DNA from: an uncultured Stakelama sp.
GTDB lineage: Bacteria > Pseudomonadota > Alphaproteobacteria > Sphingomonadales > Sphingomonadaceae
Direction: 5' to 3'
Length of the DNA stretch: 64,000 nt
NCBI GenBank assembly: GCA_964390515.1
Contig: CAYMIU010000005.1
Coordinates: forward strand, 13,912 to 77,911
Shown: positions 1-64,000 of the stretch, piece after piece
How positions within the stretch are numbered: position 1 is the first letter of the stretch
How the letters are laid out: each line of letters starts with the position of its first letter
Made by a program: the position numbers and the translations under genes
Notes under the pieces: model-generated
The model's input: the letters and a program-made list of their open reading frames with translations, nothing else
Told to the model about the DNA's origin: nothing
Database searches by the model: none

Positions 1-1398
1 CTGCAGCCCATTGTCGCCGATCTGAAACTCGCGGATCGTGCGTTCGTGCCGCGCCGTTCGCGTCTTGATCACCGATATGGCTTGTCGCACCTCGCCAAGC
101 GCCTCGAAATAGCGAAGCTGGACCACGGTGTCGGACAGGTAGCTCAGGTCGACATCCGAACGGATGTCGCCGGTGACGCCATGCAGGCCAAGAATGAGGA
201 GGCTGACGACCCCCTTCTGGCCCAGATAGCTCAGCATCTCGTGCATCTGCAGGACCAGAAACTGCTCGTTGGGCATGGACTGAAGGTAAGCGTTCAGGCT
301 GTCGATCACGACCATGCCGGCACCGTGAACCTCCACAGACCGCTGAACGCTTGAGGCAAATTCACCCGGCGACATCTCAGCCGGATCGATGGCCCGCAGT
401 TCAAGCAGCCCGCTCTCGATGTGCGGCCTCAGGTCCAGCCCGAGCGCGGCGCTACGCGCCAGCAAGGTTGGGGTGCGTTCGTCGAACAGGAAATAAGAGG
501 CTTTTTCACCCCGCATCAATGCCGCGACGATACATTGAATCGACGTCGTCGTTTTCCCGACCCCTGCTGGTCCGGTCAGCAGGGTCGCCGTCCCGGGGAC
601 CAGACCACCGCCGAGTAGCGCATCCAGTTCGGGCGACCCGGTTGTGATCGCCTCGCCAGCTTCCTCGATTGCGTGATCGGCCGCGACTAGCCGCGGAAAG
701 ACACAGAGACCCCCGCGCTGGATCTCGAAATCATGATAGCCGCCCCGGAACTGCCTCTGGCGCATTTTCACAACGTGCAACCGGCGCCTTTGTGCCCCGA
801 AGCTCGCAAGCGTCTGGTCCAGCGCGACTACACCATGGGCGATACTGTGCAGTTGCAGATCGCCTCCATTCCCTCCCTTGTCGTCCAGCACGAGAACGGT
901 GCACGCCCGCGTCGAGAAGAAGTGCTTCAGCGCAAGGATTTGCCGACGGTACCGGATCGGGCTCTGGGACAGGAGCCGCAGCTCCGAAAGGCTGTCGAGC
1001 ACCACGCGCGCGGGCCGGACTTCGTCGACCTTCGCCATGATAGCGCGCACGGTCTCGCCAAGTTCGACTTCGCTCGGGTGAAGCAGCGTCTGCTCCTGGT
1101 CCTCGGTGAACCCGTCCGGTGGCACCATCTCGAACAGCTTCAGACTGTCCAGCGACCATCCATGCGCCCTGCCGACTGCCCGGAGCTCGACCTCGGTTTC
1201 CGCCAGAGTGATGTAGAGGCCGGTCTCGCCGGCGGCCGCGCCAGCAAGGAGAAAGCCCAGTCCAAGCGTGGTCTTGCCGGTACCGGGCGTCCCCTCGATC
1301 AGATACATCCGCTCGGGGGTAAGGCCGCCATGCAGGATGTCATCGAGGCCTGCGATGCCGGTGGACGCCACATTGTCCGATTGGTCCTCTGGAGTCAC
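1..1398 (-). CDS. KaiC-like tandem RecA-fold ATPase, 3'-truncated by the window edge
   Basis: Not in the ORF track because it runs off the edge. Manual minus-strand translation from GTG 1398 gives STGIAGLDDILHGGL...LIEGTPGTGKTT...VVLDSLSEL and a second P-loop LLTGPAGVGKTT...VVIDSLNAY, open to base 1. Confidence 0.9.
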   Translation of the reverse strand, partial: MTPEDQSDNVASTGIAGLDDILHGGLTPERMYLIEGTPGTGKTTLGLGFLLAGAAAGETGLYITLAETEVELRAVGRAHGWSLDSLKLFEMVPPDGFTEDQEQTLLHPSEVELGETVRAIMAKVDEVRPARVVLDSLSELRLLSQSPIRYRRQILALKHFFSTRACTVLVLDDKGGNGGDLQLHSIAHGVVALDQTLASFGAQRRRLHVVKMRQRQFRGGYHDFEIQRGGLCVFPRLVAADHAIEEAGEAITTGSPELDALLGGGLVPGTATLLTGPAGVGKTTTSIQCIVAALMRGEKASYFLFDERTPTLLARSAALGLDLRPHIESGLLELRAIDPAEMSPGEFASSVQRSVEVHGAGMVVIDSLNAYLQSMPNEQFLVLQMHEMLSYLGQKGVVSLLILGLHGVTGDIRSDVDLSYLSDTVVQLRYFEALGEVRQAISVIKTRTARHERTIREFQIGDNGLQ

Positions 1399-2073
1399 AA
1401 TCTTCCCCGTCTCGTGGTCGACCCGCCGAGGCCATGCGGCGCAAAAAGACGGTGTCTAATCGACTGTTAGCGCTGATCGCCGTCGAAAGCGACTGTCCCG
1501 CAAACCAGCCCCAGGAGTGACGGCTCGGACGCTCCGGACGCAACGGACGCTCGCCTCGGCTCTCGACCGGGGTTGCGGCAAGGTTCGGCAGCCCAGGTAG
1601 CTATCTCCGGGCCATTGTGCGACCTCGAAGCGGAGGGCCAAGACTTCGACTAGCGTGCGGGTAACTGGCTTGATCTGCGCGCTCTTAGTGTCAGCGTGTC
1701 GCCAGGATCTGATCAGCCTGCCGCCACTCTAAGTTCGAACACCTTGGACCCCGGCGGCGGTGGAACGAGGGTGGCCGCCGACCGACGCCGTCAGGCGCTC
1801 CGCAATGCCCATACTGAAGCCGCCACTGCTGGCCTCGGGAGAGGGGAGGCCGTGTCATCGACGAAGATGACGGCATGAAAGCCATTCCGTTCGTGAGCGG
1901 TCGAGCTGCCCTATCGCCACGACAATCCAGGAGCTGACATTGGCGGCCTGTTTGCCGCTCCCAGCTTCGGCCATCCCGTCAGGGGCGATCAGCCATCGAT
2001 CCTACCGAAGCGCTCCACTTGGAAGCGATGCGATTTCGCCTGGCCCGCATTCGAAAAATTGCGCTTGAGGAGC

Positions 2074-2102
2074 CTTGAAGGCGAAATTGCCCTTTCCTAG
2101 CT
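2074..2102 (+). promoter_or_regulatory. RpoH (sigma32)-like heat-shock promoter
   Basis: CTTGAA-N16-CCTAGCT about 100 bp upstream of the sHSP gene; resembles the alphaproteobacterial RpoH consensus. Confidence 0.6.
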
Positions 2103-2142
2103 GAGCGTCGCCGGGCGCCGTATTCGGGTCCGGTGGGACATA

Positions 2143-2208
2143 GAGAGCGCCGGCTCTCCTCCGGCGCTTCTCATGCCCAGATCGCTTCACATGGAGGATT
2201 TGGATATG
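2143..2208 (+). ncRNA. ROSE-like RNA thermometer in the ibpA 5' UTR
   Basis: Hairpin CCAGAUC-G-CUUC/ACAU/GGAG-GAUUUGG (2177-2203) sequesters the SD with the U(U/C)GCU bulged-G motif. A second hairpin lies upstream at 2143-2172. Confidence 0.7.
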
Positions 2209-2679
2209 AGGACCAACTTCGACTTCACGCCCTATCGGCGTTCAACGGTCGGCTTCGACCGCCTCTTCGACCTGCTCGAGACCGGCCTGCGCGCCGACGC
2301 GACCGATGGCTACCCGCCGTTCGATATCGTCAAGGACGGCGAGGACAGCTACCGCATCACGCTTGCGGTCGCCGGCTTCCGCCCCGACGAGATCGAGATC
2401 GTCGCACAGCAGAACCAGCTCACCGTCACGGGCAAGCGCGCTGAGGACCAGCAGCAGGGCGAGTATCTGCACCGCGGAATTGCGACCCGTGCGTTCGAGC
2501 GCCGCTTCCAGCTCGCAGACTTCATCGAGGCAGGCGACGCTCGGTTCGAGAACGGGCTGCTCAGCGTCCAGCTGAAGCGCGTTGTCCCCGAGGCGATGAA
2601 GCCTCGCAAGATCGCGATCGGCGGCGCGCCCGCTAACGATCGGATCGAGGCGCCCAGCGAAGACCGCCAGGCCGCCTGA
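2206..2679 (+). CDS. ibpA: Small heat-shock protein (Hsp20, IbpA-like)
   Basis: MRTNFDFTPYRRSTVGFDRLF..YPPFDIVK..YLHRGIATRAFERRFQLAD..FENGLL; SD GGAGG before ATG 2206. Confidence 0.93.
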   Translation: MRTNFDFTPYRRSTVGFDRLFDLLETGLRADATDGYPPFDIVKDGEDSYRITLAVAGFRPDEIEIVAQQNQLTVTGKRAEDQQQGEYLHRGIATRAFERRFQLADFIEAGDARFENGLLSVQLKRVVPEAMKPRKIAIGGAPANDRIEAPSEDRQAA

Positions 2680-2767
2680 TCATCCAGCACCGGCTCGTCG
2701 GCGCCGCTTCTTCAGGGCGGCGGCCGGCGGGTCGTGGTCTCTCAAGCCAGACAAGGAGAAAGGACCC

Positions 2768-3286
2768 ATGGCTATCCGTGACCTGATTCCCTGGAGCCGG
2801 CAGGAGAACCGGCTGCCCGCGTCGATCAGCGTCGACCAGCGCGATCGCGAGGATCACCCCCTACTGTCGTTGCACCGCGAGGTGAACCGGCTGTTCGATG
2901 ATGTCTTCCGCGGCTTTGATACACCGGCACTCGGTGGCGTTGGCCGCAGCCTTACGTGGCCGCATCTCGAACTCGGCGAGACCGACAAGGACATCCGTGT
3001 CACCGCTGAGCTGCCCGGCCTTGACGAAAAGGACGTCGACATCTCGCTCGAAGAAGGCGTGCTGACGCTGCGCGGTGAGAAGCGATCCGAAGTCGAGGAC
3101 CAGGAGCGCGGCTATTCGGAACGCAGCTACGGTCGCTTCGAACGGCGCATTAGCCTGCCCAAGGGCATCGATCGCGACCGAGCGAACGCCACGTTCCGGA
3201 ACGGTGTGCTCACCGTGACGCTGCCCAAGACCGAGGCAGCGAACGAGAATGTCCGCCGCATTCCGATCAACGCGCAGGCGGCGTGA
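2768..3286 (+). CDS. Small heat-shock protein (Hsp20/alpha-crystallin)
   Basis: LHREVNRLFDD..VTAELPGLDEKDV..SERSYGRFERRISLP..FRNGVLTVTLPK. Confidence 0.93.
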   Translation: MAIRDLIPWSRQENRLPASISVDQRDREDHPLLSLHREVNRLFDDVFRGFDTPALGGVGRSLTWPHLELGETDKDIRVTAELPGLDEKDVDISLEEGVLTLRGEKRSEVEDQERGYSERSYGRFERRISLPKGIDRDRANATFRNGVLTVTLPKTEAANENVRRIPINAQAA

Positions 3287-3292
3287 TCGGCC

Positions 3293-3316
3293 GGTCCGGG
3301 ACTTCGGTCCCGGGCC
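3293..3316 (+). terminator. GC hairpin with UUCG loop after the second hsp20
   Basis: GGTCCGGGAC-TTCG-GTCCCGGGCC; no clear U-tract. Confidence 0.45.
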
Positions 3317-3366
3317 TTGGCCCAATTCCAGATCAATCACTTCAGTCACCCACGATAGGACGAAGG

Positions 3367-3978
3367 ATGCGCAAGGTTCCTACAGCCGTCCTGACCGGCA
3401 TGGCGGTGCTGGCGGTCGCTGGCATCGGCGTTGCCGCTGCTCGGGACGCACACACGCTAAAAGTCGATCTGCCCGACGGCGCGGTCGCCCGGATTGAATA
3501 TAGCGGCGACATTGCCCCGAAGGTGACGCTCGCGCCGGTTTCGCACCCCCTGCCCGTGTCGTTTATTGACGCGTGGGACAGCACGCCGTTTGCGGCGGTT
3601 GACGATGTCGCAGCCGAGATGGACCGGCAAGCCGCGACGATGATCGAGCAAGCGGCACACCTCCAGGCGCCACCTATGCTCACGGAGCCCAAGCTCCGGA
3701 CGGTCGCGTCGGGCAAGATGCCATCTGGGACGGTGCACTTCGAATTTGTATCGACGACCAGCGGAAACGACACCTGCACCCGCAGGGTCGAGAGGACTTC
3801 CTATGGCCCGGGCGAGAAGCCCCGAGTAGTCTCGGCTAGTTCAGGCCACTGCCGGTCGCTGGACCGGTTTCCGGCACCGACCCGGCTGGATACGCCGGTT
3901 CACCCGTGGATACCCGGCTTGCCAAAGCCACGGATGGCGGACAATGGGGACCGGGCCCGGGTCGGCACCATCGTTTAA
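3367..3978 (+). CDS. Exported hypothetical protein downstream of the hsp20 pair
   Basis: MRK + hydrophobic stretch + AAA signal-peptide-like N-terminus; SD AGGA before ATG 3367. Confidence 0.7.
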   Translation: MRKVPTAVLTGMAVLAVAGIGVAAARDAHTLKVDLPDGAVARIEYSGDIAPKVTLAPVSHPLPVSFIDAWDSTPFAAVDDVAAEMDRQAATMIEQAAHLQAPPMLTEPKLRTVASGKMPSGTVHFEFVSTTSGNDTCTRRVERTSYGPGEKPRVVSASSGHCRSLDRFPAPTRLDTPVHPWIPGLPKPRMADNGDRARVGTIV

Positions 3979-4023
3979 GCTGACGCGGAGGCGGCCGGGG
4001 GGGTTCCTCCGCTCACGTTGGTC

Positions 4024-4651
4024 ATGGACGTTTCCCCGAGCATCCTCTCCAGCTTCGTCACGCTGCTGGTCACGATCGGTCCGGTCGAGACCGGTCGTGT
4101 TCGCCAGCCTCACTGCGGGCATCCACCGTGGTGAGCGACGCAGCCTCGCCATTCGCTCGACCGCGATCGCCGGGCTGGTGCTGCTGCTGTTCGCCGTTGC
4201 CGGCAATTTCACCCTCGACCTGCTCCACGTCTCGCTGCCAGCGTTCCGGGTCGCGGGTGGCCTGCTGCTGTTTCTCCAGGCACTGAGCCTGACCTTTTCC
4301 GGCCCTGGCCTGTCGTCGATTAGCGAAGGTGAGCGAAAGGATGCCGAGCGCCCCGGCGACATCGCCGTATTCCCGTTGGCCTTTCCGCTGATCGCCGGTC
4401 CCGGCGCCTTGTGCGCGGCGGTGCTGCTGATGGGGAGAAGCGCGGGATGGATCGAGGGCGCAGGCGTAATCTCGATGATGGCCGTTTGCCTCACGCTCAC
4501 CTATGCCGCGATGCGCGCGGCCGAGCGGCTGGTGAAGGTGCTAGGCGCGACGGGCGCGGATGTCGTTCGCCGGATCTCGGGCGTGCTGCTGGCCGGTCTT
4601 GCCGTCCAGTTCATCTTCGATGGGCTCGCAGGCGCGCCGTTTCTGGCTTGA
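4024..4651 (+). pseudogene. marC: MarC-family membrane protein, frameshifted near 4092
   Basis: MDVSPSILSSFVTLLVTIGPVET is in one frame. VFASLTAG..FRVAGGLLLF..IAVFPLAFPLIAGPG..RISGVLLAGLAVQFIFDG is in another. Confidence 0.75.
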
Positions 4652-4909
4652 GCTGCGGCAGTAAAATCAAGGTACCGCATCGAGAGCCGCGCCGACCCAG
4701 CCGAGTACGGCGACGTTGGAAGCGGCTTCAGGCGAGTCGCGGCTAAAGAATGTCTGCAGCCTGCACACACATCGCGCAGCGGCAGCTCACCGTGCTTGGG
4801 CACCTCCCGGGCGAGCCGGCAACCACAGTATGTCCAGGTCCTATAACTTGCACGTTGGAGAGCTTCCTCCGTTAACCATCATTAACTAGTTGCGATTAGA
4901 GGTTGTGGC

Positions 4910-6697
4910 ATGATGTCGGCCTCCGATCTTCGCAACTGGAAAGCGGAATGGCGGCAGGCGCTACTGCTCGCGCTTGCCTACTTTGGCGCGGCGTTATGTG
5001 CCGTGACCTACGCCCGCGCCAACGGCGGCGTAGCGCTACTCTGGTTCGCGACCCCGCTGCTCGCTGTCGATCTGCGCTACCGCCCCGAACGGTCTTGGAC
5101 GCTGCGCCTCGCCGCCTGCGCGGCGGCAAGCGCGCTTGCGACGAGCCTCGAAGGACTTGGTGTTGGCGTTGCTCTTCCCTTCGCTCTCATCAACATCGCC
5201 GAGGGTGCCGCCGTTGCGTGGTTGATGCGCCAGTTCGTGCCTGTTCCAGGCCATCTCACGTCGCTACGCGAACTCGCTATTCTCATCGGCGTTGCGGGAG
5301 GGGTCGTGCCTGCTGGCACTGCGCTTCCGGCTGGTCTGCTCGCTCATTGGGCTACAGGCCTTCCGGTCGGAAACAACGCCTTCAACTGGTACGCTGCCCA
5401 TGCACTGGGTACGCTCACGGTGGTGCCGATGGTCGAGCTCGTCATCGGCGGGATTTTGTCAGGATGGGCGCGCTCTGTCGAGCGGCGCGAGGCGTGCGAA
5501 GCGGCACTCCTCACCGGGTTCCTTCTTGTCGTGACAGGGTTCGTATTCGCGCAAACGCGGCTGCCCCTGATGTTTGTCCCCCTTCTTCCAATGATGCTCA
5601 TGGTGTTCCGCCTCGGCCGCCTCGGCGCGGCGACGGGGCTCCTGGTGATCACGATAGTCGGAGCGACTTGTACCGCTCGCGGGCTCGGACCAGTGGCGAT
5701 ACCGGGCACGAGCACCGGCACACGACTCTTGCTCTTTCAGCTATATCTGACGGTCGCAACATTGATGGCGCTGCCCGCCGCGACAGAGCTGAAACGGCGC
5801 AAACTCCTTTTCTCGGAGGTGCAGGCCCAGGCAGCGCTCCACAAGATCATCACCGATCGAAGCGGCGACATCATTATGGCGGTCACGGCTGATGGCATCA
5901 TCGGCTTTGCCTCCCCATCGCTCGCCATGATTGCAGGCTTCGGACCGGATGCCGTGGTTGGCAAATTAGCTCGCGACTTCATCGCTCCGGCAGATGTCGA
6001 CGTGGTGGTGGATGCCCACCGACGTGCCATGCAGAAGCCTGATGAAACGATCATGTTCGAGTTCCGCGCGACGAAGGCTTCGGGTGAACTCGCGTGGTTC
6101 GAGAGCCATGCCTGCGCGATCGCTGATGAGGATGATCAGATTTCCGGCACTGTGAACGTCGTGCGCGACATCTCCGAGCGTAAGGCGTTGGAACAAGGTC
6201 TAGAACGCGCAGCCGCTACCGACGCGCTGACCGGGCTACCCAACCGGAGAGCTTTCGAGGTCGCGGAACGGCAGCTTCAGGAACACCCACCTTCATGGCG
6301 GCACTATGTCGCCGTGTTCGATCTCGACCACTTCAAGGGCGTAAACGACCGTTTCGGTCACGGCGTGGGCGACGAGGTACTGTGCGCCTTTGCGGAAATC
6401 CTGAAAGCCAACACCCGATCGGGCGATACGGTCGCACGCCTGGGTGGAGAGGAGTTTGCGGTCCTGTTCGCCAATCTGAAGCTGCAGGAGGCTCGCGACG
6501 CGTGCGAGCGCGTGAGAACGCAGTTCGCGACTACCGGTGTGATGACCTCGGATGGGCGGGCCGTGCATGCGACCGTCAGCGTCGGGCTTGCGGCGCTCGA
6601 TGGCGACGCTGGCCTTTCAGAGGCTTTGACGGCGGCAGACACCGCGCTCTACCGCTCGAAAGATCAGGGTCGCAATCGGCTCTCGCTTGCCGCGTGA
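4910..6697 (+). CDS. MASE1-PAS-GGDEF diguanylate cyclase
   Basis: Multi-TM N-terminus, PAS, TDALTGLPNRR, DLDHFKGVNDRFGHGVGD, RSGD I-site followed by RLGGEEF. Confidence 0.92.
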   Translation: MMSASDLRNWKAEWRQALLLALAYFGAALCAVTYARANGGVALLWFATPLLAVDLRYRPERSWTLRLAACAAASALATSLEGLGVGVALPFALINIAEGAAVAWLMRQFVPVPGHLTSLRELAILIGVAGGVVPAGTALPAGLLAHWATGLPVGNNAFNWYAAHALGTLTVVPMVELVIGGILSGWARSVERREACEAALLTGFLLVVTGFVFAQTRLPLMFVPLLPMMLMVFRLGRLGAATGLLVITIVGATCTARGLGPVAIPGTSTGTRLLLFQLYLTVATLMALPAATELKRRKLLFSEVQAQAALHKIITDRSGDIIMAVTADGIIGFASPSLAMIAGFGPDAVVGKLARDFIAPADVDVVVDAHRRAMQKPDETIMFEFRATKASGELAWFESHACAIADEDDQISGTVNVVRDISERKALEQGLERAAATDALTGLPNRRAFEVAERQLQEHPPSWRHYVAVFDLDHFKGVNDRFGHGVGDEVLCAFAEILKANTRSGDTVARLGGEEFAVLFANLKLQEARDACERVRTQFATTGVMTSDGRAVHATVSVGLAALDGDAGLSEALTAADTALYRSKDQGRNRLSLAA

Positions 6698-7432
6698 ACC
6701 ACCCGAAGATCGGCACCAGGGGTGAGCGGATTGAACGATGCGCACCCTGCACGCTGGATAAAGTCGTGGTTTGTTCCGTTGCTCCCGTTTGACTTTTGGC
6801 GCCGATCATCGCGGCGCCCTCGACATCCATCCAGCTCGCGATTGATGGCCCGAACGACAAGCTCGAGCCCGTCTCTCTGGGCAGCGCAAATCGCTCCCGA
6901 CGGCTCGGTGACAATAATCGTCAGCCTCAAAGCTCGGCGTACGTTCGTCCACCACAGCGCCGTGCCGGTTGGCATGTCGACCATCTACTCTGTCATGCGC
7001 GGCAATGAGACGTCTACCCGCATCTTTACGATCCTGCCAAAGGATGTTGACCAAAATCAAACCTATCGGCGGGGCGATGCCGTTCATGCGTCGCCTAACT
7101 TCGGGGGGTATCGCGCTCCACGCCGGCGCTCTGCCTGGCTAGCTCAGGCCAGTTGCCGGTTGACGCGGATATGCGCTGGATTTTCAGCAGTCGGCTCAGC
7201 GACGAAGCCCATCTGCTGCTCAAAAACGATTGCGGAACGGTTCTGCCGTTCGTCGAGCGATGCCATGCTCGATCTACCTCACTGGCGTAGCGTCTCTACC
7301 AACATTCGAGCAAGGACCAGCGCCCCCCACCCCCCGCTTTTATGGTAGGCGCGGATGTTGATGGCGACGTCACGATCGCGCGTGGTGACATCACCTGCGA
7401 GCATTGCCGGAGCGACCAGCCCGCCCGCATAG

Positions 7433-8101
7433 CTAACATTCGGTCTTGGCTGACGCACTCGACACTGTTCCTGACATAGCCCGATGGATTGCCGTCACCC
7501 GTTTGACGTGAGCGATGCTGCACCCGGCGAGTTCGGCCGTCTTCGCGATGCTCATACCCGCCTCTCGCAAGCCTACGATGCGGCGGTGGTGGGCTAGATC
7601 GGGCTTGCGGCCGGTGTAGCGCCCTGCCCTCTTGGCAATCTCAATGCCTTCACGCTGCCTCTCGCGCCGGGTCTCGTAGTCGTCGCGTGCGGTTTGGAGT
7701 GCCACGCGCAGCAGCATATCCTGCACCGCTTCCAGTACGATGCGCGCAACGCCCGCGTTGTCTGCCACGAGTTCGGACAGGTCCACAATGCCAGGCACTG
7801 CCAGTCGCGCTCCCCTGCCCCGGATCGCCGCCACTAGCAGTTCGGCTTCCGGCAGCGGTAAACGGCTGATCCGGTCGATCTTCTCAGCGATCACAACTTC
7901 GCCCGGCTGCAGGTCATCTACCATTCGCAGCAGCTCCGGCCGGTCTGGCCGAGCGCCAGACGCCTTCTCACGGTAAACCGCCGCGACGTAGAACCCGGCC
8001 GCGCGCGCGCCTGCGACGATACTCTCCTGCCGCGTCAGATCCTGCTCATCCGTGCTCACCCGCAGATACACCCGCGCCGCTCGTATCCCGCTGCCTGCCA
8101 C
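7433..8101 (-). CDS. Serine recombinase (resolvase family)
   Basis: ARVYLRVSTDEQ catalytic Ser motif, EKASG..RPEL, DRISR, C-terminal HTH. Confidence 0.92.
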   Translation of the reverse strand: MAGSGIRAARVYLRVSTDEQDLTRQESIVAGARAAGFYVAAVYREKASGARPDRPELLRMVDDLQPGEVVIAEKIDRISRLPLPEAELLVAAIRGRGARLAVPGIVDLSELVADNAGVARIVLEAVQDMLLRVALQTARDDYETRRERQREGIEIAKRAGRYTGRKPDLAHHRRIVGLREAGMSIAKTAELAGCSIAHVKRVTAIHRAMSGTVSSASAKTEC

Positions 8102-8120
8102 GTCCTCATCCTCCCGTCTG

Positions 8121-8146
8121 GCTCAATCGGGTACACCCATTTGAGC
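8121..8146. repeat. Inverted repeat, candidate res subsite
   Basis: GCTCAATCGGGT-AC-ACCCATTTGAGC directly upstream of the resolvase. TCACCAAGC direct repeats at 8201 and 8253, and a further inverted repeat at 8259-8286. Confidence 0.45.
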
Positions 8147-8349
8147 CAGTGCTGCGGCAGCCGGCTCTGAATAGCAAGCACCGATCCTGTCGAGCCTAGC
8201 TCACCAAGCCAGGCCTAAGTAGCTAATGGGCACGGACATGACCGACGACTGATCACCAAGCACGTAGGAGTGCCCTCCTTCGTGCTATGCATCAGCGGCG
8301 TCATGCGGTACATTTTGGTGATTGGGTCAGCCAAGCGAGTTCAGTGCAG

Positions 8350-8598
8350 ATGGAAGCACAGAGGGTCAAGATTGTGGACGGTGGTAAACTCGTGATCCCG
8401 GCGGCTATGCGCCGGGAGCTCGGGATCACCACGGGTGACACCGTTCTCGTCGATGTGGACGATGGCGAGTTGCGGGTACGATCAGTGCCTAGAGCGCTTG
8501 AACGTGCTCGCGCGATCCTGCGCAGGTATGTGCCCGAAGGCGTCGGCTTGGCTGACGAGCTGATTGCGGAGCGCCGGCGCGAGGCGGAGCGTGAGTAG
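8350..8598 (+). CDS. vapB: AbrB/MazE-type antitoxin (VapB-like)
   Basis: VKIVDGGKLVIPAAMRRELGITTGDTV swapped-hairpin motif; overlaps the PIN gene. Confidence 0.88.
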   Translation: MEAQRVKIVDGGKLVIPAAMRRELGITTGDTVLVDVDDGELRVRSVPRALERARAILRRYVPEGVGLADELIAERRREAERE

Positions 8599-8989
8599 CA
8601 AGGTCGTCCTCGACGCCTCCGCCCTGCTCTGCCTTCTGAACGACGAGCCCGGGGCGGGTCGGGTAGTGGACGTCCTTACCCGTTGCATCATCGGAACGAC
8701 CAACCTCGCCGAGGTCGTCTCCAAGCTTCGGGACCGAGGATTGCCGCTCGACGAAGTGCGTGAGGCGCTTGGCGGGCTACACCTCGACGTCCGGCCCCTC
8801 TCTCCTGCACAGGCACTGATAATAGGCGACCTCCGGCCGTCGACGAAGGCGCTCGGTTTATCTCTCGGCGACCGGGCGTGCCTTGCCTTGGCGATCGACC
8901 TTCAAGCGGACATGTTCACGACGGACGGCCCACTAGCGAGCGCCGATGTCGGCATTACCATCACCAATGTGCGGCCGCTTGCAGAGTAG
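8591..8989 (+). CDS. vapC: PIN-domain toxin (VapC)
   Basis: VVLDASALL..NLAEVV..GLSLGDRACLALA..TTD acidic PIN residues. Confidence 0.9.
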   Translation: MSSKVVLDASALLCLLNDEPGAGRVVDVLTRCIIGTTNLAEVVSKLRDRGLPLDEVREALGGLHLDVRPLSPAQALIIGDLRPSTKALGLSLGDRACLALAIDLQADMFTTDGPLASADVGITITNVRPLAE

Positions 8990-9037
8990 TCGCACATTCG
9001 TGCTTTTAGGTACGGCACTCTGCAGTCGGGGACTCCC

Positions 9038-10432
9038 ATGACTACCGCTCCGACACCGGTGCGCGACACCATTCTGATCACGCACGCCAATCCCGAGGAC
9101 AATCGCTTCTCCCGGTGGCTTGCCGGGCGCCTAACCACGGCCGGGTACAAGGTCTGGGTCGACGTTCGCGCGCTTCGGGGCGGCGACGATTTTTGGGACA
9201 AAATTGAGCACGTGCTGCGGCATGAGGCGATCAAGCAGATTGTTGTCGTTTCCGAGCACATCGGGAAGCAAGGCGTAAAGAAGGAACTCGCCCTCGGCGA
9301 CGTTATGCGTCGCAAGCTCGGCGACGCGGAGTTCATGATTCCGATCCGGATCGCCGACGTGGACTTCGGCGATTTCCCAACAGAGATCCTGCGGCAGAAC
9401 GCACACAATGCGTTCCCTAACTGGGCGGCCTGCCTTCAGCCCCTGTTCGAGACGCTCGACACCTCACGTGTGCCGAAGGTCGATCATCCGGACGCCGAAC
9501 AGCTTGCGATGATCGTCGCTGCCCAGGAGGATGGTCGGAAGCTGGTCACCCCAAATCCCGAGATGCTCTACAGTAACTGGTTCGAACTTCGGGCGAGACC
9601 TGACGTCTGGATACTGGAGGCGAAGGGAACGACTGCGCAGCTGGAAGCCTGGAGCCAGTTCACGCGTGTTCCCCATGTGTTGCACGAGGGAGGCGCCATC
9701 GCCTTTTGCGGACCCGATGCGATCGAACGTCTCGACGACAGCGCTCCGCCGTTAAAGGCGCGCGCCAGCTTGCCCTTCAACGGCGTGATAGACGGTACCT
9801 ATAGCCGGCACTTCGGTGAGCGCTCCAACGCACGGCGGATCGCTGTCAATCTGATGCGTCAGCATTGGGATCTGGCCATGCATCGTCTCGGGCTACTTCC
9901 TGTCGATTTCGCTTCGGGCGCCCGCGGCCGCTTCTTCCCCGACGGGCTGATCGACGGGAGAGTCAAGCTGACGCTGAGCGACGGACATCGGGTTGACCGG
10001 GTGCTGAGCGGCAAGTTCAAGGATCGGCGCTGGCACTTGTGCCTTGTCGCTCAACCAAAGCTCTGGCCGGATGCTCTTTTCCGGGTCCATGCCAATGTCG
10101 CGGTGACGACCGACGGCCGAACCCCGCTCCCGGGTGAACAGCTGCAGCGCATTCGATTGCGCCTCACGCGGTCTTGGTTCAACGACAAATGGCGCGATAT
10201 GCTGCTCGCCGCGATGGGGTGGCTTGCCGAAGGTGATGCGGCCCTAGACATTGCCGCGTCCGGTGAGCGCCTCGCGGTTGCTAGCCTACCAATGAGCTTC
10301 GAGTTCCCGGTCAGCTTCGCCGCGGAAGAGGACCGCCGAGCCGAGGAAGACGAGGGAGGCCAGATAACCCTGTCAGAGGACTTCGAAACGGCCTTCGACC
10401 GGGATGAGATGCCGGAGGAGGCCGACGCATGA
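9038..10432 (+). CDS. TIR-APAZ effector of a SPARTA system
   Basis: N-terminal TIR: ILITHANPEDNRFSRWLAGRL..GYKVWVD..DFWDKIE..GVKKELALG with the putative catalytic Glu. Followed by an APAZ-like region and an acidic C-tail; ATGA overlap with pAgo. Confidence 0.92.
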   Translation: MTTAPTPVRDTILITHANPEDNRFSRWLAGRLTTAGYKVWVDVRALRGGDDFWDKIEHVLRHEAIKQIVVVSEHIGKQGVKKELALGDVMRRKLGDAEFMIPIRIADVDFGDFPTEILRQNAHNAFPNWAACLQPLFETLDTSRVPKVDHPDAEQLAMIVAAQEDGRKLVTPNPEMLYSNWFELRARPDVWILEAKGTTAQLEAWSQFTRVPHVLHEGGAIAFCGPDAIERLDDSAPPLKARASLPFNGVIDGTYSRHFGERSNARRIAVNLMRQHWDLAMHRLGLLPVDFASGARGRFFPDGLIDGRVKLTLSDGHRVDRVLSGKFKDRRWHLCLVAQPKLWPDALFRVHANVAVTTDGRTPLPGEQLQRIRLRLTRSWFNDKWRDMLLAAMGWLAEGDAALDIAASGERLAVASLPMSFEFPVSFAAEEDRRAEEDEGGQITLSEDFETAFDRDEMPEEADA

Positions 10433-11964
10433 GCATCCTCACGCATCGCATCGCCGAACCTTTGCTCGAGTTCGGTCACGGGCAGCAGATGGAAGCGCCA
10501 AAAGATGGGCTCTTCCTCTTCGGGCCACTCGAGGGTCCCGATGGCCGCTCCCAGGTACGCCTGGGCGTCATCGGGACGGAGAGCGGTGTCGGCCTATCCC
10601 GCCGCTGGTTAGAGCGGATCAGCCTGCATATACCCGGCAAGGTCGATGCAAAGGGCAAGCCCGTCCTATGGGCACCCGCATGGCCAGGGTTCGAGGCCTG
10701 CTTCGGCATCGTACTGCCAACCCGCGGCATGGTCGAGCTAGCGCTCAAGAGCGGCGACATCGATCATTGCATCAAGAAGAACAATCGCGCCGACGCGGTC
10801 CGCTCCACGGTGCTGCTGTTCGCCGACGCGATACGCGCGCACATCCGCGCTGAGGAGCGCCGTCCCGACGTCTGGCTCGTTGTGGTTCCGGACGTCGTCT
10901 ATCGCTACGGACGTCCCCAAGTAGCACCACCGCCCAAAGACGAGCGCACTCCCTCCGACATCACGAGCTTTAAAGACGCCAAACGCTTCTTCCAGATGGG
11001 TGGTGACCTATTCCCAGACACGGTGCGGGATGCCGAGACCTACCTGTTCTCGAGCAATTTCCACCACCAGTTGAAAGCCGAGTTGCTGCAGGACGGCGTC
11101 GTCCTTCAACTGATCCTCGAAAGCACGTTGGTTGATCGCAACCTCAACATCGCCAACGACCGCCGGCTTGGCCTCCAGGACGAGGCCACGGTTGCATGGA
11201 ACTTCTGCACCACGCTCTACTTCAAGATGGACGCCAAGCCGTGGGCGCTGGCCCATGTCCGGCCTGGCGTGTGCTACGTCGGACTGGTGTTCAAGAACGA
11301 CGACACGCCTGCGGCAACGGGCGAGGCCTGTTGCGCCGCGCAGATGTTCCTCAACTCAGGCGACGGCCTTGTCTTCCGCGGCGCCCTCGGCCCTTGGTAT
11401 TCCGACGAGCGCAAAGAGTATCATCTGTCGAGGAGCGCGGCGGCGAATTTGATGACCTCGGTGGTCGAGGGCTATAAGCTCAAGCACGGCAAGCCACCTA
11501 ACCAGCTGTTCATTCATGGGCGGCACCGCTTTTCCGACGATGAGTGGGACGGCTTTTGCAGCGCAGTGCCCACTGAAACACAGCTGGTAGGCGTCAGGAT
11601 CAAGCAGCTCGATGATGTTCGGCTGTTCCGCCCCTCTGCGTCGACACCAGTCCTGCGCGGCACGGCTCTTACCGTGGGTGACTGGTCAGGTTACCTTTGG
11701 GCGCGGGGGTTCGTGCCTCGACTTGCAGGGTATCAAGGATTCGAGACACCCAAGCCGCTCACCGTCGACGTGACGCATGGCGAAGGCGACATCGTAGAGG
11801 TGCTCGGTGACATTCTTGCGCTCACCAAGGTCAACTACAACGCCTGCGATTTCGCTAGCGCCCTTCCCGTGACGCTCAAGTTCGCCGATCGGGTGGGTGA
11901 GATCCTGATGGCGTCGCCACATACCGTTATCGCACCGCCGCTGCCGTTCCGGCACTACATCTGA
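10429..11964 (+). CDS. ago: Short prokaryotic Argonaute (MID-PIWI, nuclease-dead)
   Basis: IAEPLLEFG start, NFHHQLKAELL MID pocket, LYFK..KPW, VCYVGLVFK (no catalytic Asp), DILALTKVNYN..PVTLKFAD..PFRHYI terminus. 511 aa with no N/PAZ domains. Confidence 0.93.
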   Translation: MSILTHRIAEPLLEFGHGQQMEAPKDGLFLFGPLEGPDGRSQVRLGVIGTESGVGLSRRWLERISLHIPGKVDAKGKPVLWAPAWPGFEACFGIVLPTRGMVELALKSGDIDHCIKKNNRADAVRSTVLLFADAIRAHIRAEERRPDVWLVVVPDVVYRYGRPQVAPPPKDERTPSDITSFKDAKRFFQMGGDLFPDTVRDAETYLFSSNFHHQLKAELLQDGVVLQLILESTLVDRNLNIANDRRLGLQDEATVAWNFCTTLYFKMDAKPWALAHVRPGVCYVGLVFKNDDTPAATGEACCAAQMFLNSGDGLVFRGALGPWYSDERKEYHLSRSAAANLMTSVVEGYKLKHGKPPNQLFIHGRHRFSDDEWDGFCSAVPTETQLVGVRIKQLDDVRLFRPSASTPVLRGTALTVGDWSGYLWARGFVPRLAGYQGFETPKPLTVDVTHGEGDIVEVLGDILALTKVNYNACDFASALPVTLKFADRVGEILMASPHTVIAPPLPFRHYI

Positions 11965-12058
11965 TCCCATGAGCGCCGACCGAGGCTGAGGGAGATCGAG
12001 CGCGAGGCGGAGACGCTGCGGTCCACCAATTTAGGTACATATCCGCTGTTTCGGGTGC

Positions 12059-13216
12059 GTGCCGCCGGGTGGATGCTGTCCACCATTTCAGGGAAACCTA
12101 CAGGCAGATTCGCGGAAAGAAGTTTCCGAAATCCGGCAACTCGTTTCCGAACTGGCCCGCCTCGTGCAAGACCCGACCGACCCCGAATCGCTGCCGACCT
12201 CGCGCGCGCTCGTCATCGTCGAGCCGGCGGAGCTGGTGCCGGTCGCGACCCATCTGGCGCTACGGCCGACGCCGACGCTGCCCGGGATCGTCGACCTCGA
12301 GACCGAGCGCGCCGACGCCTATGCGCGCGCCGCGCGCGCCGACAACACGCACCGGGCCTATGCCGCAGACTGGACGATCTTCACGACCTGGTGCGCGGAG
12401 CGTGGTGAACGTCCGCTGCCGGCGTCGGCCGAGCTGGTGCGGCGCTTCGTTGCTTGGGAGGCCGACCGCGGCCGCTCGCCGGCGACGATCGAGCGCCGCG
12501 TTGCGGCGATCGGTCATTATCACCGCGCCGAAAACTTTGTCGCGCCGACCGCGCTGCCCGATGCCGGCAGACTGCGCGAGACGATGGCAGGAATCCGCAA
12601 CAGCCGCGGCGGTAAGAAGACGCGCAAGCGCGCGGCCGACGCCGCCATCCTCGAAGCGATGCTCGGCACCTTTCCCGGTGAGGGCCTGCGCGCGCTGCGC
12701 GATCGGGCGGTGCTGGCAATTGGGATGGCGGCGGCGCTCCGCCGCTCCGAGCTGGTAGCGCTCACCGTCGATGACATCGAGCTCGTGCCCGAGGGCCTGC
12801 GCATCATCATCGGGCGGTCGAAGACCGACCAGGGGCAGGAGGGCGCGGAAGTGGCGGTGCTTGAAGGGTCGCGGCTGCGGCCCAAGGCGCATCTGCTCGC
12901 GTGGATGGGGGCGGCCGGGCATGACGGCGGTCCGTTGTTCCGACGACTAACCCGAGGCGATGAGCTGACAGACGACGGGATGAGCGATCGGGCGGTTGCG
13001 CGGCTGGTCCAGGCCGCGGCGCGCAAGGCCGGGCTGGACGAGCGCCAGTTCGCCGGCCACTCGCTACGTGCTGGCTTCCTGACCGAGAGCGCTGCGCGAG
13101 GCGCGACGATCTTCAAGATGCAGGAGGTCAGCCGTCACAAGACGGTGCAGATCCTGTCAGAGTACGTGCGCTCGGCCGAGCGGTTTAGGCATCACGCCGG
13201 TGCGGGCTTCCTATAG
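12059..13216 (+). CDS. Cre-like tyrosine recombinase (true start probably later, near 12164)
   Basis: ADNTHRAYAADW N-domain; RDRA..ALRRSEL, RSKTDQ, GHSLRAG, RHK, EY catalytic set. Confidence 0.92.
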   Translation: MPPGGCCPPFQGNLQADSRKEVSEIRQLVSELARLVQDPTDPESLPTSRALVIVEPAELVPVATHLALRPTPTLPGIVDLETERADAYARAARADNTHRAYAADWTIFTTWCAERGERPLPASAELVRRFVAWEADRGRSPATIERRVAAIGHYHRAENFVAPTALPDAGRLRETMAGIRNSRGGKKTRKRAADAAILEAMLGTFPGEGLRALRDRAVLAIGMAAALRRSELVALTVDDIELVPEGLRIIIGRSKTDQGQEGAEVAVLEGSRLRPKAHLLAWMGAAGHDGGPLFRRLTRGDELTDDGMSDRAVARLVQAAARKAGLDERQFAGHSLRAGFLTESAARGATIFKMQEVSRHKTVQILSEYVRSAERFRHHAGAGFL

Positions 13217-13382
13217 ATGAACCGTCGACCACCGCCACAGTACCGAGCCAGTGCAGCCCTAGTAGTGCATGCAAATGGGCGTGGGCATCGGGCTGAACCG
13301 CGTGTCGAGCGAGCGGCACCTGATCGACATCGACGCGCGTCGCGCGTCTGTTCCGCCCGAGCGCCTTACCCATCGAAGCCGG

Positions 13383-13901
13383 TCAGGCAGTCCCGGGATG
13401 GCTGAGCGACGCCGGGGTGAGCATCCTTATCGACAACTCCCCATGCGTGCCGAGCTGCTCGAGGAGCGCAATGCTATGTTCCTCCACGCCATCGGGATCC
13501 TCGAACACCTCCATCGTGTAGCAACCCCGCGCCATGTCGCAGCCGGGCGTGTCCCTGGCAGCGCGTGAGTATGGCTCCGGCCAGCGGCAGACGAGTACCC
13601 AAGGCCACCCCTCTTCCGGCGGCTCGTAGCGGGAGATCAGGACGTTGTCGGAGACCAATGCCGACGGGCGTCTATCGAGGAGGTCAGGCGCGACCGCAGC
13701 CGAGCGTGGTTCATCGAGAAAGCGGTCCAGCTCGGCGCGTTCCTCGTCGGTCTCAAGGATAATTGCATAGTAGCGGCCGAGTGCCAGCCTCTCCCCGCAA
13801 TTTCGGATCGGCATGTCGATCAACATCACGCTCGGCGCGGCGATCATGGGCGAGGCGTAGAACATGCGCTCGCGCGCGAGGGTTTGCGAGAGGCGGTACA
13901 T
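13383..13901 (-). CDS. Hypothetical protein
   Basis: 172-aa ORF with globular-like composition, unlike the Arg/Pro-rich shadow ORFs; no family recognised. Confidence 0.55.
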   Translation of the reverse strand: MYRLSQTLARERMFYASPMIAAPSVMLIDMPIRNCGERLALGRYYAIILETDEERAELDRFLDEPRSAAVAPDLLDRRPSALVSDNVLISRYEPPEEGWPWVLVCRWPEPYSRAARDTPGCDMARGCYTMEVFEDPDGVEEHSIALLEQLGTHGELSIRMLTPASLSHPGTA

Positions 13902-13957
13902 GGTGCTGATCGGCCGTTCCCAGTTTACCTGTGCGATCGGGACGATATGGTCGCACG

Positions 13958-14116
13958 ATGACCGAGAGCGAGCAACTCTCCCCGGAGCAATGGCGCGAGC
14001 GGATTCAATCGCTTGGCGACCGTGAGGTGGTCGCGCTGTACGAGCGGGAGGAAGGTCGCGGGCCGATTACCGACGTCGCCGCCAGCGAGATGGAGCCACG
14101 CAACCTAGATTACTAA
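13958..14116 (+). CDS. Small hypothetical protein
   Basis: MTESEQLSPEQWRERIQSLGD..., followed by a small hairpin near 14114-14132. Confidence 0.4.
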   Translation: MTESEQLSPEQWRERIQSLGDREVVALYEREEGRGPITDVAASEMEPRNLDY

Positions 14117-14678
14117 GCCGCCTAGCGGCTACCGTCCGAGTGCCGCCTGTCCTTCCGAAGCACGCTCGGCCGCGGTCGCATCGAACATTGGGACGATACC
14201 GCACTGCGTCGCTGCTGTTCGCAACATAGATTCTTGTTGGCCTAGCGCACCTTACTTCCTAGAACCCCGGAAGCATGGGGGAAAATGGCCATCTCGAACT
14301 GCTCCGCTTAGTCGGAGAAGCGCTCTATGGCGAGCGATGGCAGGCGCCTATCGCCGGCGATCTCGTGCGCGCTCACCTCACGGAGGTTCGCACGGGGCGC
14401 CTCAAGGCGCCTGGGCAAGGCGTCCACCTACCTGTCGAGCCTAGCCAAGTGAGCCGTCTTCACTGAGCCGCCCATAGACTGTGCGTATTGCCCATGCGGC
14501 TGATGCTTGCGATTAGTTTCGGGTTGGTTCTCGATGATCGTCTAGGGATGGACGCAATCAGGCCGGTTCTTCGATGTGCCAAGGCGCCTGGAGATGACCA
14601 CTTCCGCAAGCTGTGGGTCGTGCCGGAGAAGACATCTAATGTAGCATCTTGGCATTGCTGCTCGTACGAACCAATTGC

Positions 14679-14924
14679 CTAATGCACCGAGCCGATTGGA
14701 AGCTGAGCCAAAGCATCGGTGACGAGGCTCCAACGATCCATGCCCGCTCTTTGCCCGTCCGATCGGAGCCCCGTCATATAGTCCTCAGCCCAGGCGAGCG
14801 CTTCGCCGGCACCCAGGTCGGCGATCAGATCGAACGCGATTCCCCATGCCTCTTCTCGGTCGGCCGCCATCTGGCTCGTCATGTTGAAGCTCAATCGTCT
14901 GGAGGGATGAAGTCCGGCCAGCAA
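14679..14924 (-). CDS. Small hypothetical protein
   Basis: Helical, acidic ORF (..MAADREEAWGIAFDLIADLG..) co-oriented and overlapping downstream of the HIRAN gene. Confidence 0.45.
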   Translation of the reverse strand: MLAGLHPSRRLSFNMTSQMAADREEAWGIAFDLIADLGAGEALAWAEDYMTGLRSDGQRAGMDRWSLVTDALAQLPIGSVH

Positions 14925-15286
14925 CCGTCAGACTCTGTGCCCTGCGAAGGCAGTGCCGGTCGCTCAGGCGGCAGCATCGGAGTCTCGCCACCGAAGGCGA
15001 TCCGGATCGCAGCGCCAACCTGCGTCGCCGCTTGGAAGATCGCCTTCAGTTCGCGTCCGCTGCGCAACATCCCGCCGATCCACGGCGCGCGGTCTGCGGT
15101 CAAATAGCCGATCTGAATGCCGCGAGTGCTAAAGACAGCAATCGCATGCGGATCGACCGGGTTCTTCGGCTCCGGCAGGAGGTCTACAGGCTCCCCTGGC
15201 ACACAGAGCAGGATCTCGAACCGGCGATTGCCACCATCGGCATTCGGATGGTTTGCACCGACGACGTGCAAGCTCATCTGCTTCAT
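14891..15286 (-). CDS. Stand-alone HIRAN-domain protein
   Basis: SLHVVG..GEPVDLLPEPKNPVDPHAIAVFSTRGIQIGYL HIRAN signature. Confidence 0.82.
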   Translation of the reverse strand: MKQMSLHVVGANHPNADGGNRRFEILLCVPGEPVDLLPEPKNPVDPHAIAVFSTRGIQIGYLTADRAPWIGGMLRSGRELKAIFQAATQVGAAIRIAFGGETPMLPPERPALPSQGTESDGCWPDFIPPDD

Positions 15287-15309
15287 AGCCCTGCGACCGC
15301 CAGCAATCG

Positions 15310-15963
15310 TCAGCTCAGCGTCCGCCCGAACCACAGAACCCGCCCGACGATGTCGATGCGGCTGGGTTCGATATTCTGCCAGCTTGGATAATCAGGGTTG
15401 TCGCTCTTGATCGTGATACCCCGCCCCGCCGGCTGCCGCGCGAGCCGCTTGACCATCAGACTGTCGTCGAGGCGCAGCACGTAGATGCCGTCGCGCAGCC
15501 GGCCGACACCATCCCTGCGATCGACGAGGACATCATCACCGTCCGCCAACGTCGGCGCCATGGAATCGCCCTTGACCTGGATGATCGAAAGGCCGTCAGC
15601 CGACCCCTTGGTGCGCTCGCGCAGCCAGCGCGGATCAAAGCCGATCGACGTGCGTCGCGCCTCGCCGAAGTCGGCCGCGCCATAGCCGGCCGACGCATAG
15701 ACATCGAGCACCGGAACCTGCTGCAGCGTGGGCTTCTCCCACTCCTGCGGACCGCCGAGCAGCGTCTCCTTGACGCCGAGATACGCGGCCAAGGTCCGGC
15801 GGTCCTGCTCGGCAAGCTGCTTGGGCGTGCCGCGCTTGATGAACTGCTGGATATAGGCGGGATTGCGCCCGATCAGCCGGGACAGCCCGGCATAATCCTC
15901 ACGGCGCTCCTCGATCAGGCGCTGCAGCGCCTCGCGCGGATGTTCGATCGTCGGGACCATCAT
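15310..15963 (-). CDS. CI/LexA-like repressor (HTH + S24 autopeptidase)
   Basis: LSRLIGRNPAYIQQFIKRG HTH; SAGYG Ala-Gly cleavage site; VKGDSM (Ser) and MVKRL (Lys) dyad. Confidence 0.9.
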   Translation of the reverse strand: MMVPTIEHPREALQRLIEERREDYAGLSRLIGRNPAYIQQFIKRGTPKQLAEQDRRTLAAYLGVKETLLGGPQEWEKPTLQQVPVLDVYASAGYGAADFGEARRTSIGFDPRWLRERTKGSADGLSIIQVKGDSMAPTLADGDDVLVDRRDGVGRLRDGIYVLRLDDSLMVKRLARQPAGRGITIKSDNPDYPSWQNIEPSRIDIVGRVLWFGRTLS

Positions 15964-15997
15964 AGGGGATTTCCTATCGCACCTGGTGTGCCGTATA

Positions 15998-16012
15998 GAA
16001 CATAACGGGAAC
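15998..16012. promoter_or_regulatory. Alphaproteobacterial LexA (SOS) box
   Basis: GAAC-ATAACGG-GAAC between the divergent repressor and Cro-like genes. Confidence 0.75.
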
Positions 16013-16033
16013 GACGTAAAGCGAGTCGGCGTG

Positions 16034-16216
16034 ATGGATGGAGAATTGCTGCCCAGGATCGAGCTTTTGCTCGCCCGCGTTGGCCTGAGCGCAACCCGCT
16101 TCGGGCGCATTGTCGTCCATGATCCGCGCTTCGTATTCGACTTGCGAGCGGGCCGACGGCCACGCCGCCGGGTTCACGCGCGCGTTCACGCCTACCTCGC
16201 CGAGCATGGCGTGTGA
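16034..16216 (+). CDS. Small Cro-like DNA-binding protein
   Basis: IELLLARVGLSATRFGRIVVHDPRFVFDLRAGR; divergent from the S24 repressor. Confidence 0.7.
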   Translation: MDGELLPRIELLLARVGLSATRFGRIVVHDPRFVFDLRAGRRPRRRVHARVHAYLAEHGV

Positions 16217-16241
16217 CCGCAGCCGGCATGTAGGAACCTTC

Positions 16242-16853
16242 TCACAACCGACTGGCACGCCAGAGCGCCAACACTTTGCGCACATAAGCCGGCGTCTCGG
16301 CATTTGACGGTACGCCGCCGGCGCGCGCAACCGCCCCCGGTCCAGCATTATAGGCGGCGAGCGCCAGTGTGACCGATCCGAACCGATCGAGCATCAGGCG
16401 CAAGAAGCGCGCACCGCCGTCGACATTTGAACGCGGGTCAAACGGATTAAGGACGCCGAGTGCCCGAGCGGTGGCGGGCATCAGCTGGGCCAGGCCGATC
16501 GCGCCGGCGCTGCTGATGACGCGAGGTTGGTACGCCGACTCGGTCGCGACCAGAGCGTCGAGTAATCCCTCGGGTAGTGCATGGCGTATTTCCGCCGCGC
16601 GGATGAAGGCGAGGAATGCGTCACGACCCGGCAGGCGCGCGCTCGCGGGGACTGGCGTGGCCGTTGCCGACTTGTCGTTTGGCGGGAGCACCGCCGGAGT
16701 ATCCGGCGCACGGCTCCGATGCTCCACCAGCTGGAACACGGTCGACGCAAACGACTGATGGTCCGCAGCAGCGTCTTGCGATTGTGCCGCCGCCGGAACC
16801 GCCCAGCCGAGCGCCAGCGTCGAGATGGTGAGGAAGAGTGGTCGGATCATCAT
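16242..16853 (-). CDS. Lytic transglycosylase (SLT family)
   Basis: Signal peptide; LVATES (catalytic Glu), GAIGLAQLMP, AAYNAGPG. Confidence 0.92.
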   Translation of the reverse strand: MMIRPLFLTISTLALGWAVPAAAQSQDAAADHQSFASTVFQLVEHRSRAPDTPAVLPPNDKSATATPVPASARLPGRDAFLAFIRAAEIRHALPEGLLDALVATESAYQPRVISSAGAIGLAQLMPATARALGVLNPFDPRSNVDGGARFLRLMLDRFGSVTLALAAYNAGPGAVARAGGVPSNAETPAYVRKVLALWRASRL

Positions 16854-16889
16854 CGCCTCGCATCATGCTTTTCCCTCTTCCTCGAATCG

Positions 16890-16904
16890 GAACATAGTGC
16901 GAAC
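16890..16904. promoter_or_regulatory. Alphaproteobacterial LexA (SOS) box
   Basis: GAAC-ATAGTGC-GAAC between the divergent SLT and toprim genes. Confidence 0.75.
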
Positions 16905-16980
16905 ATGAAGCTGTAGGAAAGTGCCGCGATCCAAGAGGACAGGCGGCGACAGGGGCGCGCCACCAGGATGCAAGAAGCCC

Positions 16981-17868
16981 ATGACCATGCACGATCACCG
17001 GTTCGACAGCGCCGAGACGAGCGGAAGGACCATCGTCGAGGCGCTGGGCGGTCACTGGACGCCAAGGGGCGGTCTTTGCCGCTGTCCCGCCCATACGGAC
17101 CGTAGCCCCTCGCTCAGCGTTCGTCCCGGCCGCCGACGGCTCCTGTTCCACTGTTTCGCCGGCTGCTCGACCGTTGAGGTCATGGCAGCGCTCCGACGAT
17201 TGCACCTGCCGAGCGCTGTCGCCTGGGCCGACCGAGTGCCAGCCCCTTCCGACGAGCTCGGGCGCGAGCGGGCTCGGCGCCTATGGTCCGAGGCGAGGCC
17301 CGCGGCGGGAACGATCGTCGGCCGCTATCTGGCAGGTCGCGGATTGGCGGTGAGCTCTTCGCTCCGCTTCCATCCGCGCACGCCGCAGGGTCGTGCTCCC
17401 CTCACCCGCTTTGCGCCCGCCATGATTGCAGCGGTCGAGGACGAAACCGGCGTCGTCGCGGTCCACCGCACTTTCCTGCGCTCGGACGGCGCAGGTCTGT
17501 CGCGTCGGCAACCAGTCAAGGCGGCGCTGGGACCGCTAGGCAGCGGACTCGTCCGCCTGGCGCCGCCGGGTGCCGTCCTCGGCCTTGCTGAGGGCATCGA
17601 GACCGCCTTGTCGGCGCAGCAAATGTTCGGCGTGCCCTGCTGGGCAACGCTGGGCGGCGAGCGCTTCAGGCGCGTCGCGCTTCCAGCCGGCGTTACCGAG
17701 ATCATCCTCTTCCTCGATCATGACAGCGCCGGGCGTCGCGCCGAGGCGATTGCGCGCGAGCGCTTTGGCGATCGCCGGATCGAGGTCCGGTATCCGGAGC
17801 AGCCCGGGTCCGATTGGAACGATGTGCTGCGCCGACCGGCGAAGCAGCCGGTGGCCGACGTCGCCTAG
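16981..17868 (+). CDS. Zn-finger/Toprim primase-like protein
   Basis: CRCPAHTDRSPSLS Zn-binding motif; LGLAEGIETALS and FLDHD Toprim motifs. Confidence 0.88.
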   Translation: MTMHDHRFDSAETSGRTIVEALGGHWTPRGGLCRCPAHTDRSPSLSVRPGRRRLLFHCFAGCSTVEVMAALRRLHLPSAVAWADRVPAPSDELGRERARRLWSEARPAAGTIVGRYLAGRGLAVSSSLRFHPRTPQGRAPLTRFAPAMIAAVEDETGVVAVHRTFLRSDGAGLSRRQPVKAALGPLGSGLVRLAPPGAVLGLAEGIETALSAQQMFGVPCWATLGGERFRRVALPAGVTEIILFLDHDSAGRRAEAIARERFGDRRIEVRYPEQPGSDWNDVLRRPAKQPVADVA

Positions 17869-17936
17869 AGAAGAGGCAGGCGGAGCAGTCATGCCCCGAT
17901 GACGGCGCTGGAGCCGGTCGGGCCGGAGTCTCTGCC

Positions 17937-20900
17937 ATGGCCACTGCCGCTCTTCACCTCGACGCTCCGACCAGTCCCGTGCCGCTCGTCGCACGCCGCC
18001 TTCTCGATTTCCTGCAAGCCGGTGAGAAGATCGACGCGCGCGTCCTGCGGGATTTGCTTGCCACAAGCACGCAGCGCTCTGCGGCCGATGGAGCATGGTC
18101 GATGCGTCACGCCTATGACGCGCTCGAGCTTGCCCAAGTGATGTGGCTCGGCGCGGGGCATGGTCCTGACCTGACCGATAGGGCCAGCGCGCTCGACGCC
18201 TTGATCGCATTCGGTGGCGCCCTGCCGACCCAGACGACCCGAACTGAAGACCAGCTTGCCTTCCAGCAGTTCTCGACGCCGGTCCCGATCGCCTGGCTGA
18301 TGAGCATCGCCGCAGAACTTCGCCCCTGTGACACGATCCTCGAACCCTCGGCCGGCACAGGCTTGCTGGCCTGGCCCGCCGCGCGGCTTGGCGCGTCTCT
18401 GGTCTTGAATGAACTTGATGCCGGCCGTCGGATCTGCCTCGAGGCGGCCTTTCCGCAGGCACCGGTGAGCGGCCACGACGGGGAGCTCATCGACGACCTG
18501 CTGCCCGCTGGTCTCGAGGCCGACGTCCTGCTCATGAACCCGCCGTTCGCCCGCTCCATCGGACGTCCGATTGATCGGCATGCTGCCGCGCGTCACCTCC
18601 TCGCCGCGCTGCGCCGGCTGAAGGCTGGCGGGCGCGCAGTCGCGGTCATGCCGACCTGGTTCGATAGCTCGGTGCTCGGACCGGACGTGAGCGTCCTGTT
18701 GGACGCCGTTCTGGCGCGCGGCCTCTACAGCAAGCACGGCACCGGCCTTGCCGTCCGCATGCTGGTGCTCGACAAGCTGCCCGCGTCAGCCATGCGTTGC
18801 CAGCCGCAGGATGCGCCTGACCTCATCACGCTGCTCGACCTCGTCCAGCAGCTGCCCTTCCGCGCCCAACCGGTCCCGCCCCCACCACCGCCCTCGCCTC
18901 GCGCGCGGCTGTCGCTCTTCCAGCGGCAGCCACCGCACCCCGCCGTGCCGCAGATCCGGCCTCCGTCAGGCCATATGGCCGGTGAGCAGCCGCTCGAGGT
19001 TATCGCGCTCGACGAGCCCGCGCCGGTCGGCGAGCCGGCCGGCATCTACCTGCCCTGGCGCGCGAGCCGCATGCGCCTGCCCGGGGCCGCCGAACATCCC
19101 ACGCCACTGGTCGAGTCGCTTGCCATGGGTTCGATCGCGGCGCCCAAGCCCACCCATGTGCCGATGCTGCCTGTCCGAACGGTGGCCGACGGCATCCTCT
19201 CGGCGGCGCAGCTTGAGACGCTCGTCTATGCCGGCGCCGCCTTCGAACGCGACCTGCCCGGCCGCTTCCTGCCCAGGGACAAAGGCGCCGCGCTAGAGCC
19301 CGCAGAGCAGGGGCGAGCCTACGCAAGGGGCTTCTACCTCGGGGACGGCACGGGCGCCGGCAAGGGCCGTCAGGTCGCGGGCATCATCCTGGACCAGTGG
19401 CTGCGCGGCCGCCGCCGCCACATCTGGTTCAGCAAGAACGAGGCGCTGCTCGAGGATGCACGGCGCGACTGGACGGCGGTCGGCGGCGTCGCGCTCGACG
19501 TGCAGCCGCTCTCCGCCTGGAAGCTGGGCACGGACGTGACCCTCGACGCCGGCATCCTGTTCGTGACCTATCCGACGCTCCGTTCGGGCCGGGAGGAGGC
19601 GACACGGCTCCGCCAGCTCCTCAACTGGGCGGGTGACGCGTTCGATGGCGTGATCGCCTTCGACGAGGCGCATGCCCTGGCCAATGCCGTCGGCGGCGAG
19701 GGCTCGCGCGGGCGGGTGAAAGGCTCCGAGCAGGGGATTGCCGGCCTGCGCCTCCAGAACCTGCTGCCCCGCGCCCGCGTGTTGTACGTCTCGGCGACCG
19801 GCGCGTCCGATGTCGCCAATCTAAGCTACGCGACGCGGCTCGGCCTCTGGGGACCCGGCACCGCCTTCGCGGATCGCGACGCGTTCGTCTCAGGCGTGCG
19901 GCAGGGCGGCATCGCGGCAATGGAGCTCGTCGCCCGCGATCTGAAGGCGCTCGGCCTCTACACCGCCCGCGCGCTGTCCTTTGCCGGTGTCGAATACGAT
20001 CTGCTGGAGCACCGGCTCACGCCCGAGCAGATCGCGACCTATGACGCTTATGCCGAGGCTTGGGCGATCATCCATCGGAACCTGACCGCCGCACTCGAGG
20101 CGACGCGGGTCGTCGACAGCATCACCGGCTCGACCCTCAACGCCAACGCGAAGTCCGCCGCGCTCTCCCGCTTCGAGAGCATCAAGCAGCGCTTCTTTGC
20201 GCAGCTGCTCCTCTCGGCCAAGCTGCCGAGCCTGCTGCCGGCGATCGAGCAGGATCTCGGCCGCGGCGAAGCGGTTGTGGTCCAGCTTGTCTCCACTGCC
20301 GAAGCCATGCTGGGCCGCCGTCTCGCCGATCTCAGCCCCGAGGAGCTTGAAAGTCTCGAGATCGACCTCTCGCCGCGGGAATATGTCGTCGACTATCTGC
20401 TCGGCGCCTTTCCCACCCGACAGATGCGCGTCTTCACCGATGCAGACGGCAACACGCGCTCCGAGCCGATGAGCGATGATCAAGGCCATCCAGTCCACTG
20501 CCGGGAAGCCGAGGCGGCGCGCGATACTCTTGTCGAGCAGCTCTGTGCACTACCGCCGATCGCAACCGCGCTCGACGCCATCATTGAGCGGTTCGGCGTC
20601 GACGCCGTGGCGGAGGTGACCGGCCGGACCCGCCGGCTGGTGATCGGCTCGGACGGTGCCCAGCGCATCGAGCGCCGCAGTCAGCGCGCAAACCTCGCCG
20701 AAGCGCAGGCCTTCATGGACGGGACGAAGATGCTGCTCGTCTTCAGCGACGCCGGCGGCACCGGACGCAGTTACCATGCCTGTCTGAGGGCGAAGAACCA
20801 GGCGCGCCGGATCCATTATCTGCTCGAGCCCGGTTGGCGGGCGGATGCCGCGATCCAGGGTCTCGGACGCACCCACCGCAGCGCGCAAGCGTCTGCCCCA

Positions 20901-22148
20901 CTGTTCCGGCCGGTGACGACCGACGTCAAGGGAGAGCGGCGCTTCATCTCGACCATCGCGCGCCGTCTCGACACGCTAGGTGCCCTCACACGCGGCCAGC
21001 GCCAGACCGGTGGCCAGAACCTTTTCAACCCGGCCGACAATCTCGAGAGCGCCTATGCCAAGGACGCGCTCACCGCCTGGTATCGACTGCTCTTCGCGGG
21101 CAAGCTGCAGTCGACCACGCTGGGCGACTTCCAGGAACGCTCGGGCCTCATGCTGGAAGCCGAAGGCGGAGGGTTGCGCGAGGACCTGCCGCCGATCCAG
21201 CGCTGGCTCAACCGGCTGCTGGCATTCCCCATCGCGCTCCAGAACGCGATCTTCGACGAGTATCTCGGGCTGGTCGAGGCGCGCGTCGATGCAGCGCGCG
21301 AGGCCGGCACGCTTGACCTTGGCGTCGAGACCCTGCCGGTCGAACATGTTCGCATCGTCCATGATACGCTGCTGCGGACCGATCCGGCGAGCGGGGCCGA
21401 GACTCACCTCCTTGAACTCGCACTGACCCGGCGCCCGCGTCCACTCACCCTCGCGGCCGCGCTGCGCTTGAGCGACAGCGGCAGGAGCAGCCTGCTCGTC
21501 AACACCCGCTCGGGCCGGGCGGCCGTGCGACGCGACGGACGCAGTCTCCTCACCGAAGATGGCCAACTGCAGCGGCGGCACGAGCTCATCCGCCCGCTGA
21601 AGCGCGACCATATCGCGACCGATCGCCTCGCCGAGACCAGCTGGATGGAAGCGAGCCGCGGTGCCTTCGAGCGCGCTTGGGCTGACGAGGTGGACGAGGC
21701 CCTCGCCTCGACATCGACCGAGACCCTGTTCCTCGCGACAGGGCTGCTGCTGCCGATCTGGAACGTCCTGCCGGACGATCATGTCCAGGTGCTTCGCATC
21801 GTCGATCAGGAAGGCCAGTCTTTGCTTGGACGCGAGGTCCCGACGCTCGCGCTTCCGGAGCTTGGGCGCCGGCTGGGTCTCGATCTCGACCGAGCGCTCG
21901 ATCCGGCGCTGATTGCCAGCGCGGTGCTCGAGACCGGCCGACCCTGCCCGCTTCATGGGGCTACCGGACTGACGCTCAAGCGCGCGCTGGTCGGCGGTGA
22001 GCGGCGACTGGAACTCGCAGGCGCCGAGGCGGGACGTCTGCCCGAGTACAAGGCGCTCGGCTGCTTCACCGAGATCATCCGCTACCAGACCCGCCTCTTC
22101 GTTCCGCTCCATCGTGCCGACGAGATCCTCGTCCGACTGGCCGCTTGA
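17937..22148 (+). CDS. Methyltransferase - strawberry-notch/SF2 helicase fusion
   Basis: ILEPSAGTG and MNPPF N6-MTase motifs; GDGTGAGKG, FDEAH, QGLGRTHR helicase motifs. Confidence 0.9.
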   Translation: MATAALHLDAPTSPVPLVARRLLDFLQAGEKIDARVLRDLLATSTQRSAADGAWSMRHAYDALELAQVMWLGAGHGPDLTDRASALDALIAFGGALPTQTTRTEDQLAFQQFSTPVPIAWLMSIAAELRPCDTILEPSAGTGLLAWPAARLGASLVLNELDAGRRICLEAAFPQAPVSGHDGELIDDLLPAGLEADVLLMNPPFARSIGRPIDRHAAARHLLAALRRLKAGGRAVAVMPTWFDSSVLGPDVSVLLDAVLARGLYSKHGTGLAVRMLVLDKLPASAMRCQPQDAPDLITLLDLVQQLPFRAQPVPPPPPPSPRARLSLFQRQPPHPAVPQIRPPSGHMAGEQPLEVIALDEPAPVGEPAGIYLPWRASRMRLPGAAEHPTPLVESLAMGSIAAPKPTHVPMLPVRTVADGILSAAQLETLVYAGAAFERDLPGRFLPRDKGAALEPAEQGRAYARGFYLGDGTGAGKGRQVAGIILDQWLRGRRRHIWFSKNEALLEDARRDWTAVGGVALDVQPLSAWKLGTDVTLDAGILFVTYPTLRSGREEATRLRQLLNWAGDAFDGVIAFDEAHALANAVGGEGSRGRVKGSEQGIAGLRLQNLLPRARVLYVSATGASDVANLSYATRLGLWGPGTAFADRDAFVSGVRQGGIAAMELVARDLKALGLYTARALSFAGVEYDLLEHRLTPEQIATYDAYAEAWAIIHRNLTAALEATRVVDSITGSTLNANAKSAALSRFESIKQRFFAQLLLSAKLPSLLPAIEQDLGRGEAVVVQLVSTAEAMLGRRLADLSPEELESLEIDLSPREYVVDYLLGAFPTRQMRVFTDADGNTRSEPMSDDQGHPVHCREAEAARDTLVEQLCALPPIATALDAIIERFGVDAVAEVTGRTRRLVIGSDGAQRIERRSQRANLAEAQAFMDGTKMLLVFSDAGGTGRSYHACLRAKNQARRIHYLLEPGWRADAAIQGLGRTHRSAQASAPLFRPVTTDVKGERRFISTIARRLDTLGALTRGQRQTGGQNLFNPADNLESAYAKDALTAWYRLLFAGKLQSTTLGDFQERSGLMLEAEGGGLREDLPPIQRWLNRLLAFPIALQNAIFDEYLGLVEARVDAAREAGTLDLGVETLPVEHVRIVHDTLLRTDPASGAETHLLELALTRRPRPLTLAAALRLSDSGRSSLLVNTRSGRAAVRRDGRSLLTEDGQLQRRHELIRPLKRDHIATDRLAETSWMEASRGAFERAWADEVDEALASTSTETLFLATGLLLPIWNVLPDDHVQVLRIVDQEGQSLLGREVPTLALPELGRRLGLDLDRALDPALIASAVLETGRPCPLHGATGLTLKRALVGGERRLELAGAEAGRLPEYKALGCFTEIIRYQTRLFVPLHRADEILVRLAA

Positions 22149-22210
22149 TTGGACGAGCCGCTCGACAGGAAAAGGCTCACGATCTATTTAGGTGTTACCA
22201 CTAGAAAGTA

Positions 22211-22450
22211 ATGCAGATGGAACGCGCAATTACCGCCAGCGACGCCAACCAGCGCTTCTCCGAACTGCTCCGCGAGGTGCAGGACGGCGAGACTTTCATC
22301 GTGACGTCGCGCGGCCGGCCTGTCGCGAAGATGGTCCCGGTCGACGATCTCGACCGGCAGGCGCCCGCGATCGACGCCTTGCTCGCGCATGTCGAGGCGC
22401 TGCCTCGCCGCTCGCTCAGCGGCTGGACGCGCGAGGACCTCTACGAGTGA
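22211..22450 (+). CDS. Phd/YefM-type antitoxin
   Basis: ITASDANQRFSELLREVQDGETFIVTSRGRPVAKMVP. Confidence 0.88.
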   Translation: MQMERAITASDANQRFSELLREVQDGETFIVTSRGRPVAKMVPVDDLDRQAPAIDALLAHVEALPRRSLSGWTREDLYE

Positions 22451-22905
22451 CCCGGGTCGCGTTCGACACCAACATCCTCGCCTATGTCGCCGGCGTCGAT
22501 CGTCACCCGGACGACGCCGCCAAGATCGACGCGTCGCGAACGCTGCTGAAGCAATTGCGTGGCCGAGCCTCCCTGCTCGTGCCCGTCCAGGTCATCGGCG
22601 AACTGTTCGTCGTCCTCACGAAAGCCGGGGCCAGCCGTGCGGACGCACGAGCGACCGTGCTGCGGATGACCGAGGCGTTCGGCAGCGCCGACAGCAGCGC
22701 TCCGGCGCTCTTCTCCGCGCTCGACCTCGTTGCTGCGCACCAGCTGCAGTTCTGGGACGCACTGATCCTCAACGCCGCGGCCCAGGCGGGGTGCACCCTG
22801 CTTCTCTCCGAGGACATGAGCAGCGGCTTCACCTGGCGCGGCGTAACGGTGCTGAACCCGCTCACGCCCGTGCCGGATGACCGGCTGGCTCGGCTAATCG
22901 CCTGA
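22447..22905 (+). CDS. PIN-domain toxin
   Basis: VAFDTNIL..VIGEL..LQFWDALI..LLLSEDM; GTGA overlap with the antitoxin. Confidence 0.88.
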   Translation: MTRVAFDTNILAYVAGVDRHPDDAAKIDASRTLLKQLRGRASLLVPVQVIGELFVVLTKAGASRADARATVLRMTEAFGSADSSAPALFSALDLVAAHQLQFWDALILNAAAQAGCTLLLSEDMSSGFTWRGVTVLNPLTPVPDDRLARLIA

Positions 22906-22986
22906 CGGCAGAAGAAGAGGAAAGGCTGGCGCCGGGCAGGTGAGCCTCAGGTGCAATCGGGCACCGGGGCTCACGGAGCCTGTCCC

Positions 22987-25005
22987 ATGATCCAGACCAT
23001 CCCGCTCAACAAGCTCGTTCCCTCGAAGCGCAACGTCCGGCGACGCAGCGACGAGGTGGCTGACCTCCAGCTTCGCGCCGATATAGAGGCGCGCGGTCTG
23101 CTGCAGAACCTGATCGTCACCGCCAACAAGAAGCCGCGGGGCACCTTCGCGGTGGAAGCCGGCGGTCGGCGGCACGCGGCGCTCAAGGCGCTGGCGGAGG
23201 CCGGCACGCTCGCCGCCGATGTCGAGATCCCCTGCCTCGTGCTCGATGACCTCGGCAGCGCTGTCTCCGAGGCAAGCCTCGCCGAGAATTTCCAGAAGCT
23301 CGCGCTTAACCCTGCCGACGAGTGCCTCGCCTTTCAGCACTTCATCGAGCAGGGCTCCGACGTCGAGGGGATCGCGCGCCGCTTCGGCGTGACGGTCCGT
23401 TTCGTCGAGGGCCGTCTTCGCCTCGCCAGTCTGGCCCCGGTCGTCTTCCAGGCGCTCGCCGACGGCGAGATCACGCTTGACGTCGCCAAGGCCTATGCCT
23501 CGACACCCGACCGCGAGCGGCAGGCGCACGTCTTCGACCAGATGAGCCGCGGCTATGGTGGTGCACACCCCGACAGCGTGCGCCGCATGATGACGCAAGC
23601 GACCGTCTCGGCCAGCGATCCGCGCGCGCGACTGGTCGGCGAGGACGCCTATCTCGCGGCCGGTGGCCGGATCGACCGTGACCTGTTCGCCGACGACAGC
23701 TCCACCCGCTGGCTCGACATCGCCATTCTCGAACGGCTCGCCAGCGAGAAGATGGAAGAGACCGCCGCGGCGCTCGCCGCCGAGACCGGTTTCGCCTGGG
23801 TGCGCCCGACCCTCGACCGCTACGTCGACTGGCAGCAGACCGAGGGTCTCACCCGCGTCGATCTGCCGGCGCCGGAGCTCTCGGACGCCGAACAGAGCCA
23901 GGTCGCCGAGCTCGAAGCCCAGGCGGCTGAGCGGGTCGGGGTGCTCGAAGATGAAGAGAGCAGCGAGGCGGACCGGGCAATTGCCGAGGCCGAACTCGAG
24001 GCGCTGGAGAAGGCGATCGAGACGATCACGGACAAGGCGCCGGTGCTGCCTGACGAGCTGCGGCCGAGCGTCGGCGCGTTCCTCGTGCTCGGCCCCGATG
24101 GCGCGCCGAGGCTCCACCAGACGCTCTACGCCGATCGGCCGGACGTGGCTGGTGTCGACGAGATCGAGGCGGCCGGTGATGCCGATGCGGATGCTCCGGC
24201 GCGCGTCGTCGGCCTCTCGCAGCGCCTGACCGACGAGCTCGCGATCCAGCGTCGTGATATCCTCGCCGTCCATGTCGCGGCAGACCCCGACTTCGCGCTC
24301 GACCTCGCCATCTTCCTGATGGTCGATCGTTCGCCCGCTCGCGGGACGGTGCGCTACGGGTCGACGCTGAGCGCCCGTGCGCCGCAGGAGCCGGTCATCG
24401 GCTTCCGCACGCCCGAGGCGGCGGCGACGCTCGCCCGCAACGAGGCCGATGAGCGCCTCGAGCGCAGCTGGATCAGGCACGAGACGGTCGAAGCGCGCTT
24501 CGACGCCTTCCGCATGCTCGAACCCGAGCAGCGCGCCGCCTGGCTGGGAAACGCGGTCGCGGGCTCTCTCGAAGCGAGTGTCGGCGGGATCGGCGCAAGT
24601 CTCTGCCGCTTCCATGATCACCTGGGAACCCTGCTCGACATCGACACCGCCGCATGGTGGCGGCCGACCGCCGCCAACTTCTTCGACAAGGTGACCAAGC
24701 CGGTGATGTTCGAGACCTTGGAGCAGATCGACGGCCCGGCCCTCGCCGCGCGCTACGCGAGCGCCAAGAAGGCCGATCTCGCCGCAACCTGCGAGCGCAT
24801 CTGCGCCGGAGACTTCATCGGCGAGGTCGGTACCAAGGCGGCGGCCCGGGCGTGGCTGCCCGCTGCGATGCGCTTCGCGGCGGACGCGAGCGAGGCCAAA
24901 GCGGCGCCCCGACCCACAGATGTGGACGGGCTGGTGGCCGGCGATGAGCAGAAGGCGGATGCGCTCGATGAACCTGTTAGTGCCGAGCCTCGCGCTGCAG
25001 CCTGA
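22987..25005 (+). CDS. parB: ParB/Spo0J-like protein with long C-terminal extension
   Basis: IPLNKLVPSKRNVRR..GLLQNLIV..AGGRRHAAL..SLAENFQK. Confidence 0.88.
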   Translation: MIQTIPLNKLVPSKRNVRRRSDEVADLQLRADIEARGLLQNLIVTANKKPRGTFAVEAGGRRHAALKALAEAGTLAADVEIPCLVLDDLGSAVSEASLAENFQKLALNPADECLAFQHFIEQGSDVEGIARRFGVTVRFVEGRLRLASLAPVVFQALADGEITLDVAKAYASTPDRERQAHVFDQMSRGYGGAHPDSVRRMMTQATVSASDPRARLVGEDAYLAAGGRIDRDLFADDSSTRWLDIAILERLASEKMEETAAALAAETGFAWVRPTLDRYVDWQQTEGLTRVDLPAPELSDAEQSQVAELEAQAAERVGVLEDEESSEADRAIAEAELEALEKAIETITDKAPVLPDELRPSVGAFLVLGPDGAPRLHQTLYADRPDVAGVDEIEAAGDADADAPARVVGLSQRLTDELAIQRRDILAVHVAADPDFALDLAIFLMVDRSPARGTVRYGSTLSARAPQEPVIGFRTPEAAATLARNEADERLERSWIRHETVEARFDAFRMLEPEQRAAWLGNAVAGSLEASVGGIGASLCRFHDHLGTLLDIDTAAWWRPTAANFFDKVTKPVMFETLEQIDGPALAARYASAKKADLAATCERICAGDFIGEVGTKAAARAWLPAAMRFAADASEAKAAPRPTDVDGLVAGDEQKADALDEPVSAEPRAAA

Positions 25006-25029
25006 CGTTTCTTTATCGAACACCCCTGC

Positions 25030-25060
25030 GGGGCGGCCTTCCGCGAGGTCGCCCCCTTTT
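25030..25060 (+). terminator. Intrinsic terminator after parB
   Basis: GGGGCGGCCT-TCCGCG-AGGTCGCCCC then CTTTT. Confidence 0.6.
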
Positions 25061-25136
25061 CTCGCGGGCACCTCCGAAGAGAAAAGGCGGCTGGCGCCGG
25101 GGCGAGCCGATCCGGCTCGTCAGAAGGAGATGCGCG

Positions 25137-26057
25137 ATGCGCCAGTATCGATCCGACAATGTTCCGGCGAACCCTGCCGAGACGATCACCCAGGCCATTA
25201 TCGAGCGGCTCGAAGCGGGTGTCCGACCGTGGCGACAACCTTGGACAGGTGGCCCCGTTTCGCGCCCCTTGCGGGTCTGTGGCACGCCCTACCGGGGCGC
25301 CAACGTCATCTGGCTCTGGATGGCGGCGCAGGCGCGCGGCTATGCCTCTCCGACCTGGATGACCTACCATCAGGCGCAGCTTCTCGGTGGGCAGGTCCGC
25401 AGGGGCGAGCGCGGCACGGTCGCCATCTTCTACAAGAGCTATACCAAGGAGGTCGAGAATCCGGGCACGGGCGAGCGCGAGGACGAGGCCCGGCGCGTGC
25501 TCAAGAGCTTCACCGTGTTCAATGTCGACCAGATCGACGGCCTGCCCGAACGGTTCGCTCCTGTCCTGACGCCGCTGCCCGAACCCGACGAACGCGACCG
25601 CTCAATCGGCGCGTGGTTCGCGTCCGTGCCGGCGCGGCTCCGACATGGCGGGGGCGAGGCCTATTACATGCCGTCGACCGACGAAATCACCATGCCCGAC
25701 GTCGCGTCGTTCCGCAGCCGCGACCAGTATCGGGCGACGCTCGCGCACGAGATGGCGCACTGGACGGGGCATGCGACCCGGCTCGATCGCGCGCTCGGCA
25801 ACCGCTTCGGGAGCGACGCCTATGCCATGGAGGAGCTCGTGGCTGAGCTTGCCTCGGCGATGGTCGGGGCCGCCTTGGGATTGCCGGTCGATCATCTCGA
25901 CGATCATGCAAGCTACCTCGCGTCCTGGCTCAAGGTTCTCAAGACCGACAGCCGCGCGATCCTGACCGCCGCCGCCAAGGCCGAGGAAGCCAGCGCCTTC
26001 TTGCTCGCCTTCCAGCCCGAAACGCAGCCGGTCGAACCGGCGCTGCTCGCCGCCTGA
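25137..26057 (+). CDS. ardC: ArdC antirestriction / ssDNA-binding protein
   Basis: ITQAIIERLEAGVRPWRQPW, YRGAN, WMTYHQA, FNVDQ, LAHEMAHWTG, YAMEELVAE, HASYLASWLKVL. Confidence 0.93.
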   Translation: MRQYRSDNVPANPAETITQAIIERLEAGVRPWRQPWTGGPVSRPLRVCGTPYRGANVIWLWMAAQARGYASPTWMTYHQAQLLGGQVRRGERGTVAIFYKSYTKEVENPGTGEREDEARRVLKSFTVFNVDQIDGLPERFAPVLTPLPEPDERDRSIGAWFASVPARLRHGGGEAYYMPSTDEITMPDVASFRSRDQYRATLAHEMAHWTGHATRLDRALGNRFGSDAYAMEELVAELASAMVGAALGLPVDHLDDHASYLASWLKVLKTDSRAILTAAAKAEEASAFLLAFQPETQPVEPALLAA

Positions 26058-26126
26058 TCCCACCCACATTGCCGCCGCGGACGCACCCACCGGGTGCCAC
26101 GGCGGCGCTCGTCCGGAGTTCACACC

Positions 26127-26771
26127 ATGACCTATGATGTCGGCTACCGCTTCTCGCAGGCCCTCGATCCGAGCGGCCTCGACACGATTGCCGCCTGCCT
26201 TCACCCCATCCGGGCAGCGGCTAAGGACTGCCGCAACGCCGGCAAGCCGTTCGAGACCGATCCCGCTGTGGTCCTGCTCGCGCAGCATCTCGGAAGCGTC
26301 GCCACAAGCGCCATGCCCGACCGGGCGGCGCTTCGCTCGCTCTGCGGTGACGCGCTTGGCGAGATCGCACGCACGCCGCTGCTCGTACTGCTGGCGACGA
26401 GGGGCGTGTCCTACGATGCCGATGCCAAGCGTACCTTCCATACCGAAGCGCGGCGGGCGCTGCGGCGTCTCGCAGGCGAACTGCAACTGCCGGCAAAGAG
26501 CTTCGACATCCGCGTGTGCGAAGGTGGCCCCGCCGTCTCCGGCGAGGTCATTCTCCATGCGGATGAGCTTTACGTCCAGGTCTCGATCGGCGGCTATGGC
26601 GGCGGCGAGATCCTGTTCCGCCGCTGCCGCGGCCGATCCGATTACTGCGGCGAACGCAACCATTGGGCCCGGATGCCCGCCCTGCTCGATCCATCCAGTT
26701 TGGCCCGTCGGATGGCGCACGAGCTGGGCCTTGCGCTGACGGTGGAAGACCAGCCGCGGCTGGTCGCATGA
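26127..26771 (+). CDS. Conserved-looking hypothetical leading-region protein
   Basis: SD GGAG, ATG 26127; GGPAVSGEVILH motif typical of plasmid hypotheticals. Confidence 0.7.
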   Translation: MTYDVGYRFSQALDPSGLDTIAACLHPIRAAAKDCRNAGKPFETDPAVVLLAQHLGSVATSAMPDRAALRSLCGDALGEIARTPLLVLLATRGVSYDADAKRTFHTEARRALRRLAGELQLPAKSFDIRVCEGGPAVSGEVILHADELYVQVSIGGYGGGEILFRRCRGRSDYCGERNHWARMPALLDPSSLARRMAHELGLALTVEDQPRLVA

Positions 26772-26942
26772 CGGTGGCTGAGCGTCGCGAAGGACCCCGG
26801 CATGCGGCGCCAAAGGCCCTCTACCCGCCGGCGGTGCGTGCGCAACCCGCCCGCCTTGTCGGGGGGTGGCGCCCGCCCCTGATGCCGACGGGCGGGAGGG
26901 CGCGTCGCCGCACTTGCGCGGCGTCGTCACTGGAGACCTCTC

Positions 26943-27911
26943 ATGTCCACCACTCTTGCCGCCCAGCTCGCTGCGCTCGAACTCGGCCACCTGTCCATCC
27001 GCGCAGACGCCGGCACTAGCAACCGCAACCCGCTCGAGCCGGATGCTATCGACCAGACGCTGGCGGCGGTCTGGTCCGACCTGTTCGGACTGTTCACCGA
27101 TACCATCCTCGAGAACCAGGCCGAGGAACTTGGCTGGGGCGTGGTCAACCTCTTCCACCGCGCTGCCGCCAAGGCCTCGACCCGGATCGATCGCGCGACC
27201 GATGAAATTCGGCTGCTGCTCGCGACCAACGACGGCTCGGAAGTCCACAGCACCGAACTGGAGGAGCAGGTCGAGCGCGCCCAGGCAGCCGAAGGCGAGA
27301 TGCTGGCGCTCGAGGCGCTGCGCGAGACGGCTGCCGCTCTCTATCTGGCCGAGACCGGATCGTCGTGGCGGCCTGCTGGCGGGTCGCGCCTCAGCCATGA
27401 TGCGCTCACCACATCGGCGGTCGTGCAGGGGCGCGAGTTCCTCAAGGCACGCGCCGAGGGAAAGCGCCGCGCGGCGATGCCGCAGGGTACCCCGATCCTT
27501 TTCGCCGGCGGTCGACTGACCTTCAGCTCGACCGACGACGCGAAGGCCTATGGCGATGCGATCTGGCAGACGCTCGACCGCGTTCGCGCCAATGTCGGCG
27601 AAATGGTCCTCGTCCACGGCGGTGATGGCAAGGGCGCCGATCGCCTGGCGGCATCCTGGGCCGAACGGCATAAGGTGCCGCAGATCAGCTTCAGCCTCGA
27701 CACGCGCCTCGGTGCCCGTGCCGGGTTCCGGCGCAACGAGCAGATGCTCGATCTGAAACCCCGCTACGTCGTTGCCTTTGCCGGCAACGGCGTTCTCGAA
27801 CGCCTCGTCATTCAGGCCAAGGAGCGCGGAATTTCGGTGGTCGATCGGCGTGGCCCGCTCGGCACGAACCCCAAGCAGCATGCCCGAGCCCATGCGGCCA
27901 GCCACTGCTGA
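26943..27911 (+). CDS. DUF2493 (YspA/SLOG-like) domain protein
   Basis: ILFAGGR..VLVHGG..GADRLAASWA..GFRRNEQML..VVAFAGNG. Confidence 0.82.
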   Translation: MSTTLAAQLAALELGHLSIRADAGTSNRNPLEPDAIDQTLAAVWSDLFGLFTDTILENQAEELGWGVVNLFHRAAAKASTRIDRATDEIRLLLATNDGSEVHSTELEEQVERAQAAEGEMLALEALRETAAALYLAETGSSWRPAGGSRLSHDALTTSAVVQGREFLKARAEGKRRAAMPQGTPILFAGGRLTFSSTDDAKAYGDAIWQTLDRVRANVGEMVLVHGGDGKGADRLAASWAERHKVPQISFSLDTRLGARAGFRRNEQMLDLKPRYVVAFAGNGVLERLVIQAKERGISVVDRRGPLGTNPKQHARAHAASHC

Positions 27912-27918
27912 TCCTATC

Positions 27919-27942
27919 GGAGCGTGGCTTCGGCCACGCTCC
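27919..27942. terminator. Perfect hairpin between convergent DUF2493 and NUDIX genes
   Basis: GGAGCGTGGC-TTCG-GCCACGCTCC. Confidence 0.7.
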
Positions 27943-27945
27943 TCA

Positions 27946-28443
27946 CTATCTACCGTGAGCGGCTCGTTGGCGTGCCTTACCCGCTGCGATCCATTGCTCG
28001 AAAGCGCGCAAAACCTGGCGCAACTGAGCGTCCCTGACGACCCGTCGGGCACTTGCCAGCGTGAACCAGGATCGCTCCCGCTGGTGTCGTTCCGGCCAGT
28101 CCACCAGCTCCGCCTCGACCTCGAGTGCAAACGCTTCAATCCTCACGTCAGCGACGAACCCGAGGACCGAGCGGCCCGGCTGACGATATCGTCCGATCGC
28201 GTCAGGCACGATGCGGCCGGTCACGCCGGCCTCTTCGAGAGCTTCCCGTCCCGCGGATTGCGCCGCATCCAGACCGCGCCCGATCTTGCCCTTGGGCAGG
28301 ATCCAGCGCCGGCGTGTTCGCGACGTGACGAGCAGGACCGAGACGCTTCCGGTCGGCTCGATGCGGTAGGGGATTGCGGCAGACTGGAGCGTCACGGGTC
28401 TCGGAAAAGCAGCGGCATTGATGCCGCATACAGCACGATGCAA
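27946..28443 (-). CDS. NUDIX hydrolase
   Basis: LLVTSR..WILPKG..AGREALEEAG Nudix box (first Glu replaced), WPE..R.W. Confidence 0.85.
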   Translation of the reverse strand: MHRAVCGINAAAFPRPVTLQSAAIPYRIEPTGSVSVLLVTSRTRRRWILPKGKIGRGLDAAQSAGREALEEAGVTGRIVPDAIGRYRQPGRSVLGFVADVRIEAFALEVEAELVDWPERHQRERSWFTLASARRVVRDAQLRQVLRAFEQWIAAGKARQRAAHGR

Positions 28444-28511
28444 CCGGCTGCTCCACCGCTTTGATGTCGCCCGCTTTCCTACACGCCGGTCAGCCCCTTA
28501 ATGCCCGCGGC

Positions 28512-28964
28512 ATGTCACTCCTCCTTCTCGCCGCCGCCTCGATGATCGTCCCAGCCGGTGCGCGCTTCACCTGCACGCCGGTTGCGGTCTGGGACGGTGA
28601 TGGTCCGATATGGTGCGCGGAGGGTCCGCGGATCCGACTGGCCGGGATCGCCGCACGCGAGATCGACGGCAGCTGTCGGAAGGGTCACCCCTGCCCCGGT
28701 GAGTCCGGCCGAGCTGCGCGCGATCACCTCGTCCAGCTGCTTGGCGGGGCACGCGGCACGCGTCGAACGGGCCATGTCGTCGTGCGCGGTCCGGTGCTCA
28801 CCTGCCGATCGAACGGCGCTGCCCGCGGCACCCGAACCGGCGCTTTCTGCCGCTCCGCAACGACAGGCGACCTCTCCTGCGCGATGGTCCGGAGCGGCTA
28901 TGCACTCGCCTGGGCGCGCTATGACGGCAAGCTGGTCTGCCGATCGGACCAAGGCCATTCCTGA
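28512..28964 (+). CDS. Thermonuclease (SNase-like), probably exported
   Basis: VWDGDG, IRLAGIAARE, DLSCAMVRSGYA; hydrophobic N-terminus. Confidence 0.8.
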   Translation: MSLLLLAAASMIVPAGARFTCTPVAVWDGDGPIWCAEGPRIRLAGIAAREIDGSCRKGHPCPGESGRAARDHLVQLLGGARGTRRTGHVVVRGPVLTCRSNGAARGTRTGAFCRSATTGDLSCAMVRSGYALAWARYDGKLVCRSDQGHS

Positions 28965-29230
28965 TGTCGGAGCGGTGAGGGCTCAATCTCCACCAGCACC
29001 TGGAACCGTCCCCATCGCCGCCTGATCCCTATGGCGGTCGCGAACCGCTGCAACCCGCCGTTCAAGGCCCGTGTTGCGCCCGCGCTGACGCTTGGCGCTG
29101 CCCGCGCCAGCCTTGCCCGTCAGGTTCCCCTCCGGCCTGCCGGCCTCGGTGCATCGCCCCGCTGAAGCCCGCCATGGCCGGGTTCTGCGTCGACGGGAAC
29201 GGTCCCGGCGACCTTTCAGGAGCGAGCCTC

Positions 29231-29641
29231 ATGACCAACACCGTTCTTCTTGTCGGGAATCTCGGCACCGATCCCGAGACCCGCACCACCCGCGGCGAAA
29301 CCCGGGTCGTCAGCCTCAGCCTCGGCACCAGCCGGCCCAAGCGCGACAGCGAGGGCAAGACCTTCAAGGATGCGAGCGGCTTCACCGCCAAGGAAACCGA
29401 GTGGCACCGCATCACGTGCTTTAACGGCCTCGGCAAGACCGTCGCGCAGTACGCCACCAAGGGGATGATGCTCGCGGTGCGCGGTCGCATCCACTACAGC
29501 AAGTGGACCGATCGGGAGGGGGTCGAGCGGTACGGCTGCGAGATCATCGCCGAGGACGTGCAGTTCCTCAGCCGCGGCAAGCCGGCGAGCGCGGGTGATC
29601 CCGGAAGCCAGAACGACATCGACGACGACCTTCCCTTCTGA
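29231..29641 (+). CDS. ssb: Single-stranded DNA-binding protein
   Basis: NTVLLVGNLGTDPE, TEWHRI, VRGRI, C-terminal DDDLPF. Confidence 0.95.
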   Translation: MTNTVLLVGNLGTDPETRTTRGETRVVSLSLGTSRPKRDSEGKTFKDASGFTAKETEWHRITCFNGLGKTVAQYATKGMMLAVRGRIHYSKWTDREGVERYGCEIIAEDVQFLSRGKPASAGDPGSQNDIDDDLPF

Positions 29642-29652
29642 GCGGTCGGATC

Positions 29653-29681
29653 AGCCCCGGCGGCCATGCCGCCGGGGCTTT
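29653..29681 (+). terminator. Hairpin terminator after ssb
   Basis: AGCCCCGGCGGC-CAT-GCCGCCGGGGCT-TT. Confidence 0.65.
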
Positions 29682-29683
29682 CC

Positions 29684-29905
29684 TCATGCTTGCGGGCGGG
29701 TTCCAAAATGCCGCGCAACGATGGCGTCGAGCCGCCGCGTCAGCAGCCCGGCGAGCGCGAGCGCATCGCGCTCCGCATCGAACGGATCGCGCTCAAAGGC
29801 CGTGACGATCGCGTCGCGCAGCCAGTAGCTCGTCGACGGATCGGCAAGGATCGCCAGCAACTCGGCAACGTCCCCTGCCCCTCGACTTGGGTCAGGCCGG
29901 GTCAT
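29684..29905 (-). CDS. Small hypothetical protein (73 aa)
   Basis: MTRPDP..LADPSTSYWLRDAI..RDPFDAERDA; overlaps the upstream ORF. Confidence 0.6.
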   Translation of the reverse strand: MTRPDPSRGAGDVAELLAILADPSTSYWLRDAIVTAFERDPFDAERDALALAGLLTRRLDAIVARHFGTRPQA

Positions 29906-30161
29906 CGCCGCCTCCCGTTCCGGCCGACTTCGGCGCGCCTGCGGGGCCCGGACGCCGCTGCGGAACCGGGTTGTCGAGAGCGTGCCGGATCGCCTGACGG
30001 AGGCCTTCGGAACCCAAGGCGCCGCCGCCAGCGTCGAGCACGATGATGCCCAGCTCCAGGGCCGCCGCTTGGCGCAGGGCATCGCGCAAGCTCGCCAGCC
30101 GTCGTTCTTCTTCGTCATGTCGGGTGAGCGCATCGAGCGCGCTCGGCTTCTTCTTGGCCAC
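29892..30161 (-). CDS. Small hypothetical protein (89 aa)
   Basis: GTG start, AKKKPSALDALTRHDEEERRL..AALELGIIVL; upstream CTGTAGGAAAGTGC motif. Confidence 0.55.
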   Translation of the reverse strand: MAKKKPSALDALTRHDEEERRLASLRDALRQAAALELGIIVLDAGGGALGSEGLRQAIRHALDNPVPQRRPGPAGAPKSAGTGGGDDPA

Positions 30162-30390
30162 GACCAGTCTCCTGTCGGTCGAAGCCCCTTCCGACCTCTT
30201 CTTCGCCCAGGCGCGTGCCTGTAGGAAAGTGCTTTCTCGGTCGATCGGCCCAAGTCTTCTCCACGAGCGTGCCGCATCCAATCGGTCGTCGCGGGCATCG
30301 AGCCCGCGCCGACCGAGCTCTTCTACTCGCTCGACATGGGGAAGCATGACAGCGGCGAAGACCGGGCCTCAAGGACGACGGGGCCCCACC

Positions 30391-30450
30391 ATTTTTCCGG
30401 CCGATCGAGGTCAGCCCGTTCCAACGAGCGTCGCGCATGGCCGGAAAAAT
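30391..30450. repeat. 12-bp perfect inverted repeat within an extended stem-loop
   Basis: ATTTTTCCGGCC-N36-GGCCGGAAAAAT, extendable outward; further hairpin at 30477-30493. Confidence 0.75.
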
Positions 30451-30561
30451 CGTGACCCCCATCGCCGCTAACGCGGCCGCTCCTTCGGAGCGGTCCCTGA
30501 CCCCCGATCTTCCCCGCTGTCCCTCAGACGCCGTCTTTGACGAAGAATGAGAGGACGGACG

Positions 30562-30801
30562 ATGACCTTCTACAGCCCGATTACCACCACCGCCGCCGCT
30601 GCCACGGACCACGACGCCTATATGGCCGCCTACGCTAAGGCCGCGGCAAGGGCGCCGTACAGCTACTTCGACCAGCACATCATCCGCACCGACGATGGCT
30701 GCTACTGGGTTGCCGATGAAGGAGACTATGAGACGCTGTTGGCGGACCTGATTGACCGGATCGTCCACACCGTGCCCGCCGGCCGCAGCGACGAATACTA
30801 A
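30562..30801 (+). CDS. Small acidic hypothetical protein (79 aa), first leading-region gene
   Basis: SD GAGGA; followed by terminator GCGAGAGGG-N7-CCCTCTCGC-TTT (30806-30833). Confidence 0.65.
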   Translation: MTFYSPITTTAAAATDHDAYMAAYAKAAARAPYSYFDQHIIRTDDGCYWVADEGDYETLLADLIDRIVHTVPAGRSDEY

Positions 30802-30989
30802 GCCGGCGAGAGGGGCAGTCACCCTCTCGCTTTGCTCGTCCAGAGCACCTCCTTCCTCGCGCTAAACTCTCATCCTCCCGGCCATAGCCATCCCTTTGCG
30901 ATGGTGCGTTCACGCCGTCGGCGATCCCACCGGACACCGCATCGAAGCCCGATCGTCAGTCTATCATCCCCTACCGCAGCACCTAGACG

Positions 30990-31050
30990 ATATGGCGCAA
31001 AGGGAGCACACCCTATGCGGCAAGCTCGCAGGATAAGAGTTTGAGGAACC
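30990..31050 (-). other. Candidate oriT / nic site (MOBF)
   Basis: Minus strand TTGCCGCATAGGGTGT^GCTCCC resembles the F nic (TTTGCGTGGGGTGT^GGTGC). It lies in the gap just before the RHH-traD-relaxase operon and its polarity fits the leading region. Confidence 0.45.
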
Positions 31051-31241
31051 CCGCCAAAAGCCGTCCCACGCCCACATGCATTTCGTGGTTCTTTGTGGGG
31101 CCGTGGCTAAGCCATTGTTTTCGGCTGAAGGATAGTTGAAGCCGAACCGCGAAAAGCGTTTTCCTACAGCCCCCGGCCGCTGCTAGACGAACCCTGCCTT
31201 GCGACGCGCGACCATGCTCCTCCGGCATACCGGAGTCGTGC

Positions 31242-31532
31242 ATGTCATATCATCAGTTCATCACCGTTCGCATGAGCGGAGCGATGCGCGCCGAGCTCGA
31301 CCAACTCGTTGCAAGTCGCAGGACCGACATCGGCAAACTCGTCCGCGAGCTGATCGCTCGCGAACTGCATGCTGCCCCTGATCGGATCGGGGAGGCGCTG
31401 GGACAGCTGCTGTTCGTAGCCATCGCGCTCGACGAGCTCCTTGCCGCCCATGCCGATCCCAATCTGCGCGCGACCGTGATCCGCCTGTGGCGCGACGCGA
31501 CCTCCGAGGAGGGCCGGTTTCATGCGGCATAA
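31242..31532 (+). CDS. Ribbon-helix-helix relaxosome accessory protein (TrwA-like position)
   Basis: FITVRMSGAMRAELDQLV..IGKLVRELI RHH pattern; overlaps traD. Confidence 0.65.
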   Translation: MSYHQFITVRMSGAMRAELDQLVASRRTDIGKLVRELIARELHAAPDRIGEALGQLLFVAIALDELLAAHADPNLRATVIRLWRDATSEEGRFHAA

Positions 31533-33825
31533 GCTCGTCAACTTCACCCGCGGCAGCCAGCTGATCGGGCATTTCGGCTTTATGTTCGCGGCCGGTCTCA
31601 AGGGGCCCGCCCTGGTCGCCACGGCAGTGTTCGCGGGCCTGATCTGGTGGCGGGTCACCGCCGCCCTGAGCGATGCCGAGAGCTATTTATCGTGGATGCG
31701 ACTTTATGTCGCGGGCTACACCTGGTTCGAGTTCGACCCCACCAAGACCGTCAACCTAGCACGCGACGGCACCCCTATCCTCGTGCCGATCGCGCGCGCC
31801 GCCGGTCACCCGCTGATGGCAGCCGCCTGGACCAAATGCATGATCGCGGTGCGCAGCGGTGCCATTCTCGCGGCCGCTATCACCTTACCAGCGACCGTCG
31901 CCTTCGCCTGGGTAGCGGCATGGTTCGGCCGTCGCTCAAAGGAGAGCCGGCACGAGCGCGGAGCGACTCTGGCAACCTTGCCGGCGCTGGTGACGGAGGT
32001 CGAGGGGCACAATCGGGTCGAGCGAGCGACCGAATATCGGCGTATCCTCGGGGCCGGATGGCGCTTGTCGTCGACAGCCGAACGTCAGGCAGCGAACCTC
32101 TACGAACCCTATTCGCTCGCCGGCGTGCCATTTCCGTGGCGCCTCGAGCAGAGCCACGTCATGCTGATCGGCACGACCGGTACGGGCAAGACCGTCTGCC
32201 TGCGCGACTTGCTCGCCCAGGTCCGCGCGCGACGGCACCGCGCCGTCATCTTCGATCTCACCGGCGCGTTCATCGAAGCCTTCTTCGATCCCGCACGCGA
32301 CGTCATTCTGAACCCGCTCGACGCCCGTTGCCCGCAATGGTCGGTGTTCGAAGACTGCGTCGACGAGGCCGGCTTCACGGCGGCAGCCGAGGCGCTGGTG
32401 CCGCATGACGGCGGCGGCGCCGAGCAGTTCTGGGTGCTCGCGGCACGCATGCTGTTCGTCGAAATGTGCCTCAAGCTTGCTGCCGAGGGGCGAACGACGA
32501 ACCTCGCGCTGTCGACCGAATTGATGACCGCAAGCCTAGCGCATGTGCACCAGCTTATGCAGGGCACGGTCGCCGACCCGCTGACTGCGCCGGAGGCGGC
32601 CCGAATGGCGGAGTCGATCAGGGCGGTCTTCAACGCCAACGCCAAGGCGCTACGCATGCTGCCGGTCGATGGCCCTCGCTTCTCGGTGCGACGCTGGGTC
32701 GAGGGCGAAGGGGAAGCCGGCGGCTTTCTGTTCGTCTCGGCGCGCTACGTCGACATGGCGGTGGCCTCGCGACTGCTGACCGTCTGGATGGATACGGCGA
32801 TGAACACGCTGATGGCCGGCCCGCGCACGCCCGACCTGAAGCTCTGGTTCCTGTTCGATGAGCTGGGTGCTCTGCACCGGTTACCGGCGCTCGAGAAGGG
32901 GCTTCAGACCGCCCGCAACTATGGTGGCGCGATCGTCGCCGGCGTTCATGCCTATGCCAAGCTCAAGGAGACCTACGGCGACAACATGGCGATGACCTTG
33001 GCTGCGCTCGCCCGAACCAAGCTGGTGCTCGCCACCGCCGATCGGGAGTCCGCCACCTGGTGCTCCGATTTCATCGGACACCGCCAATATCGCGAGATGG
33101 AGGAGGGCTATAGCTACGGCTACAACAATGCTCGCGACGCCGTCAGTCTCACGCCGCGACGGCAGATCGAGCCGCTCCTGCTGCCTGATCAGCTGATGAA
33201 CCTGCCGCGCCTCCAGGGCTATCTGAAGTTTCCGGACGGCTTCCCGGCCGCGCCAATCCGGCTCGACTATGTGGGCTTCCCGACCATTGCGGCTCCGTTC
33301 GAGCCAAGACACGCACATAGCTTCCGAACGCCACAGGGATCGCCGTCTTCGGGAGGTGAAGCCGGAGGCAATGAGGCGCCTGGATCAAGCGATCAGGGTC
33401 CTGGCGCACGCGATGCGCGGGAGCATGATATCGACGCATCGCGCGAGCCTTTGACCGACCGGAGCGATCGTCACGAAGAAGAACCAGTAGCGGCGACGGA
33501 TCCGACGTTGAACCCTGCCCTCGTCCGATCGAGCCAAAGGACCGTGGGGCCGAGACCGGAACAGGGGCCTGCGGAAGGACCACTTAACAGTCCACACCGA
33601 CCGGCGCTGCCGAAGCCTCCTGGATCGGGTGGCGTTCAGATCACGCCAGCCAGCAACGCTCCCGAGGAAGTGCAACGCGGCAACATGTTCGTCCCGGGCA
33701 AGCGCGATCCCGGCGCCGACGTGCGCACCCCGGCATCGCCCGAGAACGTCACCCGCCGCGAACTCCGCGAGGGCATCGCGCCGTCCGAAGATCGGACGAT
33801 CGACCAGCCTGATCTCGGCTTCTGA
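31522..33825 (+). CDS. traD: Type IV coupling protein (TraD/TrwB)
   Basis: Two N-terminal TMs, LIGTTGTGKT Walker A, LFDELGAL Walker B, acidic/Pro-rich tail. Confidence 0.93.
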   Translation: MRHKLVNFTRGSQLIGHFGFMFAAGLKGPALVATAVFAGLIWWRVTAALSDAESYLSWMRLYVAGYTWFEFDPTKTVNLARDGTPILVPIARAAGHPLMAAAWTKCMIAVRSGAILAAAITLPATVAFAWVAAWFGRRSKESRHERGATLATLPALVTEVEGHNRVERATEYRRILGAGWRLSSTAERQAANLYEPYSLAGVPFPWRLEQSHVMLIGTTGTGKTVCLRDLLAQVRARRHRAVIFDLTGAFIEAFFDPARDVILNPLDARCPQWSVFEDCVDEAGFTAAAEALVPHDGGGAEQFWVLAARMLFVEMCLKLAAEGRTTNLALSTELMTASLAHVHQLMQGTVADPLTAPEAARMAESIRAVFNANAKALRMLPVDGPRFSVRRWVEGEGEAGGFLFVSARYVDMAVASRLLTVWMDTAMNTLMAGPRTPDLKLWFLFDELGALHRLPALEKGLQTARNYGGAIVAGVHAYAKLKETYGDNMAMTLAALARTKLVLATADRESATWCSDFIGHRQYREMEEGYSYGYNNARDAVSLTPRRQIEPLLLPDQLMNLPRLQGYLKFPDGFPAAPIRLDYVGFPTIAAPFEPRHAHSFRTPQGSPSSGGEAGGNEAPGSSDQGPGARDAREHDIDASREPLTDRSDRHEEEPVAATDPTLNPALVRSSQRTVGPRPEQGPAEGPLNSPHRPALPKPPGSGGVQITPASNAPEEVQRGNMFVPGKRDPGADVRTPASPENVTRRELREGIAPSEDRTIDQPDLGF

Positions 33826-33831
33826 CCCGCC

Positions 33832-36750
33832 ATGCTGTCGGTCGCGAGCGTCAGGTCCGCCAAGGGCGCTGCCGGCTACTTCGCGGCCGACAACTATTAT
33901 GCCGGGAGCGAGGCGGAGGCTGCCGGCGAGTGGGTCGGCAAGGGTGCAGAGGTGCTTGGTCTGACCGGCAAGGTCGACCAGGCAACCTTCGAGGCGTTGC
34001 TCCGAGGTACCCTGCCGAACGGCGCCCAGATCGGCTCGCCAGAGCGGCACAGTGCCGGGGTGGACCTCACCTTCTCGTTGCCCAAGAGCTGGTCCCTGCT
34101 GGCCTTGGTCGGGGGCGATCGGCGGATCGTCGAGGCGTACCGTGCGGCGGTCAAGGACACACTCGCCTGGGCCGAACACAACGCCGCAGAGACGCGGATG
34201 GAGGTGCGCGGCCGCGAAAAGGTCGTCGCGACAGGCAATCTCGTGGCGGCGCTGTTCGAGCACGACACCAGCCGCGCGCAGGACCCGCAAGCGCACCTCC
34301 ACGCCGTTGTGGCGAATGTGACCCAAGGCCCCGACGGAAAGTGGCGCGCACTCCACAACGGCAAGCTGTGGCAACTCAACACGCTGCTCAACGCCATCGC
34401 GATGGCGGGCTTCCGCGAGCGGGTGGAGGCCCTCGGCTACACGCTCGGCGACCGGACGAAGCACGGCAATTTCGAAGCGGCTGGGCTCACTCGCAACATG
34501 TTGATGGCGTTCAGCACGCGCCGTCAGCAGATCCTCGCCAAGGTCGACGAGCTCGGCAACCGAAGCCCGGCTGCGTTCGATGCGGCGACACTGATGACGC
34601 GACCCGCCAAGGCGGCCGTCGCGGACCGGGCCGATCTCTACGCCGCCTGGCGAACCAGTGCTGCCGAAGCCGGCATCGATCTCCAGGCGATCATCGCCGG
34701 AGCAGACCGACAGGCAAACGTCGAAGCATCGCCATGGTCGCGGCTTGCGGCCTTTGCTGGGCAGACCGCGACCAGGGGCCGGGAGCTTGTCCTTGCCGTG
34801 CAGCGCAAGCTCGGGATCGAGAAAGCCGATCCCTACCTGCCACGCTACACCAAGGGGATGAGCGCGTCCGACGTCGCCGCCTCGCACGCCGTTGCGTCTG
34901 CAATCCGCCACCTCGAAGAGCGGGAGGCGGCCTTCCTGAAGACCGATATCCTCAAGGCGGCGCTCGACACAGGGCTGCCCGTCGGCATCGACGCCGTCGA
35001 GCAAAAGGTCGAGGCGCTGCTCACGTCGGGACGCATCGTCGCGGGTGCCGGACGACGGGCCGACATGGTCACGACCGCGCGCGCGATCGAAACCGAAAGG
35101 GCGATGTTGGCGGGTGTCGAGACCGGTCGCGCGGCCGGCAAGATCTATCTCGCCGCCGATCGAGCCGGACCCCTTCTCGATGCCGCGGCGCAGGCGCGCG
35201 CTGCGATCATCCTCAATCCGGGGCAGCGCGCCGCCGGCATGATGCTGCTGAGCTCGGACGATCGGATCATCGCGATCCAGGGCGTGGCCGGTGCCGGCAA
35301 GAGCAGCGTGCTCGCGCCGGTCGCCGACCTGATACGGGCGGAAGGCAAGCCGGTCCTGGGGCTCGCGGTCCAGAACACTCTCGTGCAGATGCTGCAGCGG
35401 GAAACCGGGATCGAATCGATGACGGTTGCGCGCTTCCTGAAGGCGCATGATCGACTCCTCGCGCCCTCCCCTGATCGCACAGGGCTGTCGGCAGCGCGCG
35501 CGAGCCTCGGCGGCGCCGCGATCCTCGTCGACGAGGCCTCGATGCTCTCCAACGCCGATCAGCTGAAGCTGGTCAGGCTCGCCAACCTGATCGGTGTCGG
35601 GCGATTGGCGTTCGTCGGCGACGCCCGGCAGCTGGGTGCGGTCGATGCCGGCAAGCCCTTCTCCGTCATGCAGCAGGCGGGCGCGCCGACCGCGCAGATG
35701 AGCCAGAACCTGCGCGCCCGCGGGGAGGCTGTTCGGACCGCAGCAGCCGCCGCGCAGATCGGTGCCATCGATCGGGCGATGGAAGCTCTCGCACCATACA
35801 CGATCGAAGCGCCCGAGCGGGCCAGCGCCGAAGCCGCCGAGCGCTGGCTGGCGCTCGATCCCGTCGATCGCGCGCGGACCGCGATCTACGCGTCGGGGCG
35901 TCGGCTCCGCGCGGAGGTCAACGAGAAGGTGCAGCAAGGCCTGGTTGAACGCGGCGAGATCGGCCCGGGCAAGCTTGTCCTGACCGTGCTGGATAGGGTC
36001 AGCGTCACGAGTGAGGAGCTTCGCCGCCCGCAGACCTATACCGAAGGCATGGTGGTGGAGATCAGTCGCGCTCAATCTGCCCAGCGGCTCCCGCGCGCCC
36101 GGGCGACCGTCGAGCAGGTGGATGCCGGAACAGGCACTGTGACCCTGCGCCTCTCGCGCGGCGCCACGCGCACCTTTCGACCCGATCGGTTGCGGATCAG
36201 GGCGGGCGAGAGCTCGTTCCAGCTTTTCGAGCCGAAGCGGCTGGAGCTGCACGAGCAGGATCGTATCCGCTGGACCGCCAACGACCATGACCGGAAGCTG
36301 TTTAACGCCGATCAGGCGCGGGTCACTGCCATTCTCGATGGTCGGGTGACGCTCGAAACGAGTCAGGGTCACCGGGTCACCTTGAAGCCGGACGACCCGA
36401 TGCTCCAGCGCCTCGATCTCGCCTACGCGCTCAACGCTCACATGGCGCAGGGGCTGACGTCGGATCGTGGTATCGCGGTCATGGAGACGCGCGACACCAA
36501 GCTCGTCAACCAACAGACCTTCCTCGTGACGGTCACGCGATTGCGCGACGCATTGACGCTGGTCGTCGATCGCGCGGACAAGCTCGAGCGTCAGCTTACC
36601 CGCAACGCGGGCGGCAAGACGTCCGCGCTGGAGACCAGTGGCGGGCTGAGAATTGGCGCTGCCGATATCGAAAGACAGCGACCAACCGCACCGGAGAAGG
36701 TGCCGGACCTCGACCCTGGACGGACCAAGCCGTACGACATCGGCATCTGA
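33832..36750 (+). CDS. trwC: MOBF relaxase-helicase (TrwC/TraI)
   Basis: MLSV..AGYF..DNYY, DLTFSLPKSWS, HDTSRAQDPQAHLHAVV 3H motif, QGVAGAGKS, VDEAS, AHMAQGLT. Confidence 0.95.
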   Translation: MLSVASVRSAKGAAGYFAADNYYAGSEAEAAGEWVGKGAEVLGLTGKVDQATFEALLRGTLPNGAQIGSPERHSAGVDLTFSLPKSWSLLALVGGDRRIVEAYRAAVKDTLAWAEHNAAETRMEVRGREKVVATGNLVAALFEHDTSRAQDPQAHLHAVVANVTQGPDGKWRALHNGKLWQLNTLLNAIAMAGFRERVEALGYTLGDRTKHGNFEAAGLTRNMLMAFSTRRQQILAKVDELGNRSPAAFDAATLMTRPAKAAVADRADLYAAWRTSAAEAGIDLQAIIAGADRQANVEASPWSRLAAFAGQTATRGRELVLAVQRKLGIEKADPYLPRYTKGMSASDVAASHAVASAIRHLEEREAAFLKTDILKAALDTGLPVGIDAVEQKVEALLTSGRIVAGAGRRADMVTTARAIETERAMLAGVETGRAAGKIYLAADRAGPLLDAAAQARAAIILNPGQRAAGMMLLSSDDRIIAIQGVAGAGKSSVLAPVADLIRAEGKPVLGLAVQNTLVQMLQRETGIESMTVARFLKAHDRLLAPSPDRTGLSAARASLGGAAILVDEASMLSNADQLKLVRLANLIGVGRLAFVGDARQLGAVDAGKPFSVMQQAGAPTAQMSQNLRARGEAVRTAAAAAQIGAIDRAMEALAPYTIEAPERASAEAAERWLALDPVDRARTAIYASGRRLRAEVNEKVQQGLVERGEIGPGKLVLTVLDRVSVTSEELRRPQTYTEGMVVEISRAQSAQRLPRARATVEQVDAGTGTVTLRLSRGATRTFRPDRLRIRAGESSFQLFEPKRLELHEQDRIRWTANDHDRKLFNADQARVTAILDGRVTLETSQGHRVTLKPDDPMLQRLDLAYALNAHMAQGLTSDRGIAVMETRDTKLVNQQTFLVTVTRLRDALTLVVDRADKLERQLTRNAGGKTSALETSGGLRIGAADIERQRPTAPEKVPDLDPGRTKPYDIGI

Positions 36751-37162
36751 ACGGCTGCCGCCGTTCATGCGAGTGGACTGACCGCTCGAGGAGGGGCAGT
36801 ATCGCGGAACGACCTAGGTTGGGACTTTGCTGCCGTTCCTGCCCGGCTAGCTAAACGTCTGTTTTCGACATGAGCCGACGTACGCGCGCTTGGTGAGTTA
36901 AGATCGGCTTTCAGCGAGCAATGGCCTACCCGCTGTTGGCGTAATGACCCACAAAAAACAGCCACTCAGAGTCATCTCATCATTGCTTGAAGGCGGTCAC
37001 TCGTTCATCTTCTTCTGACTGCGGCAGCAACATACTCGACCGAGGTCCGCTAACCTCCACACCTTCCACGACATTTTTTGCGACTTCTTTGTGGCTTCGC
37101 CTATCAGAGATAAGCCTCCTTTGATCACAGGAAAGCCGCTTTCATATGAACGGCGGACGAAG

Positions 37163-40100
37163 TCAGGACATCAACTTACTGACTTGGCTTGACGATCGAC
37201 CAAGTGCGCTAGCGAGTTCATCAATCGAATAGGGCTTTCGCAGCAGATTGAAGCCTCTCGTTCCCTCCTGGGCGAGCACGTGACTATACCCGCTGGTGAG
37301 CACGATTGGCATGGTCGGATAAAGGCGCCGAACATCTTCCGCGAGTTCGATGCCAGATCGACCCGGCATGACGACATCCGTGAACACCGCATCGTAGCGG
37401 TCCGGAAATCGGTGGAGTTCCTCGAGCGCGGCCTGAGCGTCTTCGACCCAATGCGATCCATGCCCAAGCTCTGCGAGCGCCTGAGTCGCGAACTCGCCGA
37501 CCTCCCTGTTGTCCTCGACCACGAGCACACAGGCATGAACAGCGAGCGGAGCCATGTCAGGTCGCTCGTCTTCCGCCAGCGGGCATGCAACGGTAGCCAT
37601 TGGCAAGAAAAGGACGAAGGTGGTGCCGTGACCGACCTGGCTTTCGACCTGAACATCACCCCGCGACTGCTTGGCGAACCCGAAGACCTGACTCAGGCCA
37701 AGTCCCGTGCCGTGGCCGACGCCTTTGGTCGTGAAGAACGGCTCGAAGATGCGGTCGATCTGATCGGCCGCGATGCCGGTGCCGGTATCGGTGACGCAGA
37801 TGGCCACATGGGGACCCTCCACGGCCGCATGACTTCTGAGCGCCGGGATGCGGTCGGTCCTCCGGACCGTGATGGTCAGCGTGCCTTCACCGTTCATCGC
37901 GTCGCGTGCGTTCACCGCCATGTTGACGATCGCCGTGTCGAACTGGCTGGGGTCGGCCATGACCAGCGTGGGCTCGGTCGGCAGATCGTAATCGACGTCG
38001 ATGCGGGAGCCCGTCAACGTGCCGAGCATCTCCACGAGCGAGGTGACGTTGGCGCCTGCGTCGAACACCTGCGGCTGGAGCGTCTGCCGGCGCGCGAACG
38101 CGAGCAGCTGGCCCGTCAGTTTGGTCGCCCGCTCGGCGGTGTCGGCGATCGCGTCGACGTAGCGCGTCCGCTTCTCCGCGCTGAGGTCGGGCCGGCGCAG
38201 CAGGTCGATGGACCCCCGGATCACTGTAAGCAGATTGTTGAAGTCGTGCGCGACGCCGCCGGTCAGCTGGCCGATCGCCTCCACCTTCTGCGATTGGCGC
38301 AACGCGTCCTCGGTCTGACGCAGCGCGTCCTCGGCTTCGCGAGCCGCGGTCACGTCGCGACCGATGGCGAAGATCTCGTCCTCGTTCGGCGCCGCCACCC
38401 AGGAAACCCAGCGGTACGACCCGTCCTTGTGGCGGATCCTCATGACGTAAGCAGGCAGCTCACCGACCTGCGCGACGCCCAGGGCGCGCCTGCTCTGATC
38501 CTTGTCGTCGGGATGGGACAGGAAGACCGCGTCCCTACCCACCAGCTCGGCTTCCTCGTAGCCGAGCATGGTCTTCCATGCGGGGTTCAGACGACGGTAG
38601 GTCCCGGCCGCGTCCATGACGACGAGCAGGTCCGGCGATGCGGTCCACAACCGTTCCACCTCGGCGGCACGAGCGGCGACCTGACCCGCGAGCTCGTCCG
38701 CCTGGTCGCGCAGCTGCCGCTCGATGCTCATGCGCTCGGTCTGGTCGAGCATCGCCCCGATCATGCGGACAGGCCGCCCGGCCTCGTCCCTGATGACGTA
38801 GCCGCGATCGCGTATGTCGGCATAGCTGCCGTCCGCCCTGAGGAAGCGGTATTCGTCGGTCCAGTCCGTCGCGCCACCGTCTATGACGGCGTGGATGCTA
38901 GCATCAATGCGCGCGCGATCATCCGGATGGATGTGCCCGATCCACCATGCGCCGATCGGCTCGACCTTGGCCAGCTGATACCCGTGCGCCTGCTCGATCG
39001 CCTCGTTCCAGGTGACGTGATCGCGGACGAGATCCCAGTCCCAGATCGCGTCGTTCGTCGCCCGGTTCGCCAGTCGCAACCGCTGCGCGGTCTCCGCCAG
39101 CTGCGCCTCTGCAATACGGGCTGCGGTCACATCCTGCACCGTGCCGAGCAGGCGGTCCGCTCGACCTTCCACGAAGTAGGTCTGACCGCGTGCCGCGACG
39201 TGGCGGAGCCTGCCGTCCTCGATCCCGATGGTGCGGTAGTCCACCTCGAACACGCCGTCCCCGCTCGGATCGAGCGCCGCGTCCACCGCCGCATCGGCGC
39301 GCTCGCGATCCTCAGGGTGGACGCCCTTGATGAAGGCCTCCTGGTAGGTGACCGGCGCACCGGGCGGGAGCCCGAACAGAGCACGACATCCGTCGTCCCA
39401 GGTCAGCACGCCCTGCTGCACGTCGTAGTTGAACGTGCCGAGACGTGCGGCGGCGGTGATCACTTCCGCATGCCGGTTCGCCTGCCCGAGAGCCTGCCGC
39501 GTCTCGTGCTCGCGCGTGACGTCGCGCACGGCCTTGACGAAGCCGGGCTCCTGCGCGCCCTTCAACGGCGTCATCGCCCCATGAGCGTAGAAGCGGGTGC
39601 CGTCCTTGCGCAGGTGCCAACGCTCGTCCGAGGCGCGACCTTCGGCCTGCGCCACGGCAAACTCCCGCGCGGGCACGCCTTTCTCTCGATCCTCGGGAGT
39701 GAAGAACCGTTCGGCGTTGTGCCCGAGCATCTCGGCCTCGGTCCATCCGAAGATGCGCTCCGCGCCCTTGCTCCAGCTGGTCACGCAGCCGTCCGCGTCC
39801 ATGGCGATGATCGCGTTGTCGATCGCCGAGTCGACGATCGCGTGGTAGCGCTCCTCGCCCTCGCGGACGCGGCGCTCCGCCTGGTCGAGCGCCATCGCGT
39901 TGGTGCGGCTCTCGATCGCCTCGCGGTTCTCGATCAGCTCGACCACCTGCTCGGCCAGAAGCAAGAGCGCCTCCACCTGCGCTTCGTCCAGGCCGCCGGG
40001 ACGCTGCACCGTATCGATGGCGCACAGGCTGCCGAGCGCCTGCCCGTCGCCCGTCACCAGCGGTGCGCCGGCGTAGAAGCGGAGGTACGGCTCGCCGGTG

Positions 40101-40429
40101 ACCAGCGACATGCCGGCGGTCCGTGGGTCGCCGGCGAGATCCTCGATCTGGAAGACGTCGCGTTGACGGATCGCGAGCGCACAGACCGACGTGTCGAGCG
40201 CGGTCTGATCGACCGCGACCCCGCCCTTCGCCTTGAACCACTGCCGATCGACGTCGACGAGACTCACGAGCGCAATGGGCACCCGGCAGATGTTCTGCAC
40301 CAGCGCCACGATCCGATCGAACCTGCGGTCCGCAGGGGTGTCCAGGATGTCATGGCGACGCAGGGCCGCCAGGCGGTCGGATTCATCGGCTCCGGGCTGT
40401 TCGCCAGATGACTGCTGATCGGTCGGCAC
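37163..40429 (-). CDS. GAF-multiPAS hybrid histidine kinase with receiver
   Basis: GAF (ILDTP..RFYAGAPL), several PAS/PAC, GGVAHDFNNLL H-box, FFTTKG..GTGLGL, REC TDVVMPG. Confidence 0.93.
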   Translation of the reverse strand: MPTDQQSSGEQPGADESDRLAALRRHDILDTPADRRFDRIVALVQNICRVPIALVSLVDVDRQWFKAKGGVAVDQTALDTSVCALAIRQRDVFQIEDLAGDPRTAGMSLVTGEPYLRFYAGAPLVTGDGQALGSLCAIDTVQRPGGLDEAQVEALLLLAEQVVELIENREAIESRTNAMALDQAERRVREGEERYHAIVDSAIDNAIIAMDADGCVTSWSKGAERIFGWTEAEMLGHNAERFFTPEDREKGVPAREFAVAQAEGRASDERWHLRKDGTRFYAHGAMTPLKGAQEPGFVKAVRDVTREHETRQALGQANRHAEVITAAARLGTFNYDVQQGVLTWDDGCRALFGLPPGAPVTYQEAFIKGVHPEDRERADAAVDAALDPSGDGVFEVDYRTIGIEDGRLRHVAARGQTYFVEGRADRLLGTVQDVTAARIAEAQLAETAQRLRLANRATNDAIWDWDLVRDHVTWNEAIEQAHGYQLAKVEPIGAWWIGHIHPDDRARIDASIHAVIDGGATDWTDEYRFLRADGSYADIRDRGYVIRDEAGRPVRMIGAMLDQTERMSIERQLRDQADELAGQVAARAAEVERLWTASPDLLVVMDAAGTYRRLNPAWKTMLGYEEAELVGRDAVFLSHPDDKDQSRRALGVAQVGELPAYVMRIRHKDGSYRWVSWVAAPNEDEIFAIGRDVTAAREAEDALRQTEDALRQSQKVEAIGQLTGGVAHDFNNLLTVIRGSIDLLRRPDLSAEKRTRYVDAIADTAERATKLTGQLLAFARRQTLQPQVFDAGANVTSLVEMLGTLTGSRIDVDYDLPTEPTLVMADPSQFDTAIVNMAVNARDAMNGEGTLTITVRRTDRIPALRSHAAVEGPHVAICVTDTGTGIAADQIDRIFEPFFTTKGVGHGTGLGLSQVFGFAKQSRGDVQVESQVGHGTTFVLFLPMATVACPLAEDERPDMAPLAVHACVLVVEDNREVGEFATQALAELGHGSHWVEDAQAALEELHRFPDRYDAVFTDVVMPGRSGIELAEDVRRLYPTMPIVLTSGYSHVLAQEGTRGFNLLRKPYSIDELASALGRSSSQVSKLMS

Positions 40430-40549
40430 AGGGTCGAGTCACTGCTTGAGCGGAGGGATGATGGATCGGGATCGCCGCCGCCCCCCGGCTACCGGCGATT
40501 TCCGTCACTTAGCAGCAAGACCGGGAGGACGCCATCGGATCGGCCAGAG

Positions 40550-42634
40550 TCAACGTCTCCGCATCATCTCACCGACCTTGGCGGTCAGCGCTTCAAGCGA
40601 GAACGGCTTGGTCAGCAGCTCCATGCCGGGCTCCAGATGACCGTTGCCGACGGCCGCGTTCTCGGCGTAGCCCGTGATGAACAGGACCTTCAGGCCGGGA
40701 CGCAGGTGGCGCGCCGCATCGGCCACCTGGCGCCCGTTCATCCCGCCGGGCAGCCCGACGTCGGTGATTAGCAGCTCGATCTGGGCTCCGGACTGCAGCA
40801 CCTTGATGCCGGCCGCACCATCCGCCGCGTTGATGACGGTGTACCCGGCATCGTCCAGGATCTCGTCGATCAGGTGGCGGATCGTCGCTTCGTCGTCCAC
40901 CACCAGAACCGTACCGCCGCCGGACGCTGCCGTTGCCGACACGGTCTCGTCATCCAGTTCGTCGGGCTCGTCGCCAAGGTGACGTGGCAGGTAGATGCAC
41001 ATGGTCGTGCCAATGCCGACTTCGGAATAGATCCGCACCTGACCGCCGGACTGACGGGCGAAGCCATAGATCATCGAGAGACCGAGACCGGTGCCCTGTC
41101 CCAGTGGCTTGGTCGTGAAGAAGGGCTCGAAGGCGCGCTGCACCGTTGCCTCGTCCATGCCGGTTCCCGTGTCCGTGACGCACACCGACAGATACTGCCC
41201 CGGCTCCAGGTCGCGCGATCGGGCGGTACGCTCGTCCAGCCACTTGTTGGCCGTCTCGATCGTGATCCGGCCACCCTCGGGCATCGCGTCGCGCGCGTTG
41301 ATGCAGAGGTTGAGGATCGCGTTCTCGAGCTGACCCGCGTCGATGTTGGCGGTCCACAGCCCACCTGCGCCGACGACCTCCAGCGTGTTGGCGGGACCGA
41401 TCGTGCGACGGATGAGGTCCTCCATGCCTGCAACGAGCCGGTTCACGTCGACGGGGCGCGGATCGAGCGTCTGGCGGCGGGAGAAGGCGAGCAGTCGCTG
41501 CGTCAGCGCGGCGGCGCGGCGACCAGCACCTTGAGCGGCGAGCACGAAGCGGTCGAGATCCTCCAGCCGACCGCTCGTGAGCCGCAGCTGAAGCAGCTCG
41601 AGGTTGCCCATCATGCCGGTCAGCAGATTGTTGAAGTCATGCGCCAGGCCACCCGTCAGCTGGCCGACCGCCTGCATCTTCTGCGCCTGCCGCAGCGCGT
41701 CCTCCGCGGCGTGCTGCTCGGTCAGATCGCGACCGATTATGTAGAACAAGTCGGAGCCCGCCTCGGGCACCGCCGTCCACATGATCGTCCGTGCAGTGCC
41801 GTCGCGTCGCAGCACATGGTCCACGAAGCCGGAGACGACCTCTCCGGCCGACAAGCGGGCAACGACATCGGCGGTTTCCGCATGGTCGGCGGCTTCGATG
41901 ATCTCGACGAAGGGACGGGACAGCAGTTCCTCCTCCGTCCAGCCGAGAAGCCGCTCCCATGCCGGGTTGACCTGGATGAGGAAGCCGTCGAGCCGTGCCG
42001 TCGCCATCAGGTCGTTGGTGAGCTGCCAGACCCGATCGCGCTCGGCTGTCCGCTCCTCCACCCGTTGTTCGAGCAGGCGGTTGGCGGCTTCGAGTTCATC
42101 CTGGCTGCGCTTCAACGCCGCATCGGCCAGGACGCGGTCCGTGGTCTCGTTGGTGAGGATGAACAGCCCGACCACCTCCCCCTGTGCATCGAGGATGCGC
42201 GAGTAGGAGAAGGTGAACCACGTGTCGGCCTGACCGCGGTCGGTGTCGAGCTTCCACGGCAGATCGGTGAAGCGCTGGCTACGCCCGACGAAGGCGTCGT
42301 CGATGATCGGCTTCGCCTGCGCCCAGGCATCGGCCCAGACCTCGTGGAATGGCGCGCCCATGGCCCAAGCCAGCCGCGGCCCGAGCAGCGGGAAGTAGGT
42401 CTCGTTGAAGAAGAAGGTGAGCTCGTCCGTGCCCCATGCCAGGATCATGGACTCGGGCGAGTTGAGCACCGTGCTCAGGTTCGACTTCAGGATGTCCGGC
42501 CAGGACTCCGGTTGGCCCATCGGGTGACCGGTCCAGTCGCGCTCGACGATCAGGCGAGTGGCCTCGCCCCCGCCCGCCAGGAAGCGCAGATGCTGAGGAA
42601 GGCTGTCGGGAGTGCGGTACAGGTCAGAGATCAT
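40550..42634 (-). CDS. PAS hybrid histidine kinase with receiver
   Basis: GGLAHDFNNLL, LENAILNLCINARDAM, FFTTKPLGQGTGLGL, TDVGLPGG. Confidence 0.93.
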   Translation of the reverse strand: MISDLYRTPDSLPQHLRFLAGGGEATRLIVERDWTGHPMGQPESWPDILKSNLSTVLNSPESMILAWGTDELTFFFNETYFPLLGPRLAWAMGAPFHEVWADAWAQAKPIIDDAFVGRSQRFTDLPWKLDTDRGQADTWFTFSYSRILDAQGEVVGLFILTNETTDRVLADAALKRSQDELEAANRLLEQRVEERTAERDRVWQLTNDLMATARLDGFLIQVNPAWERLLGWTEEELLSRPFVEIIEAADHAETADVVARLSAGEVVSGFVDHVLRRDGTARTIMWTAVPEAGSDLFYIIGRDLTEQHAAEDALRQAQKMQAVGQLTGGLAHDFNNLLTGMMGNLELLQLRLTSGRLEDLDRFVLAAQGAGRRAAALTQRLLAFSRRQTLDPRPVDVNRLVAGMEDLIRRTIGPANTLEVVGAGGLWTANIDAGQLENAILNLCINARDAMPEGGRITIETANKWLDERTARSRDLEPGQYLSVCVTDTGTGMDEATVQRAFEPFFTTKPLGQGTGLGLSMIYGFARQSGGQVRIYSEVGIGTTMCIYLPRHLGDEPDELDDETVSATAASGGGTVLVVDDEATIRHLIDEILDDAGYTVINAADGAAGIKVLQSGAQIELLITDVGLPGGMNGRQVADAARHLRPGLKVLFITGYAENAAVGNGHLEPGMELLTKPFSLEALTAKVGEMMRRR

Positions 42635-42692
42635 GATGGTCCGGGCTGTCGGGCAGTATGTCGGCAACGAACGACGGAGGCGGCGATCGGCC

Positions 42693-43808
42693 TCACTTCG
42701 GCCGCGGTTCCTTCAGCGATTGCCCCGACTGGTGCAGCCTGCCGGCACGCTGTGCCGACAAGGCTTCGCACAGCGTGCGCGCGGCGTTGCGGACCTCCTC
42801 CTGGACCGCCGTGTCGCGGTCCAGTTCGTCATGGCTGGTGGCGTACGGCTTCCAGTAGCCGATGTAGCGGTCGAGCTCGGCCTCCGTGCCGGCGCTCTCC
42901 ATGTGCATGAAGCGCATCCAGTCCGTCAGCCCACGACGGACGTTCTCCGCACCTTCGACGTCACCGTGCACCACGACCGAGAACAGTCTGCCTTTCAGAT
43001 GGCTCGGATAGTCCCAGCCCTTCAGCTCCTCGCGCTTGGCCTCCTTCGCCTCCTTGCCGTGGGTGAGCGACGGATCGGGGTTGCCGCCATCCGCGCAAAC
43101 CAGCCGATCGATCATCAGCTTCAGCGGCGACGTCGGGCTGTACCAGTTGACCGGCGTGACGATCATGACGCCGTGCGCCTCCACCCAAAGCGGATAGATG
43201 TCGTTCATCATGTCCTGCGTCTGGCCGAGGGAGTAGTTCGGATAGCAAGAGCACGGCCAGTGACAGAGCGCCGCGGCGGTCGAGAAGCACGCCTTGCACG
43301 GGTGAATGTGCCGTCCGTACTCGGACGCGAGACGGCTGAGATCGAGGAACTCGACTTTGTGGCCGGCGTCCTCCGCGATCTCGCGCGCGAGCTGGACGAG
43401 GCGCCACGACTTCGACAATTCGCCGGGAAAGGTGTGTTCCGAGCGCGACGATCCGTTGATCAGCAGGATGCGCAATGGACCGTCCGGATCGTCGTGGCGC
43501 GCCTGTGCCGCATCGATCGCGTCCTTCGCCGCGATCCAGTCCACCGCGAGATCGTAGTCCGGATCGGCGTAGCCCGGTCCCGCCTTGCGTGTCTTCGGGC
43601 TCTTGCGTTCGTGAAGGTAAGCATCCCACGCGGCGTGCGTGATGCGGTCCAGCTCGGTCTCCAGACTCGCGTACCCGTCATCCTGGTACTGCGAGCGGAA
43701 CCGGCGCTTGAACTCCGCCTCGTCGAGTCGCGGGCTGTCCGATCCCCTGCGCGGCTCGGGCGTGGCGGCGACGCCCTTCATGTAGTCCGTGACGTCCCTG
43801 ACCCGCAT
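42693..43808 (-). CDS. Flavodoxin / NADPH-dependent FMN reductase family protein
   Basis: LLINGSSR, CKACFST..CHWPCSC, VTPVNWYSPTSPLKLMIDRL. Confidence 0.85.
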   Translation of the reverse strand: MRVRDVTDYMKGVAATPEPRRGSDSPRLDEAEFKRRFRSQYQDDGYASLETELDRITHAAWDAYLHERKSPKTRKAGPGYADPDYDLAVDWIAAKDAIDAAQARHDDPDGPLRILLINGSSRSEHTFPGELSKSWRLVQLAREIAEDAGHKVEFLDLSRLASEYGRHIHPCKACFSTAAALCHWPCSCYPNYSLGQTQDMMNDIYPLWVEAHGVMIVTPVNWYSPTSPLKLMIDRLVCADGGNPDPSLTHGKEAKEAKREELKGWDYPSHLKGRLFSVVVHGDVEGAENVRRGLTDWMRFMHMESAGTEAELDRYIGYWKPYATSHDELDRDTAVQEEVRNAARTLCEALSAQRAGRLHQSGQSLKEPRPK

Positions 43809-43951
43809 GCTCGCTCCGACGATCCGTTCAGGAGAGAACGTCGCACTGCTCACTCGGCTCCGCTCCTGGCGCTCGCAGCGCAACACTGAAGCGCTCGCCT
43901 GCGCCGGCGCTCGTCATGATGCCACGGACCGAAACAAGCCGAGGGACAGCG

Positions 43952-44740
43952 TCAGATCGCCGCGGCATCGCTCCGCTCCCCTGCGTCGCTTGCGTCGCCG
44001 ACGACCAGGCGAGCATATTCTGCTTCGGCAAACCCGTACGTCTCGCCGGCGAATCGTTCGAGCACCTGACGATCGCGCACCATTAGCCGGCCTCGGAATC
44101 CCTTCAGCGCGCCTTCGCCCTCGAGCAGATGGAGGGCCTGCGTGATGCTCTCCCGTCTGACGCCCAGCATGACGCCGAGCTCCTCATGCGTGATGACGAT
44201 CTCGTCGCCGCTCACCCGGTCATGGTAGAGGAGGAACCAGCGCGCGGTTCGACGCTCGACCGGGTGGATCAGGTTGGACACGATCGTGCGCGTCATCTGC
44301 GCGGTGAGGCTGCTGGTGTAGCGAAGCAGGACGGTGCGGATACGTTCGCTCGCTGCCATGGCATCGCGAAGATCCGCTGCGGCGATCCTGAGGGCAGTGC
44401 CTCGCTCGGCACGCACGACCGCCTCGTGCGGCCAACGATCGTTGCCGAGCAGCAGCGGCCAACCGACGAAGCCCTCCTTGCCGGTCAGCGCCACCGCCAG
44501 CCGCTGCCCGGAGTCCAGGACGTCGACGAAGCCGATCACGCCCGCTTCGGGAAAGCAGAGATCCTCGATCGGGTCGCCCGCTCGGGCCAGGACCGCGCCG
44601 GGTTCGAGCGGCACTTGCTGGAGACCTGGTGCGAGAAGACGAAAGTCCTCCGGCGCAAGCAGCTGCAGCAGGCGATTGCCGACCTTCTTCTGCAAAGGTG
44701 CCTCGGCGCTCGGGACGAGACCCGATGCGATGCCCGCCAT
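43952..44740 (-). CDS. Crp/Fnr-family transcriptional regulator
   Basis: GNRLL..CFPEAG..GKEGFVG cNMP-like domain; ERRTARW, ITHEELGVMLGVRRESIT HTH. Confidence 0.9.
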   Translation of the reverse strand: MAGIASGLVPSAEAPLQKKVGNRLLQLLAPEDFRLLAPGLQQVPLEPGAVLARAGDPIEDLCFPEAGVIGFVDVLDSGQRLAVALTGKEGFVGWPLLLGNDRWPHEAVVRAERGTALRIAAADLRDAMAASERIRTVLLRYTSSLTAQMTRTIVSNLIHPVERRTARWFLLYHDRVSGDEIVITHEELGVMLGVRRESITQALHLLEGEGALKGFRGRLMVRDRQVLERFAGETYGFAEAEYARLVVGDASDAGERSDAAAI

Positions 44741-44845
44741 TTCAGCTATTAACCCCACCCCTTACCTTCCTTCTTTCCAAATCCGATCGGCAGGAACCGA
44801 AGACTTCATGCCTTTCCAAACCGCACGTTGTGTTCGTTTCCTCAC

Positions 44846-44870
44846 GCAACCCGCATCGAGCCCGGCGGTT
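44846..44870 (+). promoter_or_regulatory. EcfG (general stress ECF sigma)-like promoter
   Basis: GCAAC-N16-GGTT about 30 bp upstream of the esterase ATG; imperfect match to GGAAC-N16/17-CGTT. Confidence 0.35.
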
Positions 44871-44899
44871 CGTCCCTGATCACCAGGGGAGAATGCTTA

Positions 44900-46006
44900 A
44901 TGTCGTCGAAAGTCGCTTCCGGATCGTGGAAGGCTCTGCTTGCGACCACGCTGATGACGGGAGCCGCCGTCGCGCTTGCCCAGTCGCCGCAGTCGGTCAA
45001 CGCGCCACCGCCTCCACCCCCGCCGCCCGTCGCTGCGCAGCCCGCGAGACCGGCAGCGGACATGCAGGCCGTACTCGACGCCATGATGGCGCTCGGCGCC
45101 AAGCCGATCGAGCAGCTGACGCCGGTGAAGGCCCGCATCCAGCCTACGGCCGCCGACGGCGCCAAGGCCGTGATGCGCAAGCAGGGCGTCTCGACCGCGC
45201 CCGATCCGGCCGTCACGACGCAGGACCTCGCCTATGGATCGGACCCGATGCAGTATGCGCGGGTCTACCGTCCCGCCGCGGCACCCGCAGGCGCGCCGAT
45301 GCCGGTCGTCGTCTACTATCATGGCGGGGGTTGGGTCATCGCCGACGTCAACGTCTACGACGCGACACCGCGGCTCATGGCCAAGCAGCTGAACGCTGTG
45401 GTCGTCTCGGTCGAGTACCGTCATGCACCCGAAGCCAAGTTCCCCGCGCAGCACGACGACGCGAGCGCGGCGTATCGCTGGGTTCTGCAGAACGCCGCCT
45501 CATGGGGCGGTGACCCGGCGAAGGTGGTGCTCGCGGGCGAGAGCGCGGGCGGCAACCTCGCCGTGGCGACCGCGATCTACGCGCGCGACAACGGACTGAC
45601 GCAGCCGCTCCACATCCTGTCGGTATACCCGATCGCCAACAGCGACATGGGCCTGCCATCCAAGCGGGACTCGGCGAACGCGAAGCCGCTGAACACGCCC
45701 ATGCTGAAGTGGTTCGGCTACTACTATTCGACCACGCCGGCCGACCAGCAGGATCCGCGGATCAACCTCGTCAAGGCGAACCTGCGCGGGCTGCCGCCGA
45801 CGACGATCGTCAACGCGCAGATCGATCCGCTGCGTTCCGACGGCGAGACGCTGGCGCAGGCGATGCGGGGCGCAGGCGTTCGCGTCGAGCAGCGCACTTT
45901 CCCGGGCGTGACGCACGAGTTCTTCGGCTTGGGCAAGGTCGTCCGCGGTGCCTACGACGCGGAGAACTACGCCATCGGCCGGGTGAAGGCCTCGCTCGCC
46001 AAGTGA
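44900..46006 (+). CDS. Exported HSL-family (family IV) esterase/lipase
   Basis: Signal peptide and Pro-rich linker; HGGG, GESAGG, DPLRSD, HEF. Confidence 0.9.
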   Translation: MSSKVASGSWKALLATTLMTGAAVALAQSPQSVNAPPPPPPPPVAAQPARPAADMQAVLDAMMALGAKPIEQLTPVKARIQPTAADGAKAVMRKQGVSTAPDPAVTTQDLAYGSDPMQYARVYRPAAAPAGAPMPVVVYYHGGGWVIADVNVYDATPRLMAKQLNAVVVSVEYRHAPEAKFPAQHDDASAAYRWVLQNAASWGGDPAKVVLAGESAGGNLAVATAIYARDNGLTQPLHILSVYPIANSDMGLPSKRDSANAKPLNTPMLKWFGYYYSTTPADQQDPRINLVKANLRGLPPTTIVNAQIDPLRSDGETLAQAMRGAGVRVEQRTFPGVTHEFFGLGKVVRGAYDAENYAIGRVKASLAK

Positions 46007-46055
46007 TCCGAGCCGGCCACGCGGTCCGCGCGGCCGGTCCTCCCGGGAGACCAAC

Positions 46056-46535
46056 ATGAAGACCCTGCTGTTTCTCGCTTCCACGCTCGTCGTCGCCGCG
46101 CCCGCCGCGGCCCAGGTGATGACCCCTACCGAATTCGTCGCGACTGCGGGCGCAAGCGACCTGTACGAGCGCACCTCCAGCCAGATCGTGCTGGAGAGCA
46201 CCAAGGATCCCAAGGTGCGGTCCTTCGCGCAGATGATGATCGCGCACCACGCGAAGAGCACCGCCGACGTGAAGGCCGCCGCCGCCAAGTCGCGGGTCAA
46301 GGCGCCGTCGCCGCACCTCAATCCGCTCCAGACGGAACTGGTCGCCCAGTTGCGGGCGGAGGCAGGGCCTGCACGCGACATGGCCTATGTCGCGCAGCAG
46401 AAGGCATCGCACAATCAGGCGCTGAACGTGCAGCAGGCCTATGCCGCCGAGGGCACCGCACCGGCGCTGAAAACCGCCGCCGGCGCGATCGTGCCGGTGG
46501 TCCAGCAGCACATCGAGATGCTGAAGTCGATGTGA
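46056..46535 (+). CDS. DUF4142 exported protein
   Basis: Signal peptide; FVATAGASDLYE..VRSFAQMMIAHH..YVAQQKASH..QHIEM. Confidence 0.85.
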   Translation: MKTLLFLASTLVVAAPAAAQVMTPTEFVATAGASDLYERTSSQIVLESTKDPKVRSFAQMMIAHHAKSTADVKAAAAKSRVKAPSPHLNPLQTELVAQLRAEAGPARDMAYVAQQKASHNQALNVQQAYAAEGTAPALKTAAGAIVPVVQQHIEMLKSM

Positions 46536-46607
46536 CCCGGCCGGGCTGCGGCACGGCCGCCGCGGCCCACGTCTCGATGAAGCAACGAAGAACAAGAGGA
46601 CCACGCA

Positions 46608-47696
46608 ATGACCGCCAGTCCAGTCCGCTACAGCGATGCCGTCGAGAAGCCGATCGACAACGAGGAGCAGGTCCACCGTGACCTGATCGACACCATGCGG
46701 TCGATCACGGAGACGACGTCGCAGGACTATGGACATGCGGTCCGCAGCGTTCACGCGAAGGCGCATGGAATCCTGTCGGGCGAGCTGGAGATCGACGGGG
46801 CTCTTCCACCCGAACTGGCGCAGGGCCTGTTCGCGGGCGCCGGGCGTTATCGCGTGCTGATGCGCTTCTCGACCAATCCCGGCGATCTCCTGGACGATTC
46901 CGTGTCCGCGCCGCGCGGGCTCGCGCTCAAGATCCTCGACGTCGAGGGCGAGCGATTGCCGGACTCGGCCGGCGAGACGACCCAGAACCTCATCCTCGTC
47001 AACGCACCCGCGTTCGCCGCGCCCGACGCCAAGGCCTTCCTCGGCAGCCTGAAGCAGCTCGCGGCCACGACCGACAAGGCGGAGTGGGCGAAGAAGCTGC
47101 TCTCGGCGACGCTCCGCGGCGTCGAGAACGCCATCGAGGCGGTCGGCGGCAAGAGCGCGATGATCTCGACCATGGGCGGCACACCGATCACCCACCCGCT
47201 CGGCGACAGCTATTACAGTCAGGTGCCGTTTCGGTACGGCGACCACATCGCCAAGTTCGCGCTGGTGCCGGTGTCGCCGAACCTGACGCAGCTGACGGGC
47301 GACCGGGTGAACACGACCGACCGCCCCGACGCCTTGCGCGAGGTGATCCGGGAGACGATCATCGAGCAGGGCGGGACTTGGGAGCTTCGCGTCCAGCTCA
47401 ACACCGACCTCGAGAAGATGCCGGTCGAGGACGCCTCGGTCGAGTGGGACGAGGAGAGGAGCCCGTATCGCACCGTCGGCCGGATCACGGTCGAGCCGCA
47501 GATGTCGCTCGGAACCGATCTCGCCGGGGTGGTCGACGAGCAGACCTTCTTCAGCCCGTGGCACGGGCTCGCCGCGCACCGACCACTCGGCTCGGTCAAC
47601 CGGTCGCGGCGGCAGGCCTATGAGATGTCGGCCGAGTTCCGCGCGAAGTTCAACGGCTGCCCCATGCACGATACCGCCGCGTTCCCGACCGCCTGA
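46608..47696 (+). CDS. Small catalase-like heme protein 1
   Basis: RSVHAKAHG (distal His), MRFS, LVNAPAF (Asn), HRPLGSVNRSRRQAY (proximal Arg/Tyr). Confidence 0.88.
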   Translation: MTASPVRYSDAVEKPIDNEEQVHRDLIDTMRSITETTSQDYGHAVRSVHAKAHGILSGELEIDGALPPELAQGLFAGAGRYRVLMRFSTNPGDLLDDSVSAPRGLALKILDVEGERLPDSAGETTQNLILVNAPAFAAPDAKAFLGSLKQLAATTDKAEWAKKLLSATLRGVENAIEAVGGKSAMISTMGGTPITHPLGDSYYSQVPFRYGDHIAKFALVPVSPNLTQLTGDRVNTTDRPDALREVIRETIIEQGGTWELRVQLNTDLEKMPVEDASVEWDEERSPYRTVGRITVEPQMSLGTDLAGVVDEQTFFSPWHGLAAHRPLGSVNRSRRQAYEMSAEFRAKFNGCPMHDTAAFPTA

Positions 47697-47707
47697 GGGA
47701 CGTTCCT

Positions 47708-48592
47708 ATGCCGACGATCACTGCGGGCGACCTCGACTTCGCCTGTTCGCTCCTCGGGCCGGACGACGGTGCGCCCGTCCTGCTGCTCCACGGCTGGCCG
47801 GACGACGCCTCGACGTGGGACGCGGTCGCGCCAGTGATCGCTGCCACGGGACGACGGGTGATCGTGCCGACGCTTCGCGGCTTCGGCGACACCCGGTTCC
47901 GCGAGGCGGAGGTGCCGCGCACCGGCAACAGCGCGATTCACGCGACGGACATGATCGCCTTGCTGGACGCACTGGGCGTCGAGCGGCTGGCCGTGATCGG
48001 CCATGACTGGGGTTCGAACATCGCCGAGGCGCTGGCGGTCGGCTGGCTCGAACGGGTCGAGCGGATCGCGATGCTCGCCACGCCGCCGCGGATCGGCGGC
48101 ATGCCGACACCGGCATTCCACCAGGCGCAGCTCTACTGGTATCACTGGTTCATGGCGACCGAGCGTGGAGCGCAGGCGGTCCGCGCCGACCCGCATGGCT
48201 TCGCGCATATCCACTGGCAGAACTGGGCACCGCCGGGCTGGTTTGACGAGACGACGTTCCGCAAGGTCGCGCGCTCGTTCAACAATCCCGACTGGGTCGA
48301 CGTTACACTCCACAGCTACAGGTCGCGCTGGGAGAACGCCGCTCCGGACCCGCGCAGCGAGTGGCTCGAGACGAAGATCAAGGCAATGACCAAGCTCTCA
48401 CTCCCGACCCTGTTCATCAAGGGCCATGTCGACGGAGTCACCGCGCAGGACAGCTTCGCCAAGGTGCCGGCCAAGTTCGACGGACCTTTCGAGATGGTGG
48501 GTCTGCCCAGCGTCGGTCATTTTCCGCAGCGTGAGGCTCCAGCGGAGGTGGCCGACCTGCTGGTCGCGTTCCTCGACGGCACGCGGCCATGA
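47708..48592 (+). CDS. Alpha/beta hydrolase, epoxide-hydrolase-like
   Basis: LLHGWPD, GHDWG (Asp nucleophile), lid tyrosines, GHFPQRE. Confidence 0.85.
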   Translation: MPTITAGDLDFACSLLGPDDGAPVLLLHGWPDDASTWDAVAPVIAATGRRVIVPTLRGFGDTRFREAEVPRTGNSAIHATDMIALLDALGVERLAVIGHDWGSNIAEALAVGWLERVERIAMLATPPRIGGMPTPAFHQAQLYWYHWFMATERGAQAVRADPHGFAHIHWQNWAPPGWFDETTFRKVARSFNNPDWVDVTLHSYRSRWENAAPDPRSEWLETKIKAMTKLSLPTLFIKGHVDGVTAQDSFAKVPAKFDGPFEMVGLPSVGHFPQREAPAEVADLLVAFLDGTRP

Positions 48593-48638
48593 TCCCTTCC
48601 TGCCGCCAGCGGCGAACCACAATGAGGAGAGAGACTGC

Positions 48639-49724
48639 ATGAAACTGCTCGCACTGCTGGCCAGCGTTGCCGGCGTCGCGGTGGCCGTGCCCGCCTTCGG
48701 ACAATCCCTGACACCCGTCGCTACCTTCGACCATCAGGTGACCGGAGTTGCCGTGAGCGCGGACGGTCGCCGCTTCGTCAACTTTCCCCGCTGGACGGAG
48801 GACGCGCCGATCTCGGTGGCCGAAGTCGCGCGGGACGGCTCCCTCAAGGCGTACCCGGACGCGCGCTGGAACGAGTGGCGCAACGCGCGCGCGGGCGAGC
48901 TGCCGGTCAACGACCATTTCGTCTGCGTGCAATCGGTCGTGCCCGACGGGCAGGGCAACCTCTGGGTGGTCGACGCCGGTGCGCCCGGCAACGAGAAGAT
49001 CCTGGAGGGCGCACCCAAGCTGGTGAAGATCAGCCTCGCGACCAACCAGGTCACCAAGGTGATCGCCATACCGGGCGACGTCGCGTTGCAGGGTACCTAC
49101 CTGAACGACATCCGCTTCTCGCCCGACGGCGGCACCGCCTACATCACCGACAGCGGCACGCGCGGTGCTATCATCATCGTCGACCTGGCGAGTGGGCGGT
49201 CGTGGCGCGCTCTCGATGGCAGCCCGACCACGCAGGTCGACAAGACGGTCAAGGTCATGCTCGACGGCAAGCCTCTGCGGCGACCCGACGGTCGCCAACC
49301 GATGTTCGCCGCCGACGGCATCGCCATCTCGAACGACGGCCGGACGCTCTACTGGCAGGCGCTGACCGGGCAGACGCTCTACTCGATCGACACAGGCCTG
49401 CTGCGCCAGGAGATCGGCGAAAAGGAGCGGCAGCTCGCGGTCAGGACGGTCGCGCGCACCCAGGTGACCGACGGCATCTGGATGAGCAAGGCAGGCACGC
49501 TCTACCTGACCTCGCCGACCGACTATTCGGTCAAGCGGCTGAACGGCGCCATCGTGGAGACGGTTCTGACCGACCGCCGGCTGCGCTGGCCCGACACCAT
49601 GGCCGAGGGCGCGGACGGTACGCTCTACGTGACCGCCAGCCACATCCAGGACTCGATGTGGTTTAAGCCCGGCGCGCCGCCCGCGCTCAGGACCGAGCTC
49701 TTCTCCTTCAAACCGACGCGCTGA
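48639..49724 (+). CDS. Exported Yellow/MRJP-like beta-propeller protein
   Basis: Signal peptide; QVTGVAVS..RFVNFPRW, CVQSVV.D, LNDIRF, ADGIAIS. Confidence 0.85.
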   Translation: MKLLALLASVAGVAVAVPAFGQSLTPVATFDHQVTGVAVSADGRRFVNFPRWTEDAPISVAEVARDGSLKAYPDARWNEWRNARAGELPVNDHFVCVQSVVPDGQGNLWVVDAGAPGNEKILEGAPKLVKISLATNQVTKVIAIPGDVALQGTYLNDIRFSPDGGTAYITDSGTRGAIIIVDLASGRSWRALDGSPTTQVDKTVKVMLDGKPLRRPDGRQPMFAADGIAISNDGRTLYWQALTGQTLYSIDTGLLRQEIGEKERQLAVRTVARTQVTDGIWMSKAGTLYLTSPTDYSVKRLNGAIVETVLTDRRLRWPDTMAEGADGTLYVTASHIQDSMWFKPGAPPALRTELFSFKPTR

Positions 49725-49731
49725 GGTGCCG

Positions 49732-50814
49732 ATGACCTATCTTAACTACCGTCTCGAGATCGAGCAGCCCGAGGCAGGCGAGCAGGAGACGATAGACGGC
49801 ATCATCCGCGGCATGACGCAGCAGAGCGAAACGGTGGAGCAGCGCGAGCATCACGCCGTGCGCGCAAGCCATGCCAAGTCGAGCGCGCTGGTCATGGGTA
49901 TGCTGGAGATTCCCGCTGACCTGCCGCCCGAACTGGCGCAGGGGCTGTTCGCCACCCCCGGGACCCATCCGGTAGCTGTCCGCTTCGCACAGGGTCCTGG
50001 TGAGACGCTCGGTGACCGTGTCTCCACCCATCGCGGCATGGCGATCAAGGTCTATGACGTGCCCGGCGAGAAACTGCCCGAGCACAATACCGAGACGCAG
50101 GACTTCGTGCTGGCGACCGGCACCACCTTCCCGTCCGGCACCGCCAAGGGCTTCCTCCGCGACGGCACGGTGATCGGCAAATCGTCCGCTCTCCCAGAGG
50201 GAGCCAAGAGCGCGGTTTCGTCGGCCGCGCGCAACTTCAATCGCCTGTTGCACGCGGTCGGCACTGAAAGCCCGATGGCCGACTTCTTCGGTCATCCGTT
50301 CAGCCATCCGCTCGCCGATCCGTACTTTAGCCAGGCGCCGATCCGCTTCGGCGATCATGTCGCCAAGCTCGGCGCCTTCCCGGCGACGCCGGCCCAGGCC
50401 GCGCTCAAGGACTGGCGGCTCGACCCGAAAGAGGACGAGGACGGCTTCCGCCATGCCGCGACCGCCTTCTTCCGCGACAATGAGGTCGTCTTCGAACTGC
50501 GGGCGCAGCTCTGGACTGATGCCGACAGGCAGCCGATCGAGGACGCGTCTGTGGACTGGCCAGTGACGGAGAGTCCCTACCGCACGGTCGCTACGATCCG
50601 TCTGCCGGCGCAGGACGCCTACAGCGCCGCGCGCCAGCGCTACTTCGACGAGGAGATGACCTTCCGTCCGGCAAACAGCCTGCTTGCGCACCGGCCGCTC
50701 GGATCGGTGATGCGGGCGCGGCTGCAAGTCTACCGCGCGCTCGCCGCATTCCGGCAGCACGAGAACGGAGTGACGCCGGCCCGCCAGGCGGACATCGCCG
50801 AGGTGCCGGCATAA
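49732..50814 (+). CDS. Small catalase-like heme protein 2
   Basis: RASHAKS, VRFA, HRPLGSVMRARLQVY; paralogous to 46608-47696. Confidence 0.88.
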   Translation: MTYLNYRLEIEQPEAGEQETIDGIIRGMTQQSETVEQREHHAVRASHAKSSALVMGMLEIPADLPPELAQGLFATPGTHPVAVRFAQGPGETLGDRVSTHRGMAIKVYDVPGEKLPEHNTETQDFVLATGTTFPSGTAKGFLRDGTVIGKSSALPEGAKSAVSSAARNFNRLLHAVGTESPMADFFGHPFSHPLADPYFSQAPIRFGDHVAKLGAFPATPAQAALKDWRLDPKEDEDGFRHAATAFFRDNEVVFELRAQLWTDADRQPIEDASVDWPVTESPYRTVATIRLPAQDAYSAARQRYFDEEMTFRPANSLLAHRPLGSVMRARLQVYRALAAFRQHENGVTPARQADIAEVPA

Positions 50815-51310
50815 GCAACTACAGTAGTCCGGCACGCCTCGCCGGTGCCGTCGCGGGCGGATTGATCGCCGGACTGGACATCACCGCCATGCCGATGGCG
50901 GGTGAGAGCAAGAGCGGCTGCCATCCGAACTGGCCGACCTCGAAGGGACCGGCGCCGAGCGCGTCGGACTGGCCTTGCCCGCTGCCGACACCGTCTCTGA
51001 CGCGCGCGAGCAGGCGATCATACAGGGCGGTCACCTGGCCCTGTCGGCGGTCGCGGGCGCCGGCTACGCGACGGCGGTCGACGAGGACGCAGCCCTTACG
51101 GCGGTCGACGAGGACGCACCCATTCTGGCAAGTGGGATCGGCTTCAGCCTCGCCTTCTACGCGGTCGCCCACTGGATCGTTGGACCGTTGCTCGGGCTCA
51201 AGCAGCCCGAGTGGCGGTCGGATGTGAAAACGATTGCCATGCACACGCTGAACCATGTCGGTTTCGGCCTCGTTACCGCACTCGGCGCCCGCGCCTCATT
51301 TAGGATCTGA
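50811..51310 (+). pseudogene. Degraded membrane-protein gene (DUF1440-like)
   Basis: Would-be start reads ATA overlapping the catalase stop. Frameshift near 50915 and a 21-bp tandem duplication (51071-51091 / 51098-51118). C-terminal HLALSAVAGAGY..HTLNHVGFGLVT is intact. Confidence 0.6.
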
Positions 51311-51325
51311 TCGGAGTACGATCCC

Positions 51326-51571
51326 GTGAAGGCCGTCTACTTCCCTGCCTTCCGGGACCTCGACGAAGCTTGGTGGGACCGGTGTATCGCGCCCGAGTTC
51401 GTCCGGCATGATCCCAATCTCGACTTCGAGGTGCGCCGCCCCGGCGGCGTCCGCAAGCTCGGTGCGATGATGCTCGCCGGCTTGTCCGGGATCGGTTTCG
51501 CCGGCGCCGTCCGCGTGACCTATTCGCTTCCGATAGCAGCGGGCTCTGCTTCACCAAGTCCACTTGGTTGA
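51326..51571 (+). pseudogene. Truncated SnoaL-like (ester cyclase) remnant
   Basis: DRCIAPEFVRHDP..GGVRKL..GLSGI, then diverges into repeat-like intergenic sequence. Confidence 0.4.
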
Positions 51572-51861
51572 CCCTCGTGCGTTGCCGTCCGACTGAATGG
51601 CAGCGTACCGTGATGGCGGCTTGATAGCGGTCGAGCAACCCGCCACCAGCGTTCTGACGTACTGGCTCGCGGACTACGGGCTGCAGACAGCGCAACAAAC
51701 GATAGGCAAATCGAAGTGTTGCTGATCTCTGGCCCTGATCTTGGCGATCGGCGGCTTCCGTCAGATCCGGACGTTCGGACCAATACACGTGAACGGCAAT
51801 ATCTGATCGAGACCAGTCGGAGCGTCGCAGCGGCGGCTCAGCGCACACCTGCTAAAGCCCC

Positions 51862-51886
51862 GGAACGTCGCGGTCGTAAGAGCGTC
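51862..51886 (+). promoter_or_regulatory. EcfG-like promoter
   Basis: GGAAC-N16-CGTC, 9 bp before ATG 51896. Confidence 0.55.
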
Positions 51887-51895
51887 ATCTACAGC

Positions 51896-52294
51896 ATGAT
51901 GTCGACCCCGACCGATATGACAAGCGTTGTCGATCAGCCGCTGGCACAACATGCACGAACTGCTGCATCTGTCGGAGAGCGAGATGCCATCACCGGCATC
52001 TTTCCTCCGGTCACGCCAGACGGTCGCTACATCGTCGCGCGCGGCCGGCTGTGGCGCCGCGCCAACCCGGCACTTGGTAATGCGCGGCGGACGGCACTCA
52101 TCGCTGAACTGATGGGCGCTCGTAGCGCTGTCGGCGCCGCGCTCCGCAGCCAAGATTCTATAGCGCTCTTGGCAGCCCGTGGCCGGGTTCACGCAGTGAA
52201 GGTTGCGCTGGGCGATCGCGGCTCGGTGTGGTGGACCGATGGTGCGCCCGACCAGAACCATCGCCTGGCGCGGAACACCAGTTACAACGATTGA
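51896..52294 (+). CDS. Conserved-looking hypothetical protein
   Basis: PVTPDGRYIVARGRLWRRANP..KVALGDRGSVWWTDGAPD. Confidence 0.7.
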   Translation: MMSTPTDMTSVVDQPLAQHARTAASVGERDAITGIFPPVTPDGRYIVARGRLWRRANPALGNARRTALIAELMGARSAVGAALRSQDSIALLAARGRVHAVKVALGDRGSVWWTDGAPDQNHRLARNTSYND

Positions 52295-52317
52295 TACGCG
52301 AGCCTGGAGCGAGACGC

Positions 52318-52941
52318 ATGACCGATGCCGAAGCACTGGGCTTACCATCTGGGGCGTTCGCCAAGGGTGACGGCACGGCTGATCTCGACTTCTACGCGCC
52401 CGCCCGACTGGTCACGCATATCGACGAGGAGGCCATTAGGGCCTTGGCCGCGTTCTATGCATCGCAGCTGTACGCAGGTGATCGCGTGCTGGACCTCATG
52501 TCGAGTTGGGTCAGCCACCTTCCCGATGATCTCGCAGTCGAGGTGGTCGGCCATGGCATGAACGCCGAGGAGCTGGCGGCCAATCCGCGCCTCCAGCGAT
52601 GGTTCGTCCAGGATCTCAACCTGGACACCCGCCTGCCCGAGCCTGATCAATCGCTCGACGCGGTGCTGGTGTGCGTGGGCGTGCAATATCTGCAGCATCC
52701 GCTGGCTGTCTTCCGCGAGATCAAGCGCCTTCTCGTGCCAGGTGGCCGAGCCATCGCCAGCTTCTCTAACCGCTGCTTTCCGACCAAGGCAGTGGCGATC
52801 TGGCGCGCTCTCGACATGAACGGCCAGGCAGCGTTGATCAGGCTCTACCTCGACCGGGCCGGCTTCCAGGACGTCGAGGCGCATCTTCTCGCCGACGGCG
52901 CAGCAGGCGATCCCTTGGTCGCTGTTGTCGGACGAGCCTGA
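52318..52941 (+). CDS. Class I SAM-dependent methyltransferase (type 11-like)
   Basis: FYAPARLVTHID, VLDLMSSWVSHLP, GHGMNAEELAAN, SFSNRCFPTKA. Confidence 0.85.
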   Translation: MTDAEALGLPSGAFAKGDGTADLDFYAPARLVTHIDEEAIRALAAFYASQLYAGDRVLDLMSSWVSHLPDDLAVEVVGHGMNAEELAANPRLQRWFVQDLNLDTRLPEPDQSLDAVLVCVGVQYLQHPLAVFREIKRLLVPGGRAIASFSNRCFPTKAVAIWRALDMNGQAALIRLYLDRAGFQDVEAHLLADGAAGDPLVAVVGRA

Positions 52942-52943
52942 GG

Positions 52944-53129
52944 TCAGCCGAAGTTGATTGCGCCCTCGAGCCCGACGACGTTTCCGGCCATGCCGGGAAC
53001 CTCTTCAAGCTGTCGGAGTGCCTCGAACCTTCCGCGGTCCTCACGGTAGCGGACAATCTCGAAGCCGTGGCCTTTCAGCTGCGGGACCGCGTCGATCTCC
53101 GCTGCCGAAGCCGTGTTGATGTCGATCAT
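52944..53129 (-). CDS. Small helix-hairpin-helix (ComEA-like) protein
   Basis: IDINTASAAEIDAVP..IVRYRE..GRF..LEEVPGM. Confidence 0.8.
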   Translation of the reverse strand: MIDINTASAAEIDAVPQLKGHGFEIVRYREDRGRFEALRQLEEVPGMAGNVVGLEGAINFG

Positions 53130-53623
53130 GGCCTTGCGCCCCAATGCCTCATCAGCGCACCTCCCGCACCCTCGACCGGATCGGCCCGGGGCAGTGGGAC
53201 GGCCGCAATACGCGCAAGCGCCGCCTCGTCCGGAGCCTCGCGGCAAATGTCCCAATCCTGATCCTGCGGATAGGCACCAACCAGAAGGAAGTCGCCACTG
53301 GCCTTGATCCGGCAATGGCCCGTCCCAGCCGGCAGGACGAGCAGATCACCTGCCGCGACGTGAACCTGTCGACCGCCTTCGCCACCCAGCATCAGTTCAG
53401 CCGAACCGCTTGTGCACGCGAGCGCCTCGTGCGCGGTCGAATGATAGTGATGATAGGGATAGACGCCGTCGCGCCAGTCTGGCCGCCATCCATTCTGACA
53501 CAGCCTTGCCTCGATCGCGTCAGGATCCCCGACCGGCACGACATTTCGCCAGACCAGCACCGGCAGTTCGCTGTTCGGTACCCAGCCGTTAGGTTCAAAC
53601 GCCCATATCTCCGGCTCGCTCAC
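53126..53623 (-). CDS. Cupin-domain protein
   Basis: YHHYHSTAHEAL..GDLLVLPAGTGH cupin motifs. Confidence 0.85.
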   Translation of the reverse strand: MSEPEIWAFEPNGWVPNSELPVLVWRNVVPVGDPDAIEARLCQNGWRPDWRDGVYPYHHYHSTAHEALACTSGSAELMLGGEGGRQVHVAAGDLLVLPAGTGHCRIKASGDFLLVGAYPQDQDWDICREAPDEAALARIAAVPLPRADPVEGAGGALMRHWGARP

Positions 53624-54111
53624 AGGTTCGCCTGCTCGTCGGTAGAGAGATCTGCATCGGGCGGATAGTAGAGCGCGGCGCATTCCTCACGCAAACACCC
53701 GCCTTCGATCACGATATCGTCGCGATACGCGTCCGCGATGAACGACAACGTGTCGACATGCTTCGTTTCGAAGTACATCGCATGGACATCGTCTCGGCCG
53801 GCACCGTAGACTACGCGGCCGACCTTCGACCAGATCGATGCCATCGTGCACATGCCGCAGGGTTGCAGCGTCGAGTAGAGGGTTGCGCCCCGCAGCTCCA
53901 TGTCGCCCGTACCCTCACAGGCCCGACGGATGGCCATCATCTCGGCATGCGCGGTAGCATCAGGCAGTTCCTCGGTCTGGTTGCGCTCACCTGCAATCTC
54001 ACGGCCAGCAAGGACGATCACCGAGCCGAGCGGCGAGTTCGATGGGTCCGATCCTTTAGAGCGCGCGATCTCGATCGCGCGGCGCATCCAGCGTTCGTCG
54101 TCCTGGTTCAT
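53620..54111 (-). CDS. Nucleoside/nucleobase deaminase (CDA/TadA fold)
   Basis: TAHAEMMAIR and QPCGMC zinc motifs. Confidence 0.9.
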   Translation of the reverse strand: MNQDDERWMRRAIEIARSKGSDPSNSPLGSVIVLAGREIAGERNQTEELPDATAHAEMMAIRRACEGTGDMELRGATLYSTLQPCGMCTMASIWSKVGRVVYGAGRDDVHAMYFETKHVDTLSFIADAYRDDIVIEGGCLREECAALYYPPDADLSTDEQANL

Positions 54112-54120
54112 GCCGGGCTG

Positions 54121-54145
54121 AACGCCGCAAGACGGATCCCGGTCC
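54121..54145 (-). promoter_or_regulatory. EcfG-like promoter (near-leaderless) for the deaminase operon
   Basis: Minus strand GGACC-N16-CGTT, 9 nt before the ATG. Confidence 0.5.
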
Positions 54146-54216
54146 GCCCCTCGCCCTTAGCACTGTGCTCAGGGCTGATGCTGAATCCGAACCTTGACCC
54201 GCGCCGCCGATGGCGG

Positions 54217-54231
54217 GAACATAAAGGGAAC
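54217..54231. promoter_or_regulatory. LexA (SOS) box of imuA
   Basis: GAAC-ATAAAGG-GAAC 19 bp before ATG 54251. Confidence 0.85.
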
Positions 54232-54250
54232 GCATGAGTCGATTCTGCCG

Positions 54251-55012
54251 ATGCCTGACGCCGTTACCCGATCCGAGCTTCTATCGCACCAGCGGGACAC
54301 GATCGCAGACGCGCGTCCGCGTACCACCGCAGCCGTTCCGTTTCTGCTGGACGAGATCGATACCCGCCTTGCCGACGGCGGACTGGACGGCGCGGCCCTG
54401 CACGAAACGGCACCCGCCTCTCCGTCTCTCAACGACGAGGCGGCGACGACCCTCTTCACCGCAGGGATTGCCGCCCGGCTTGCGGCAACCGCCGGTTCGC
54501 GCGTGCTCTGGGTGGTCAGCCGGTTCGATCTGTACGCCCCCGGTCTCGAGCAGGCGGGACTGCCTCCCGGCCACATCATCTTCGCGGAAGGCCGCGAGGA
54601 TCGTGACGTGCTGGCGCTGATGGAGGACGGCCTGCGGCATGGCGGCCTTGCGGCTGTCATCGGCGAGGTTCGGCGCGCCGACATGACCGCGAGCCGGCGT
54701 CTTCAGCTCGCCGCCGATGCGGGCAGGACCCCCGCCTTCCTGTCCCGGCGCTGGCGCAAGCAGGGCGTCTGCCCTTTGAGCGAACTCTCCGCGGCGACCA
54801 CACGCTGGCGGCTGAGCTGCGCTCCGTCCGGCAAGCTTCCCGCCCCCGGCGTCGGCCGGGCTCGCTGGATTGTCGAGCTTGTCCGACAGCGGAACGGCAA
54901 TCCTTTCTCTCTCCTGGTCGAGGCATGCGATGACACGGGTCGCCTCGCTCTACCTGCCGGCGCTCAGCATCGAGCGGCTCCGGCGGTCAGAGCGACCGCG
55001 CGCGCAGCCTGA
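54251..55012 (+). CDS. imuA: ImuA
   Basis: IDTRLADGGL..ALHE, DLYAPGL..GL, MEDGLRHGGL, ASRRLQLAA, ATTRWRL. Confidence 0.9.
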   Translation: MPDAVTRSELLSHQRDTIADARPRTTAAVPFLLDEIDTRLADGGLDGAALHETAPASPSLNDEAATTLFTAGIAARLAATAGSRVLWVVSRFDLYAPGLEQAGLPPGHIIFAEGREDRDVLALMEDGLRHGGLAAVIGEVRRADMTASRRLQLAADAGRTPAFLSRRWRKQGVCPLSELSAATTRWRLSCAPSGKLPAPGVGRARWIVELVRQRNGNPFSLLVEACDDTGRLALPAGAQHRAAPAVRATARAA

Positions 55013-56627
55013 GGCGCGTGCCACCCCATCCCTGCCCGTCGACGATGACCCTGGCGCCTGCTCGGTGCCACGGGGCGGTCACTGGCGTCCGGGCGCACGC
55101 TGGGCGCGTGGCGAAGACCCTGCTCGCGCGGCGATCGCTGCAGAAGCAGGTCGCCTGGCGCTTCACCAGCAACCGACCATGCGCGAGCTTGGGCGGCGAT
55201 CGGAAGCCGCGGAGCATCCGTTCAGAGGCCGACAGCACACGCCGCTCGCCGCCGCCCCGACGCCATCGCGGCGGGAAGAACCGGCGGCAGCCCCGCTGAT
55301 CCTCGCAAGCCAGGTCGGCAACAGGCAGTTGATCGCGGCATCGTGTCCGGCCGCACGCGCGCTTGGCCTCGCGCCCGGCATGCCGGTCACTCAGGCGCGC
55401 GCTTGTTCCAGATCTCGACATCCGTCCGGCCGATTCCGAAGCCGATCAGCAGTTCCTAGAACAGTTCGTCCTTCACGCGAGCCGGCACTGGACACCGACT
55501 GCGGCAGTGAGCGGCCCGGACGGGCTATGGCTCGAGCTGACGGGCGTCACGCACCTTCACGGCGGCGAGAAGCGCTTCTGCGAACGCGTGATCAGCTTCT
55601 GCCGTCGCCTCCGTCTCACCGCGCGCATCGCAGTGGCAGCGACGCCGGGTGCGGCGCACGCGTTGGCACGGTTCGGTGAGGGTCCCGTCACGCGGATCGA
55701 GGTTGGCGATGAGGCCCAGGCGCTCGCAGCCTTACCGCTCGCCAGCCTGCGGCTTGCGCCCGAGGTATTCGACGGCTCGACGAGGCGCTCGGACGTCTTG
55801 CCGAGCCGATCGTACCGGTGGTGCCCGAAGAGGCACCGGTCGCGACGCTACGACTGCTGGAACCGATCGCCACGGCGGACGCGATTGAGCAGGTGATCGC
55901 CGACCTGCTCGGAATGATCGTCGCGCAGCTTCGGGATCGTGGAGCCGGCGCACGATCGCTCGTCCTGCTGCTCGACAGGATCGACGGGAGCGAGCAGCGG
56001 CTCGGCGTCGGCACGGTCCGCGCCACCCGCGATCCCGTCCATCTCGCCCACCTCTTCCACCTCCGCATCGAACGCATCGATCCCGGTGGCGGCATCGAGA
56101 CGATGCGGCTGGTCGCGACCCGGATCGAACCGCTGGATGCAACGCCGGTCGGCGGCATTCTCGCCGGAGATGCTGGCACTGCCGATCTCGCCACGCTCGT
56201 CGACCAACTGGCCGGCCGTGCGGGCGCCGAGGCACTCTTCACGATCGGATCGATCGAGAGCGACGTGCCTGAGCGCGCCACCGTCCGCTCGCACCCCCTC
56301 GACACACCGCCGGGATGGCCGGCCTGGAAGCGCCCGGTGAAGCTGCTGCGCCGGCCTGAGCCGCTGACCAACGTCATAGCGCTTCTTCCCGATCATCCTC
56401 CCCGCCGGTTCACCTGGCGCGGGTCGGTGCACGCGGTCGTGGCAGGGGACGGTCCGGAGCGCATCCACGGCGAGTGGTGGCGCCGCGATGGCGAGGTCTG
56501 GGCGGTCCGGGACTATTTCCGCGTCGAAGACGAGAGCGGTGCCCGCTTCTGGCTGTTCCGACGCGGCGACGGCGTGGACGACACGACCGGCGACCTCAGC
56601 TGGTACCTGCACGGGCTGTTCGGCTGA
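54930..56627 (+). pseudogene. imuB: ImuB (Y-family polymerase-like), two frameshifts and an internal deletion
   Basis: Frame 1 MTRVASLYLP..GMPVTQARA; frame 2 LVPDL..WTPTAAVSGPDGLWLE..LRLAPEV; frame 3 [36 protein letters not shown]. Confidence 0.85.
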
Positions 56628-59600
56628 TGGCTCCGGCAAACTATGTCGAGCTCCAGGTAACGAGCCACTTCTCGTTTCTGCGCGGTGCCTCGTCGCCGGA
56701 CGAACTGTTCGCGGCCGGCGCCCTGCTCGGGCACAAGGCCTTGGGTGTTGCCGATCTTGGCAGTGTCGCTGGCGTCGTGCGCGCCTGGGAGGCGCAGAAG
56801 GCGACCGGCGTCCGCCTGATCGCCGGCAGCCGCGTCAATCTGGACGATGGTCGCTCGCTGCTCCTCTACCCCACGGACCGCGCCGCCTGGTCGCGCCTGA
56901 GCCGGCTGCTGACGCTCGGCAAGTCCCGCGCGGGCAAAGGCGGCTGCGCACTTGGCTGGAGCGATGTCGTAACTTGGAGCGAGGGGCTGATCGCCATCCT
57001 GCTCCCCGACCTGCCGGGGCAAGTCACCGCTGATCACCTGGCAGAGCTGCGGGCGATCTTCGGCCAACGAGGCTATTGTTCGCTGGCCTTCCGGCGGCGC
57101 CCCGACGACGCGATGCGTTTGCACGAGCTTGCATCGCAGGCAGCGGCAGCCGGCGTGCGCGCGGTGGCGACCGGCGACGTGCTGTACCATGCACCCGAGG
57201 CCCGGCTCCTGCAGGACGTCGTCACCGCGATTCGCGAAAAGTGCACGGTCGATACGCTCGGACACCGCCGCGAGCGTCATGCCGACCGGCACCTCAAGTC
57301 TCCCGACGAGATGGCGCGACGGTTCGCCGCCTTTCCCGACGCGATCGCGGCCACCGAGGCGATCGCGCGCGCCTGCACCTTCGACCTTGGCGAGCTCAGC
57401 TACCAGTATCCGCACGAGGAAGTGGTGAAGGGCCTCACGGCTCAAGGAGCGCTGGAGCAGCTCACCCGCGAGGCCGCCGAGCGCATGTTCCCGGACGGCG
57501 TGCCGCTCCCCTACCAGAAGCAGATCGCGCACGAGCTGAGACTGGTCGGCGAGCTCGGCTACGCACCCTATTTCCTGACCGTGAACAGCATCGTCGCCGA
57601 GAGCCGGCGGCGGGGCATCCTCTGCCAGGGGCGCGGCTCGGCGGCGAACAGCTGCGTCTGCTTCGTGCTCGGCGTCACCTCGATCGACCCGATCAAGCAT
57701 GAGCTCCTGTTCGAGCGCTTCGTGAGCGGTGAGCGGCGTGAGCCGCCCGATATCGATGTCGACTTCGAGCATGAGCGGCGCGAGGAGATCATCCAGTGGA
57801 TCTATGAGACATATGGGCGGACCCGTTCGGCGCTGACCGCCGTCGTTACCCGCTACCGCGCGCGCGGCGCGGTGCGCGAGGTCGGCAAGGCGCTCGGTCT
57901 GCCCGAGGACCTGACCAAGGCGCTCGCCGGTCTCGTCTGGGGATGGAGCCAGGAAGGCGTCGGCGAGAAACAGGTCAACGAGCTTGGGCTCAACCTGGAG
58001 GACCGTCGCCTGCGGCTGGCGCTCGATCTTGCCCGCAAGCTGATCGGCGTGCCTCGTCACCTCTCGCAGCATCCCGGCGGCTTCGTGCTGACCCACGAGC
58101 GGCTCGACGACCTCGTCCCGATCGAGCCCGCCGCGATGGTCGACCGGCAGGTCATCGAGTGGGACAAGGATGATATCGACGCCCTCAAGTTCATGAAGGT
58201 CGATGTGCTGGGCCTGGGCATGCTCGGCTGCATGAACCGCGCCTTCAACCTGCTGGACGAGGCGAAGGGCGTTCGCGTCGGCATGGCCGACCTGCAGGAC
58301 GACGACCCTGACGTCTATGCCATGATCCAGAAGGCCGACACGCTCGGCGTCTTCCAGATCGAGAGCCGCGCACAGATGTCGATGCTGCCGCGCATGAAGC
58401 CGCAACGCTTCTACGATCTCGTGATCGAGGTCGCGATCGTCAGGCCCGGTCCCATCCAGGGCGACATGGTTCATCCCTATCTGCGCCGGCGCGAGGGCAT
58501 CGAGAAGCCGGATTACCCACGTCCTGAACTCCGCGCCGTTCTCGAGAAGACGCTCGGGGTCCCGCTCTTCCAGGAGCAGGCCATGAAGGTCGCGATCGTG
58601 GGAGCCGGGTTCACCCCGTCGGAGGCCGATCAGCTTCGCCGCGCCATGGCAACCTTCAAGTTCACCGGCGGGGTCAGCCATTTCTACGACAAGCTCGTGG
58701 AGGGCATGGTCGCCCGCGGCTACCCGCGCGATTTCGCCGAGCGCACCTTCAAGCAGATCGAGGGCTTCGGCTCCTACGGCTTTCCCGAGAGCCACGCCGC
58801 CTCGTTCGCGAAGATCGCCTACGCCTCCTGCTGGATGAAGCATCATCATCCGGACGTCTTCTGCGCAGCCCTGCTCAATGCGCAGCCGATGGGCTTCTAC
58901 GCGCCTGCTCAGGTGGTCCGCGACGCGCGCGAGCATGGCGTGGAGGTCCGCCCGGCCTGCATCAACGCCAGCCGGTGGGACTGTACGCTGGAACCGGGAC
59001 GCGGTCGTTATCTGGCTGTCCGCCTGGGGCTCCGCCAGGTTCGCGGCCTGGCCAATGTGCACGGTGCTGCGATCGTCGCTGCCCGCGGCGAGGCGCCGTT
59101 CCAGTCGGTCGAGGAGGTCTGGCGACGGGCGGGCGTGCCCCGCGCTGCGATCGAACGATTGGCCGAGGCGGACGCGTTCCAGGTGCTGGGTGAAGATCGG
59201 CGCCAGGGCCTGTGGAAAGTGCGCGGGCTCGGAGAGGCTCCCCTCCCCCTCTTCGCGGCTGCCGATGCCCGAGAGGCGGCATTCAGCCCGGAGGGCCTTG
59301 AGCCGCTGGTCCCGCTCAAGCCGATGTCGGATGGTCGCGAGGTGGTTGAGGACTACCGCGCGCTCCAGCTTTCGCTGCGCGCCCATCCCCTCGCCTTTCT
59401 ACGCGACGATCTCGCCCGTCGCGGACTCGTTCGCTGCGCCGATCTCGCCCGCATCAAGGATGGCCGCCATGTCGAGGTCGCCGGCATCATTCTCGTCCGC
59501 CAGAAGCCGGGATCCGCCAAGGGCGTGCTGTTCATCACCATCGAAGATGAGTCCGGGATTGCGAACGGCATTCTCTGGCCCGACCGCTTCGAGGCGCAGC

Positions 59601-59896
59601 GCCGCACCGTCATGTCGGCGGCGATGATCGGCATGAAGGGTCGCGTCCAGAAAGAGGGCGAGGTCATCCACGTCATCTGCGACCGCATCATCGACTATGG
59701 CGATCTGCTCGCGAAGGTCGGCCAGATGGACTTCCCGCATTCGACGGGACGCGGTGACGGGGCCCGCCACGCCGGTGCGCCCGATCGCGGCGATGCAGGG
59801 TGGCGCCCTGGTCCGCGCGACAGCTACTGGCCGCCGCATGCCGCCGGCATGGATCCCGAGGAGGTCGTGCGGGTCAAGACGCGCGACTTTCGGTAA
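56627..59896 (+). CDS. dnaE2: Error-prone DNA polymerase DnaE2 (ImuC)
   Basis: [59 protein letters not shown] terminus. Confidence 0.95.
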
Positions 59897-59899
59897 GCC

Positions 59900-60175
59900 G
59901 TGGCGTCGCTGCCGCGCCACCAGCGCGTGATCATCTCGCTGTCGCTCCACATCCTGCGGTCCGCCATGGTGCGATCGGGCGAGATGCGGGTCGATGTCGT
60001 CGAAGTCCGGCTCGCGCTCCGCTGCCTGCTCCACCACTGTCCGGAGCGCTGGCCACTCGAGCTCTTCTGGGATGCGGCCAAACAGGACAACGAGATCGGC
60101 CGGGCGCAGGGCACGACCGCCGCGTTCAACGGCATCGTCCGGCAGCTACGCCTGGCAGGTCGCCATGAGGACTGA
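59900..60175 (+). CDS. Hypothetical protein (91 aa)
   Basis: Starts 3 bp after the dnaE2 stop; overlaps the next ORF. Confidence 0.6.
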   Translation: MASLPRHQRVIISLSLHILRSAMVRSGEMRVDVVEVRLALRCLLHHCPERWPLELFWDAAKQDNEIGRAQGTTAAFNGIVRQLRLAGRHED

Positions 60176-60518
60176 GGCCGACGCACCGCTATCGGATGAT
60201 GCCGTGGACCATGTCGGGCGACGACTGCGGACACTCGAGCAGTGTGCGCTGCATCGCCGGACCTTTCGCGTGACCTGCCCGGCCTGCGGTCACGTCCGCC
60301 GGCTCGACGCAGTTCCCCTATGGTGGCTGTTCGTGAAGCGCGGCTGGGATGATGGTCTGCCCCAGGCGCTTCGCCGGCTCTGCTGCCAGCTCTGTCGGGA
60401 ACGTGGTCGGGTCGTTCGGCCACAGTTCGTCGTCACCCGCGAACAACCGGAAGGGCCGCAGCCGCCCTATCCCGATCGACACGAATGGAAGAGGGTTGTC
60501 TCGCGCTATCGCTCGTGA
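60165..60518 (+). CDS. Putative Zn-finger protein (117 aa)
   Basis: CPACGH and CCQLC pairs. Confidence 0.65.
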   Translation: MRTEADAPLSDDAVDHVGRRLRTLEQCALHRRTFRVTCPACGHVRRLDAVPLWWLFVKRGWDDGLPQALRRLCCQLCRERGRVVRPQFVVTREQPEGPQPPYPDRHEWKRVVSRYRS

Positions 60519-60530
60519 TCGGATGGGCGC

Positions 60531-61157
60531 ATGTGCAACCTGTACAACCTCAAGGTCGAACGCTGGGAGTATCTGGAATATTTCCAGGCCGGCAACGATG
60601 CACGCAACGAGCTCGAGGTCACCAAGACCTACGCCGCGCCCGGCAAGCCAGGTTACGTCGTGCGGATCGAAGATGGGAAGCGCGTGCTCAGCACCATGAA
60701 GTGGGGCTTTCCCACCCGCAAGCCGCGGAAACGACCGGCGCGCGAAGGCGAGATGCCCTTCCTGCACGACTGGTGGACGAATTGCCGCAATCTATCGAGC
60801 AACATGTGGCGACCCTGGCTGCTCAAGCCCGAGCATCGCTGCCTCGTGCCGTTCTCGCGCTTCGCAGAGCCGAAGGCGGTCGCCGATCGGAGCGGGCCGG
60901 GTGATACGAACTGGTGGTTCACCGTCTCAGACCAACCCGAACCCTGCTTCGCTGGTGTCTGGAAGGTCGATCAGGACCATGACCGGGTCTACGCCTTCTG
61001 CACGACCGAGCCGAACGCGCTGGTTGCACCCAAGCACCCAAAGGCCATGCCAGTGATCCTTATGGCAGAGGATCATGATCGATGGCTTCGTGCACCTGCA
61101 GAAGAAGCCCTGCCGCTTGTGTCGGCCTACCCCTCGCAGCTCATGAGCGTAGCGTAG
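60531..61157 (+). CDS. SOS response-associated peptidase (SRAP/HMCES-YedK family)
   Basis: MCNLY (Cys2), MKWG, RCLVPF..F.E, FAGVW, TTEPN, HPKAMPVIL. Confidence 0.92.
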   Translation: MCNLYNLKVERWEYLEYFQAGNDARNELEVTKTYAAPGKPGYVVRIEDGKRVLSTMKWGFPTRKPRKRPAREGEMPFLHDWWTNCRNLSSNMWRPWLLKPEHRCLVPFSRFAEPKAVADRSGPGDTNWWFTVSDQPEPCFAGVWKVDQDHDRVYAFCTTEPNALVAPKHPKAMPVILMAEDHDRWLRAPAEEALPLVSAYPSQLMSVA

Positions 61158-61165
61158 CGTAGCGG

Positions 61166-61690
61166 CGCAGGCCGTCGCGGAACGATCGAGACGACCTGGC
61201 TCGACAGCGTTCGCGTCGCGAAGCGCGCTTGGCCCGAGCTTTCGAGCCATCGCCTGAACGTCCCAGCAACTTCCTCGGTGTTCGGCATAAACACCACGAT
61301 GCCCTCAGCGATGCACGAGCAGCCGGCATGGTCATCGTGCGCGCGATCGAGCACACTGGTATCGATCTCGCGGGATGGCTGCGACCTGCAAACCCTCGCA
61401 GTGGCCCAGCTCCCACACCCGCGCCTGAGGGCCCTCTCAAAGGCCATAAGGTCGCCTTACTGGGTGCACCGCGCGATAGCCTCCTCGCACACCGGCTCGC
61501 TGGGCAAGGCGCGCGAGTAGTCGCGTCTGTCGGCACAACGACGACGATGCTCGTGATCAGCAAAGACCAGCCCTACGGTCGTTTTGTCCATGCCAGTCCC
61601 GCTTACCGAAAGGCCGAGGAGCTTCGGCAGCTTGGATCCAAGTTGAAGATTGTCGCCGAGCACGAGCTGTTCGTATCAGGGATCGCCTAG
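61166..61690 (+). pseudogene. 5'-truncated, frameshifted DnaQ-like 3'-5' exonuclease with BRCT-like tail
   Basis: TWLDSVRVAKRAWPELSSHRLNV (one frame), then NFLGVRHKHHDALSDARAA..LKGHKVALLG..VGTTTTMLV (another frame). Exo I/II motifs are absent. Confidence 0.7.
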
Positions 61691-61823
61691 CCTAGCGATC
61701 GTGGTACCAAAATGTGAAATCGCCCGCGACTGGGGCGCCGTAGATTTGGGAAGCCGTCAAGCGGACCTTGGAGGGAAGCAGGCGCGGTAGGTTTGCACCT
61801 GCCTACCTCAAAGGGGTGGAAAT

Positions 61824-62084
61824 ATGACAATCGCGCGAGCATACTTTCCTGGCATGTCCGACCCGATCAATGACTCGCTGAGCCAATCGGCTAAGGGTGA
61901 GGCTGAATGGCAACGCCGCCCGGCTACGCGCGACGGAACAACCTATTCCGGACTCGATCCTGGAATGCTCAACAGGGAAACGCGCGCTGGCTTCAAGCCT
62001 TCCGGTAAACACCCGATTAGTAAGGTGTGGCTCATTGCATTTGCAATCTCAATGCTACTCATCGTGATTTATCTTCTGACGTAA
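61824..62084 (+). CDS. Small hypothetical protein with a C-terminal TM helix
   Basis: ..KVWLIAFAISMLLIVIYLLT. Confidence 0.45.
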   Translation: MTIARAYFPGMSDPINDSLSQSAKGEAEWQRRPATRDGTTYSGLDPGMLNRETRAGFKPSGKHPISKVWLIAFAISMLLIVIYLLT

Positions 62085-62087
62085 AGT

Positions 62088-64000
62088 TCACTTTCGCTTA
62101 CCCCACTCTCGCGTCTCCTTCGCGCCGTCCCGATCCACCTCGACAGCGTCAAGGTTTGTGGAACTCGCAACAGAGGCTTGCTTGCGGTCGACGGTAGACT
62201 GCCCTGTTACCAACGCTTCGGCTACATCATACCGAATATCAAGGCCCGGCAACGCAGGCGCTTCTGGAGCACTCTGTTGCGCCTTTGCTACCGATCTTGG
62301 ATACGCATGCGGACGATCCAGACCACTGTCGTCGACGACCAGGGCTCGCTCTTCAGCCTCTGAGCGGATGCGATCGCCAGCATTCTTGATATATCGGCTG
62401 ATCAGAAGATCTCTTTCTGCCGCCACGTTGGTATCTGAGCTTGACCAGTCTGCAGCATTGGCTGGGTCAAACCTTTGGTACACGAGAGACGTTGAGGCGA
62501 TCTCTTCACGAGCAAACCTGAGAAAAGCGTCGCTTGTATTAAGTGCGCCGGTAGCACCGTTCGAGGAGCTGCTGGACCAGCGCTGCTCGATCCGATCTGC
62601 CGTTTCGAAGTAACGACGGGCTTCTCGACTCTGAGTGTGAGCGGTGGTCGCAGCCGAGCTAATTCCGGAAGCATTGCTCGCTACGTCTGATCGCGTTGAT
62701 GTGACGGCTGACCGCTCGAACGCGTCGCGCGTGTGCGACCAGCCTCGATCAGATGACCACGAGGTAAGTGCGTCGGCAATCCGGCTAGCGTCTTTGCTGA
62801 CCGCTGCGACATCCGTGGAACTCCACCGCTTTGAAGCTCCGGCGGACGCTCCCGCCGAGCCCCCTATCCGCGCGATACCGACCGAGCCGCCGACACTGCC
62901 TTCTATGCCAACCGACCCGGTTATGAACTTTTCGGCAGCGATCGTGTCCGCCACCTCGGCCCGAAGGCCGAAGCGGTTCTGCAGCATCTCCGATGCACGA
63001 TCCACTTCGTTGAAACTTTCGCTAATCGCCGCGCGATCGTCACTGCCATAGCTATTCGATATAGATCGATCATTGCTCACAGCGTGCCGGAACTCTTGAA
63101 AGCGGGTCACCGCGTTCGAAGTGCTCTGAACCGCTTGGTTGGACAGCGTTTCTCCACGGCTCCTCGTCTCAGACGCGACCTTCGCGGCCTCCGCAGCAAC
63201 GGATTGCGTGACCTGCGGCGCGAACGGCAACCGCGAGACAGGGACGTCCAGTAGCTGATTGCCGGCAAAGCTGGTCGCTACCGTGCCGGTGTCGTTGAAA
63301 GCACGGGTCTGGGCTGCCCCATAGGTAAAGCTCGGCGCCTGGTTCCACTGATCGTGCTGGCGGGTCTGCACCGTCTGATTGTCGAAGCTGGAGTTCCCTA
63401 GCGCGATGTTGCCGGTGGAGGCTTCTCGCGCCGCCTCCTCGGCCGCGTTCTGCGAGGGGTTCAGATAGCTGGTCGCCTGGCTCGAGATCGCCATCGCACC
63501 GCGTGCGATACCTCCGGCGAGGAAGGGTATCGAGGCGACCAGATACCCGGCGAGCAGGCCGACGTCGCTGTTCGCCTCTGACATGCCCGTGAAGCTGGCC
63601 ATGGTGAGACCGGAGCCCCCGCCTGCTCCAGTTACCTCGCCTGCTCCTTTGAACATCATCACCATATGGAGGATGACGTAGAGCGGTCCCCAGGCCGCCA
63701 AATAGAAGAAGCCGGTCAGGTAGCCCTTAAGCGCATAGGGTCCGCTTCGCGGCATGAGGAACAAGGGGAAGAGCACCGGGAAGAGAGCGTAGAAGATCAC
63801 CGTCAGCACGATGTTGAGGATGGGCACCCACTTCATCGCCGCGTGCGCAATCGAGCCGTAGGTGCGCTCGGTCTGGATGTCAGCGCGCGTCTGCGCGTAG
63901 ACGTCCACGCTTCCTGTTCCGCTCGTGCCGGCGGCGCCGTGCATGGCCTGCTGCATGGCGTTGATCGTGAGCGTCTGGCGCAGGATCTCGCTCGCGGAAG
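62088..64000 (-). CDS. traG: F-type conjugal transfer protein TraG, 5'-truncated by the window edge
   Basis: WVPIL..YALFPVLFPL..YLAAWGPLYVILH..GYLVASIPFLAGGI membrane region, then a long Ser/Ala-rich periplasmic tail. Confidence 0.88.
   Translation of the reverse strand, partial: SASEILRQTLTINAMQQAMHGAAGTSGTGSVDVYAQTRADIQTERTYGSIAHAAMKWVPILNIVLTVIFYALFPVLFPLFLMPRSGPYALKGYLTGFFYLAAWGPLYVILHMVMMFKGAGEVTGAGGGSGLTMASFTGMSEANSDVGLLAGYLVASIPFLAGGIARGAMAISSQATSYLNPSQNAAEEAAREASTGNIALGNSSFDNQTVQTRQHDQWNQAPSFTYGAAQTRAFNDTGTVATSFAGNQLLDVPVSRLPFAPQVTQSVAAEAAKVASETRSRGETLSNQAVQSTSNAVTRFQEFRHAVSNDRSISNSYGSDDRAAISESFNEVDRASEMLQNRFGLRAEVADTIAAEKFITGSVGIEGSVGGSVGIARIGGSAGASAGASKRWSSTDVAAVSKDASRIADALTSWSSDRGWSHTRDAFERSAVTSTRSDVASNASGISSAATTAHTQSREARRYFETADRIEQRWSSSSSNGATGALNTSDAFLRFAREEIASTSLVYQRFDPANAADWSSSDTNVAAERDLLISRYIKNAGDRIRSEAEERALVVDDSGLDRPHAYPRSVAKAQQSAPEAPALPGLDIRYDVAEALVTGQSTVDRKQASVASSTNLDAVEVDRDGAKETREWGKRK

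Follow-up and report, generated by a model that had tools for sequence, protein, structure and literature searches.

A SPARTA system behind vapBC in a recurrent Sphingomonadaceae cassette: probable cargo of a replicon-stability module

Introduction

SPARTA is usually presented as a self-contained system of two genes. In the DNA considered here, a 64,000-nucleotide stretch from an uncultured Stakelama sp. that we refer to as the window, the two SPARTA genes follow directly on a vapBC toxin-antitoxin pair, with a serine resolvase on one side and a tyrosine recombinase on the other. The question raised by this locus is whether the toxin-antitoxin pair is a working part of the defence system, controls its expression from upstream, or is simply its neighbour.

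Results

The locus is laid out around a divergent control region with res-like repeats (8102..8349), defined from an alignment of 20 loci. To its left, on the minus strand, lies a serine resolvase gene (7433..8101, 222 aa, GTG start; PF00239 1.6e-18 and HTH_7 3.9e-06), whose nearest solved relatives are a Gin/Hin-type invertase, Tn552 Bin3 and the Tn3 resolvase. To its right, on the plus strand, vapB (8350..8598, 82 aa) encodes an AbrB/MazE-type antitoxin (PF04014 4.7e-08) and vapC (8591..8989, 132 aa, GTG start) a PIN-domain toxin (PF01850 3.1e-08). The vapB stop codon (8596-8598) overlaps the vapC start, the GTG at 8591, by 8 nt, and the layout, a small DNA-binding antitoxin gene upstream of an overlapping PIN toxin gene, is that of a type II toxin-antitoxin system. 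The conserved start of vapB is the ATG at 8350; conservation in the 20 loci sets in at GTGCA, just 5′ of it. VapC has the four conserved acidic PIN residues as D8, E41, D93 and D111, which were assigned by visual comparison with the typical VapC pattern; the search for solved relatives of this protein returned none at E<=0.001.

Beyond the vapC stop at 8989, a 48-nt spacer (8990..9037, plus strand) leads to the ATG of the TIR-APAZ gene (9038..10432, plus strand, 464 aa), the SPARTA effector subunit, which matches the PADLOC model Aga_TIR-PNTD1-PNTD2 over residues 8-438 at 2.8e-145, Pfam TIR_2, and the TIR-APAZ chains of the SPARTA structures 8qlo and 8fex at 4.6e-49. The short prokaryotic Argonaute gene (10429..11964, plus strand, 511 aa) follows through an ATGA junction, a 4-nt overlap, and its product matches PADLOC pAgo_I over its full length (3.5e-192). 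The catalytic-type glutamate of the TIR domain, E83, is invariant in an alignment of 11 sequences and lines up with KE in the solved TIR-APAZ; its equivalence to MapTIR E77 is based on a published mutant (Koopal et al. 2022, PMC9097488). With the TIR-APAZ gene, the co-oriented adjoining short pAgo gene and the TIR glutamate all found, SPARTA is predicted to be intact here. A conserved tail of 138 nt (11965..12102, plus strand) comes next, and the listed open reading frame of a Cre-like tyrosine recombinase (12059..13216, plus strand; PF00589 and PF02899) overlaps its end. Five genes of the locus are tightly spaced in the same orientation. The six gene calls and domain assignments of the initial annotation are borne out by profile matches for every open reading frame, and its gaps of -8, 48 and -4 nt are confirmed from the sequence.

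Candidate res repeats had been proposed to the left of vapBC, and they are present and conserved in the 20 aligned loci. An inverted repeat, GGCTCAA (8120-8126) and TTGAGCC (8141-8147), encloses a core, GGTACACC (8130-8137), which most relatives have as the palindrome GGTATACC; GGCTC occurs a third time at 8163-8167, and this copy is conserved in the 20 loci like the inverted repeat. The region also contains TAGCT repeats and a palindrome at 8259-8286 with 12-nt arms, and it presumably holds the predicted resolvase and vapBC promoters as well. The res-like repeats are kept in both of two sequence types whose identity is otherwise just 55-58%. At one locus without the resolvase, L015, homology begins at the res-like core, a single such case. 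A breakpoint at L007 was considered as a res crossover and rejected, as an IS3-family element adjoins the res region there.

The resolvase, the res-like repeats, vapBC, SPARTA and the 138-nt tail together form a block (~7480-12102) that recurs in about 24 Sphingomonadaceae loci at 84-92% nucleotide identity: 13 genome loci, 4 plasmids, 5 metagenome contigs and a second copy in the genome of the window, on contig C17 (the window lies on C5). The gene arrangement is not due to chance, since the block is conserved across these loci, and it is flanked by at least eight unrelated contexts. On the left, homology between loci fades at ~7473-7491, inside the C-terminal tail of the resolvase, which is 69-95% identical in relatives. 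VapB is 97.6-98.8% identical in 12 relatives (dN/dS 0.03-0.04), VapC 92-94% (0.08-0.09) and the short pAgo 98-99% among cassette relatives (0.02-0.03). With dS of 0.21-0.51 and dN/dS of 0.02-0.09 over vapB, vapC, TIR-APAZ and ago, purifying selection is strong on each of the four genes, and they have been kept intact. The vapC and SPARTA genes give congruent clusters and have similar dS, so that vapBC and SPARTA have been passed on as a unit. No transposase was found in the block (PF01526 matches only on contigs C30, C103, C134 and C135, and on neither C5 nor C17). The motif at its right end occurs once in the 64 kb, and the inverted copy expected of transposon ends was not found at <=3 mismatches.

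The same backbone also exists without SPARTA. Two loci, L064 and L065, have 40 nt in place of window positions 9018-12020 and an identical right terminus; L019 has a DUF5131 gene at the cargo position instead of SPARTA, and L066 is SPARTA-less as well. SPARTA may have entered the backbone by insertion or may have been deleted from it in L064 and L065: a short vapBC tree places the modules without SPARTA among those that bear it, and either side of the junction shows weak similarities. In junction alignments the spacer behind vapC is divided accordingly: positions 8990-9017 (TCGCACATTCGTGCTTTTAGGTACGGCA, 28 nt) are also found in SPARTA-less modules, and positions 9018-9037 (CTCTGCAGTCGGGGACTCCC, in which GGGGA is the predicted ribosome-binding site) occur only with SPARTA.

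A scan of 7000-14000 for sigma-70 promoters and terminators found nothing in either intergenic region and thus no such site in the 48-nt gap; the promoter consensus is that of E. coli and may miss alphaproteobacterial promoters, so that this negative carries little weight here. Three candidates in this stretch were discarded: a mini-hairpin after vapC (GCAC-attc-GTGC followed by TTTT), as its stem is just 4 bp; a longer predicted stem in the spacer, which lacks a U-tract and reaches a z-score of only -2.3; and a sigma-54 reading by eye of GGTACGGCACTCTGCA, in which the spacing is one off.

Discussion

The explanation that we favor, at a probability of roughly 60%, is that the block is a horizontally spread stability module that carries SPARTA as cargo, probably read through from vapBC. 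The resolvase would be transcribed leftwards from the res-like region, and vapB-vapC, TIR-APAZ and the short pAgo rightwards, up to a tail that closes at ...GGGAAACCTACA. The backbone of resolvase, res, vapBC and tail would act as a replicon-stability unit that combines multimer resolution with post-segregational killing, the toxin-antitoxin pair making loss of the carrier replicon costly, and SPARTA (window 9018-12020) would be cargo set within the tail of the backbone. Given the co-orientation, the tight spacing, the lack of a detected site in the gap, the co-inheritance and the variable cargo downstream, the likeliest reading of vapB-vapC-TIR-APAZ-ago is one transcription unit. Transcription of SPARTA would then start at the vapBC promoter, and its dose would follow VapB/VapBC autoregulation. 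No biochemical hand-off from VapC to SPARTA is proposed. The earlier suggestion that the toxin-antitoxin pair simply stabilises an exchangeable defence module survives insofar as the cargo varies on one backbone.

A possible but clearly less probable explanation is adjacency without regulatory coupling, SPARTA having a promoter of its own in the 3′ end of vapC or in the spacer and vapBC being a mere neighbour. Defence genes often adjoin unrelated genes, and the SPARTA-less derivatives show that vapBC and SPARTA are separable. Two boxes are common to sister SPARTA loci (78-87% identical), one at -62 (GGATAAGC) and one at -37 (GCTTCTCAG); the cassette has GCTTTTAGG at -36, at a distance from the ATG that matches the sisters' proximal box, and CGGCACTC is common to the cassette and L014. 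GCTTTTAGG may be a homologue of the sister -37 box, so that a native SPARTA control element could survive in part. In the cassette, however, position -62 falls within the coding sequence of vapC and the sisters' distal box is missing, the gap is just 48 nt and has no match to the E. coli sigma-70 consensus, and its first 28 nt occur in modules without SPARTA too. Because the DNA that SPARTA can call its own on the 5′ side is at most 48 nt, possibly just 20 nt, and the distal box is missing, read-through from the vapBC promoter is, judged from the sequence, the most likely way in which SPARTA is transcribed.

The tail and the recombinase beside it raise a further, rather doubtful possibility, an integron-like platform on which the Cre-like recombinase would use the tail repeats (GTCCACCAWTTNAGG and the terminal CCTACA) to capture or swap cargo or to integrate its own element. 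The direct repeats GTCCACCAWTTNAGG at 12021 and 12078 and the inverted repeat GGTGGA/TCCACC at 12068-12084 exceed chance, with 3 matches where 0.28 would be expected. Each cassette locus has the terminal motif TTTCAGGGAAACCTACA, here at 12086-12102, exactly once, and homology ends right after it, at 12102, in every locus. In 9 of 13 loci a tyrosine recombinase gene follows on the right within 0.1-1.4 kb, and the best solved relative of the one in the window is Cre (1e-10). The DNA of these recombinases is not conserved with the block, however, and the proteins are just 46-59% identical between loci. Four SPARTA-bearing loci, in which the recombinase is absent within ~6 kb, have the same terminus, and the motif also closes the SPARTA-less L064 and L065, again with no recombinase nearby. 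No matching sites flank the cargo, and sister SPARTA units stop at the ago stop codon. The listed recombinase open reading frame opens with 71 codons that lack conservation and overlap the terminal motif, which is conserved; translation therefore probably begins downstream of 12103. The idea that the cassette is bracketed by two recombinases is thus not upheld, as the block ends sharply at 12102 with the tyrosine recombinase outside it. Of the expected swapping of cargo between the same two recombinases, the conserved resolvase side and the varying cargo remain, and a shared tyrosine recombinase does not.

Could VapBC nevertheless be a third component of SPARTA? PIN RNases such as VapC are metal-dependent and their products carry 5′ phosphates, and to our knowledge the source of the small guide RNAs of SPARTA is still not known. 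One could imagine that VapBC senses stress and releases SPARTA expression within the immune response, or that VapC provides 5′-phosphorylated guides or serves as a further effector; we consider this very improbable. The linkage is kept, with purifying selection on the four genes, in the ~24 loci, although an addiction module alone would put vapBC under such selection. In an Indioceanicola plasmid an unrelated toxin-antitoxin pair, abiEi-abiEii, is joined to a distant SPARTA by a 4-nt overlap, and in three metagenome loci WYL regulators overlap the SPARTA start, so that control genes upstream of SPARTA do recur. The initial annotation had itself named co-occurrence of vapBC with SPARTA homologues elsewhere as the point on which its coupling would fall, and this co-occurrence does not extend beyond one cassette lineage. 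The hits of our custom VapC model are confined to 5 metagenome loci in which TIR-APAZ identity is 96% or higher, and ~98 other genome or metagenome SPARTA loci gave no hit; vapBC lies directly upstream in 0 of 13 annotated plasmid SPARTA loci. Across ~110 other SPARTA loci, including the relatives at 78-87% identity, no such VapC was found within ~4 kb, and those relatives have no toxin-antitoxin pair of any kind upstream. The backbone, for its part, persists without SPARTA. In E. coli, two genes without VapC suffice for the activity of published SPARTA systems, and the sole conserved neighbour of short pAgos is the APAZ protein (PMC9097488), which leaves the suggested role of VapC as guide maker or second effector without support. 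We attach hardly any weight to the strongest form of this idea, in which VapBC autoregulation sets SPARTA expression, antitoxin decay releases it and free VapC could supply guides. The distribution shows the link to be one evolutionary fusion, which arose once and is limited to the Sphingomonadaceae, and not a general VapBC-SPARTA partnership.

The stability module that we favor has recognisable counterparts. In the par region of RK2/RP4, the parCBA resolvase operon is divergent from the parDE toxin-antitoxin genes across a shared res/promoter region. The block resembles it in that one res-repeat region separates a serine resolvase gene from a divergent type II toxin-antitoxin pair, with multimer resolution and post-segregational killing as the presumed combined role; it differs in its AbrB/PIN proteins in place of ParD/ParE, in having no parB or parC, and in the defence operon behind the toxin. 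CreTA elements are reportedly RNA toxin-antitoxin pairs that safeguard CRISPR-Cas loci and depend on Cascade, so that a cell losing the defence genes is poisoned. Both cases have an addiction element in physical linkage with a defence system; here, however, SPARTA can be lost and vapBC kept (L064, L065), and thus vapBC would guard the replicon and not SPARTA itself.

Tn3-family modules carry toxin-antitoxin pairs, including PIN-AbrB pairs as in TnPsy42, beside res site I (Lima-Mendez et al. 2020, PMC7157771). These pairs are transcribed away from tnpR and point the same way as the gene that follows them, for which a read-through model has been proposed, and closely related modules carry differing passenger genes (PMC7157771). 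The block has the tnpR-type resolvase, the res region and the adjoining toxin-antitoxin pair, but it has no Tn3 transposase on its contig and no terminal inverted repeats, and SPARTA occupies the position of tnpA. As for the cargo, it resembles the known SPARTA systems of clade S2A, MapSPARTA and CrtSPARTA (Koopal et al. 2022, PMC9097488), in its overlapping TIR-APAZ and short pAgo genes, its strong profile and solved-structure matches, its conserved TIR glutamate and its plasmid-like DNA. It differs from them in lying 48 nt behind vapBC without the upstream element of its nearest relatives.

The finding leaves our knowledge of the SPARTA mechanism unchanged. What it adds is a SPARTA joined, apparently minus its full upstream region, to a plasmid stability module, and a SPARTA-bearing module that has spread among the plasmids and conjugative elements of sphingomonads. 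Should read-through be confirmed, the locus would offer a natural example of an abortive-infection Argonaute under toxin-antitoxin autoregulation, and it would show how plasmids carry an anti-plasmid weapon alongside their own maintenance genes. The empty and filled forms of the backbone are a natural pair for gauging the cost and benefit of SPARTA to its carrier.

Results

Pfam and PADLOC placed all six genes of the initial annotation where it had put them. These are a serine resolvase on the minus strand (7433-8101) and, on the plus strand, vapB, an AbrB/MazE antitoxin gene read from the ATG at 8350 to a stop ending at 8598, vapC, a PIN toxin gene with a GTG start at 8591, TIR-APAZ (9038-10432; PADLOC Aga_TIR-PNTD, 2.8e-145), the short pAgo gene (10429-11964; pAgo_I, 3.5e-192) and a tyrosine recombinase ORF (12059-13216), whose top solved relative is Cre. 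The junctions it described were likewise borne out by the sequence, namely the vapB/vapC overlap, the 48 nt between vapC and TIR-APAZ, and the ATGA overlap of TIR-APAZ and ago. Two points needed correction: the conserved start of vapB is the ATG at 8350, just 5' of which conservation across loci sets in, and codons 1-71 of the listed recombinase ORF are unconserved and overlap a conserved DNA motif. Comparison with solved structures matches TIR-APAZ to SPARTA subunits (4.6e-49), and all 11 sequences of an alignment share its TIR glutamate, E83; both SPARTA and VapBC are intact in the window.

A TIR-APAZ scan of one genome per species yielded 18 loci, 13 of them from Sphingomonas or Sphingobium with TIR-APAZ about 96-97% identical to that of the window (in locus L018, 99% over the short stretch that is present). 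All 13 carry vapB-vapC directly 5' at the same spacing, and most carry the resolvase as well. Carriers of the cassette include the cultured type strains Sphingomonas trueperi DSM 7225 (L001) and S. abaci DSM 15867 (L005). At the DNA level the loci have in common a block, 84-92% identical, that extends from about 7480 to 12102/12103. Further copies lie on four complete plasmids and five metagenome contigs, and at least eight unrelated contexts flank the block. VapC and SPARTA yield identical locus clusters, VapB is 97.6-98.8% identical among cassette relatives, and for vapB, vapC, TIR-APAZ and ago alike dN/dS is 0.02-0.09 with dS of the same order (0.21-0.51); therefore the four genes have travelled together and all have been maintained. 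The region from about 7480 to 12102 is thus one conserved mobile block.

The source genome holds a second full cassette on another contig, C17, at about 31.9-36.6 kb (locus L068, 7944-12570), with protein identities to the window copy of 95% for the resolvase, 93% for VapC, 97% for TIR-APAZ and 99% for Ago. The tyrosine recombinase gene after it differs from that of the window (59% identity). One cell therefore has a SPARTA system on each of two replicons, both presumably mobile.

The resolvase side belongs to the unit. The intergenic repeats, noted earlier as candidate res repeats, are conserved across loci: they consist of GGCTCAA-N14-TTGAGCC about a palindromic core (GGTATACC in most loci), a third GGCTC copy and TAGCT repeats, and they persist in each of two sequence types whose identity elsewhere is only 55-58%. 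This putative site looks like a res region. Two loci lack the resolvase: L015 breaks at the core, and in L007 an IS3-family element (OrfA and OrfB, 5865-7084) borders the res-like region at the point where other loci have the start of the resolvase gene, leaving the repeats, vapBC and SPARTA intact. A separate palindrome with 12-nt arms (AGCACGTAGGAG tgcc CTCCTTCGTGCT) occupies 8259-8286, 65-90 nt 5' of vapB. The other sequence type has a different inverted repeat at this place, GTGCA-N12-TGCAC, so that the symmetry is preserved and the sequence changed despite a VapB that is 98% identical.

A VapC search of 401 Sphingomonadaceae genomes, together with one plasmid match, recovered resolvase-vapBC modules that lack SPARTA, with VapC 86-93% identical to that of the window (79% in L067, a contig-end fragment). 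In two of them, L064 and L065, the vapC stop is followed by the same 28-nt tail, 40 unrelated nt and then the repeat-bearing tail of the window, whose terminal motif TTTCAGGGAAACCTACA is identical. The segment 9018-12020 (3,003 nt, comprising SPARTA with 20 nt before and 56 nt after it) is therefore a presence/absence difference within a backbone whose ends are fixed. A third form, L019, departs from the window at the same left point and has a DUF5131 gene there. The backbone is thus separable from SPARTA, and the earlier expectation of swapped cargo held in that the cargo varies (SPARTA, 40 nt or DUF5131); it failed in that the tyrosine recombinase is not a shared border. A short vapBC tree places the SPARTA-less modules within the SPARTA-bearing ones, a topology that favours loss of SPARTA, although homologous exchange could yield the same picture. 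Genes to the right of the terminus in L065 (5111-8008) and L064 (1-3041, minus strand) encode a 965-aa MmeI-like restriction-modification fusion and a cyclase-AAA-TPR (STAND-like) protein; defence-type genes seem to gather at the site adjoining SPARTA-less modules.

A sequence scan of the 48-nt gap between vapC and TIR-APAZ found no terminator-like or sigma-70-like site, and the best fold of the gap lacks a U-tract. In a predicted fold spanning 8981-9029 (MFE -24.7 kcal/mol, z -2.3), the end of vapC including its stop, TGCAGAGT, can pair with ACTCTGCA, just past the start of the SPARTA-specific DNA; sequences of the L003 type retain this pairing in part only. Six sister SPARTA loci in differing contexts (L011 2250-2316 and the same region of L013, L014, L074, L075 and L076) share two boxes, GGATAAGC near -62 and GCTTCTCAG at -37, which are roughly inverted copies of one another and could serve as the clade's own operator or promoter. 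Coding sequence of vapC occupies the -62 position of the cassette, and GCTTTTAGG at -36 is a possible counterpart of the second box. Because SPARTA-less modules also retain the first 28 nt past the vapC stop, SPARTA's own upstream DNA measures 20-48 nt; by this comparison the cassette SPARTA appears to have lost at least half of an upstream element that its relatives keep. The simplest consequence would be read-through from the vapBC promoter. A less probable account is adjacency alone, with SPARTA transcribed from an internal promoter, for which a retained -37 box would be one candidate. Read-through has been proposed for toxin-antitoxin pairs beside res in Tn3-family transposons (PMC7157771), matching that suggested for the cassette SPARTA.

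The initial annotation had the unit bracketed by two recombinases, and on the right side this does not stand. In the locus alignment the block ends with the terminal motif TTTCAGGRAAACCTACA at 12102, where homology stops in every locus; a tyrosine recombinase lies beyond it in nine loci, 46-59% identical and on unrelated DNA, and four loci have none within about 6 kb. The tyrosine recombinase is no part of the conserved unit. The tail repeats exceed chance expectation, so the tail may be a target or site for tyrosine recombinases, but that the neighbouring enzyme uses it as its site is improbable. The repeat GTCCACCAWTTNAGG occurs at 12021 and 12078, and a copy with two mismatches at 16340-16354, past the recombinase, orphan ORFs, a HIRAN gene and an S24 repressor, may be due to chance or may be the distal boundary of an insert carried in with the recombinase. 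Because the window's contig has no Tn3 transposase and the block no inverted terminal repeat, the cassette is not a Tn3 transposon.

Pairing of vapBC with SPARTA is restricted to one lineage. The next SPARTA relatives lack vapBC (L011, L013 and L014, TIR-APAZ 81-86% identical; L074-L076, 78-87%; L016 and L017, 51%), and their DNA homology to the window begins only at the TIR-APAZ start. A VapC profile built from 30 sphingomonad homologues, run against every ORF of about 98 genomic, plasmid and metagenomic SPARTA loci, matched only five metagenome loci, those with TIR-APAZ at least 96% identical; among the loci searched, the co-occurrence sought elsewhere is absent outside the cassette lineage. 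In 13 annotated plasmid loci (rhizobia, roseobacters and others) vapBC is not directly 5' of SPARTA, that place being taken by helicases, TraG, restriction genes or nothing. The 38 co-oriented upstream ORFs characterised at metagenome loci are a defence-island mix (STAND NTPase, WYL regulators, methylase and specificity subunits, type III restriction enzyme, DruA, M78 peptidases, reverse transcriptase-protease, DUF3644, Shedu, Mrr, NERD and a relaxase), and a PIN domain is absent from all of them. The result is consistent with Koopal et al. 2022 (PMC9097488), in which short pAgos have the APAZ protein as their sole conserved neighbour and two genes are enough for SPARTA in E. coli. Participation of VapC in SPARTA function is very improbable. 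Our literature search found no paper on a VapBC-SPARTA pairing, which is a single-lineage fusion.

Other upstream partners occur. On Indioceanicola profundi plasmid unnamed3 (NZ_CP030129.1; L023, 2004-6441), the type IV toxin-antitoxin pair abiEi-abiEii immediately precedes a distant SPARTA (about 31% identity), with a 4-nt overlap between the abiEii stop and the start of TIR-APAZ; here another toxin-antitoxin family has been fused to SPARTA independently. At three metagenome loci (L094 3024-4004, L103 3024-4004 and L129 3066-3998), WYL-domain proteins of 310-326 aa overlap the TIR-APAZ start by 4 nt and are candidate dedicated SPARTA regulators. These cases keep alive the broader idea of upstream toxin-antitoxin or regulator genes. 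In L074 a SPARTA 87% identical to that of the window is preceded, at a distance of 183 nt, by a retron-like defence gene (2204-3817) that fuses a reverse transcriptase to a trypsin-like protease.

Discussion

The reading we prefer, at a probability of roughly 0.6, is that SPARTA is cargo on a resolvase-vapBC stability module, whose backbone we liken to the RK2 par region and to the Tn3 res-TA core. The structure is real, and it is a new arrangement of known parts rather than a new kind of system. SPARTA would be expressed from the vapBC promoter, autoregulation by VapB or VapBC would set its dose, and the toxin-antitoxin pair would impose a penalty on loss of the carrier replicon.

Follow-up and report, generated by a model that had tools for sequence, protein, structure and literature searches.

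A predicted SPARTA operon and a VapBC toxin-antitoxin pair share a cassette with sharp ends on a plasmid-like alphaproteobacterial replicon

Two adjacent genes on the forward strand of the window (the whole stretch of DNA that was analysed, 64,000 nucleotides in length) encoded a 464-aa TIR-APAZ protein (9038..10432, +) and a 511-aa short prokaryotic Argonaute, or pAgo (10429..11964, +). The TIR-APAZ stop codon overlapped the ago start codon as ATGA at positions 10429-10432, and thus the translation of the two genes was probably coupled. The TIR-APAZ protein consisted of a TIR domain (residues ~1-160, with the Pfam TIR_2 match at 12-107), an APAZ region (~160-425) and an acidic C-terminal tail (426-464). 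[quoted passage not shown] A previous sequence-only reading of this DNA had given the same coordinates, lengths and ATGA coupling, exact to the base, and the GVKKELALG motif in which it placed a putative catalytic Glu was located at TIR-APAZ residues 78-86, the residue in question being Glu83.

The similarity of the operon to SPARTA models was far above chance level. Namely, the PADLOC profile Aga_TIR-PNTD1-PNTD2 matched the TIR-APAZ protein with E=2.8e-145 (residues 8-438 on profile positions 2-429 of 430), and the pAgo_I profile matched the Ago with E=3.5e-192 (residues 6-511 on positions 5-493 of 493). In the PDB, SPARTA chains were matched over the full length both by TIR-APAZ (8qlo_A, 4.6e-49; 8fex_A, 9.7e-47) and by the Ago (8ifk_B, 3.8e-114; 8fex_B, 6.2e-111), and the strongest non-SPARTA Argonaute match to the latter reached just 4.3e-44. 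Residues 8-511 of the Ago aligned with positions 7-507 of the SPARTA Ago chains, which are 507 aa long, and it had no N or PAZ domain. The Ago had no Pfam match, and NCBIfam held no specific model for either protein. The top PADLOC and PDB matches were all SPARTA with large score gaps, and in the profile comparison with the short pAgo types the operon best fitted the SPARTA models by a wide margin. By these homology scores, positions 9038-11964 were assigned to an apparently intact SPARTA system of the short-pAgo clade S2A, and the operon appeared to be an ordinary member of this well-described family.

Misidentification of a SPARSA, SPARDA or SPARHA system, or of a nuclease-active Argonaute, was considered as well. 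SPARSA (SIR2-APAZ) and SPARDA/SPARHA (nuclease-APAZ) likewise rely on a guide-loaded inactive short Ago that activates an APAZ-fused effector with an abortive outcome once target DNA is bound, the MID-PIWI fold is shared, and PADLOC did show weaker matches to other pAgo models. However, these systems have non-TIR effectors and the partner domain here was TIR rather than SIR2, DREN or HNH. Moreover, the Ago scored 370-385 bits against the SPARTA chains and at most 154 bits against other short-pAgo structures, a gap of more than 200 bits, and its catalytic Asp positions were occupied by V287 and R365. On the TIR partner, the scores and these two residues, such an identity was rejected as vanishingly improbable.

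The functional residues of the characterised systems could be followed through both proteins. By alignment, W53, E83, F110, R119 and N121 of TIR-APAZ corresponded to W46, E77, Y105, R114 and N116 of MapSPARTA; the position of Map Tyr105 was therefore Phe110 here, and Phe and Tyr alternated among the relatives. The 39 residues of the tail (426-464) included 16 Asp/Glu and 3 Lys/Arg, and an acidic C-terminal tail was kept in 16 of the 17 relatives. It has been reported that this TIR-APAZ tail is autoinhibitory in SPARTA (PMC10899771). In the MID pocket of the Ago, H212, K216, Q227, T233 and K266 were equivalent to Map H207, K211, Q222, T228 and K263; H212, K216, Q227 and K266 were invariant across 18 relatives, and the C-terminal residue was I511. 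Arg225 of the Map and Bab proteins, a residue in contact with the acidic tail and with nucleotides 1-2 of the guide, was replaced by Leu230 across the whole subclade.

The PIWI domain was compared with TtAgo (sequence taken from pTT27), whose catalytic positions we take, in the numbering of the established literature, to be D478, E512, D546 and D660. In a profile alignment with an hhalign probability of only 27%, these corresponded to V287, Y331, R365 and D487 of the Ago, an invariant E330 was adjacent to Y331, and the GxD, RDG and ADR anchor motifs agreed. With two of the four positions lost (V287 and R365) the DEDX tetrad was incomplete and the PIWI domain was predicted to be unable to cut. 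This was in line with the earlier description of a pAgo without the catalytic Asp, and the SPARTA architecture proposed at the same time was backed by PADLOC, the PDB search, the residue comparison and the TtAgo alignment.

The solved systems MapSPARTA, CrtSPARTA and BabSPARTA (clade S2A; Koopal et al. 2022, PMC9097488; 8fex, 8ifk, 8qlo) have the same gene order, in which TIR-APAZ precedes the short pAgo, and their proteins (450-452 and 507 aa, compared with 464 and 511 aa here) were collinear with ours from end to end. The catalytic Glu, the equivalents of Trp46, Arg114 and Asn116, and the acidic tail were all kept, as were the H-K-Q-K pocket of the MID domain, the C-terminal Ile and, by prediction, the inactive PIWI domain. 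On the other hand, identity to the solved systems was modest (~40% for the Ago and ~29% for TIR-APAZ), Arg225 and Tyr105 were replaced as described above, and the characterised hosts are Bacteroidota or Bacillales whereas the host here was an alphaproteobacterium. A further difference was the setting of the operon, namely its junction with a VapBC pair in a cassette that is flanked by recombinase genes and carried by a probably conjugative replicon.

This cassette was ~4 kb long and sharply bounded (8129-12102). Its proximal half carried the VapBC toxin-antitoxin pair and its distal half the TIR-APAZ and ago genes, with a serine resolvase gene on the left and a tyrosine recombinase gene on the right. 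The small serine recombinase (7433..8101, -; Pfam Resolvase 1.6e-18 plus HTH_7) was divergent from the cassette and had the catalytic Ser motif RVSTDEQ. It was syntenic in nine of 11 Sphingomonas loci, and with 68-93% aa identity it was more diverged than the cassette itself. The left boundary, GGGTACACCC (8129..8138), lay 28 bp from the resolvase start and is a candidate res crossover site; most other copies of the cassette had a perfectly palindromic version of it, GGGTATACCC. In the multi-locus alignment, similarity with two loci that had no homologous resolvase started at this boundary, and contigs of two sequencing runs broke at 8127.

The antitoxin gene (8350..8598, +) encoded an AbrB/MazE-type VapB of 82 aa from a conserved ATG (Pfam MazE_antitoxin 4.7e-08; the RefSeq homologue is named AbrB/MazE/SpoVT protein). 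It overlapped by 8 nt the gene of a 132-aa PIN-domain VapC toxin (8591..8989, +; Pfam PIN 3.1e-08; RefSeq homologue VapC family toxin), in which the acidic Asp/Glu residues of the PIN domain were present. The segment 8350..8989 thus had the features of a type II VapBC pair, with toxicity and neutralisation being predicted. Downstream of ago, a conserved 3' tail (11965..12102) ended sharply at ...GGGAAACCTACA in the alignment of 11 loci; the sequence past 12102 was different in each of them, and the blastn matches ended at 12102-12104 in nine. The tyrosine recombinase (12164..13216, +; Pfam Phage_integrase 1.2e-11) was 350 aa long by the public gene call in two loci, and divergent tyrosine recombinases (45-58% aa identity) were located 3' of the cassette in seven of the 11 species-representative loci. 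The GC content of the cassette was 0.62 compared with 0.68-0.69 in the backbone genes.

Type II toxin-antitoxin pairs are known beside a divergent serine resolvase and its res site in Tn3-family transposons (Lima-Mendez et al. 2020, PMC7157771), and the cassette resembled them in this arrangement as well as in the palindromic candidate crossover site between the pair and the resolvase. Unlike those transposons, it had no Tn3-type transposase, and a search of the cassette ends revealed neither terminal inverted repeats nor target-site duplications. The cassette would seem to be moved not by transposition but by homologous or site-specific exchange. A 9-mer repeat, TTTAGGTAC, present at 9005 ahead of TIR-APAZ and at 12030 past the end of ago, was dismissed since a 9-mer can be expected to recur by chance within 6 kb; it was also missing from the more distant SPARTA loci.

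The surrounding genes supported the earlier claim of a mobile backbone. The window encoded an ArdC-type anti-restriction protein (25137..26057, +; Pfam ArdcN 9.5e-38, MPTase-PolyVal 5e-47), a type IV coupling protein of the TrwB/TraD type (31522..33825, +; TrwB_AAD_bind 3e-156), a MOBF relaxase-helicase of the TrwC/TraI type (33832..36750, +; TrwC 6.6e-85, AAA_30, TraI_2B), the N-terminal region of the F-type mating-pair protein TraG (62088..63956, -; TraG_N 3.1e-39) and an SSB. No other MPF genes, no oriT and no replication genes were found inside the 64 kb. The carrier of the cassette was probably a large conjugative, plasmid-like replicon, presumably present in low copy number.

The same cassette was found in 11 Sphingomonas species-representative genomes, where the Ago was 98-99% identical and the flanks differed. 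Near-identical cassettes were carried by plasmids of Sphingomonas and Sphingobium that measured 203-426 kb and were typed as MPF_F. In PLSDB the cassette was matched at ~92% nucleotide identity, the only other parts of the window with matches were Hsp20 genes and an imuA-imuB-dnaE2 segment, and no plasmid matched the whole window. Moreover, the exact TIR-APAZ and Ago proteins were present on an NCBI contig of 251,523 bp. These observations indicated that the cassette has spread among Sphingomonas plasmids, horizontally between at least 11 species.

Selection on the cassette genes was estimated by dN/dS. The values were 0.018-0.033 for the Ago and 0.045-0.067 for TIR-APAZ, at dS of 0.2-0.3 against 11 other Sphingomonas copies, and 0.03-0.04 for vapB and 0.06-0.09 for vapC; the low values of the SPARTA genes pointed to strong purifying selection on both. 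Could the operon nevertheless be a decaying or silent passenger, intact in appearance but not functional as immunity in its host? Loss does occur, as proved by the Sphingomonas aliaeris plasmid copy, in which codon 175 of ago is the site of a +1 frameshift, and a usable expression signal was absent from the runs that we examined. Namely, the runs flagged as possible RNA had a flat 17-18x depth and contigs of more than 100 kb and were rejected as genomic DNA, and the metatranscriptome run with the locus gave only fragmentary contigs without strand information. However, the copy in the window had full-length reading frames and every key residue, a dN/dS of 0.02-0.06 at this dS across 11 species was incompatible with relaxed constraint, and the identical protein pair recurred in several independent samples. 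We consider a silent passenger very improbable.

The constant junction of the two gene pairs raised the question of whether VapBC and SPARTA form a single four-gene functional unit in which VapBC takes part in the working of SPARTA. In one version, a promoter autoregulated by VapB would set the dosage of SPARTA, and stress or the loss or titration of the antitoxin would raise it; if so, element loss or stress would be coupled to immune priming. In the other, the PIN RNase VapC would make 5'-phosphorylated RNA fragments used as guides by the Ago, and VapC would be the first example of a factor dedicated to guide biogenesis in a short pAgo system. The guide biogenesis of short pAgos is unclear according to a review (PMC11370952). 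The AbrB-VapC-TIR-APAZ-Ago spacing was constant in all 13 copies of the cassette that were examined, and all four genes were under purifying selection. In addition, the gap between vapC and TIR-APAZ was 81-94% conserved, and its length of only 48 bp and the lack of a predicted terminator hinted at co-transcription of vapBC and SPARTA. A promoter and terminator scan of 7300-13400 gave no plus-strand promoter-like site or terminator, a result equal to that of shuffled sequences and uninformative for an alphaproteobacterium. Against a functional unit, the VapBC linkage was limited to one narrow Sphingomonas lineage, and in 17 more distant SPARTA loci no homologue of VapC or of AbrB was present within 4 kb. 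Furthermore, the characterised SPARTAs function without VapBC (PMC9097488), and a toxin-antitoxin pair with a resolvase is by itself a common stability arrangement of plasmids and transposons (PMC7157771). Thus, we regard joint function of the four genes as unlikely, although less so than a silent passenger.

The best explanation, to which we assign a probability of about 85%, was that the operon is an intact and selected SPARTA that defends the host and the carrier replicon, and that it resides in a mobile VapBC cassette. The mechanism can be proposed from the characterised homologues. TIR-APAZ and the short Ago would form a 1:1 heterodimer, in which the MID pocket (H212, K216, Q227 and K266) together with the I511 carboxylate would grip the 5'-phosphate of small guide RNAs that originate from the cell's own transcripts. 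Pairing of the guide with complementary ssDNA, which should be plentiful on highly transcribed multicopy invaders, would displace the acidic tail and allow Ago-Ago dimerisation followed by TIR-mediated tetramerisation. In the tetramer, a composite NADase site would be built around Glu83 and would hydrolyse NAD(P)+, the PIWI domain remaining non-cutting, and the arrest or death of invaded cells would purge them from the population. Accordingly with the known trigger, which is guide RNA plus target ssDNA and is set off by high-copy, highly transcribed plasmids (PMC9097488), SPARTA most likely shields the host, and hence the low-copy carrier, from small multicopy plasmids. VapBC would act as a penalty on loss of the cassette or the replicon.

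The sequence-only reading had also suggested a weapon in competition between plasmids or with phages. The plasmid part of this idea is reasonable and the phage part is weak, given that phage defence by MapSPARTA was not robust (PMC9097488). Its remark that the system must tolerate its own replicon is reasonable too, but the puzzle is smaller than implied, since SPARTA did not kill its own cells when it was expressed from a BAC at single copy (PMC9097488) and the plasmid carriers listed were all at least 107 kb in size and thus presumably of low copy number.

A related possibility is that SPARTA mainly serves the mobile element as a device for plasmid-versus-plasmid exclusion or addiction, host defence being incidental. 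It would agree with the conjugative backbone, the neighbouring addiction module and resolvase, the horizontal spread of the cassette among species, and the recurrence of SPARTA-like operons on conjugative megaplasmids, where in one case the operon was placed between traG and the relaxase gene. Published SPARTA also counter-selects plasmid-bearing cells and gives little protection from phages (PMC9097488). However, relatives were also present on megabase-size contigs that were probably chromosomal. This alternative shares the mechanism of the preferred explanation and differs from it solely in the beneficiary, which sequence cannot tell apart; we consider it possible but clearly the less likely of the two.

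Similar operons were already public on the plasmid pNGR234a and on Rhizobium and Bradyrhizobium megaplasmids, the listed carriers all being larger than 100 kb. In these plasmids, as well as in that of Sphingobium sp. YC-XJ3, a TIR protein was encoded directly upstream of an Ago of ~500 aa, and the alphaproteobacterial plasmids with this pair were 126 kb and larger among the records listed and mostly typed as conjugative. Their megaplasmid Agos were 40-49% identical to ours, and the VapBC pair was found in none of the three that were inspected. In pNGR234a the TIR protein was longer (640 aa) and preceded by a restriction endonuclease gene, and in Sphingobium sp. YC-XJ3 the operon was located between traG and rlxS. 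The earlier suggestion that this member and its context might not be described was thus only partly right. Our literature search yielded no article about SPARTA in Sphingomonas and none on a link between VapC and pAgo, but the exact proteins were in NCBI and plasmid-borne operons of TIR and Ago were known. What is new, and mildly so, is the VapBC linkage and the mobility of the cassette.

The current understanding of SPARTA is not overturned by the operon or its context. With this locus the family gains a mesophilic member from the Alphaproteobacteria that is clearly under selection. Its identity to the three lineages investigated to date is only ~30-40%, a divergence useful for the comparison of guide and target rules (e.g., the MID Arg225-to-Leu replacement). 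The locus also places in a concrete natural context a system that has mostly been known from over-expression in E. coli. This setting, namely large, presumably low-copy conjugative replicons, fits discrimination on the basis of transcription and copy number, not of self and non-self, and it fits the view that big plasmids can turn SPARTA on small ones.

The TIR-APAZ gene (9038..10432, + strand, 464 aa) and the short pAgo gene (10429..11964, + strand, 511 aa) both began with ATG in the ORF list. Their junction read ...gacgcATGAgcatc..., so that the ATGA was common to the TIR-APAZ stop and the ago start, and a Shine-Dalgarno-like GGGGA lay ~8 nt 5' of the TIR-APAZ ATG. The GVKKELALG motif occupied TIR-APAZ residues 78-86 and contained Glu83. 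Thus, the sequence-only reading had located and described both genes exactly. Its assignment of the pair to SPARTA was also supported, both by PADLOC models and by end-to-end alignments to SPARTA chains in the PDB. In a Pfam search, TIR_2 (residues 12-107) was the sole match in the TIR-APAZ protein and no domain was found in the Ago protein; NCBIfam had no specific model for either. The same reading had proposed an HMM comparison, and the PADLOC defence-system models that matched over nearly their whole profiles were unambiguous for both proteins: Aga_TIR-PNTD1-PNTD2 (i.e., TIR-APAZ; E=2.8e-145, 429/430 profile positions covered) and pAgo_I (E=3.5e-192, whole profile covered). Among PDB sequences, the TIR-APAZ protein gave full-length alignments to its counterparts in BabSPARTA (8qlo_A, 4.6e-49), MapSPARTA (8fex_A, 9.7e-47), and the 8ifk complex (1e-42). 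In the Ago protein, residues 8-511 matched positions 7-507 of the SPARTA Ago chains, with E values between 3.8e-114 and 1.9e-109, whereas the best non-SPARTA Argonaute reached just 4.3e-44. Identity to the SPARTA structures over the printed alignments was ~40% for Ago and ~29% for TIR-APAZ. By these comparisons, the window pair is a divergent yet collinear member of SPARTA.

The key functional residues were conserved. TIR-APAZ Glu83 aligned with E77, whose change to Ala abolishes the NADase activity of CrtSPARTA and MapSPARTA (PMC9097488). W53, R119, and N121 were the equivalents of W46, R114, and N116, and Phe110 stood where Tyr105 was expected, a position at which Phe and Tyr alternate across relatives. 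The last 39 residues (426-464) contained 16 Asp/Glu versus 3 Lys/Arg and aligned downstream of Bab residue 417; this segment matches, as a putative equivalent, the acidic C-terminal tail of SPARTA that fills the nucleic-acid cleft and is autoinhibitory (PMC10899771). The 5'-phosphate pocket of MapAgo (H207, K211, Q222, T228, K263; PMC10355822) corresponded to H212, K216, Q227, T233, and K266, none of which varied among 18 relatives; the C-terminal Ile of Ago was also retained. In the characterised systems, Arg225 makes contact with nucleotides 1-2 of the guide and, in Bab, with the acidic tail as well (PMC10355822, PMC10899771). However, this Map/Bab residue was Leu230 across the subclade of Sphingomonas, Phenylobacterium, and Mesorhizobium, while more distant alphaproteobacterial relatives had Arg. 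For the catalytic Asp, TtAgo (plasmid pTT27) was aligned with hhalign to a 15-sequence profile of the window Ago's family. Its residues D478/E512/D546/D660, the catalytic set by the numbering established in the literature, fell on V287/Y331/R365/D487, with the invariant E330 adjacent to Y331. The earlier statement that the catalytic Asp was missing agreed with this alignment, in which the metal-binding Asp of positions 1 and 3 were lost (V287, R365); its hhalign probability was low (27%), but the GxD, RDG, and ADR anchors coincided.

Upstream of SPARTA were a small serine resolvase gene (7433-8101, divergent from the cassette genes), an AbrB/MazE-type antitoxin gene (8350-8598), and a PIN-domain vapC gene (8591-8989); a tyrosine recombinase gene (12164-13216) was located downstream. 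At position 13392, in the 3' end of a 172-aa ORF (13383-13901, - strand), a window base was missing from all six public sequencing runs aligned (X1, X2, X5, X25, X26, X38), which would be either a genuine indel polymorphism or an error in the source assembly of the window. The window also encoded a LexA-like S24 peptidase, a Toprim protein, a 1444-aa Strawberry-notch-type helicase, and a ParB-like protein. A mobile, conjugative context, as previously proposed, was supported because the window encoded ArdC, SSB, a TrwB-type coupling protein, a TrwC-type relaxase-helicase, and an F-type TraG, and a 251,523-bp contig in NCBI already carried the exact TIR-APAZ/Ago protein pair. The element may be a plasmid or an ICE, since the window lacked oriT, replication genes, and the majority of the mating-pair genes. 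Between SPARTA and the relaxase, a plasmid establishment/anti-defence block (16921-29641) resembled a conjugative leading region; it comprised Toprim/DUF7146 primase-like, Strawberry-notch-type helicase (AAA_34 + Helicase_C_4), ParB-like, ArdC anti-restriction, YAcAr/SLOG, and SSB genes. The same element had a damage-inducible mutagenesis set (~54194-59896, 60531-61157, and 15310-16110) with imuA, imuB, and dnaE2 (error-prone polymerase), named after matching plasmid annotations, together with SRAP (SOS-response-associated peptidase) and LexA-like S24 peptidase genes. Its sensory cargo was two large PAS/GAF hybrid histidine kinase-response regulator genes adjoining the relaxase (37163-42667, - strand) and a MASE1-PAS-GGDEF diguanylate cyclase gene (4910-6697).

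A tblastn search of PLSDB found relatives on 42 of 72,556 plasmids, 32 of them typed conjugative. The carriers were nearly all Alphaproteobacteria (Rhizobium, Bradyrhizobium, Sinorhizobium, Sphingomonas, and others), and among the matches listed all 40 records were at least 107 kb. A TIR-domain gene was directly upstream of Ago in all three plasmids inspected (pNGR234a, a Rhizobium esperanzae plasmid, and a Sphingobium plasmid). On the plasmid of Sphingobium sp. YC-XJ3 (NZ_CP117472.1, 2424-5500), a 49%-identical TIR+Ago pair lay in the transfer region, flanked directly by traG and by rlxS, the relaxase gene. The SPARTA-like pair of pNGR234a (NC_000914.2, 590-9492) had a 640-aa TIR protein and may belong to a small defence cluster, since a restriction endonuclease gene preceded it and a gene for a 1197-aa SIR2 family protein followed. 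Therefore, plasmid-borne SPARTA-type operons were already in public records. The window system is a further member of a known family. The suggestion that it may not have been described held for the literature, where we found no paper on Sphingomonas SPARTA or a VapBC-pAgo link, but not for the databases, given these operons and the exact pair in NCBI.

The new elements were limited to the VapBC-SPARTA cassette itself and to how it has recently spread within Sphingomonas. In megablast, this block was ~92% identical in nucleotides on plasmids of Sphingomonas paucimobilis (426 and 353 kb), Sphingobium cloacae (375 kb), and S. aliaeris (203 kb), whose flanks were unrelated. In a scan with each GTDB species represented by a single genome, 11 Sphingomonas genomes had Ago at 98-99% identity, and the spacing of AbrB, VapC, TIR-APAZ, and Ago was the same in all 11. 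Besides the window (8129-12102), cassette copies were present at loci L001, L002, L005-L013, L024, and L029 of other genomes and plasmids, and no two genomes shared the same flanks. In the alignment, the shared block began at 8129 (GGGTACACCC in the window), 28 bp from the resolvase start, and most other copies had a perfect GGGTATACCC palindrome there. It ended abruptly at 12102 (...GGGAAACCTACA; CCTACA), beyond which every locus differed. The resolvase was mostly kept beside the copies yet was more diverged (68-93% aa), and the downstream tyrosine recombinases were just 45-58% identical or missing. No terminal inverted repeats were found at the cassette ends. The GC content of the cassette (0.62) was lower than that of backbone genes (0.68-0.69). 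We suggest that a ~4-kb module was swapped between replicons at recombinase-associated sites, its left end probably being the res crossover. The VapBC fusion was lineage-specific, since 17 more distant SPARTA loci (Ago <=91%) had no VapC/AbrB homologue within 4 kb. It is improbable that VapBC regulates SPARTA or supplies its guides.

Against the window, 11 further Sphingomonas copies (5-8% nucleotide difference) gave dN/dS values of 0.018-0.033 for ago and 0.045-0.067 for TIR-APAZ, both at dS 0.21-0.32, and of 0.03-0.09 for the toxin-antitoxin genes and the resolvase. These ratios indicate strong purifying selection on the SPARTA, VapBC, and resolvase genes. SPARTA decay occurs elsewhere, since the S. 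aliaeris plasmid copy (NZ_CP061036.1) carried a +1 T insertion at Ago codon 175; the resulting frameshift left two fragments in RefSeq. Public runs flagged 'RNA?' that contained the locus resembled genomic assemblies.

By analogy, the window SPARTA should act as the published systems do. By homology (PMC9097488, PMC10899771, PMC10355822), the RNA-guided Ago would recognise complementary ssDNA, the acidic tail would be displaced, the complex would dimerise and then tetramerise, and the TIR domains would hydrolyse NAD(P)+. Either the host or the carrier plasmid may be the beneficiary. Koopal et al. (PMC9097488) reported that SPARTA was triggered by a high-copy, highly transcribed plasmid, that BAC-borne SPARTA did not kill the host without such a plasmid, and that protection against phage was weak. 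Therefore, residence on a large low-copy replicon would be unproblematic, which lessens the self-tolerance difficulty raised for the proposed plasmid/phage competition weapon. The phage part of that proposal fitted poorly with the weak protection, and the same results favour a role of the window SPARTA against small multicopy plasmids over one against phages.

Follow-up and report, generated by a model that had tools for sequence, protein, structure and literature searches.

Repressor and Cro-like gene

The window, i.e. the whole analysed stretch of 64,000 nt, is part of contig CAYMIU010000005.1 (13,912–77,911) of an uncultured Stakelama sp., and all coordinates are window-based. A gene for a CI/LexA-type S24 repressor is located at 15310..15963 on the minus strand, starting at 15963 (217 aa) and not at 16110. 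The product was matched to Peptidase_S24 (PF00717, E 9e-18, residues 89–209) and the Pfam search returned no HTH match; in the AF2 model (pLDDT 81.6) the N-domain is a five-helix HTH (residues 9–69, pLDDT >90). Foldseek top matches of the model were 186/lambda CI and LexA, with 186 CI, a lambda-186 hybrid repressor and lambda CI matched over the full length, and the C-domains of lambda CI, LexA and UmuD matched by the C-domain. Ser134 (GDSM) is invariant in 19 aligned sequences including the host LexA, and both Lys172 and A92-G93 (ASAG), which lies at the start of a linker with low-confidence residues 93–102, are kept in at least 90% of the aligned homologs. By alignment and model, the protein resembles CI and LexA and has both its cleavage site and its Ser-Lys dyad intact; its cleavage is predicted to be RecA-dependent.

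The facing gene (16034..16216, plus strand) is the sole gene of its transcription unit and encodes a stand-alone four-helix Cro/CI-type HTH protein of 60 aa (AF2 pLDDT 92.8), for which the best folds, at TM 0.62–0.70, were the 434 repressor DNA-binding domain, P22 c2, HigA and 434 Cro. Its family shares the conserved signature M.LL.RIE..SATRFGR..DPRFV.DLR.GRRP. Alignment, AF2 and Foldseek hence bear out the divergent S24 repressor/Cro-type pair that had been proposed earlier, and the ATAGG-N6-CCTAT between the two genes is present as described. This palindrome, ATAGGGGATTTCCTAT (TAGG-N6-CCTA, 15962..15977), is a putative operator, covering the Shine-Dalgarno sequence and ATG of the repressor gene and supplying the −35 (TTCCTA, 15971–15976) of the predicted Cro-like promoter, with the −10 TATAGA at 15994–15999. 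TAGG-N6-CCT[AT] was found in 23/23 distinct homologous loci carrying the Cro-like gene.

LexA-type boxes

LexA box 1, GAACATAACGGGAAC (15998..16012, plus strand), follows immediately on the predicted −10 of the Cro-like gene and is kept in 22 of the 23 homologous modules; the LexA box formerly noted in the repressor/cro gap is of the alphaproteobacterial type. LexA box 2, GAACATAGTGCGAAC (16890..16904, plus strand), which the initial annotation had missed, lies 8 nt from the 16911 site described below, holds in its minus-strand reading the TATGTT that is the predicted −10 of the SLT promoter, and is near-invariant in seven elements (GTTCGCAYTATGTTC; one substitution each in two). As an internal positive control, LexA box 3, GAACATAAAGGGAAC (54217..54231, plus strand), heads an imuA-imuB-dnaE2 (+ SRAP) cargo cassette (IMS/DUF6504, DnaE2-type Pol III alpha, SRAP). 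A related S24/Cro/LexA-box module appears to be present in about 94% of the family's sampled genomes, a figure resting on the repressor match alone that may include LexA or other S24 proteins.

Boxes of the form GTTC-N7-GTTC stand at repressor/cro, SLT/toprim and traA, and the same box type precedes host lexA, recA, imuA (twice) and SRAP; at 15998 and 16890 the direct repeat overlaps a promoter. Contigs of conjugative elements carry 10 of the 17 strongest LexA-type boxes of the own genome. In Caulobacter, GTTCN7GTTC has been published as the SOS box (PMC9578287). The boxes are true alphaproteobacterial GTTC-N7-GTTC boxes, and as such predicted LexA sites.

Dispersed promoter sites

A 12-letter word, which reads YGYTTTCCTACA toward the genes and contains the 9-mer TGTAGGAAA on the opposite strand, recurs at dispersed promoters of the window, occupying the −35 slot as TTCCTA followed after 16–17 nt by TA. 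Site A (CACTTTCCTACA, 16912..16923, minus strand) is the −35 of the predicted promoter (TTCCTA-17-TATGTT) of an SLT lytic transglycosylase gene (16242..16853, minus strand; Pfam SLT, E 1e-23). On the opposite strand it lies 61 nt ahead of the ATG of a divergent toprim/DUF7146 primase-like gene (16981..17868, plus strand; Pfam DUF7146 and Toprim_3), for which an alternative GTG start exists at 16921. Seven elements have TTTCCTACA unchanged within site A, between flanks that vary freely, and in the relatives L036 and L037 the site is a full palindrome, TGTAGGAAAGCGCCTAT.

Site B (CGCTTTCCTACA, 28472..28483, plus strand) forms the −35 of a secreted thermonuclease-like gene (28512..28964, plus strand; 150 aa with signal peptide, as read from the sequence) in the arrangement TTCCTA-17-TAATGC-7-ATG, from which a leaderless transcript is probable; the gap is shared with a divergent NUDIX-like gene (27946–28443, minus strand). 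It is a fourth conserved copy (28475–28483, TGTAGGAAA on the minus strand) that had previously been overlooked. In the relative L031 the −35/−10/ATG spacing of the nuclease promoter is kept with changed letters. Homologs of the nuclease-like gene are found on contigs C52 (83%) and C72 (58%), and the C72 copy has TTGTCA and a LexA box in place of the word.

Site C (CACTTTCCTACA, 30220..30231, minus strand) is the −35 of the promoter of a DUF6437 two-gene operon (29892–30161 and 29684–29895, both minus strand); its GAAAGnnCTTTCCTACA is unchanged across 5 elements and likewise in a second element of the own genome (C52:7395). Site D (CGTTTTCCTACA, 31157..31168, plus strand) belongs to the relaxosome operon promoter (TTCCTA-17-TAGACG, −10 at 31184–31189) and lies 73 nt ahead of the first gene. 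The operon (31242..36750, plus strand) comprises an RHH TrwA-like gene assigned from its translation (31242–31532), the T4CP TrwB/TraD (31522–33825; Pfam TrwB_AAD_bind, E 3e-156) and the MOBF relaxase-helicase TrwC (33832–36750; Pfam TrwC, E 7e-85). Among 5 elements the spacer at site D varies in its letters but not in its length (17), and TA is always present. On C52, the sister element has TTGACG-18-TATGTT and a LexA box at the aligned position.

The initial annotation had listed a 14-mer, CTGTAGGAAAGTGC, at 16911 and 30219 and a reverse variant near the relaxase operon; both were recovered, the former exactly and the latter as TTTCCTACAG at 31160–31169. The functional direction is TTTCCTACA toward the SLT, nuclease and DUF6437 genes and the relaxase operon, and not TGTAGGAAA toward toprim. 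A further variant near 16229, TGTAGGAAC, does exist, here seen as a copy of TGTAGGAA(C) at 16229..16236 (plus strand), and was removed from the set, because it lacks conservation and no gene starts in front of it. Since it lies where the Cro-like and SLT genes converge and is missing from a 91%-identical relative, it is probably a chance occurrence outside the system.

Distribution and conservation of the word

In the region 15001–37000, TGTAGGAAA is the top enriched 9-mer (4 copies vs 0.031 expected, 128-fold) and the only one among the enriched 9-mers that is also kept in four relatives. The 8-mer TGTAGGAA occurs 6 times in the window (0.30 expected), a count reached by 0/100 shuffles; one of its copies, at 3377, falls within signal-peptide coding sequence. 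The over-representation of the word is not due to chance. Across 5–7 elements TTTCCTACA does not vary at the syntenic sites A, C and D, and neither does it at site B in 2, with diverged flanks throughout. The orientation relative to the next gene start is identical in 30/30 instances, and TA follows 16–17 nt after the word in 5/6 promoter classes. On these sequence grounds, we take the dispersed word to be a genuine regulatory element that has been conserved.

Such strict promoter geometry and orientation would also suit a −35 element dedicated to a sigma factor or regulator of the host, with no element protein involved, and in the genome G104 two word-plus-LexA-box sites have no element regulators nearby. 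Against a host factor stand the genomic counts: the own 4.5-Mb genome holds just 9 copies, each no farther than about 1 kb from a strong LexA-type box and all tied to elements or SOS boxes, and in the complete related genome G112 (4.5-Mb chromosome) 9/9 copies lie inside its two conjugative elements, with zero in the rest of the chromosome. Moreover, no sigma-factor gene was found on the element's contigs and, to our knowledge, the word resembles no known alphaproteobacterial sigma-70, RpoH, RpoN or EcfG promoter. A host factor as reader is accordingly regarded as very improbable.

The word regulon extends to the XRE/traA region, 16.6 kb beyond the window, where one site faces an XRE gene divergent from an F-type pilin-traL-traE operon; TraL, TraE and the TraA-like pilin are encoded on the same contig (C5:93.8–94.2 kb). 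With its TrwC relaxase, TrwB-type coupling protein and F-type pilus genes, the element is a large F-type (MPF-F)/MOBF conjugative element, relatives of which sit integrated in chromosomes. Among the cargo seen are defence systems, error-prone polymerases and sensor kinases.

The XRE/HTH_31 protein itself (160 aa), whose own promoter has the word at −35, might read the 12-mer, autoregulating and controlling the other promoters. Its gene is specific to conjugative elements, and the promoter TAGGATGTTCYYGTTTTGTTTTCCTACA ahead of it, including the word, is conserved in seven elements. However, TAGGAA/TCCTA half-sites form the S24/Cro operator core in many genomes with no XRE gene seen in the inspected stretches, and the other word-plus-LexA-box sites of G104 have no XRE homolog nearby, which makes this protein a long shot as reader. 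Because TAGGAA half-sites occur in modules without an XRE gene in the inspected stretches, the binder is probably the S24 repressor or the Cro-like protein; the former is predicted as most likely, the latter next.

Proposed control of transfer

The reading we prefer, with a probability of about 0.5, is that the CI-like repressor acting on the 12-mers, together with the LexA boxes, constitutes a damage-triggered control of transfer. One palindrome arm recurs as the strict 12-bp YGYTTTCCTACA over dispersed −35 hexamers, where the S24 repressor may sit and block RNA polymerase (binder and repressive sign being deduced), and host LexA would also occupy its GTTC-N7-GTTC boxes in the promoters of repressor/cro, SLT/toprim and traA. 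RecA filaments formed upon DNA damage would lead to cleavage of LexA and the S24 repressor, and leading-region, relaxosome and pilus genes would be turned on together, part of the damage signal passing directly through host LexA at its predicted boxes. As the word at transfer promoters adjoins sites of the host damage repressor LexA, gene transfer is probably switched on by DNA damage. Of the earlier proposal that a TAGGA motif wires damage to these genes, the placement at leading-region and relaxosome promoters was retained, backed by the conservation and by the true LexA boxes, and the orientation and coordinate limits were revised.

The word is linked to the repressor by the TAGG-N6-CCTA at the repressor's own promoter, with which it has the TCCTA core in common, and by the full-palindrome site A in L036/L037, where the repressor's own operator reads TGTAGGAAATCACCTAT. 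In sister copies a LexA box replaces the 12-mer at the relaxase promoter (C52) and the nuclease promoter (C72), suggesting that the word is functionally equivalent to a LexA site there, an argument for the repressor reading. Several points count against it, including the promoter features and the variable operator arm taken up below. CI-like dimers normally need two half-sites, and the dispersed sites are asymmetric 12-mers with an upstream half that is TAGG only in L036/L037 and otherwise differs by promoter class (AAAG, GCGG, GTTT). Two RecA-sensitive repressors, both at site A, also look redundant.

The 60-aa Cro-type protein could instead be the main reader of the 12-mer, either as a master activator over −35, in a SetR-to-SetCD or AcaCD-type logic, or as a second repressor, leaving only full palindromes to the S24 protein. 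Folding as a Cro/434-type HTH, it always accompanies the TAGG palindrome, and its gene, alone in its transcription unit behind a promoter that would be controlled by the S24 repressor and LexA, is what the switch would naturally put out. Among elements, the operator arm of the repressor itself varies (ATAGGAAA, CTAGGACG, CTAGGATG; TTCCTAT in the Cro-like promoter slot of the window, with the strict 12-bp form there in two relatives) and the dispersed word, stricter and unlike that arm, never does, which could mean a different reader. The weak hexamers (TTCCTA/TAGACG, vs TTGACG/TATGTT at the LexA-controlled sister promoter), the single orientation and the fixed −35 register would fit activator-dependent promoters, by analogy with SetCD/AcaCD boxes, and so suit a Cro-like reader. 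On the other hand, a 60-aa HTH protein offers no obvious RNA polymerase contact surface, Cro proteins are mostly repressors, and the replacement of the word by boxes for the repressor LexA at two sister promoters is more readily explained if the word, too, is a site for a repressor. A Cro-type main reader is hence possible but doubtful; CI and Cro usually share operators, so that it and repression by the S24 protein may both hold in part. A more specific and rather unlikely version has the CI-like and Cro-like proteins as a repressor/activator pair competing for the TCCTA core, the 12-mer replacing the −35 and the Cro-type HTH activating the regulon, with LexA as the second input of an AND gate at several promoters. 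The role that SetCD/AcaCD have elsewhere would in that case fall to a minimal Cro-type protein.

The element family presents a compact, testable wiring composed of a CI/Cro pair, an invariant 12-bp word at five dispersed promoters and LexA boxes. Damage-induced transfer is established for SXT/R391 and ICEBs1, and we know of no case among alphaproteobacterial conjugative elements. Sphingomonads are soil, water and pollutant-degrading bacteria, in which genotoxic stress is predicted to mobilise large cargo-rich elements. Several such elements per cell are predicted to hold more than half of the strongest LexA sites, which might in turn affect the SOS response of the host. If the module count of about 94% holds, the binding specificity described here may apply far beyond this element.

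Comparison with known systems

The CI-Cro switches of lambda, 434 and 186 share the CI fold with cleavage site and Ser-Lys dyad, the divergent Cro-type partner and a palindromic operator overlapping both promoters. They differ in that the operator arm recurs here at at least 5 further promoters over about 80 kb, a host LexA box lies in the switch region and the 'Cro' transcript is without downstream genes. The transcriptional network of the IncW plasmid R388 (ArdK, StbA, KorA, TrwA), reportedly described by Fernandez-Lopez et al. in 2014, is alike in its MOBF TrwC/TrwB/RHH TrwA operon next to oriT and in that plasmid-encoded repressors act on short operators recurring at promoters of the leading region and of transfer genes. 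Self-cleaving S24 proteins are not known among the R388 repressors, nor are LexA boxes known on R388 transfer promoters, and the T4SS of the present element is F-type (traA-traL-traE).

In SXT/R391, RecA-stimulated cleavage couples transfer to damage, and LexA, SetR and CroS act at rumAB (PMC9578287). SXT/R391 (SetR, CroS, SetCD) likewise has a lambda-CI-type S24 repressor divergent from a cro-like gene and some promoters also under host LexA, which is predicted here from the boxes. Unlike SXT/R391, the present element carries a repressor-type half-site on the −35 of promoters scattered among its transfer and leading-region genes. LexA boxes are located directly at its pilin and SLT/toprim promoters and, in a sister copy, at that of the relaxase operon. 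Its relaxase is the MOBF TrwC instead of the MOBH relaxase of the SXT backbone, and the LexA box of its alphaproteobacterial host is a direct repeat. No match to the FlhC/FlhD (SetCD-type activator) families was found in the scanned genes (1 to 61157), and the predicted repressor-controlled transcript holds only the 60-aa HTH gene, not a SetCD pair. The alphaproteobacterial LexA regulon, given as GTTC-N7-GTTC by da Rocha et al. 2008 as cited in PMC9578287, has the same direct-repeat box over the −10 or transcription start, but its predicted targets here are conjugation genes and the mobile element's own repressor switch.

Gene order of the element

In this wholly computational analysis, gene order was taken from Pfam scans of the window, which has a G+C content of 66% and comes from a sphingomonad-type genome (G000:C5:13912-77911). 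An S24 repressor gene (15310–15963, minus strand) is followed by a small gene for a Cro-like protein of 60 aa (16034–16216, plus) that has no Pfam family, a lytic transglycosylase (SLT) gene (16242–16853, minus), a toprim/DUF7146 gene (16981–17868, plus) and a Strawberry-notch helicase gene (plus, ending at 22148), after which come Phd antitoxin, ParB-like, ArdC and YAcAr/SLOG genes, all on the plus strand. Further right lie a NUDIX-like gene (27946–28443, minus; motif read by eye, without Pfam match), a secreted nuclease-like gene (28512–28964, plus), SSB (plus), a small gene (29684–29895, minus), DUF6437 (29892–30161, minus), another small gene (30563–30801, plus) and the plus-strand genes for an RHH protein (31242–31532), a TrwB/TraD coupling protein (31522–33825) and a TrwC relaxase (33832–36750), with cargo genes downstream of the relaxase. 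F-type pilus genes are found on the same contig, 16 kb past the window (pilin, from its translation; traL and traE, from Pfam), and relatives of the element are chromosomally integrated, as seen in the single-contig chromosome of another genome, G112. From its gene content, the pilus genes and the chromosomal relatives, the window therefore belongs to a large conjugative element of the MOBF/MPF-F type.

A second, related conjugative element of the same genome is split over contigs C30 (1–10200), C52 (5.7–14 kb) and C40 (2.3–3.5 kb); its repressor is 85% and its TrwC 66% identical to those of the window. On contig C45 (23–26 kb; locus L050, 8442–10324) there is a third relaxase of the MOBF type (45% identical), accompanied by a second imuA/imuB cassette and by an SRAP gene. 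A GTTC-N7-GTTC box precedes both the cassette and the SRAP gene; neither an S24 repressor homolog nor the 12-mer described below is present on this contig. The cargo of the window includes a cassette of imuA-like, imuB (IMS/DUF6504), dnaE2 and SRAP genes at 54194–61157, with a LexA box in front of it (54217). Its imuB appears as two overlapping frames (54870–55679 and 55818–56627), pointing to a frameshift or to a wrongly placed start.

Repeated word and its conservation

The palindrome, the repeats and the LexA box named in the initial annotation were all recovered in place. TGTAGGAA occurs six times in the window against 0.30 expected, a count attained by no shuffle, and in an unbiased k-mer count TGTAGGAAA/TTTCCTACA was the top enriched 9-mer of 15001–37000 (4 copies against 0.031 expected) as well as the only enriched 9-mer recurring in four related elements (4, 3, 4 and 4 copies). 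The repeat is far beyond chance. Enrichment of GAACATGTTC in the same k-mer table was a palindrome-counting artefact. Two of the six 8-mer copies fall outside the set: that at 3377 codes for part of a signal peptide, and that at 16229, formerly listed as an operator site, was discarded, as it lies between convergent gene ends and is absent in a 91%-identical relative. A fourth good copy at 28475–28483 and a second LexA box at 16890–16904 had been overlooked.

For comparison, 20-kb stretches from close relatives (71–91% identity) were used together with this genome's other copy of the element (C30/C52/C40). TTTCCTACA is invariant at four syntenic places with diverged flanks: in the SLT/toprim gap (site A, 16912–16923, minus; seven elements), in the NUDIX/nuclease gap (site B, 28472–28483, plus; two elements), before DUF6437 (site C, 30220–30231, minus; five elements, plus C52) and before the RHH-T4CP-TrwC operon (site D, 31157–31168, plus; five elements). 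A fifth place, outside the window and shared by seven elements, is the conserved promoter TAGGATGTTCYYGTTTTGTTTTCCTACA, which belongs to an XRE/HTH_31 gene running divergently from the pilin operon. The second element retains sites A and C and the XRE site, with the 12-mer replaced at the relaxase promoter. Mid-way in the traA/XRE gap lies a further conserved TTCCTA (TTTCCTAG, TTCCTAC or TTCCTAT; G000:C5:94360), found in the same place in six other elements (L055–L063, C40), roughly 180 nt upstream of the word at the XRE promoter.

Throughout the 4.5-Mb genome, nine copies of the word all lie in such elements or adjoin LexA-type boxes, and in the complete genome G112 all nine are within its two elements, with none in the rest of the chromosome. 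Repressor copies without conjugation genes (L032, L038) had no such dispersed sites, nor had distant S24 modules (L045–L049 and plasmid pC33), likewise without conjugation genes. At two paralogous loci of genome G104 (G104:C6:1080218 and G104:C4:593208; L059, L060), a small gene is preceded by TTTCCTACA and, a single base further on, by a LexA box (GTTCCCNCTGTGTTC), with no repressor, Cro-like or XRE homolog within 8 kb.

A repressor homolog was matched in 282 of the family's 301 sampled genomes (~94%), a figure based on the repressor match alone that may include LexA and other S24 proteins. At the best 30 repressor loci, mostly outside conjugative elements, a small HTH gene, a LexA box and the TAGG-N6-CCTA palindrome are usually alongside; on pC33 the module adjoins SRAP and thermonuclease genes. 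The module may constitute a second, widely distributed SOS-type regulator in Sphingomonadaceae. Among PLSDB plasmid relatives, none exceeded 57% repressor identity.

Promoter anatomy

Over 30 instances, the conserved word comprises 12 bp, YGYTTTCCTACA, and in this direction each site faces a gene start 28–75 nt downstream. The opposite orientation TGTAGGAAA, towards toprim, NUDIX and others, was considered and rejected, since sites C and D would then face no gene. A TA-initial hexamer follows TTCCTA after 16–17 nt in five of six promoter classes: SLT (TTCCTA-17-TATGTT), nuclease (TTCCTA-17-TAATGC-7-ATG, a leaderless geometry retained with other letters in the related element L031), relaxase operon (TTCCTA-17-TAGACG; TAAACC, TACACG, TAATCC or TATCCC in relatives, with spacer letters free and spacer length fixed), XRE (TTCCTA-16-TAGCGT or similar, 17 in one element) and the Cro-like gene (TTCCTA-17-TATAGA). 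DUF6437, with GAAGAA (GATGAT in relatives), is the exception. The sister relaxase promoter on C52, TTGACG-18-TATGTT with a LexA box over its -10, aligns with TTCCTA-17-TAGACG of the window, both lying 4 nt from the conserved CTGCCTTGCG. This alignment settles the register, with the word occupying the -35 slot of the predicted promoters.

At the nuclease-like gene (28472–28514 region) the start lies 7 nt after the predicted -10 (6 nt in a relative), and the mRNA is probably leaderless. At sites C and D (30220–30233 and 31155–31168) a conserved GAAAG/GAAAA precedes the word and forms a short inverted repeat, GAAAGnnCTTTC, centred on another axis than the TAGG-N6-CCTA operator, and may represent a UP-like A-tract or a second binding mode. 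A Shine-Dalgarno sequence (AGGA) fits only the repressor's own palindrome, the dispersed sites being at the wrong distance from start codons, and an RNA element was rejected (no Rfam match, no tRNA). Scanning with the E. coli sigma-70 consensus, which is of no informative value in an alphaproteobacterium, returned nothing at these places.

LexA boxes

In this genome lexA and recA are immediately preceded by GTTC-N7-GTTC, the published Caulobacter SOS box (PMC9578287), which also heads two imuA-imuB cassettes and precedes an SRAP gene. The E. coli-type box (CTGT...ACAG) was dismissed, its partner half being absent. The sole lexA gene (G000:C5:122722-123381) is located on the window's contig, 45 kb right of the window, and its start is preceded by two overlapping GTTC-N7-GTTC boxes. 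Boxes of the GAACATA..G.GAAC style lie at 15998 and 16890, with another at the pilin promoter (C5:94289) that reads TATGAT on the minus strand; in other copies the relaxase promoter (C52) and a nuclease homolog (C72) have such a box where the window has the 12-mer. Of the genome's 17 strong LexA-type boxes (GAACAT-N5-GAAC), ten are on contigs of conjugative elements, two of them, on C45, heading SOS cargo genes (imuA-like, SRAP). Conjugative elements could titrate LexA or link host SOS timing to element copy number.

Switch region and its two proteins

The palindrome ATAGGGGATTTCCTAT (15962–15977) spans the ribosome site and start codon of the repressor gene and provides the -35 of the Cro-like promoter, whose -10 is followed by the LexA box. 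The layout small gene, GTTC-N7-GTTC, TAGG-N6-CCTA, repressor was found in 22–23 of 23 distinct modules having the small gene, a comparison reaching down to 55% repressor identity. In the relatives' elements L036 and L037, TGTAGGAAA itself forms the operator arm, and the sequence at site A is fully palindromic (TGTAGGAAAGCGCCTAT); these were the only dispersed sites with a second TAGG half-site upstream. By its sequence, the dispersed word is thus a single arm of the operator of this family. Arms of this kind also occur in modules whose inspected stretches showed no XRE gene, which makes the S24 protein or the Cro-like protein the most likely one to recognize the word.

The repressor aligns with host LexA at GDSM; Ser134 is invariant, and Lys172 and Ala92-Gly93 are present in at least 90% of homologs. 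Its AlphaFold model (pLDDT 81.6) has a five-helix N-domain and a beta-rich C-domain, with 186 CI, a lambda-186 hybrid repressor, LexA and lambda CI as top structural matches (E 5e-10 to 1e-7). For the Cro-like protein four helices were predicted (pLDDT 92.8), closest to the 434 repressor DNA-binding domain, P22 c2, HigA and 434 Cro (TM 0.62–0.70, with E-values not significant for so short a chain). The CI/Cro-type pair proposed initially is thus borne out at the level of predicted fold.

Proposed regulation

We give a probability of about 0.5 to the following reading. The S24 repressor would sit on the 12-mers over the -35 hexamers and hold off SLT, nuclease, DUF6437, relaxosome, XRE and the Cro-like gene, LexA would add direct repression at three promoters, and RecA filaments would lead to removal of both. 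The strongest argument for a damage-sensitive repressor site is the swap of 12-mer and LexA box at two homologous promoters. Asymmetric sites, strict orientation and register, weak core hexamers and a repressor arm that varies, against a dispersed word that never does, count against this reading. The same features would suit recognition by the Cro-like protein, possibly as an activator and itself the sole product of the controlled promoter, which we regard as the main, less likely rival. Recognition by the XRE protein or by a host factor is in each case improbable. No sigma factor gene was found on contigs C5, C30, C40 and C52, and in G112 the word is confined to the elements. The initial claim that the TAGGA motif is the operator wiring DNA damage to leading-region and relaxosome expression stands as to a real, conserved promoter element and operator arm, and at even odds as to the S24 protein. 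The wiring diagram is well supported; the recognizing protein and the sign of regulation are only proposed.

Comparison with known systems

The literature search found no paper on regulation of this element family, and neither LexA nor operators nor this motif are covered in a preprint on a Sphingopyxis ICE (10.64898/2025.12.11.693706). In its working the system resembles SXT/R391, with SetR/CroS and LexA co-control at rumAB; the element is not a member of that family, since no SetCD-type activator was seen here and the relaxase is MOBF. R388 is alike in its short operators repeated at leading-region and transfer promoters and in its TrwA-TrwB-TrwC operon. Its repressors are not self-cleaving, whereas self-cleavage is predicted for the S24 repressor of this element. 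The observation itself is solid.
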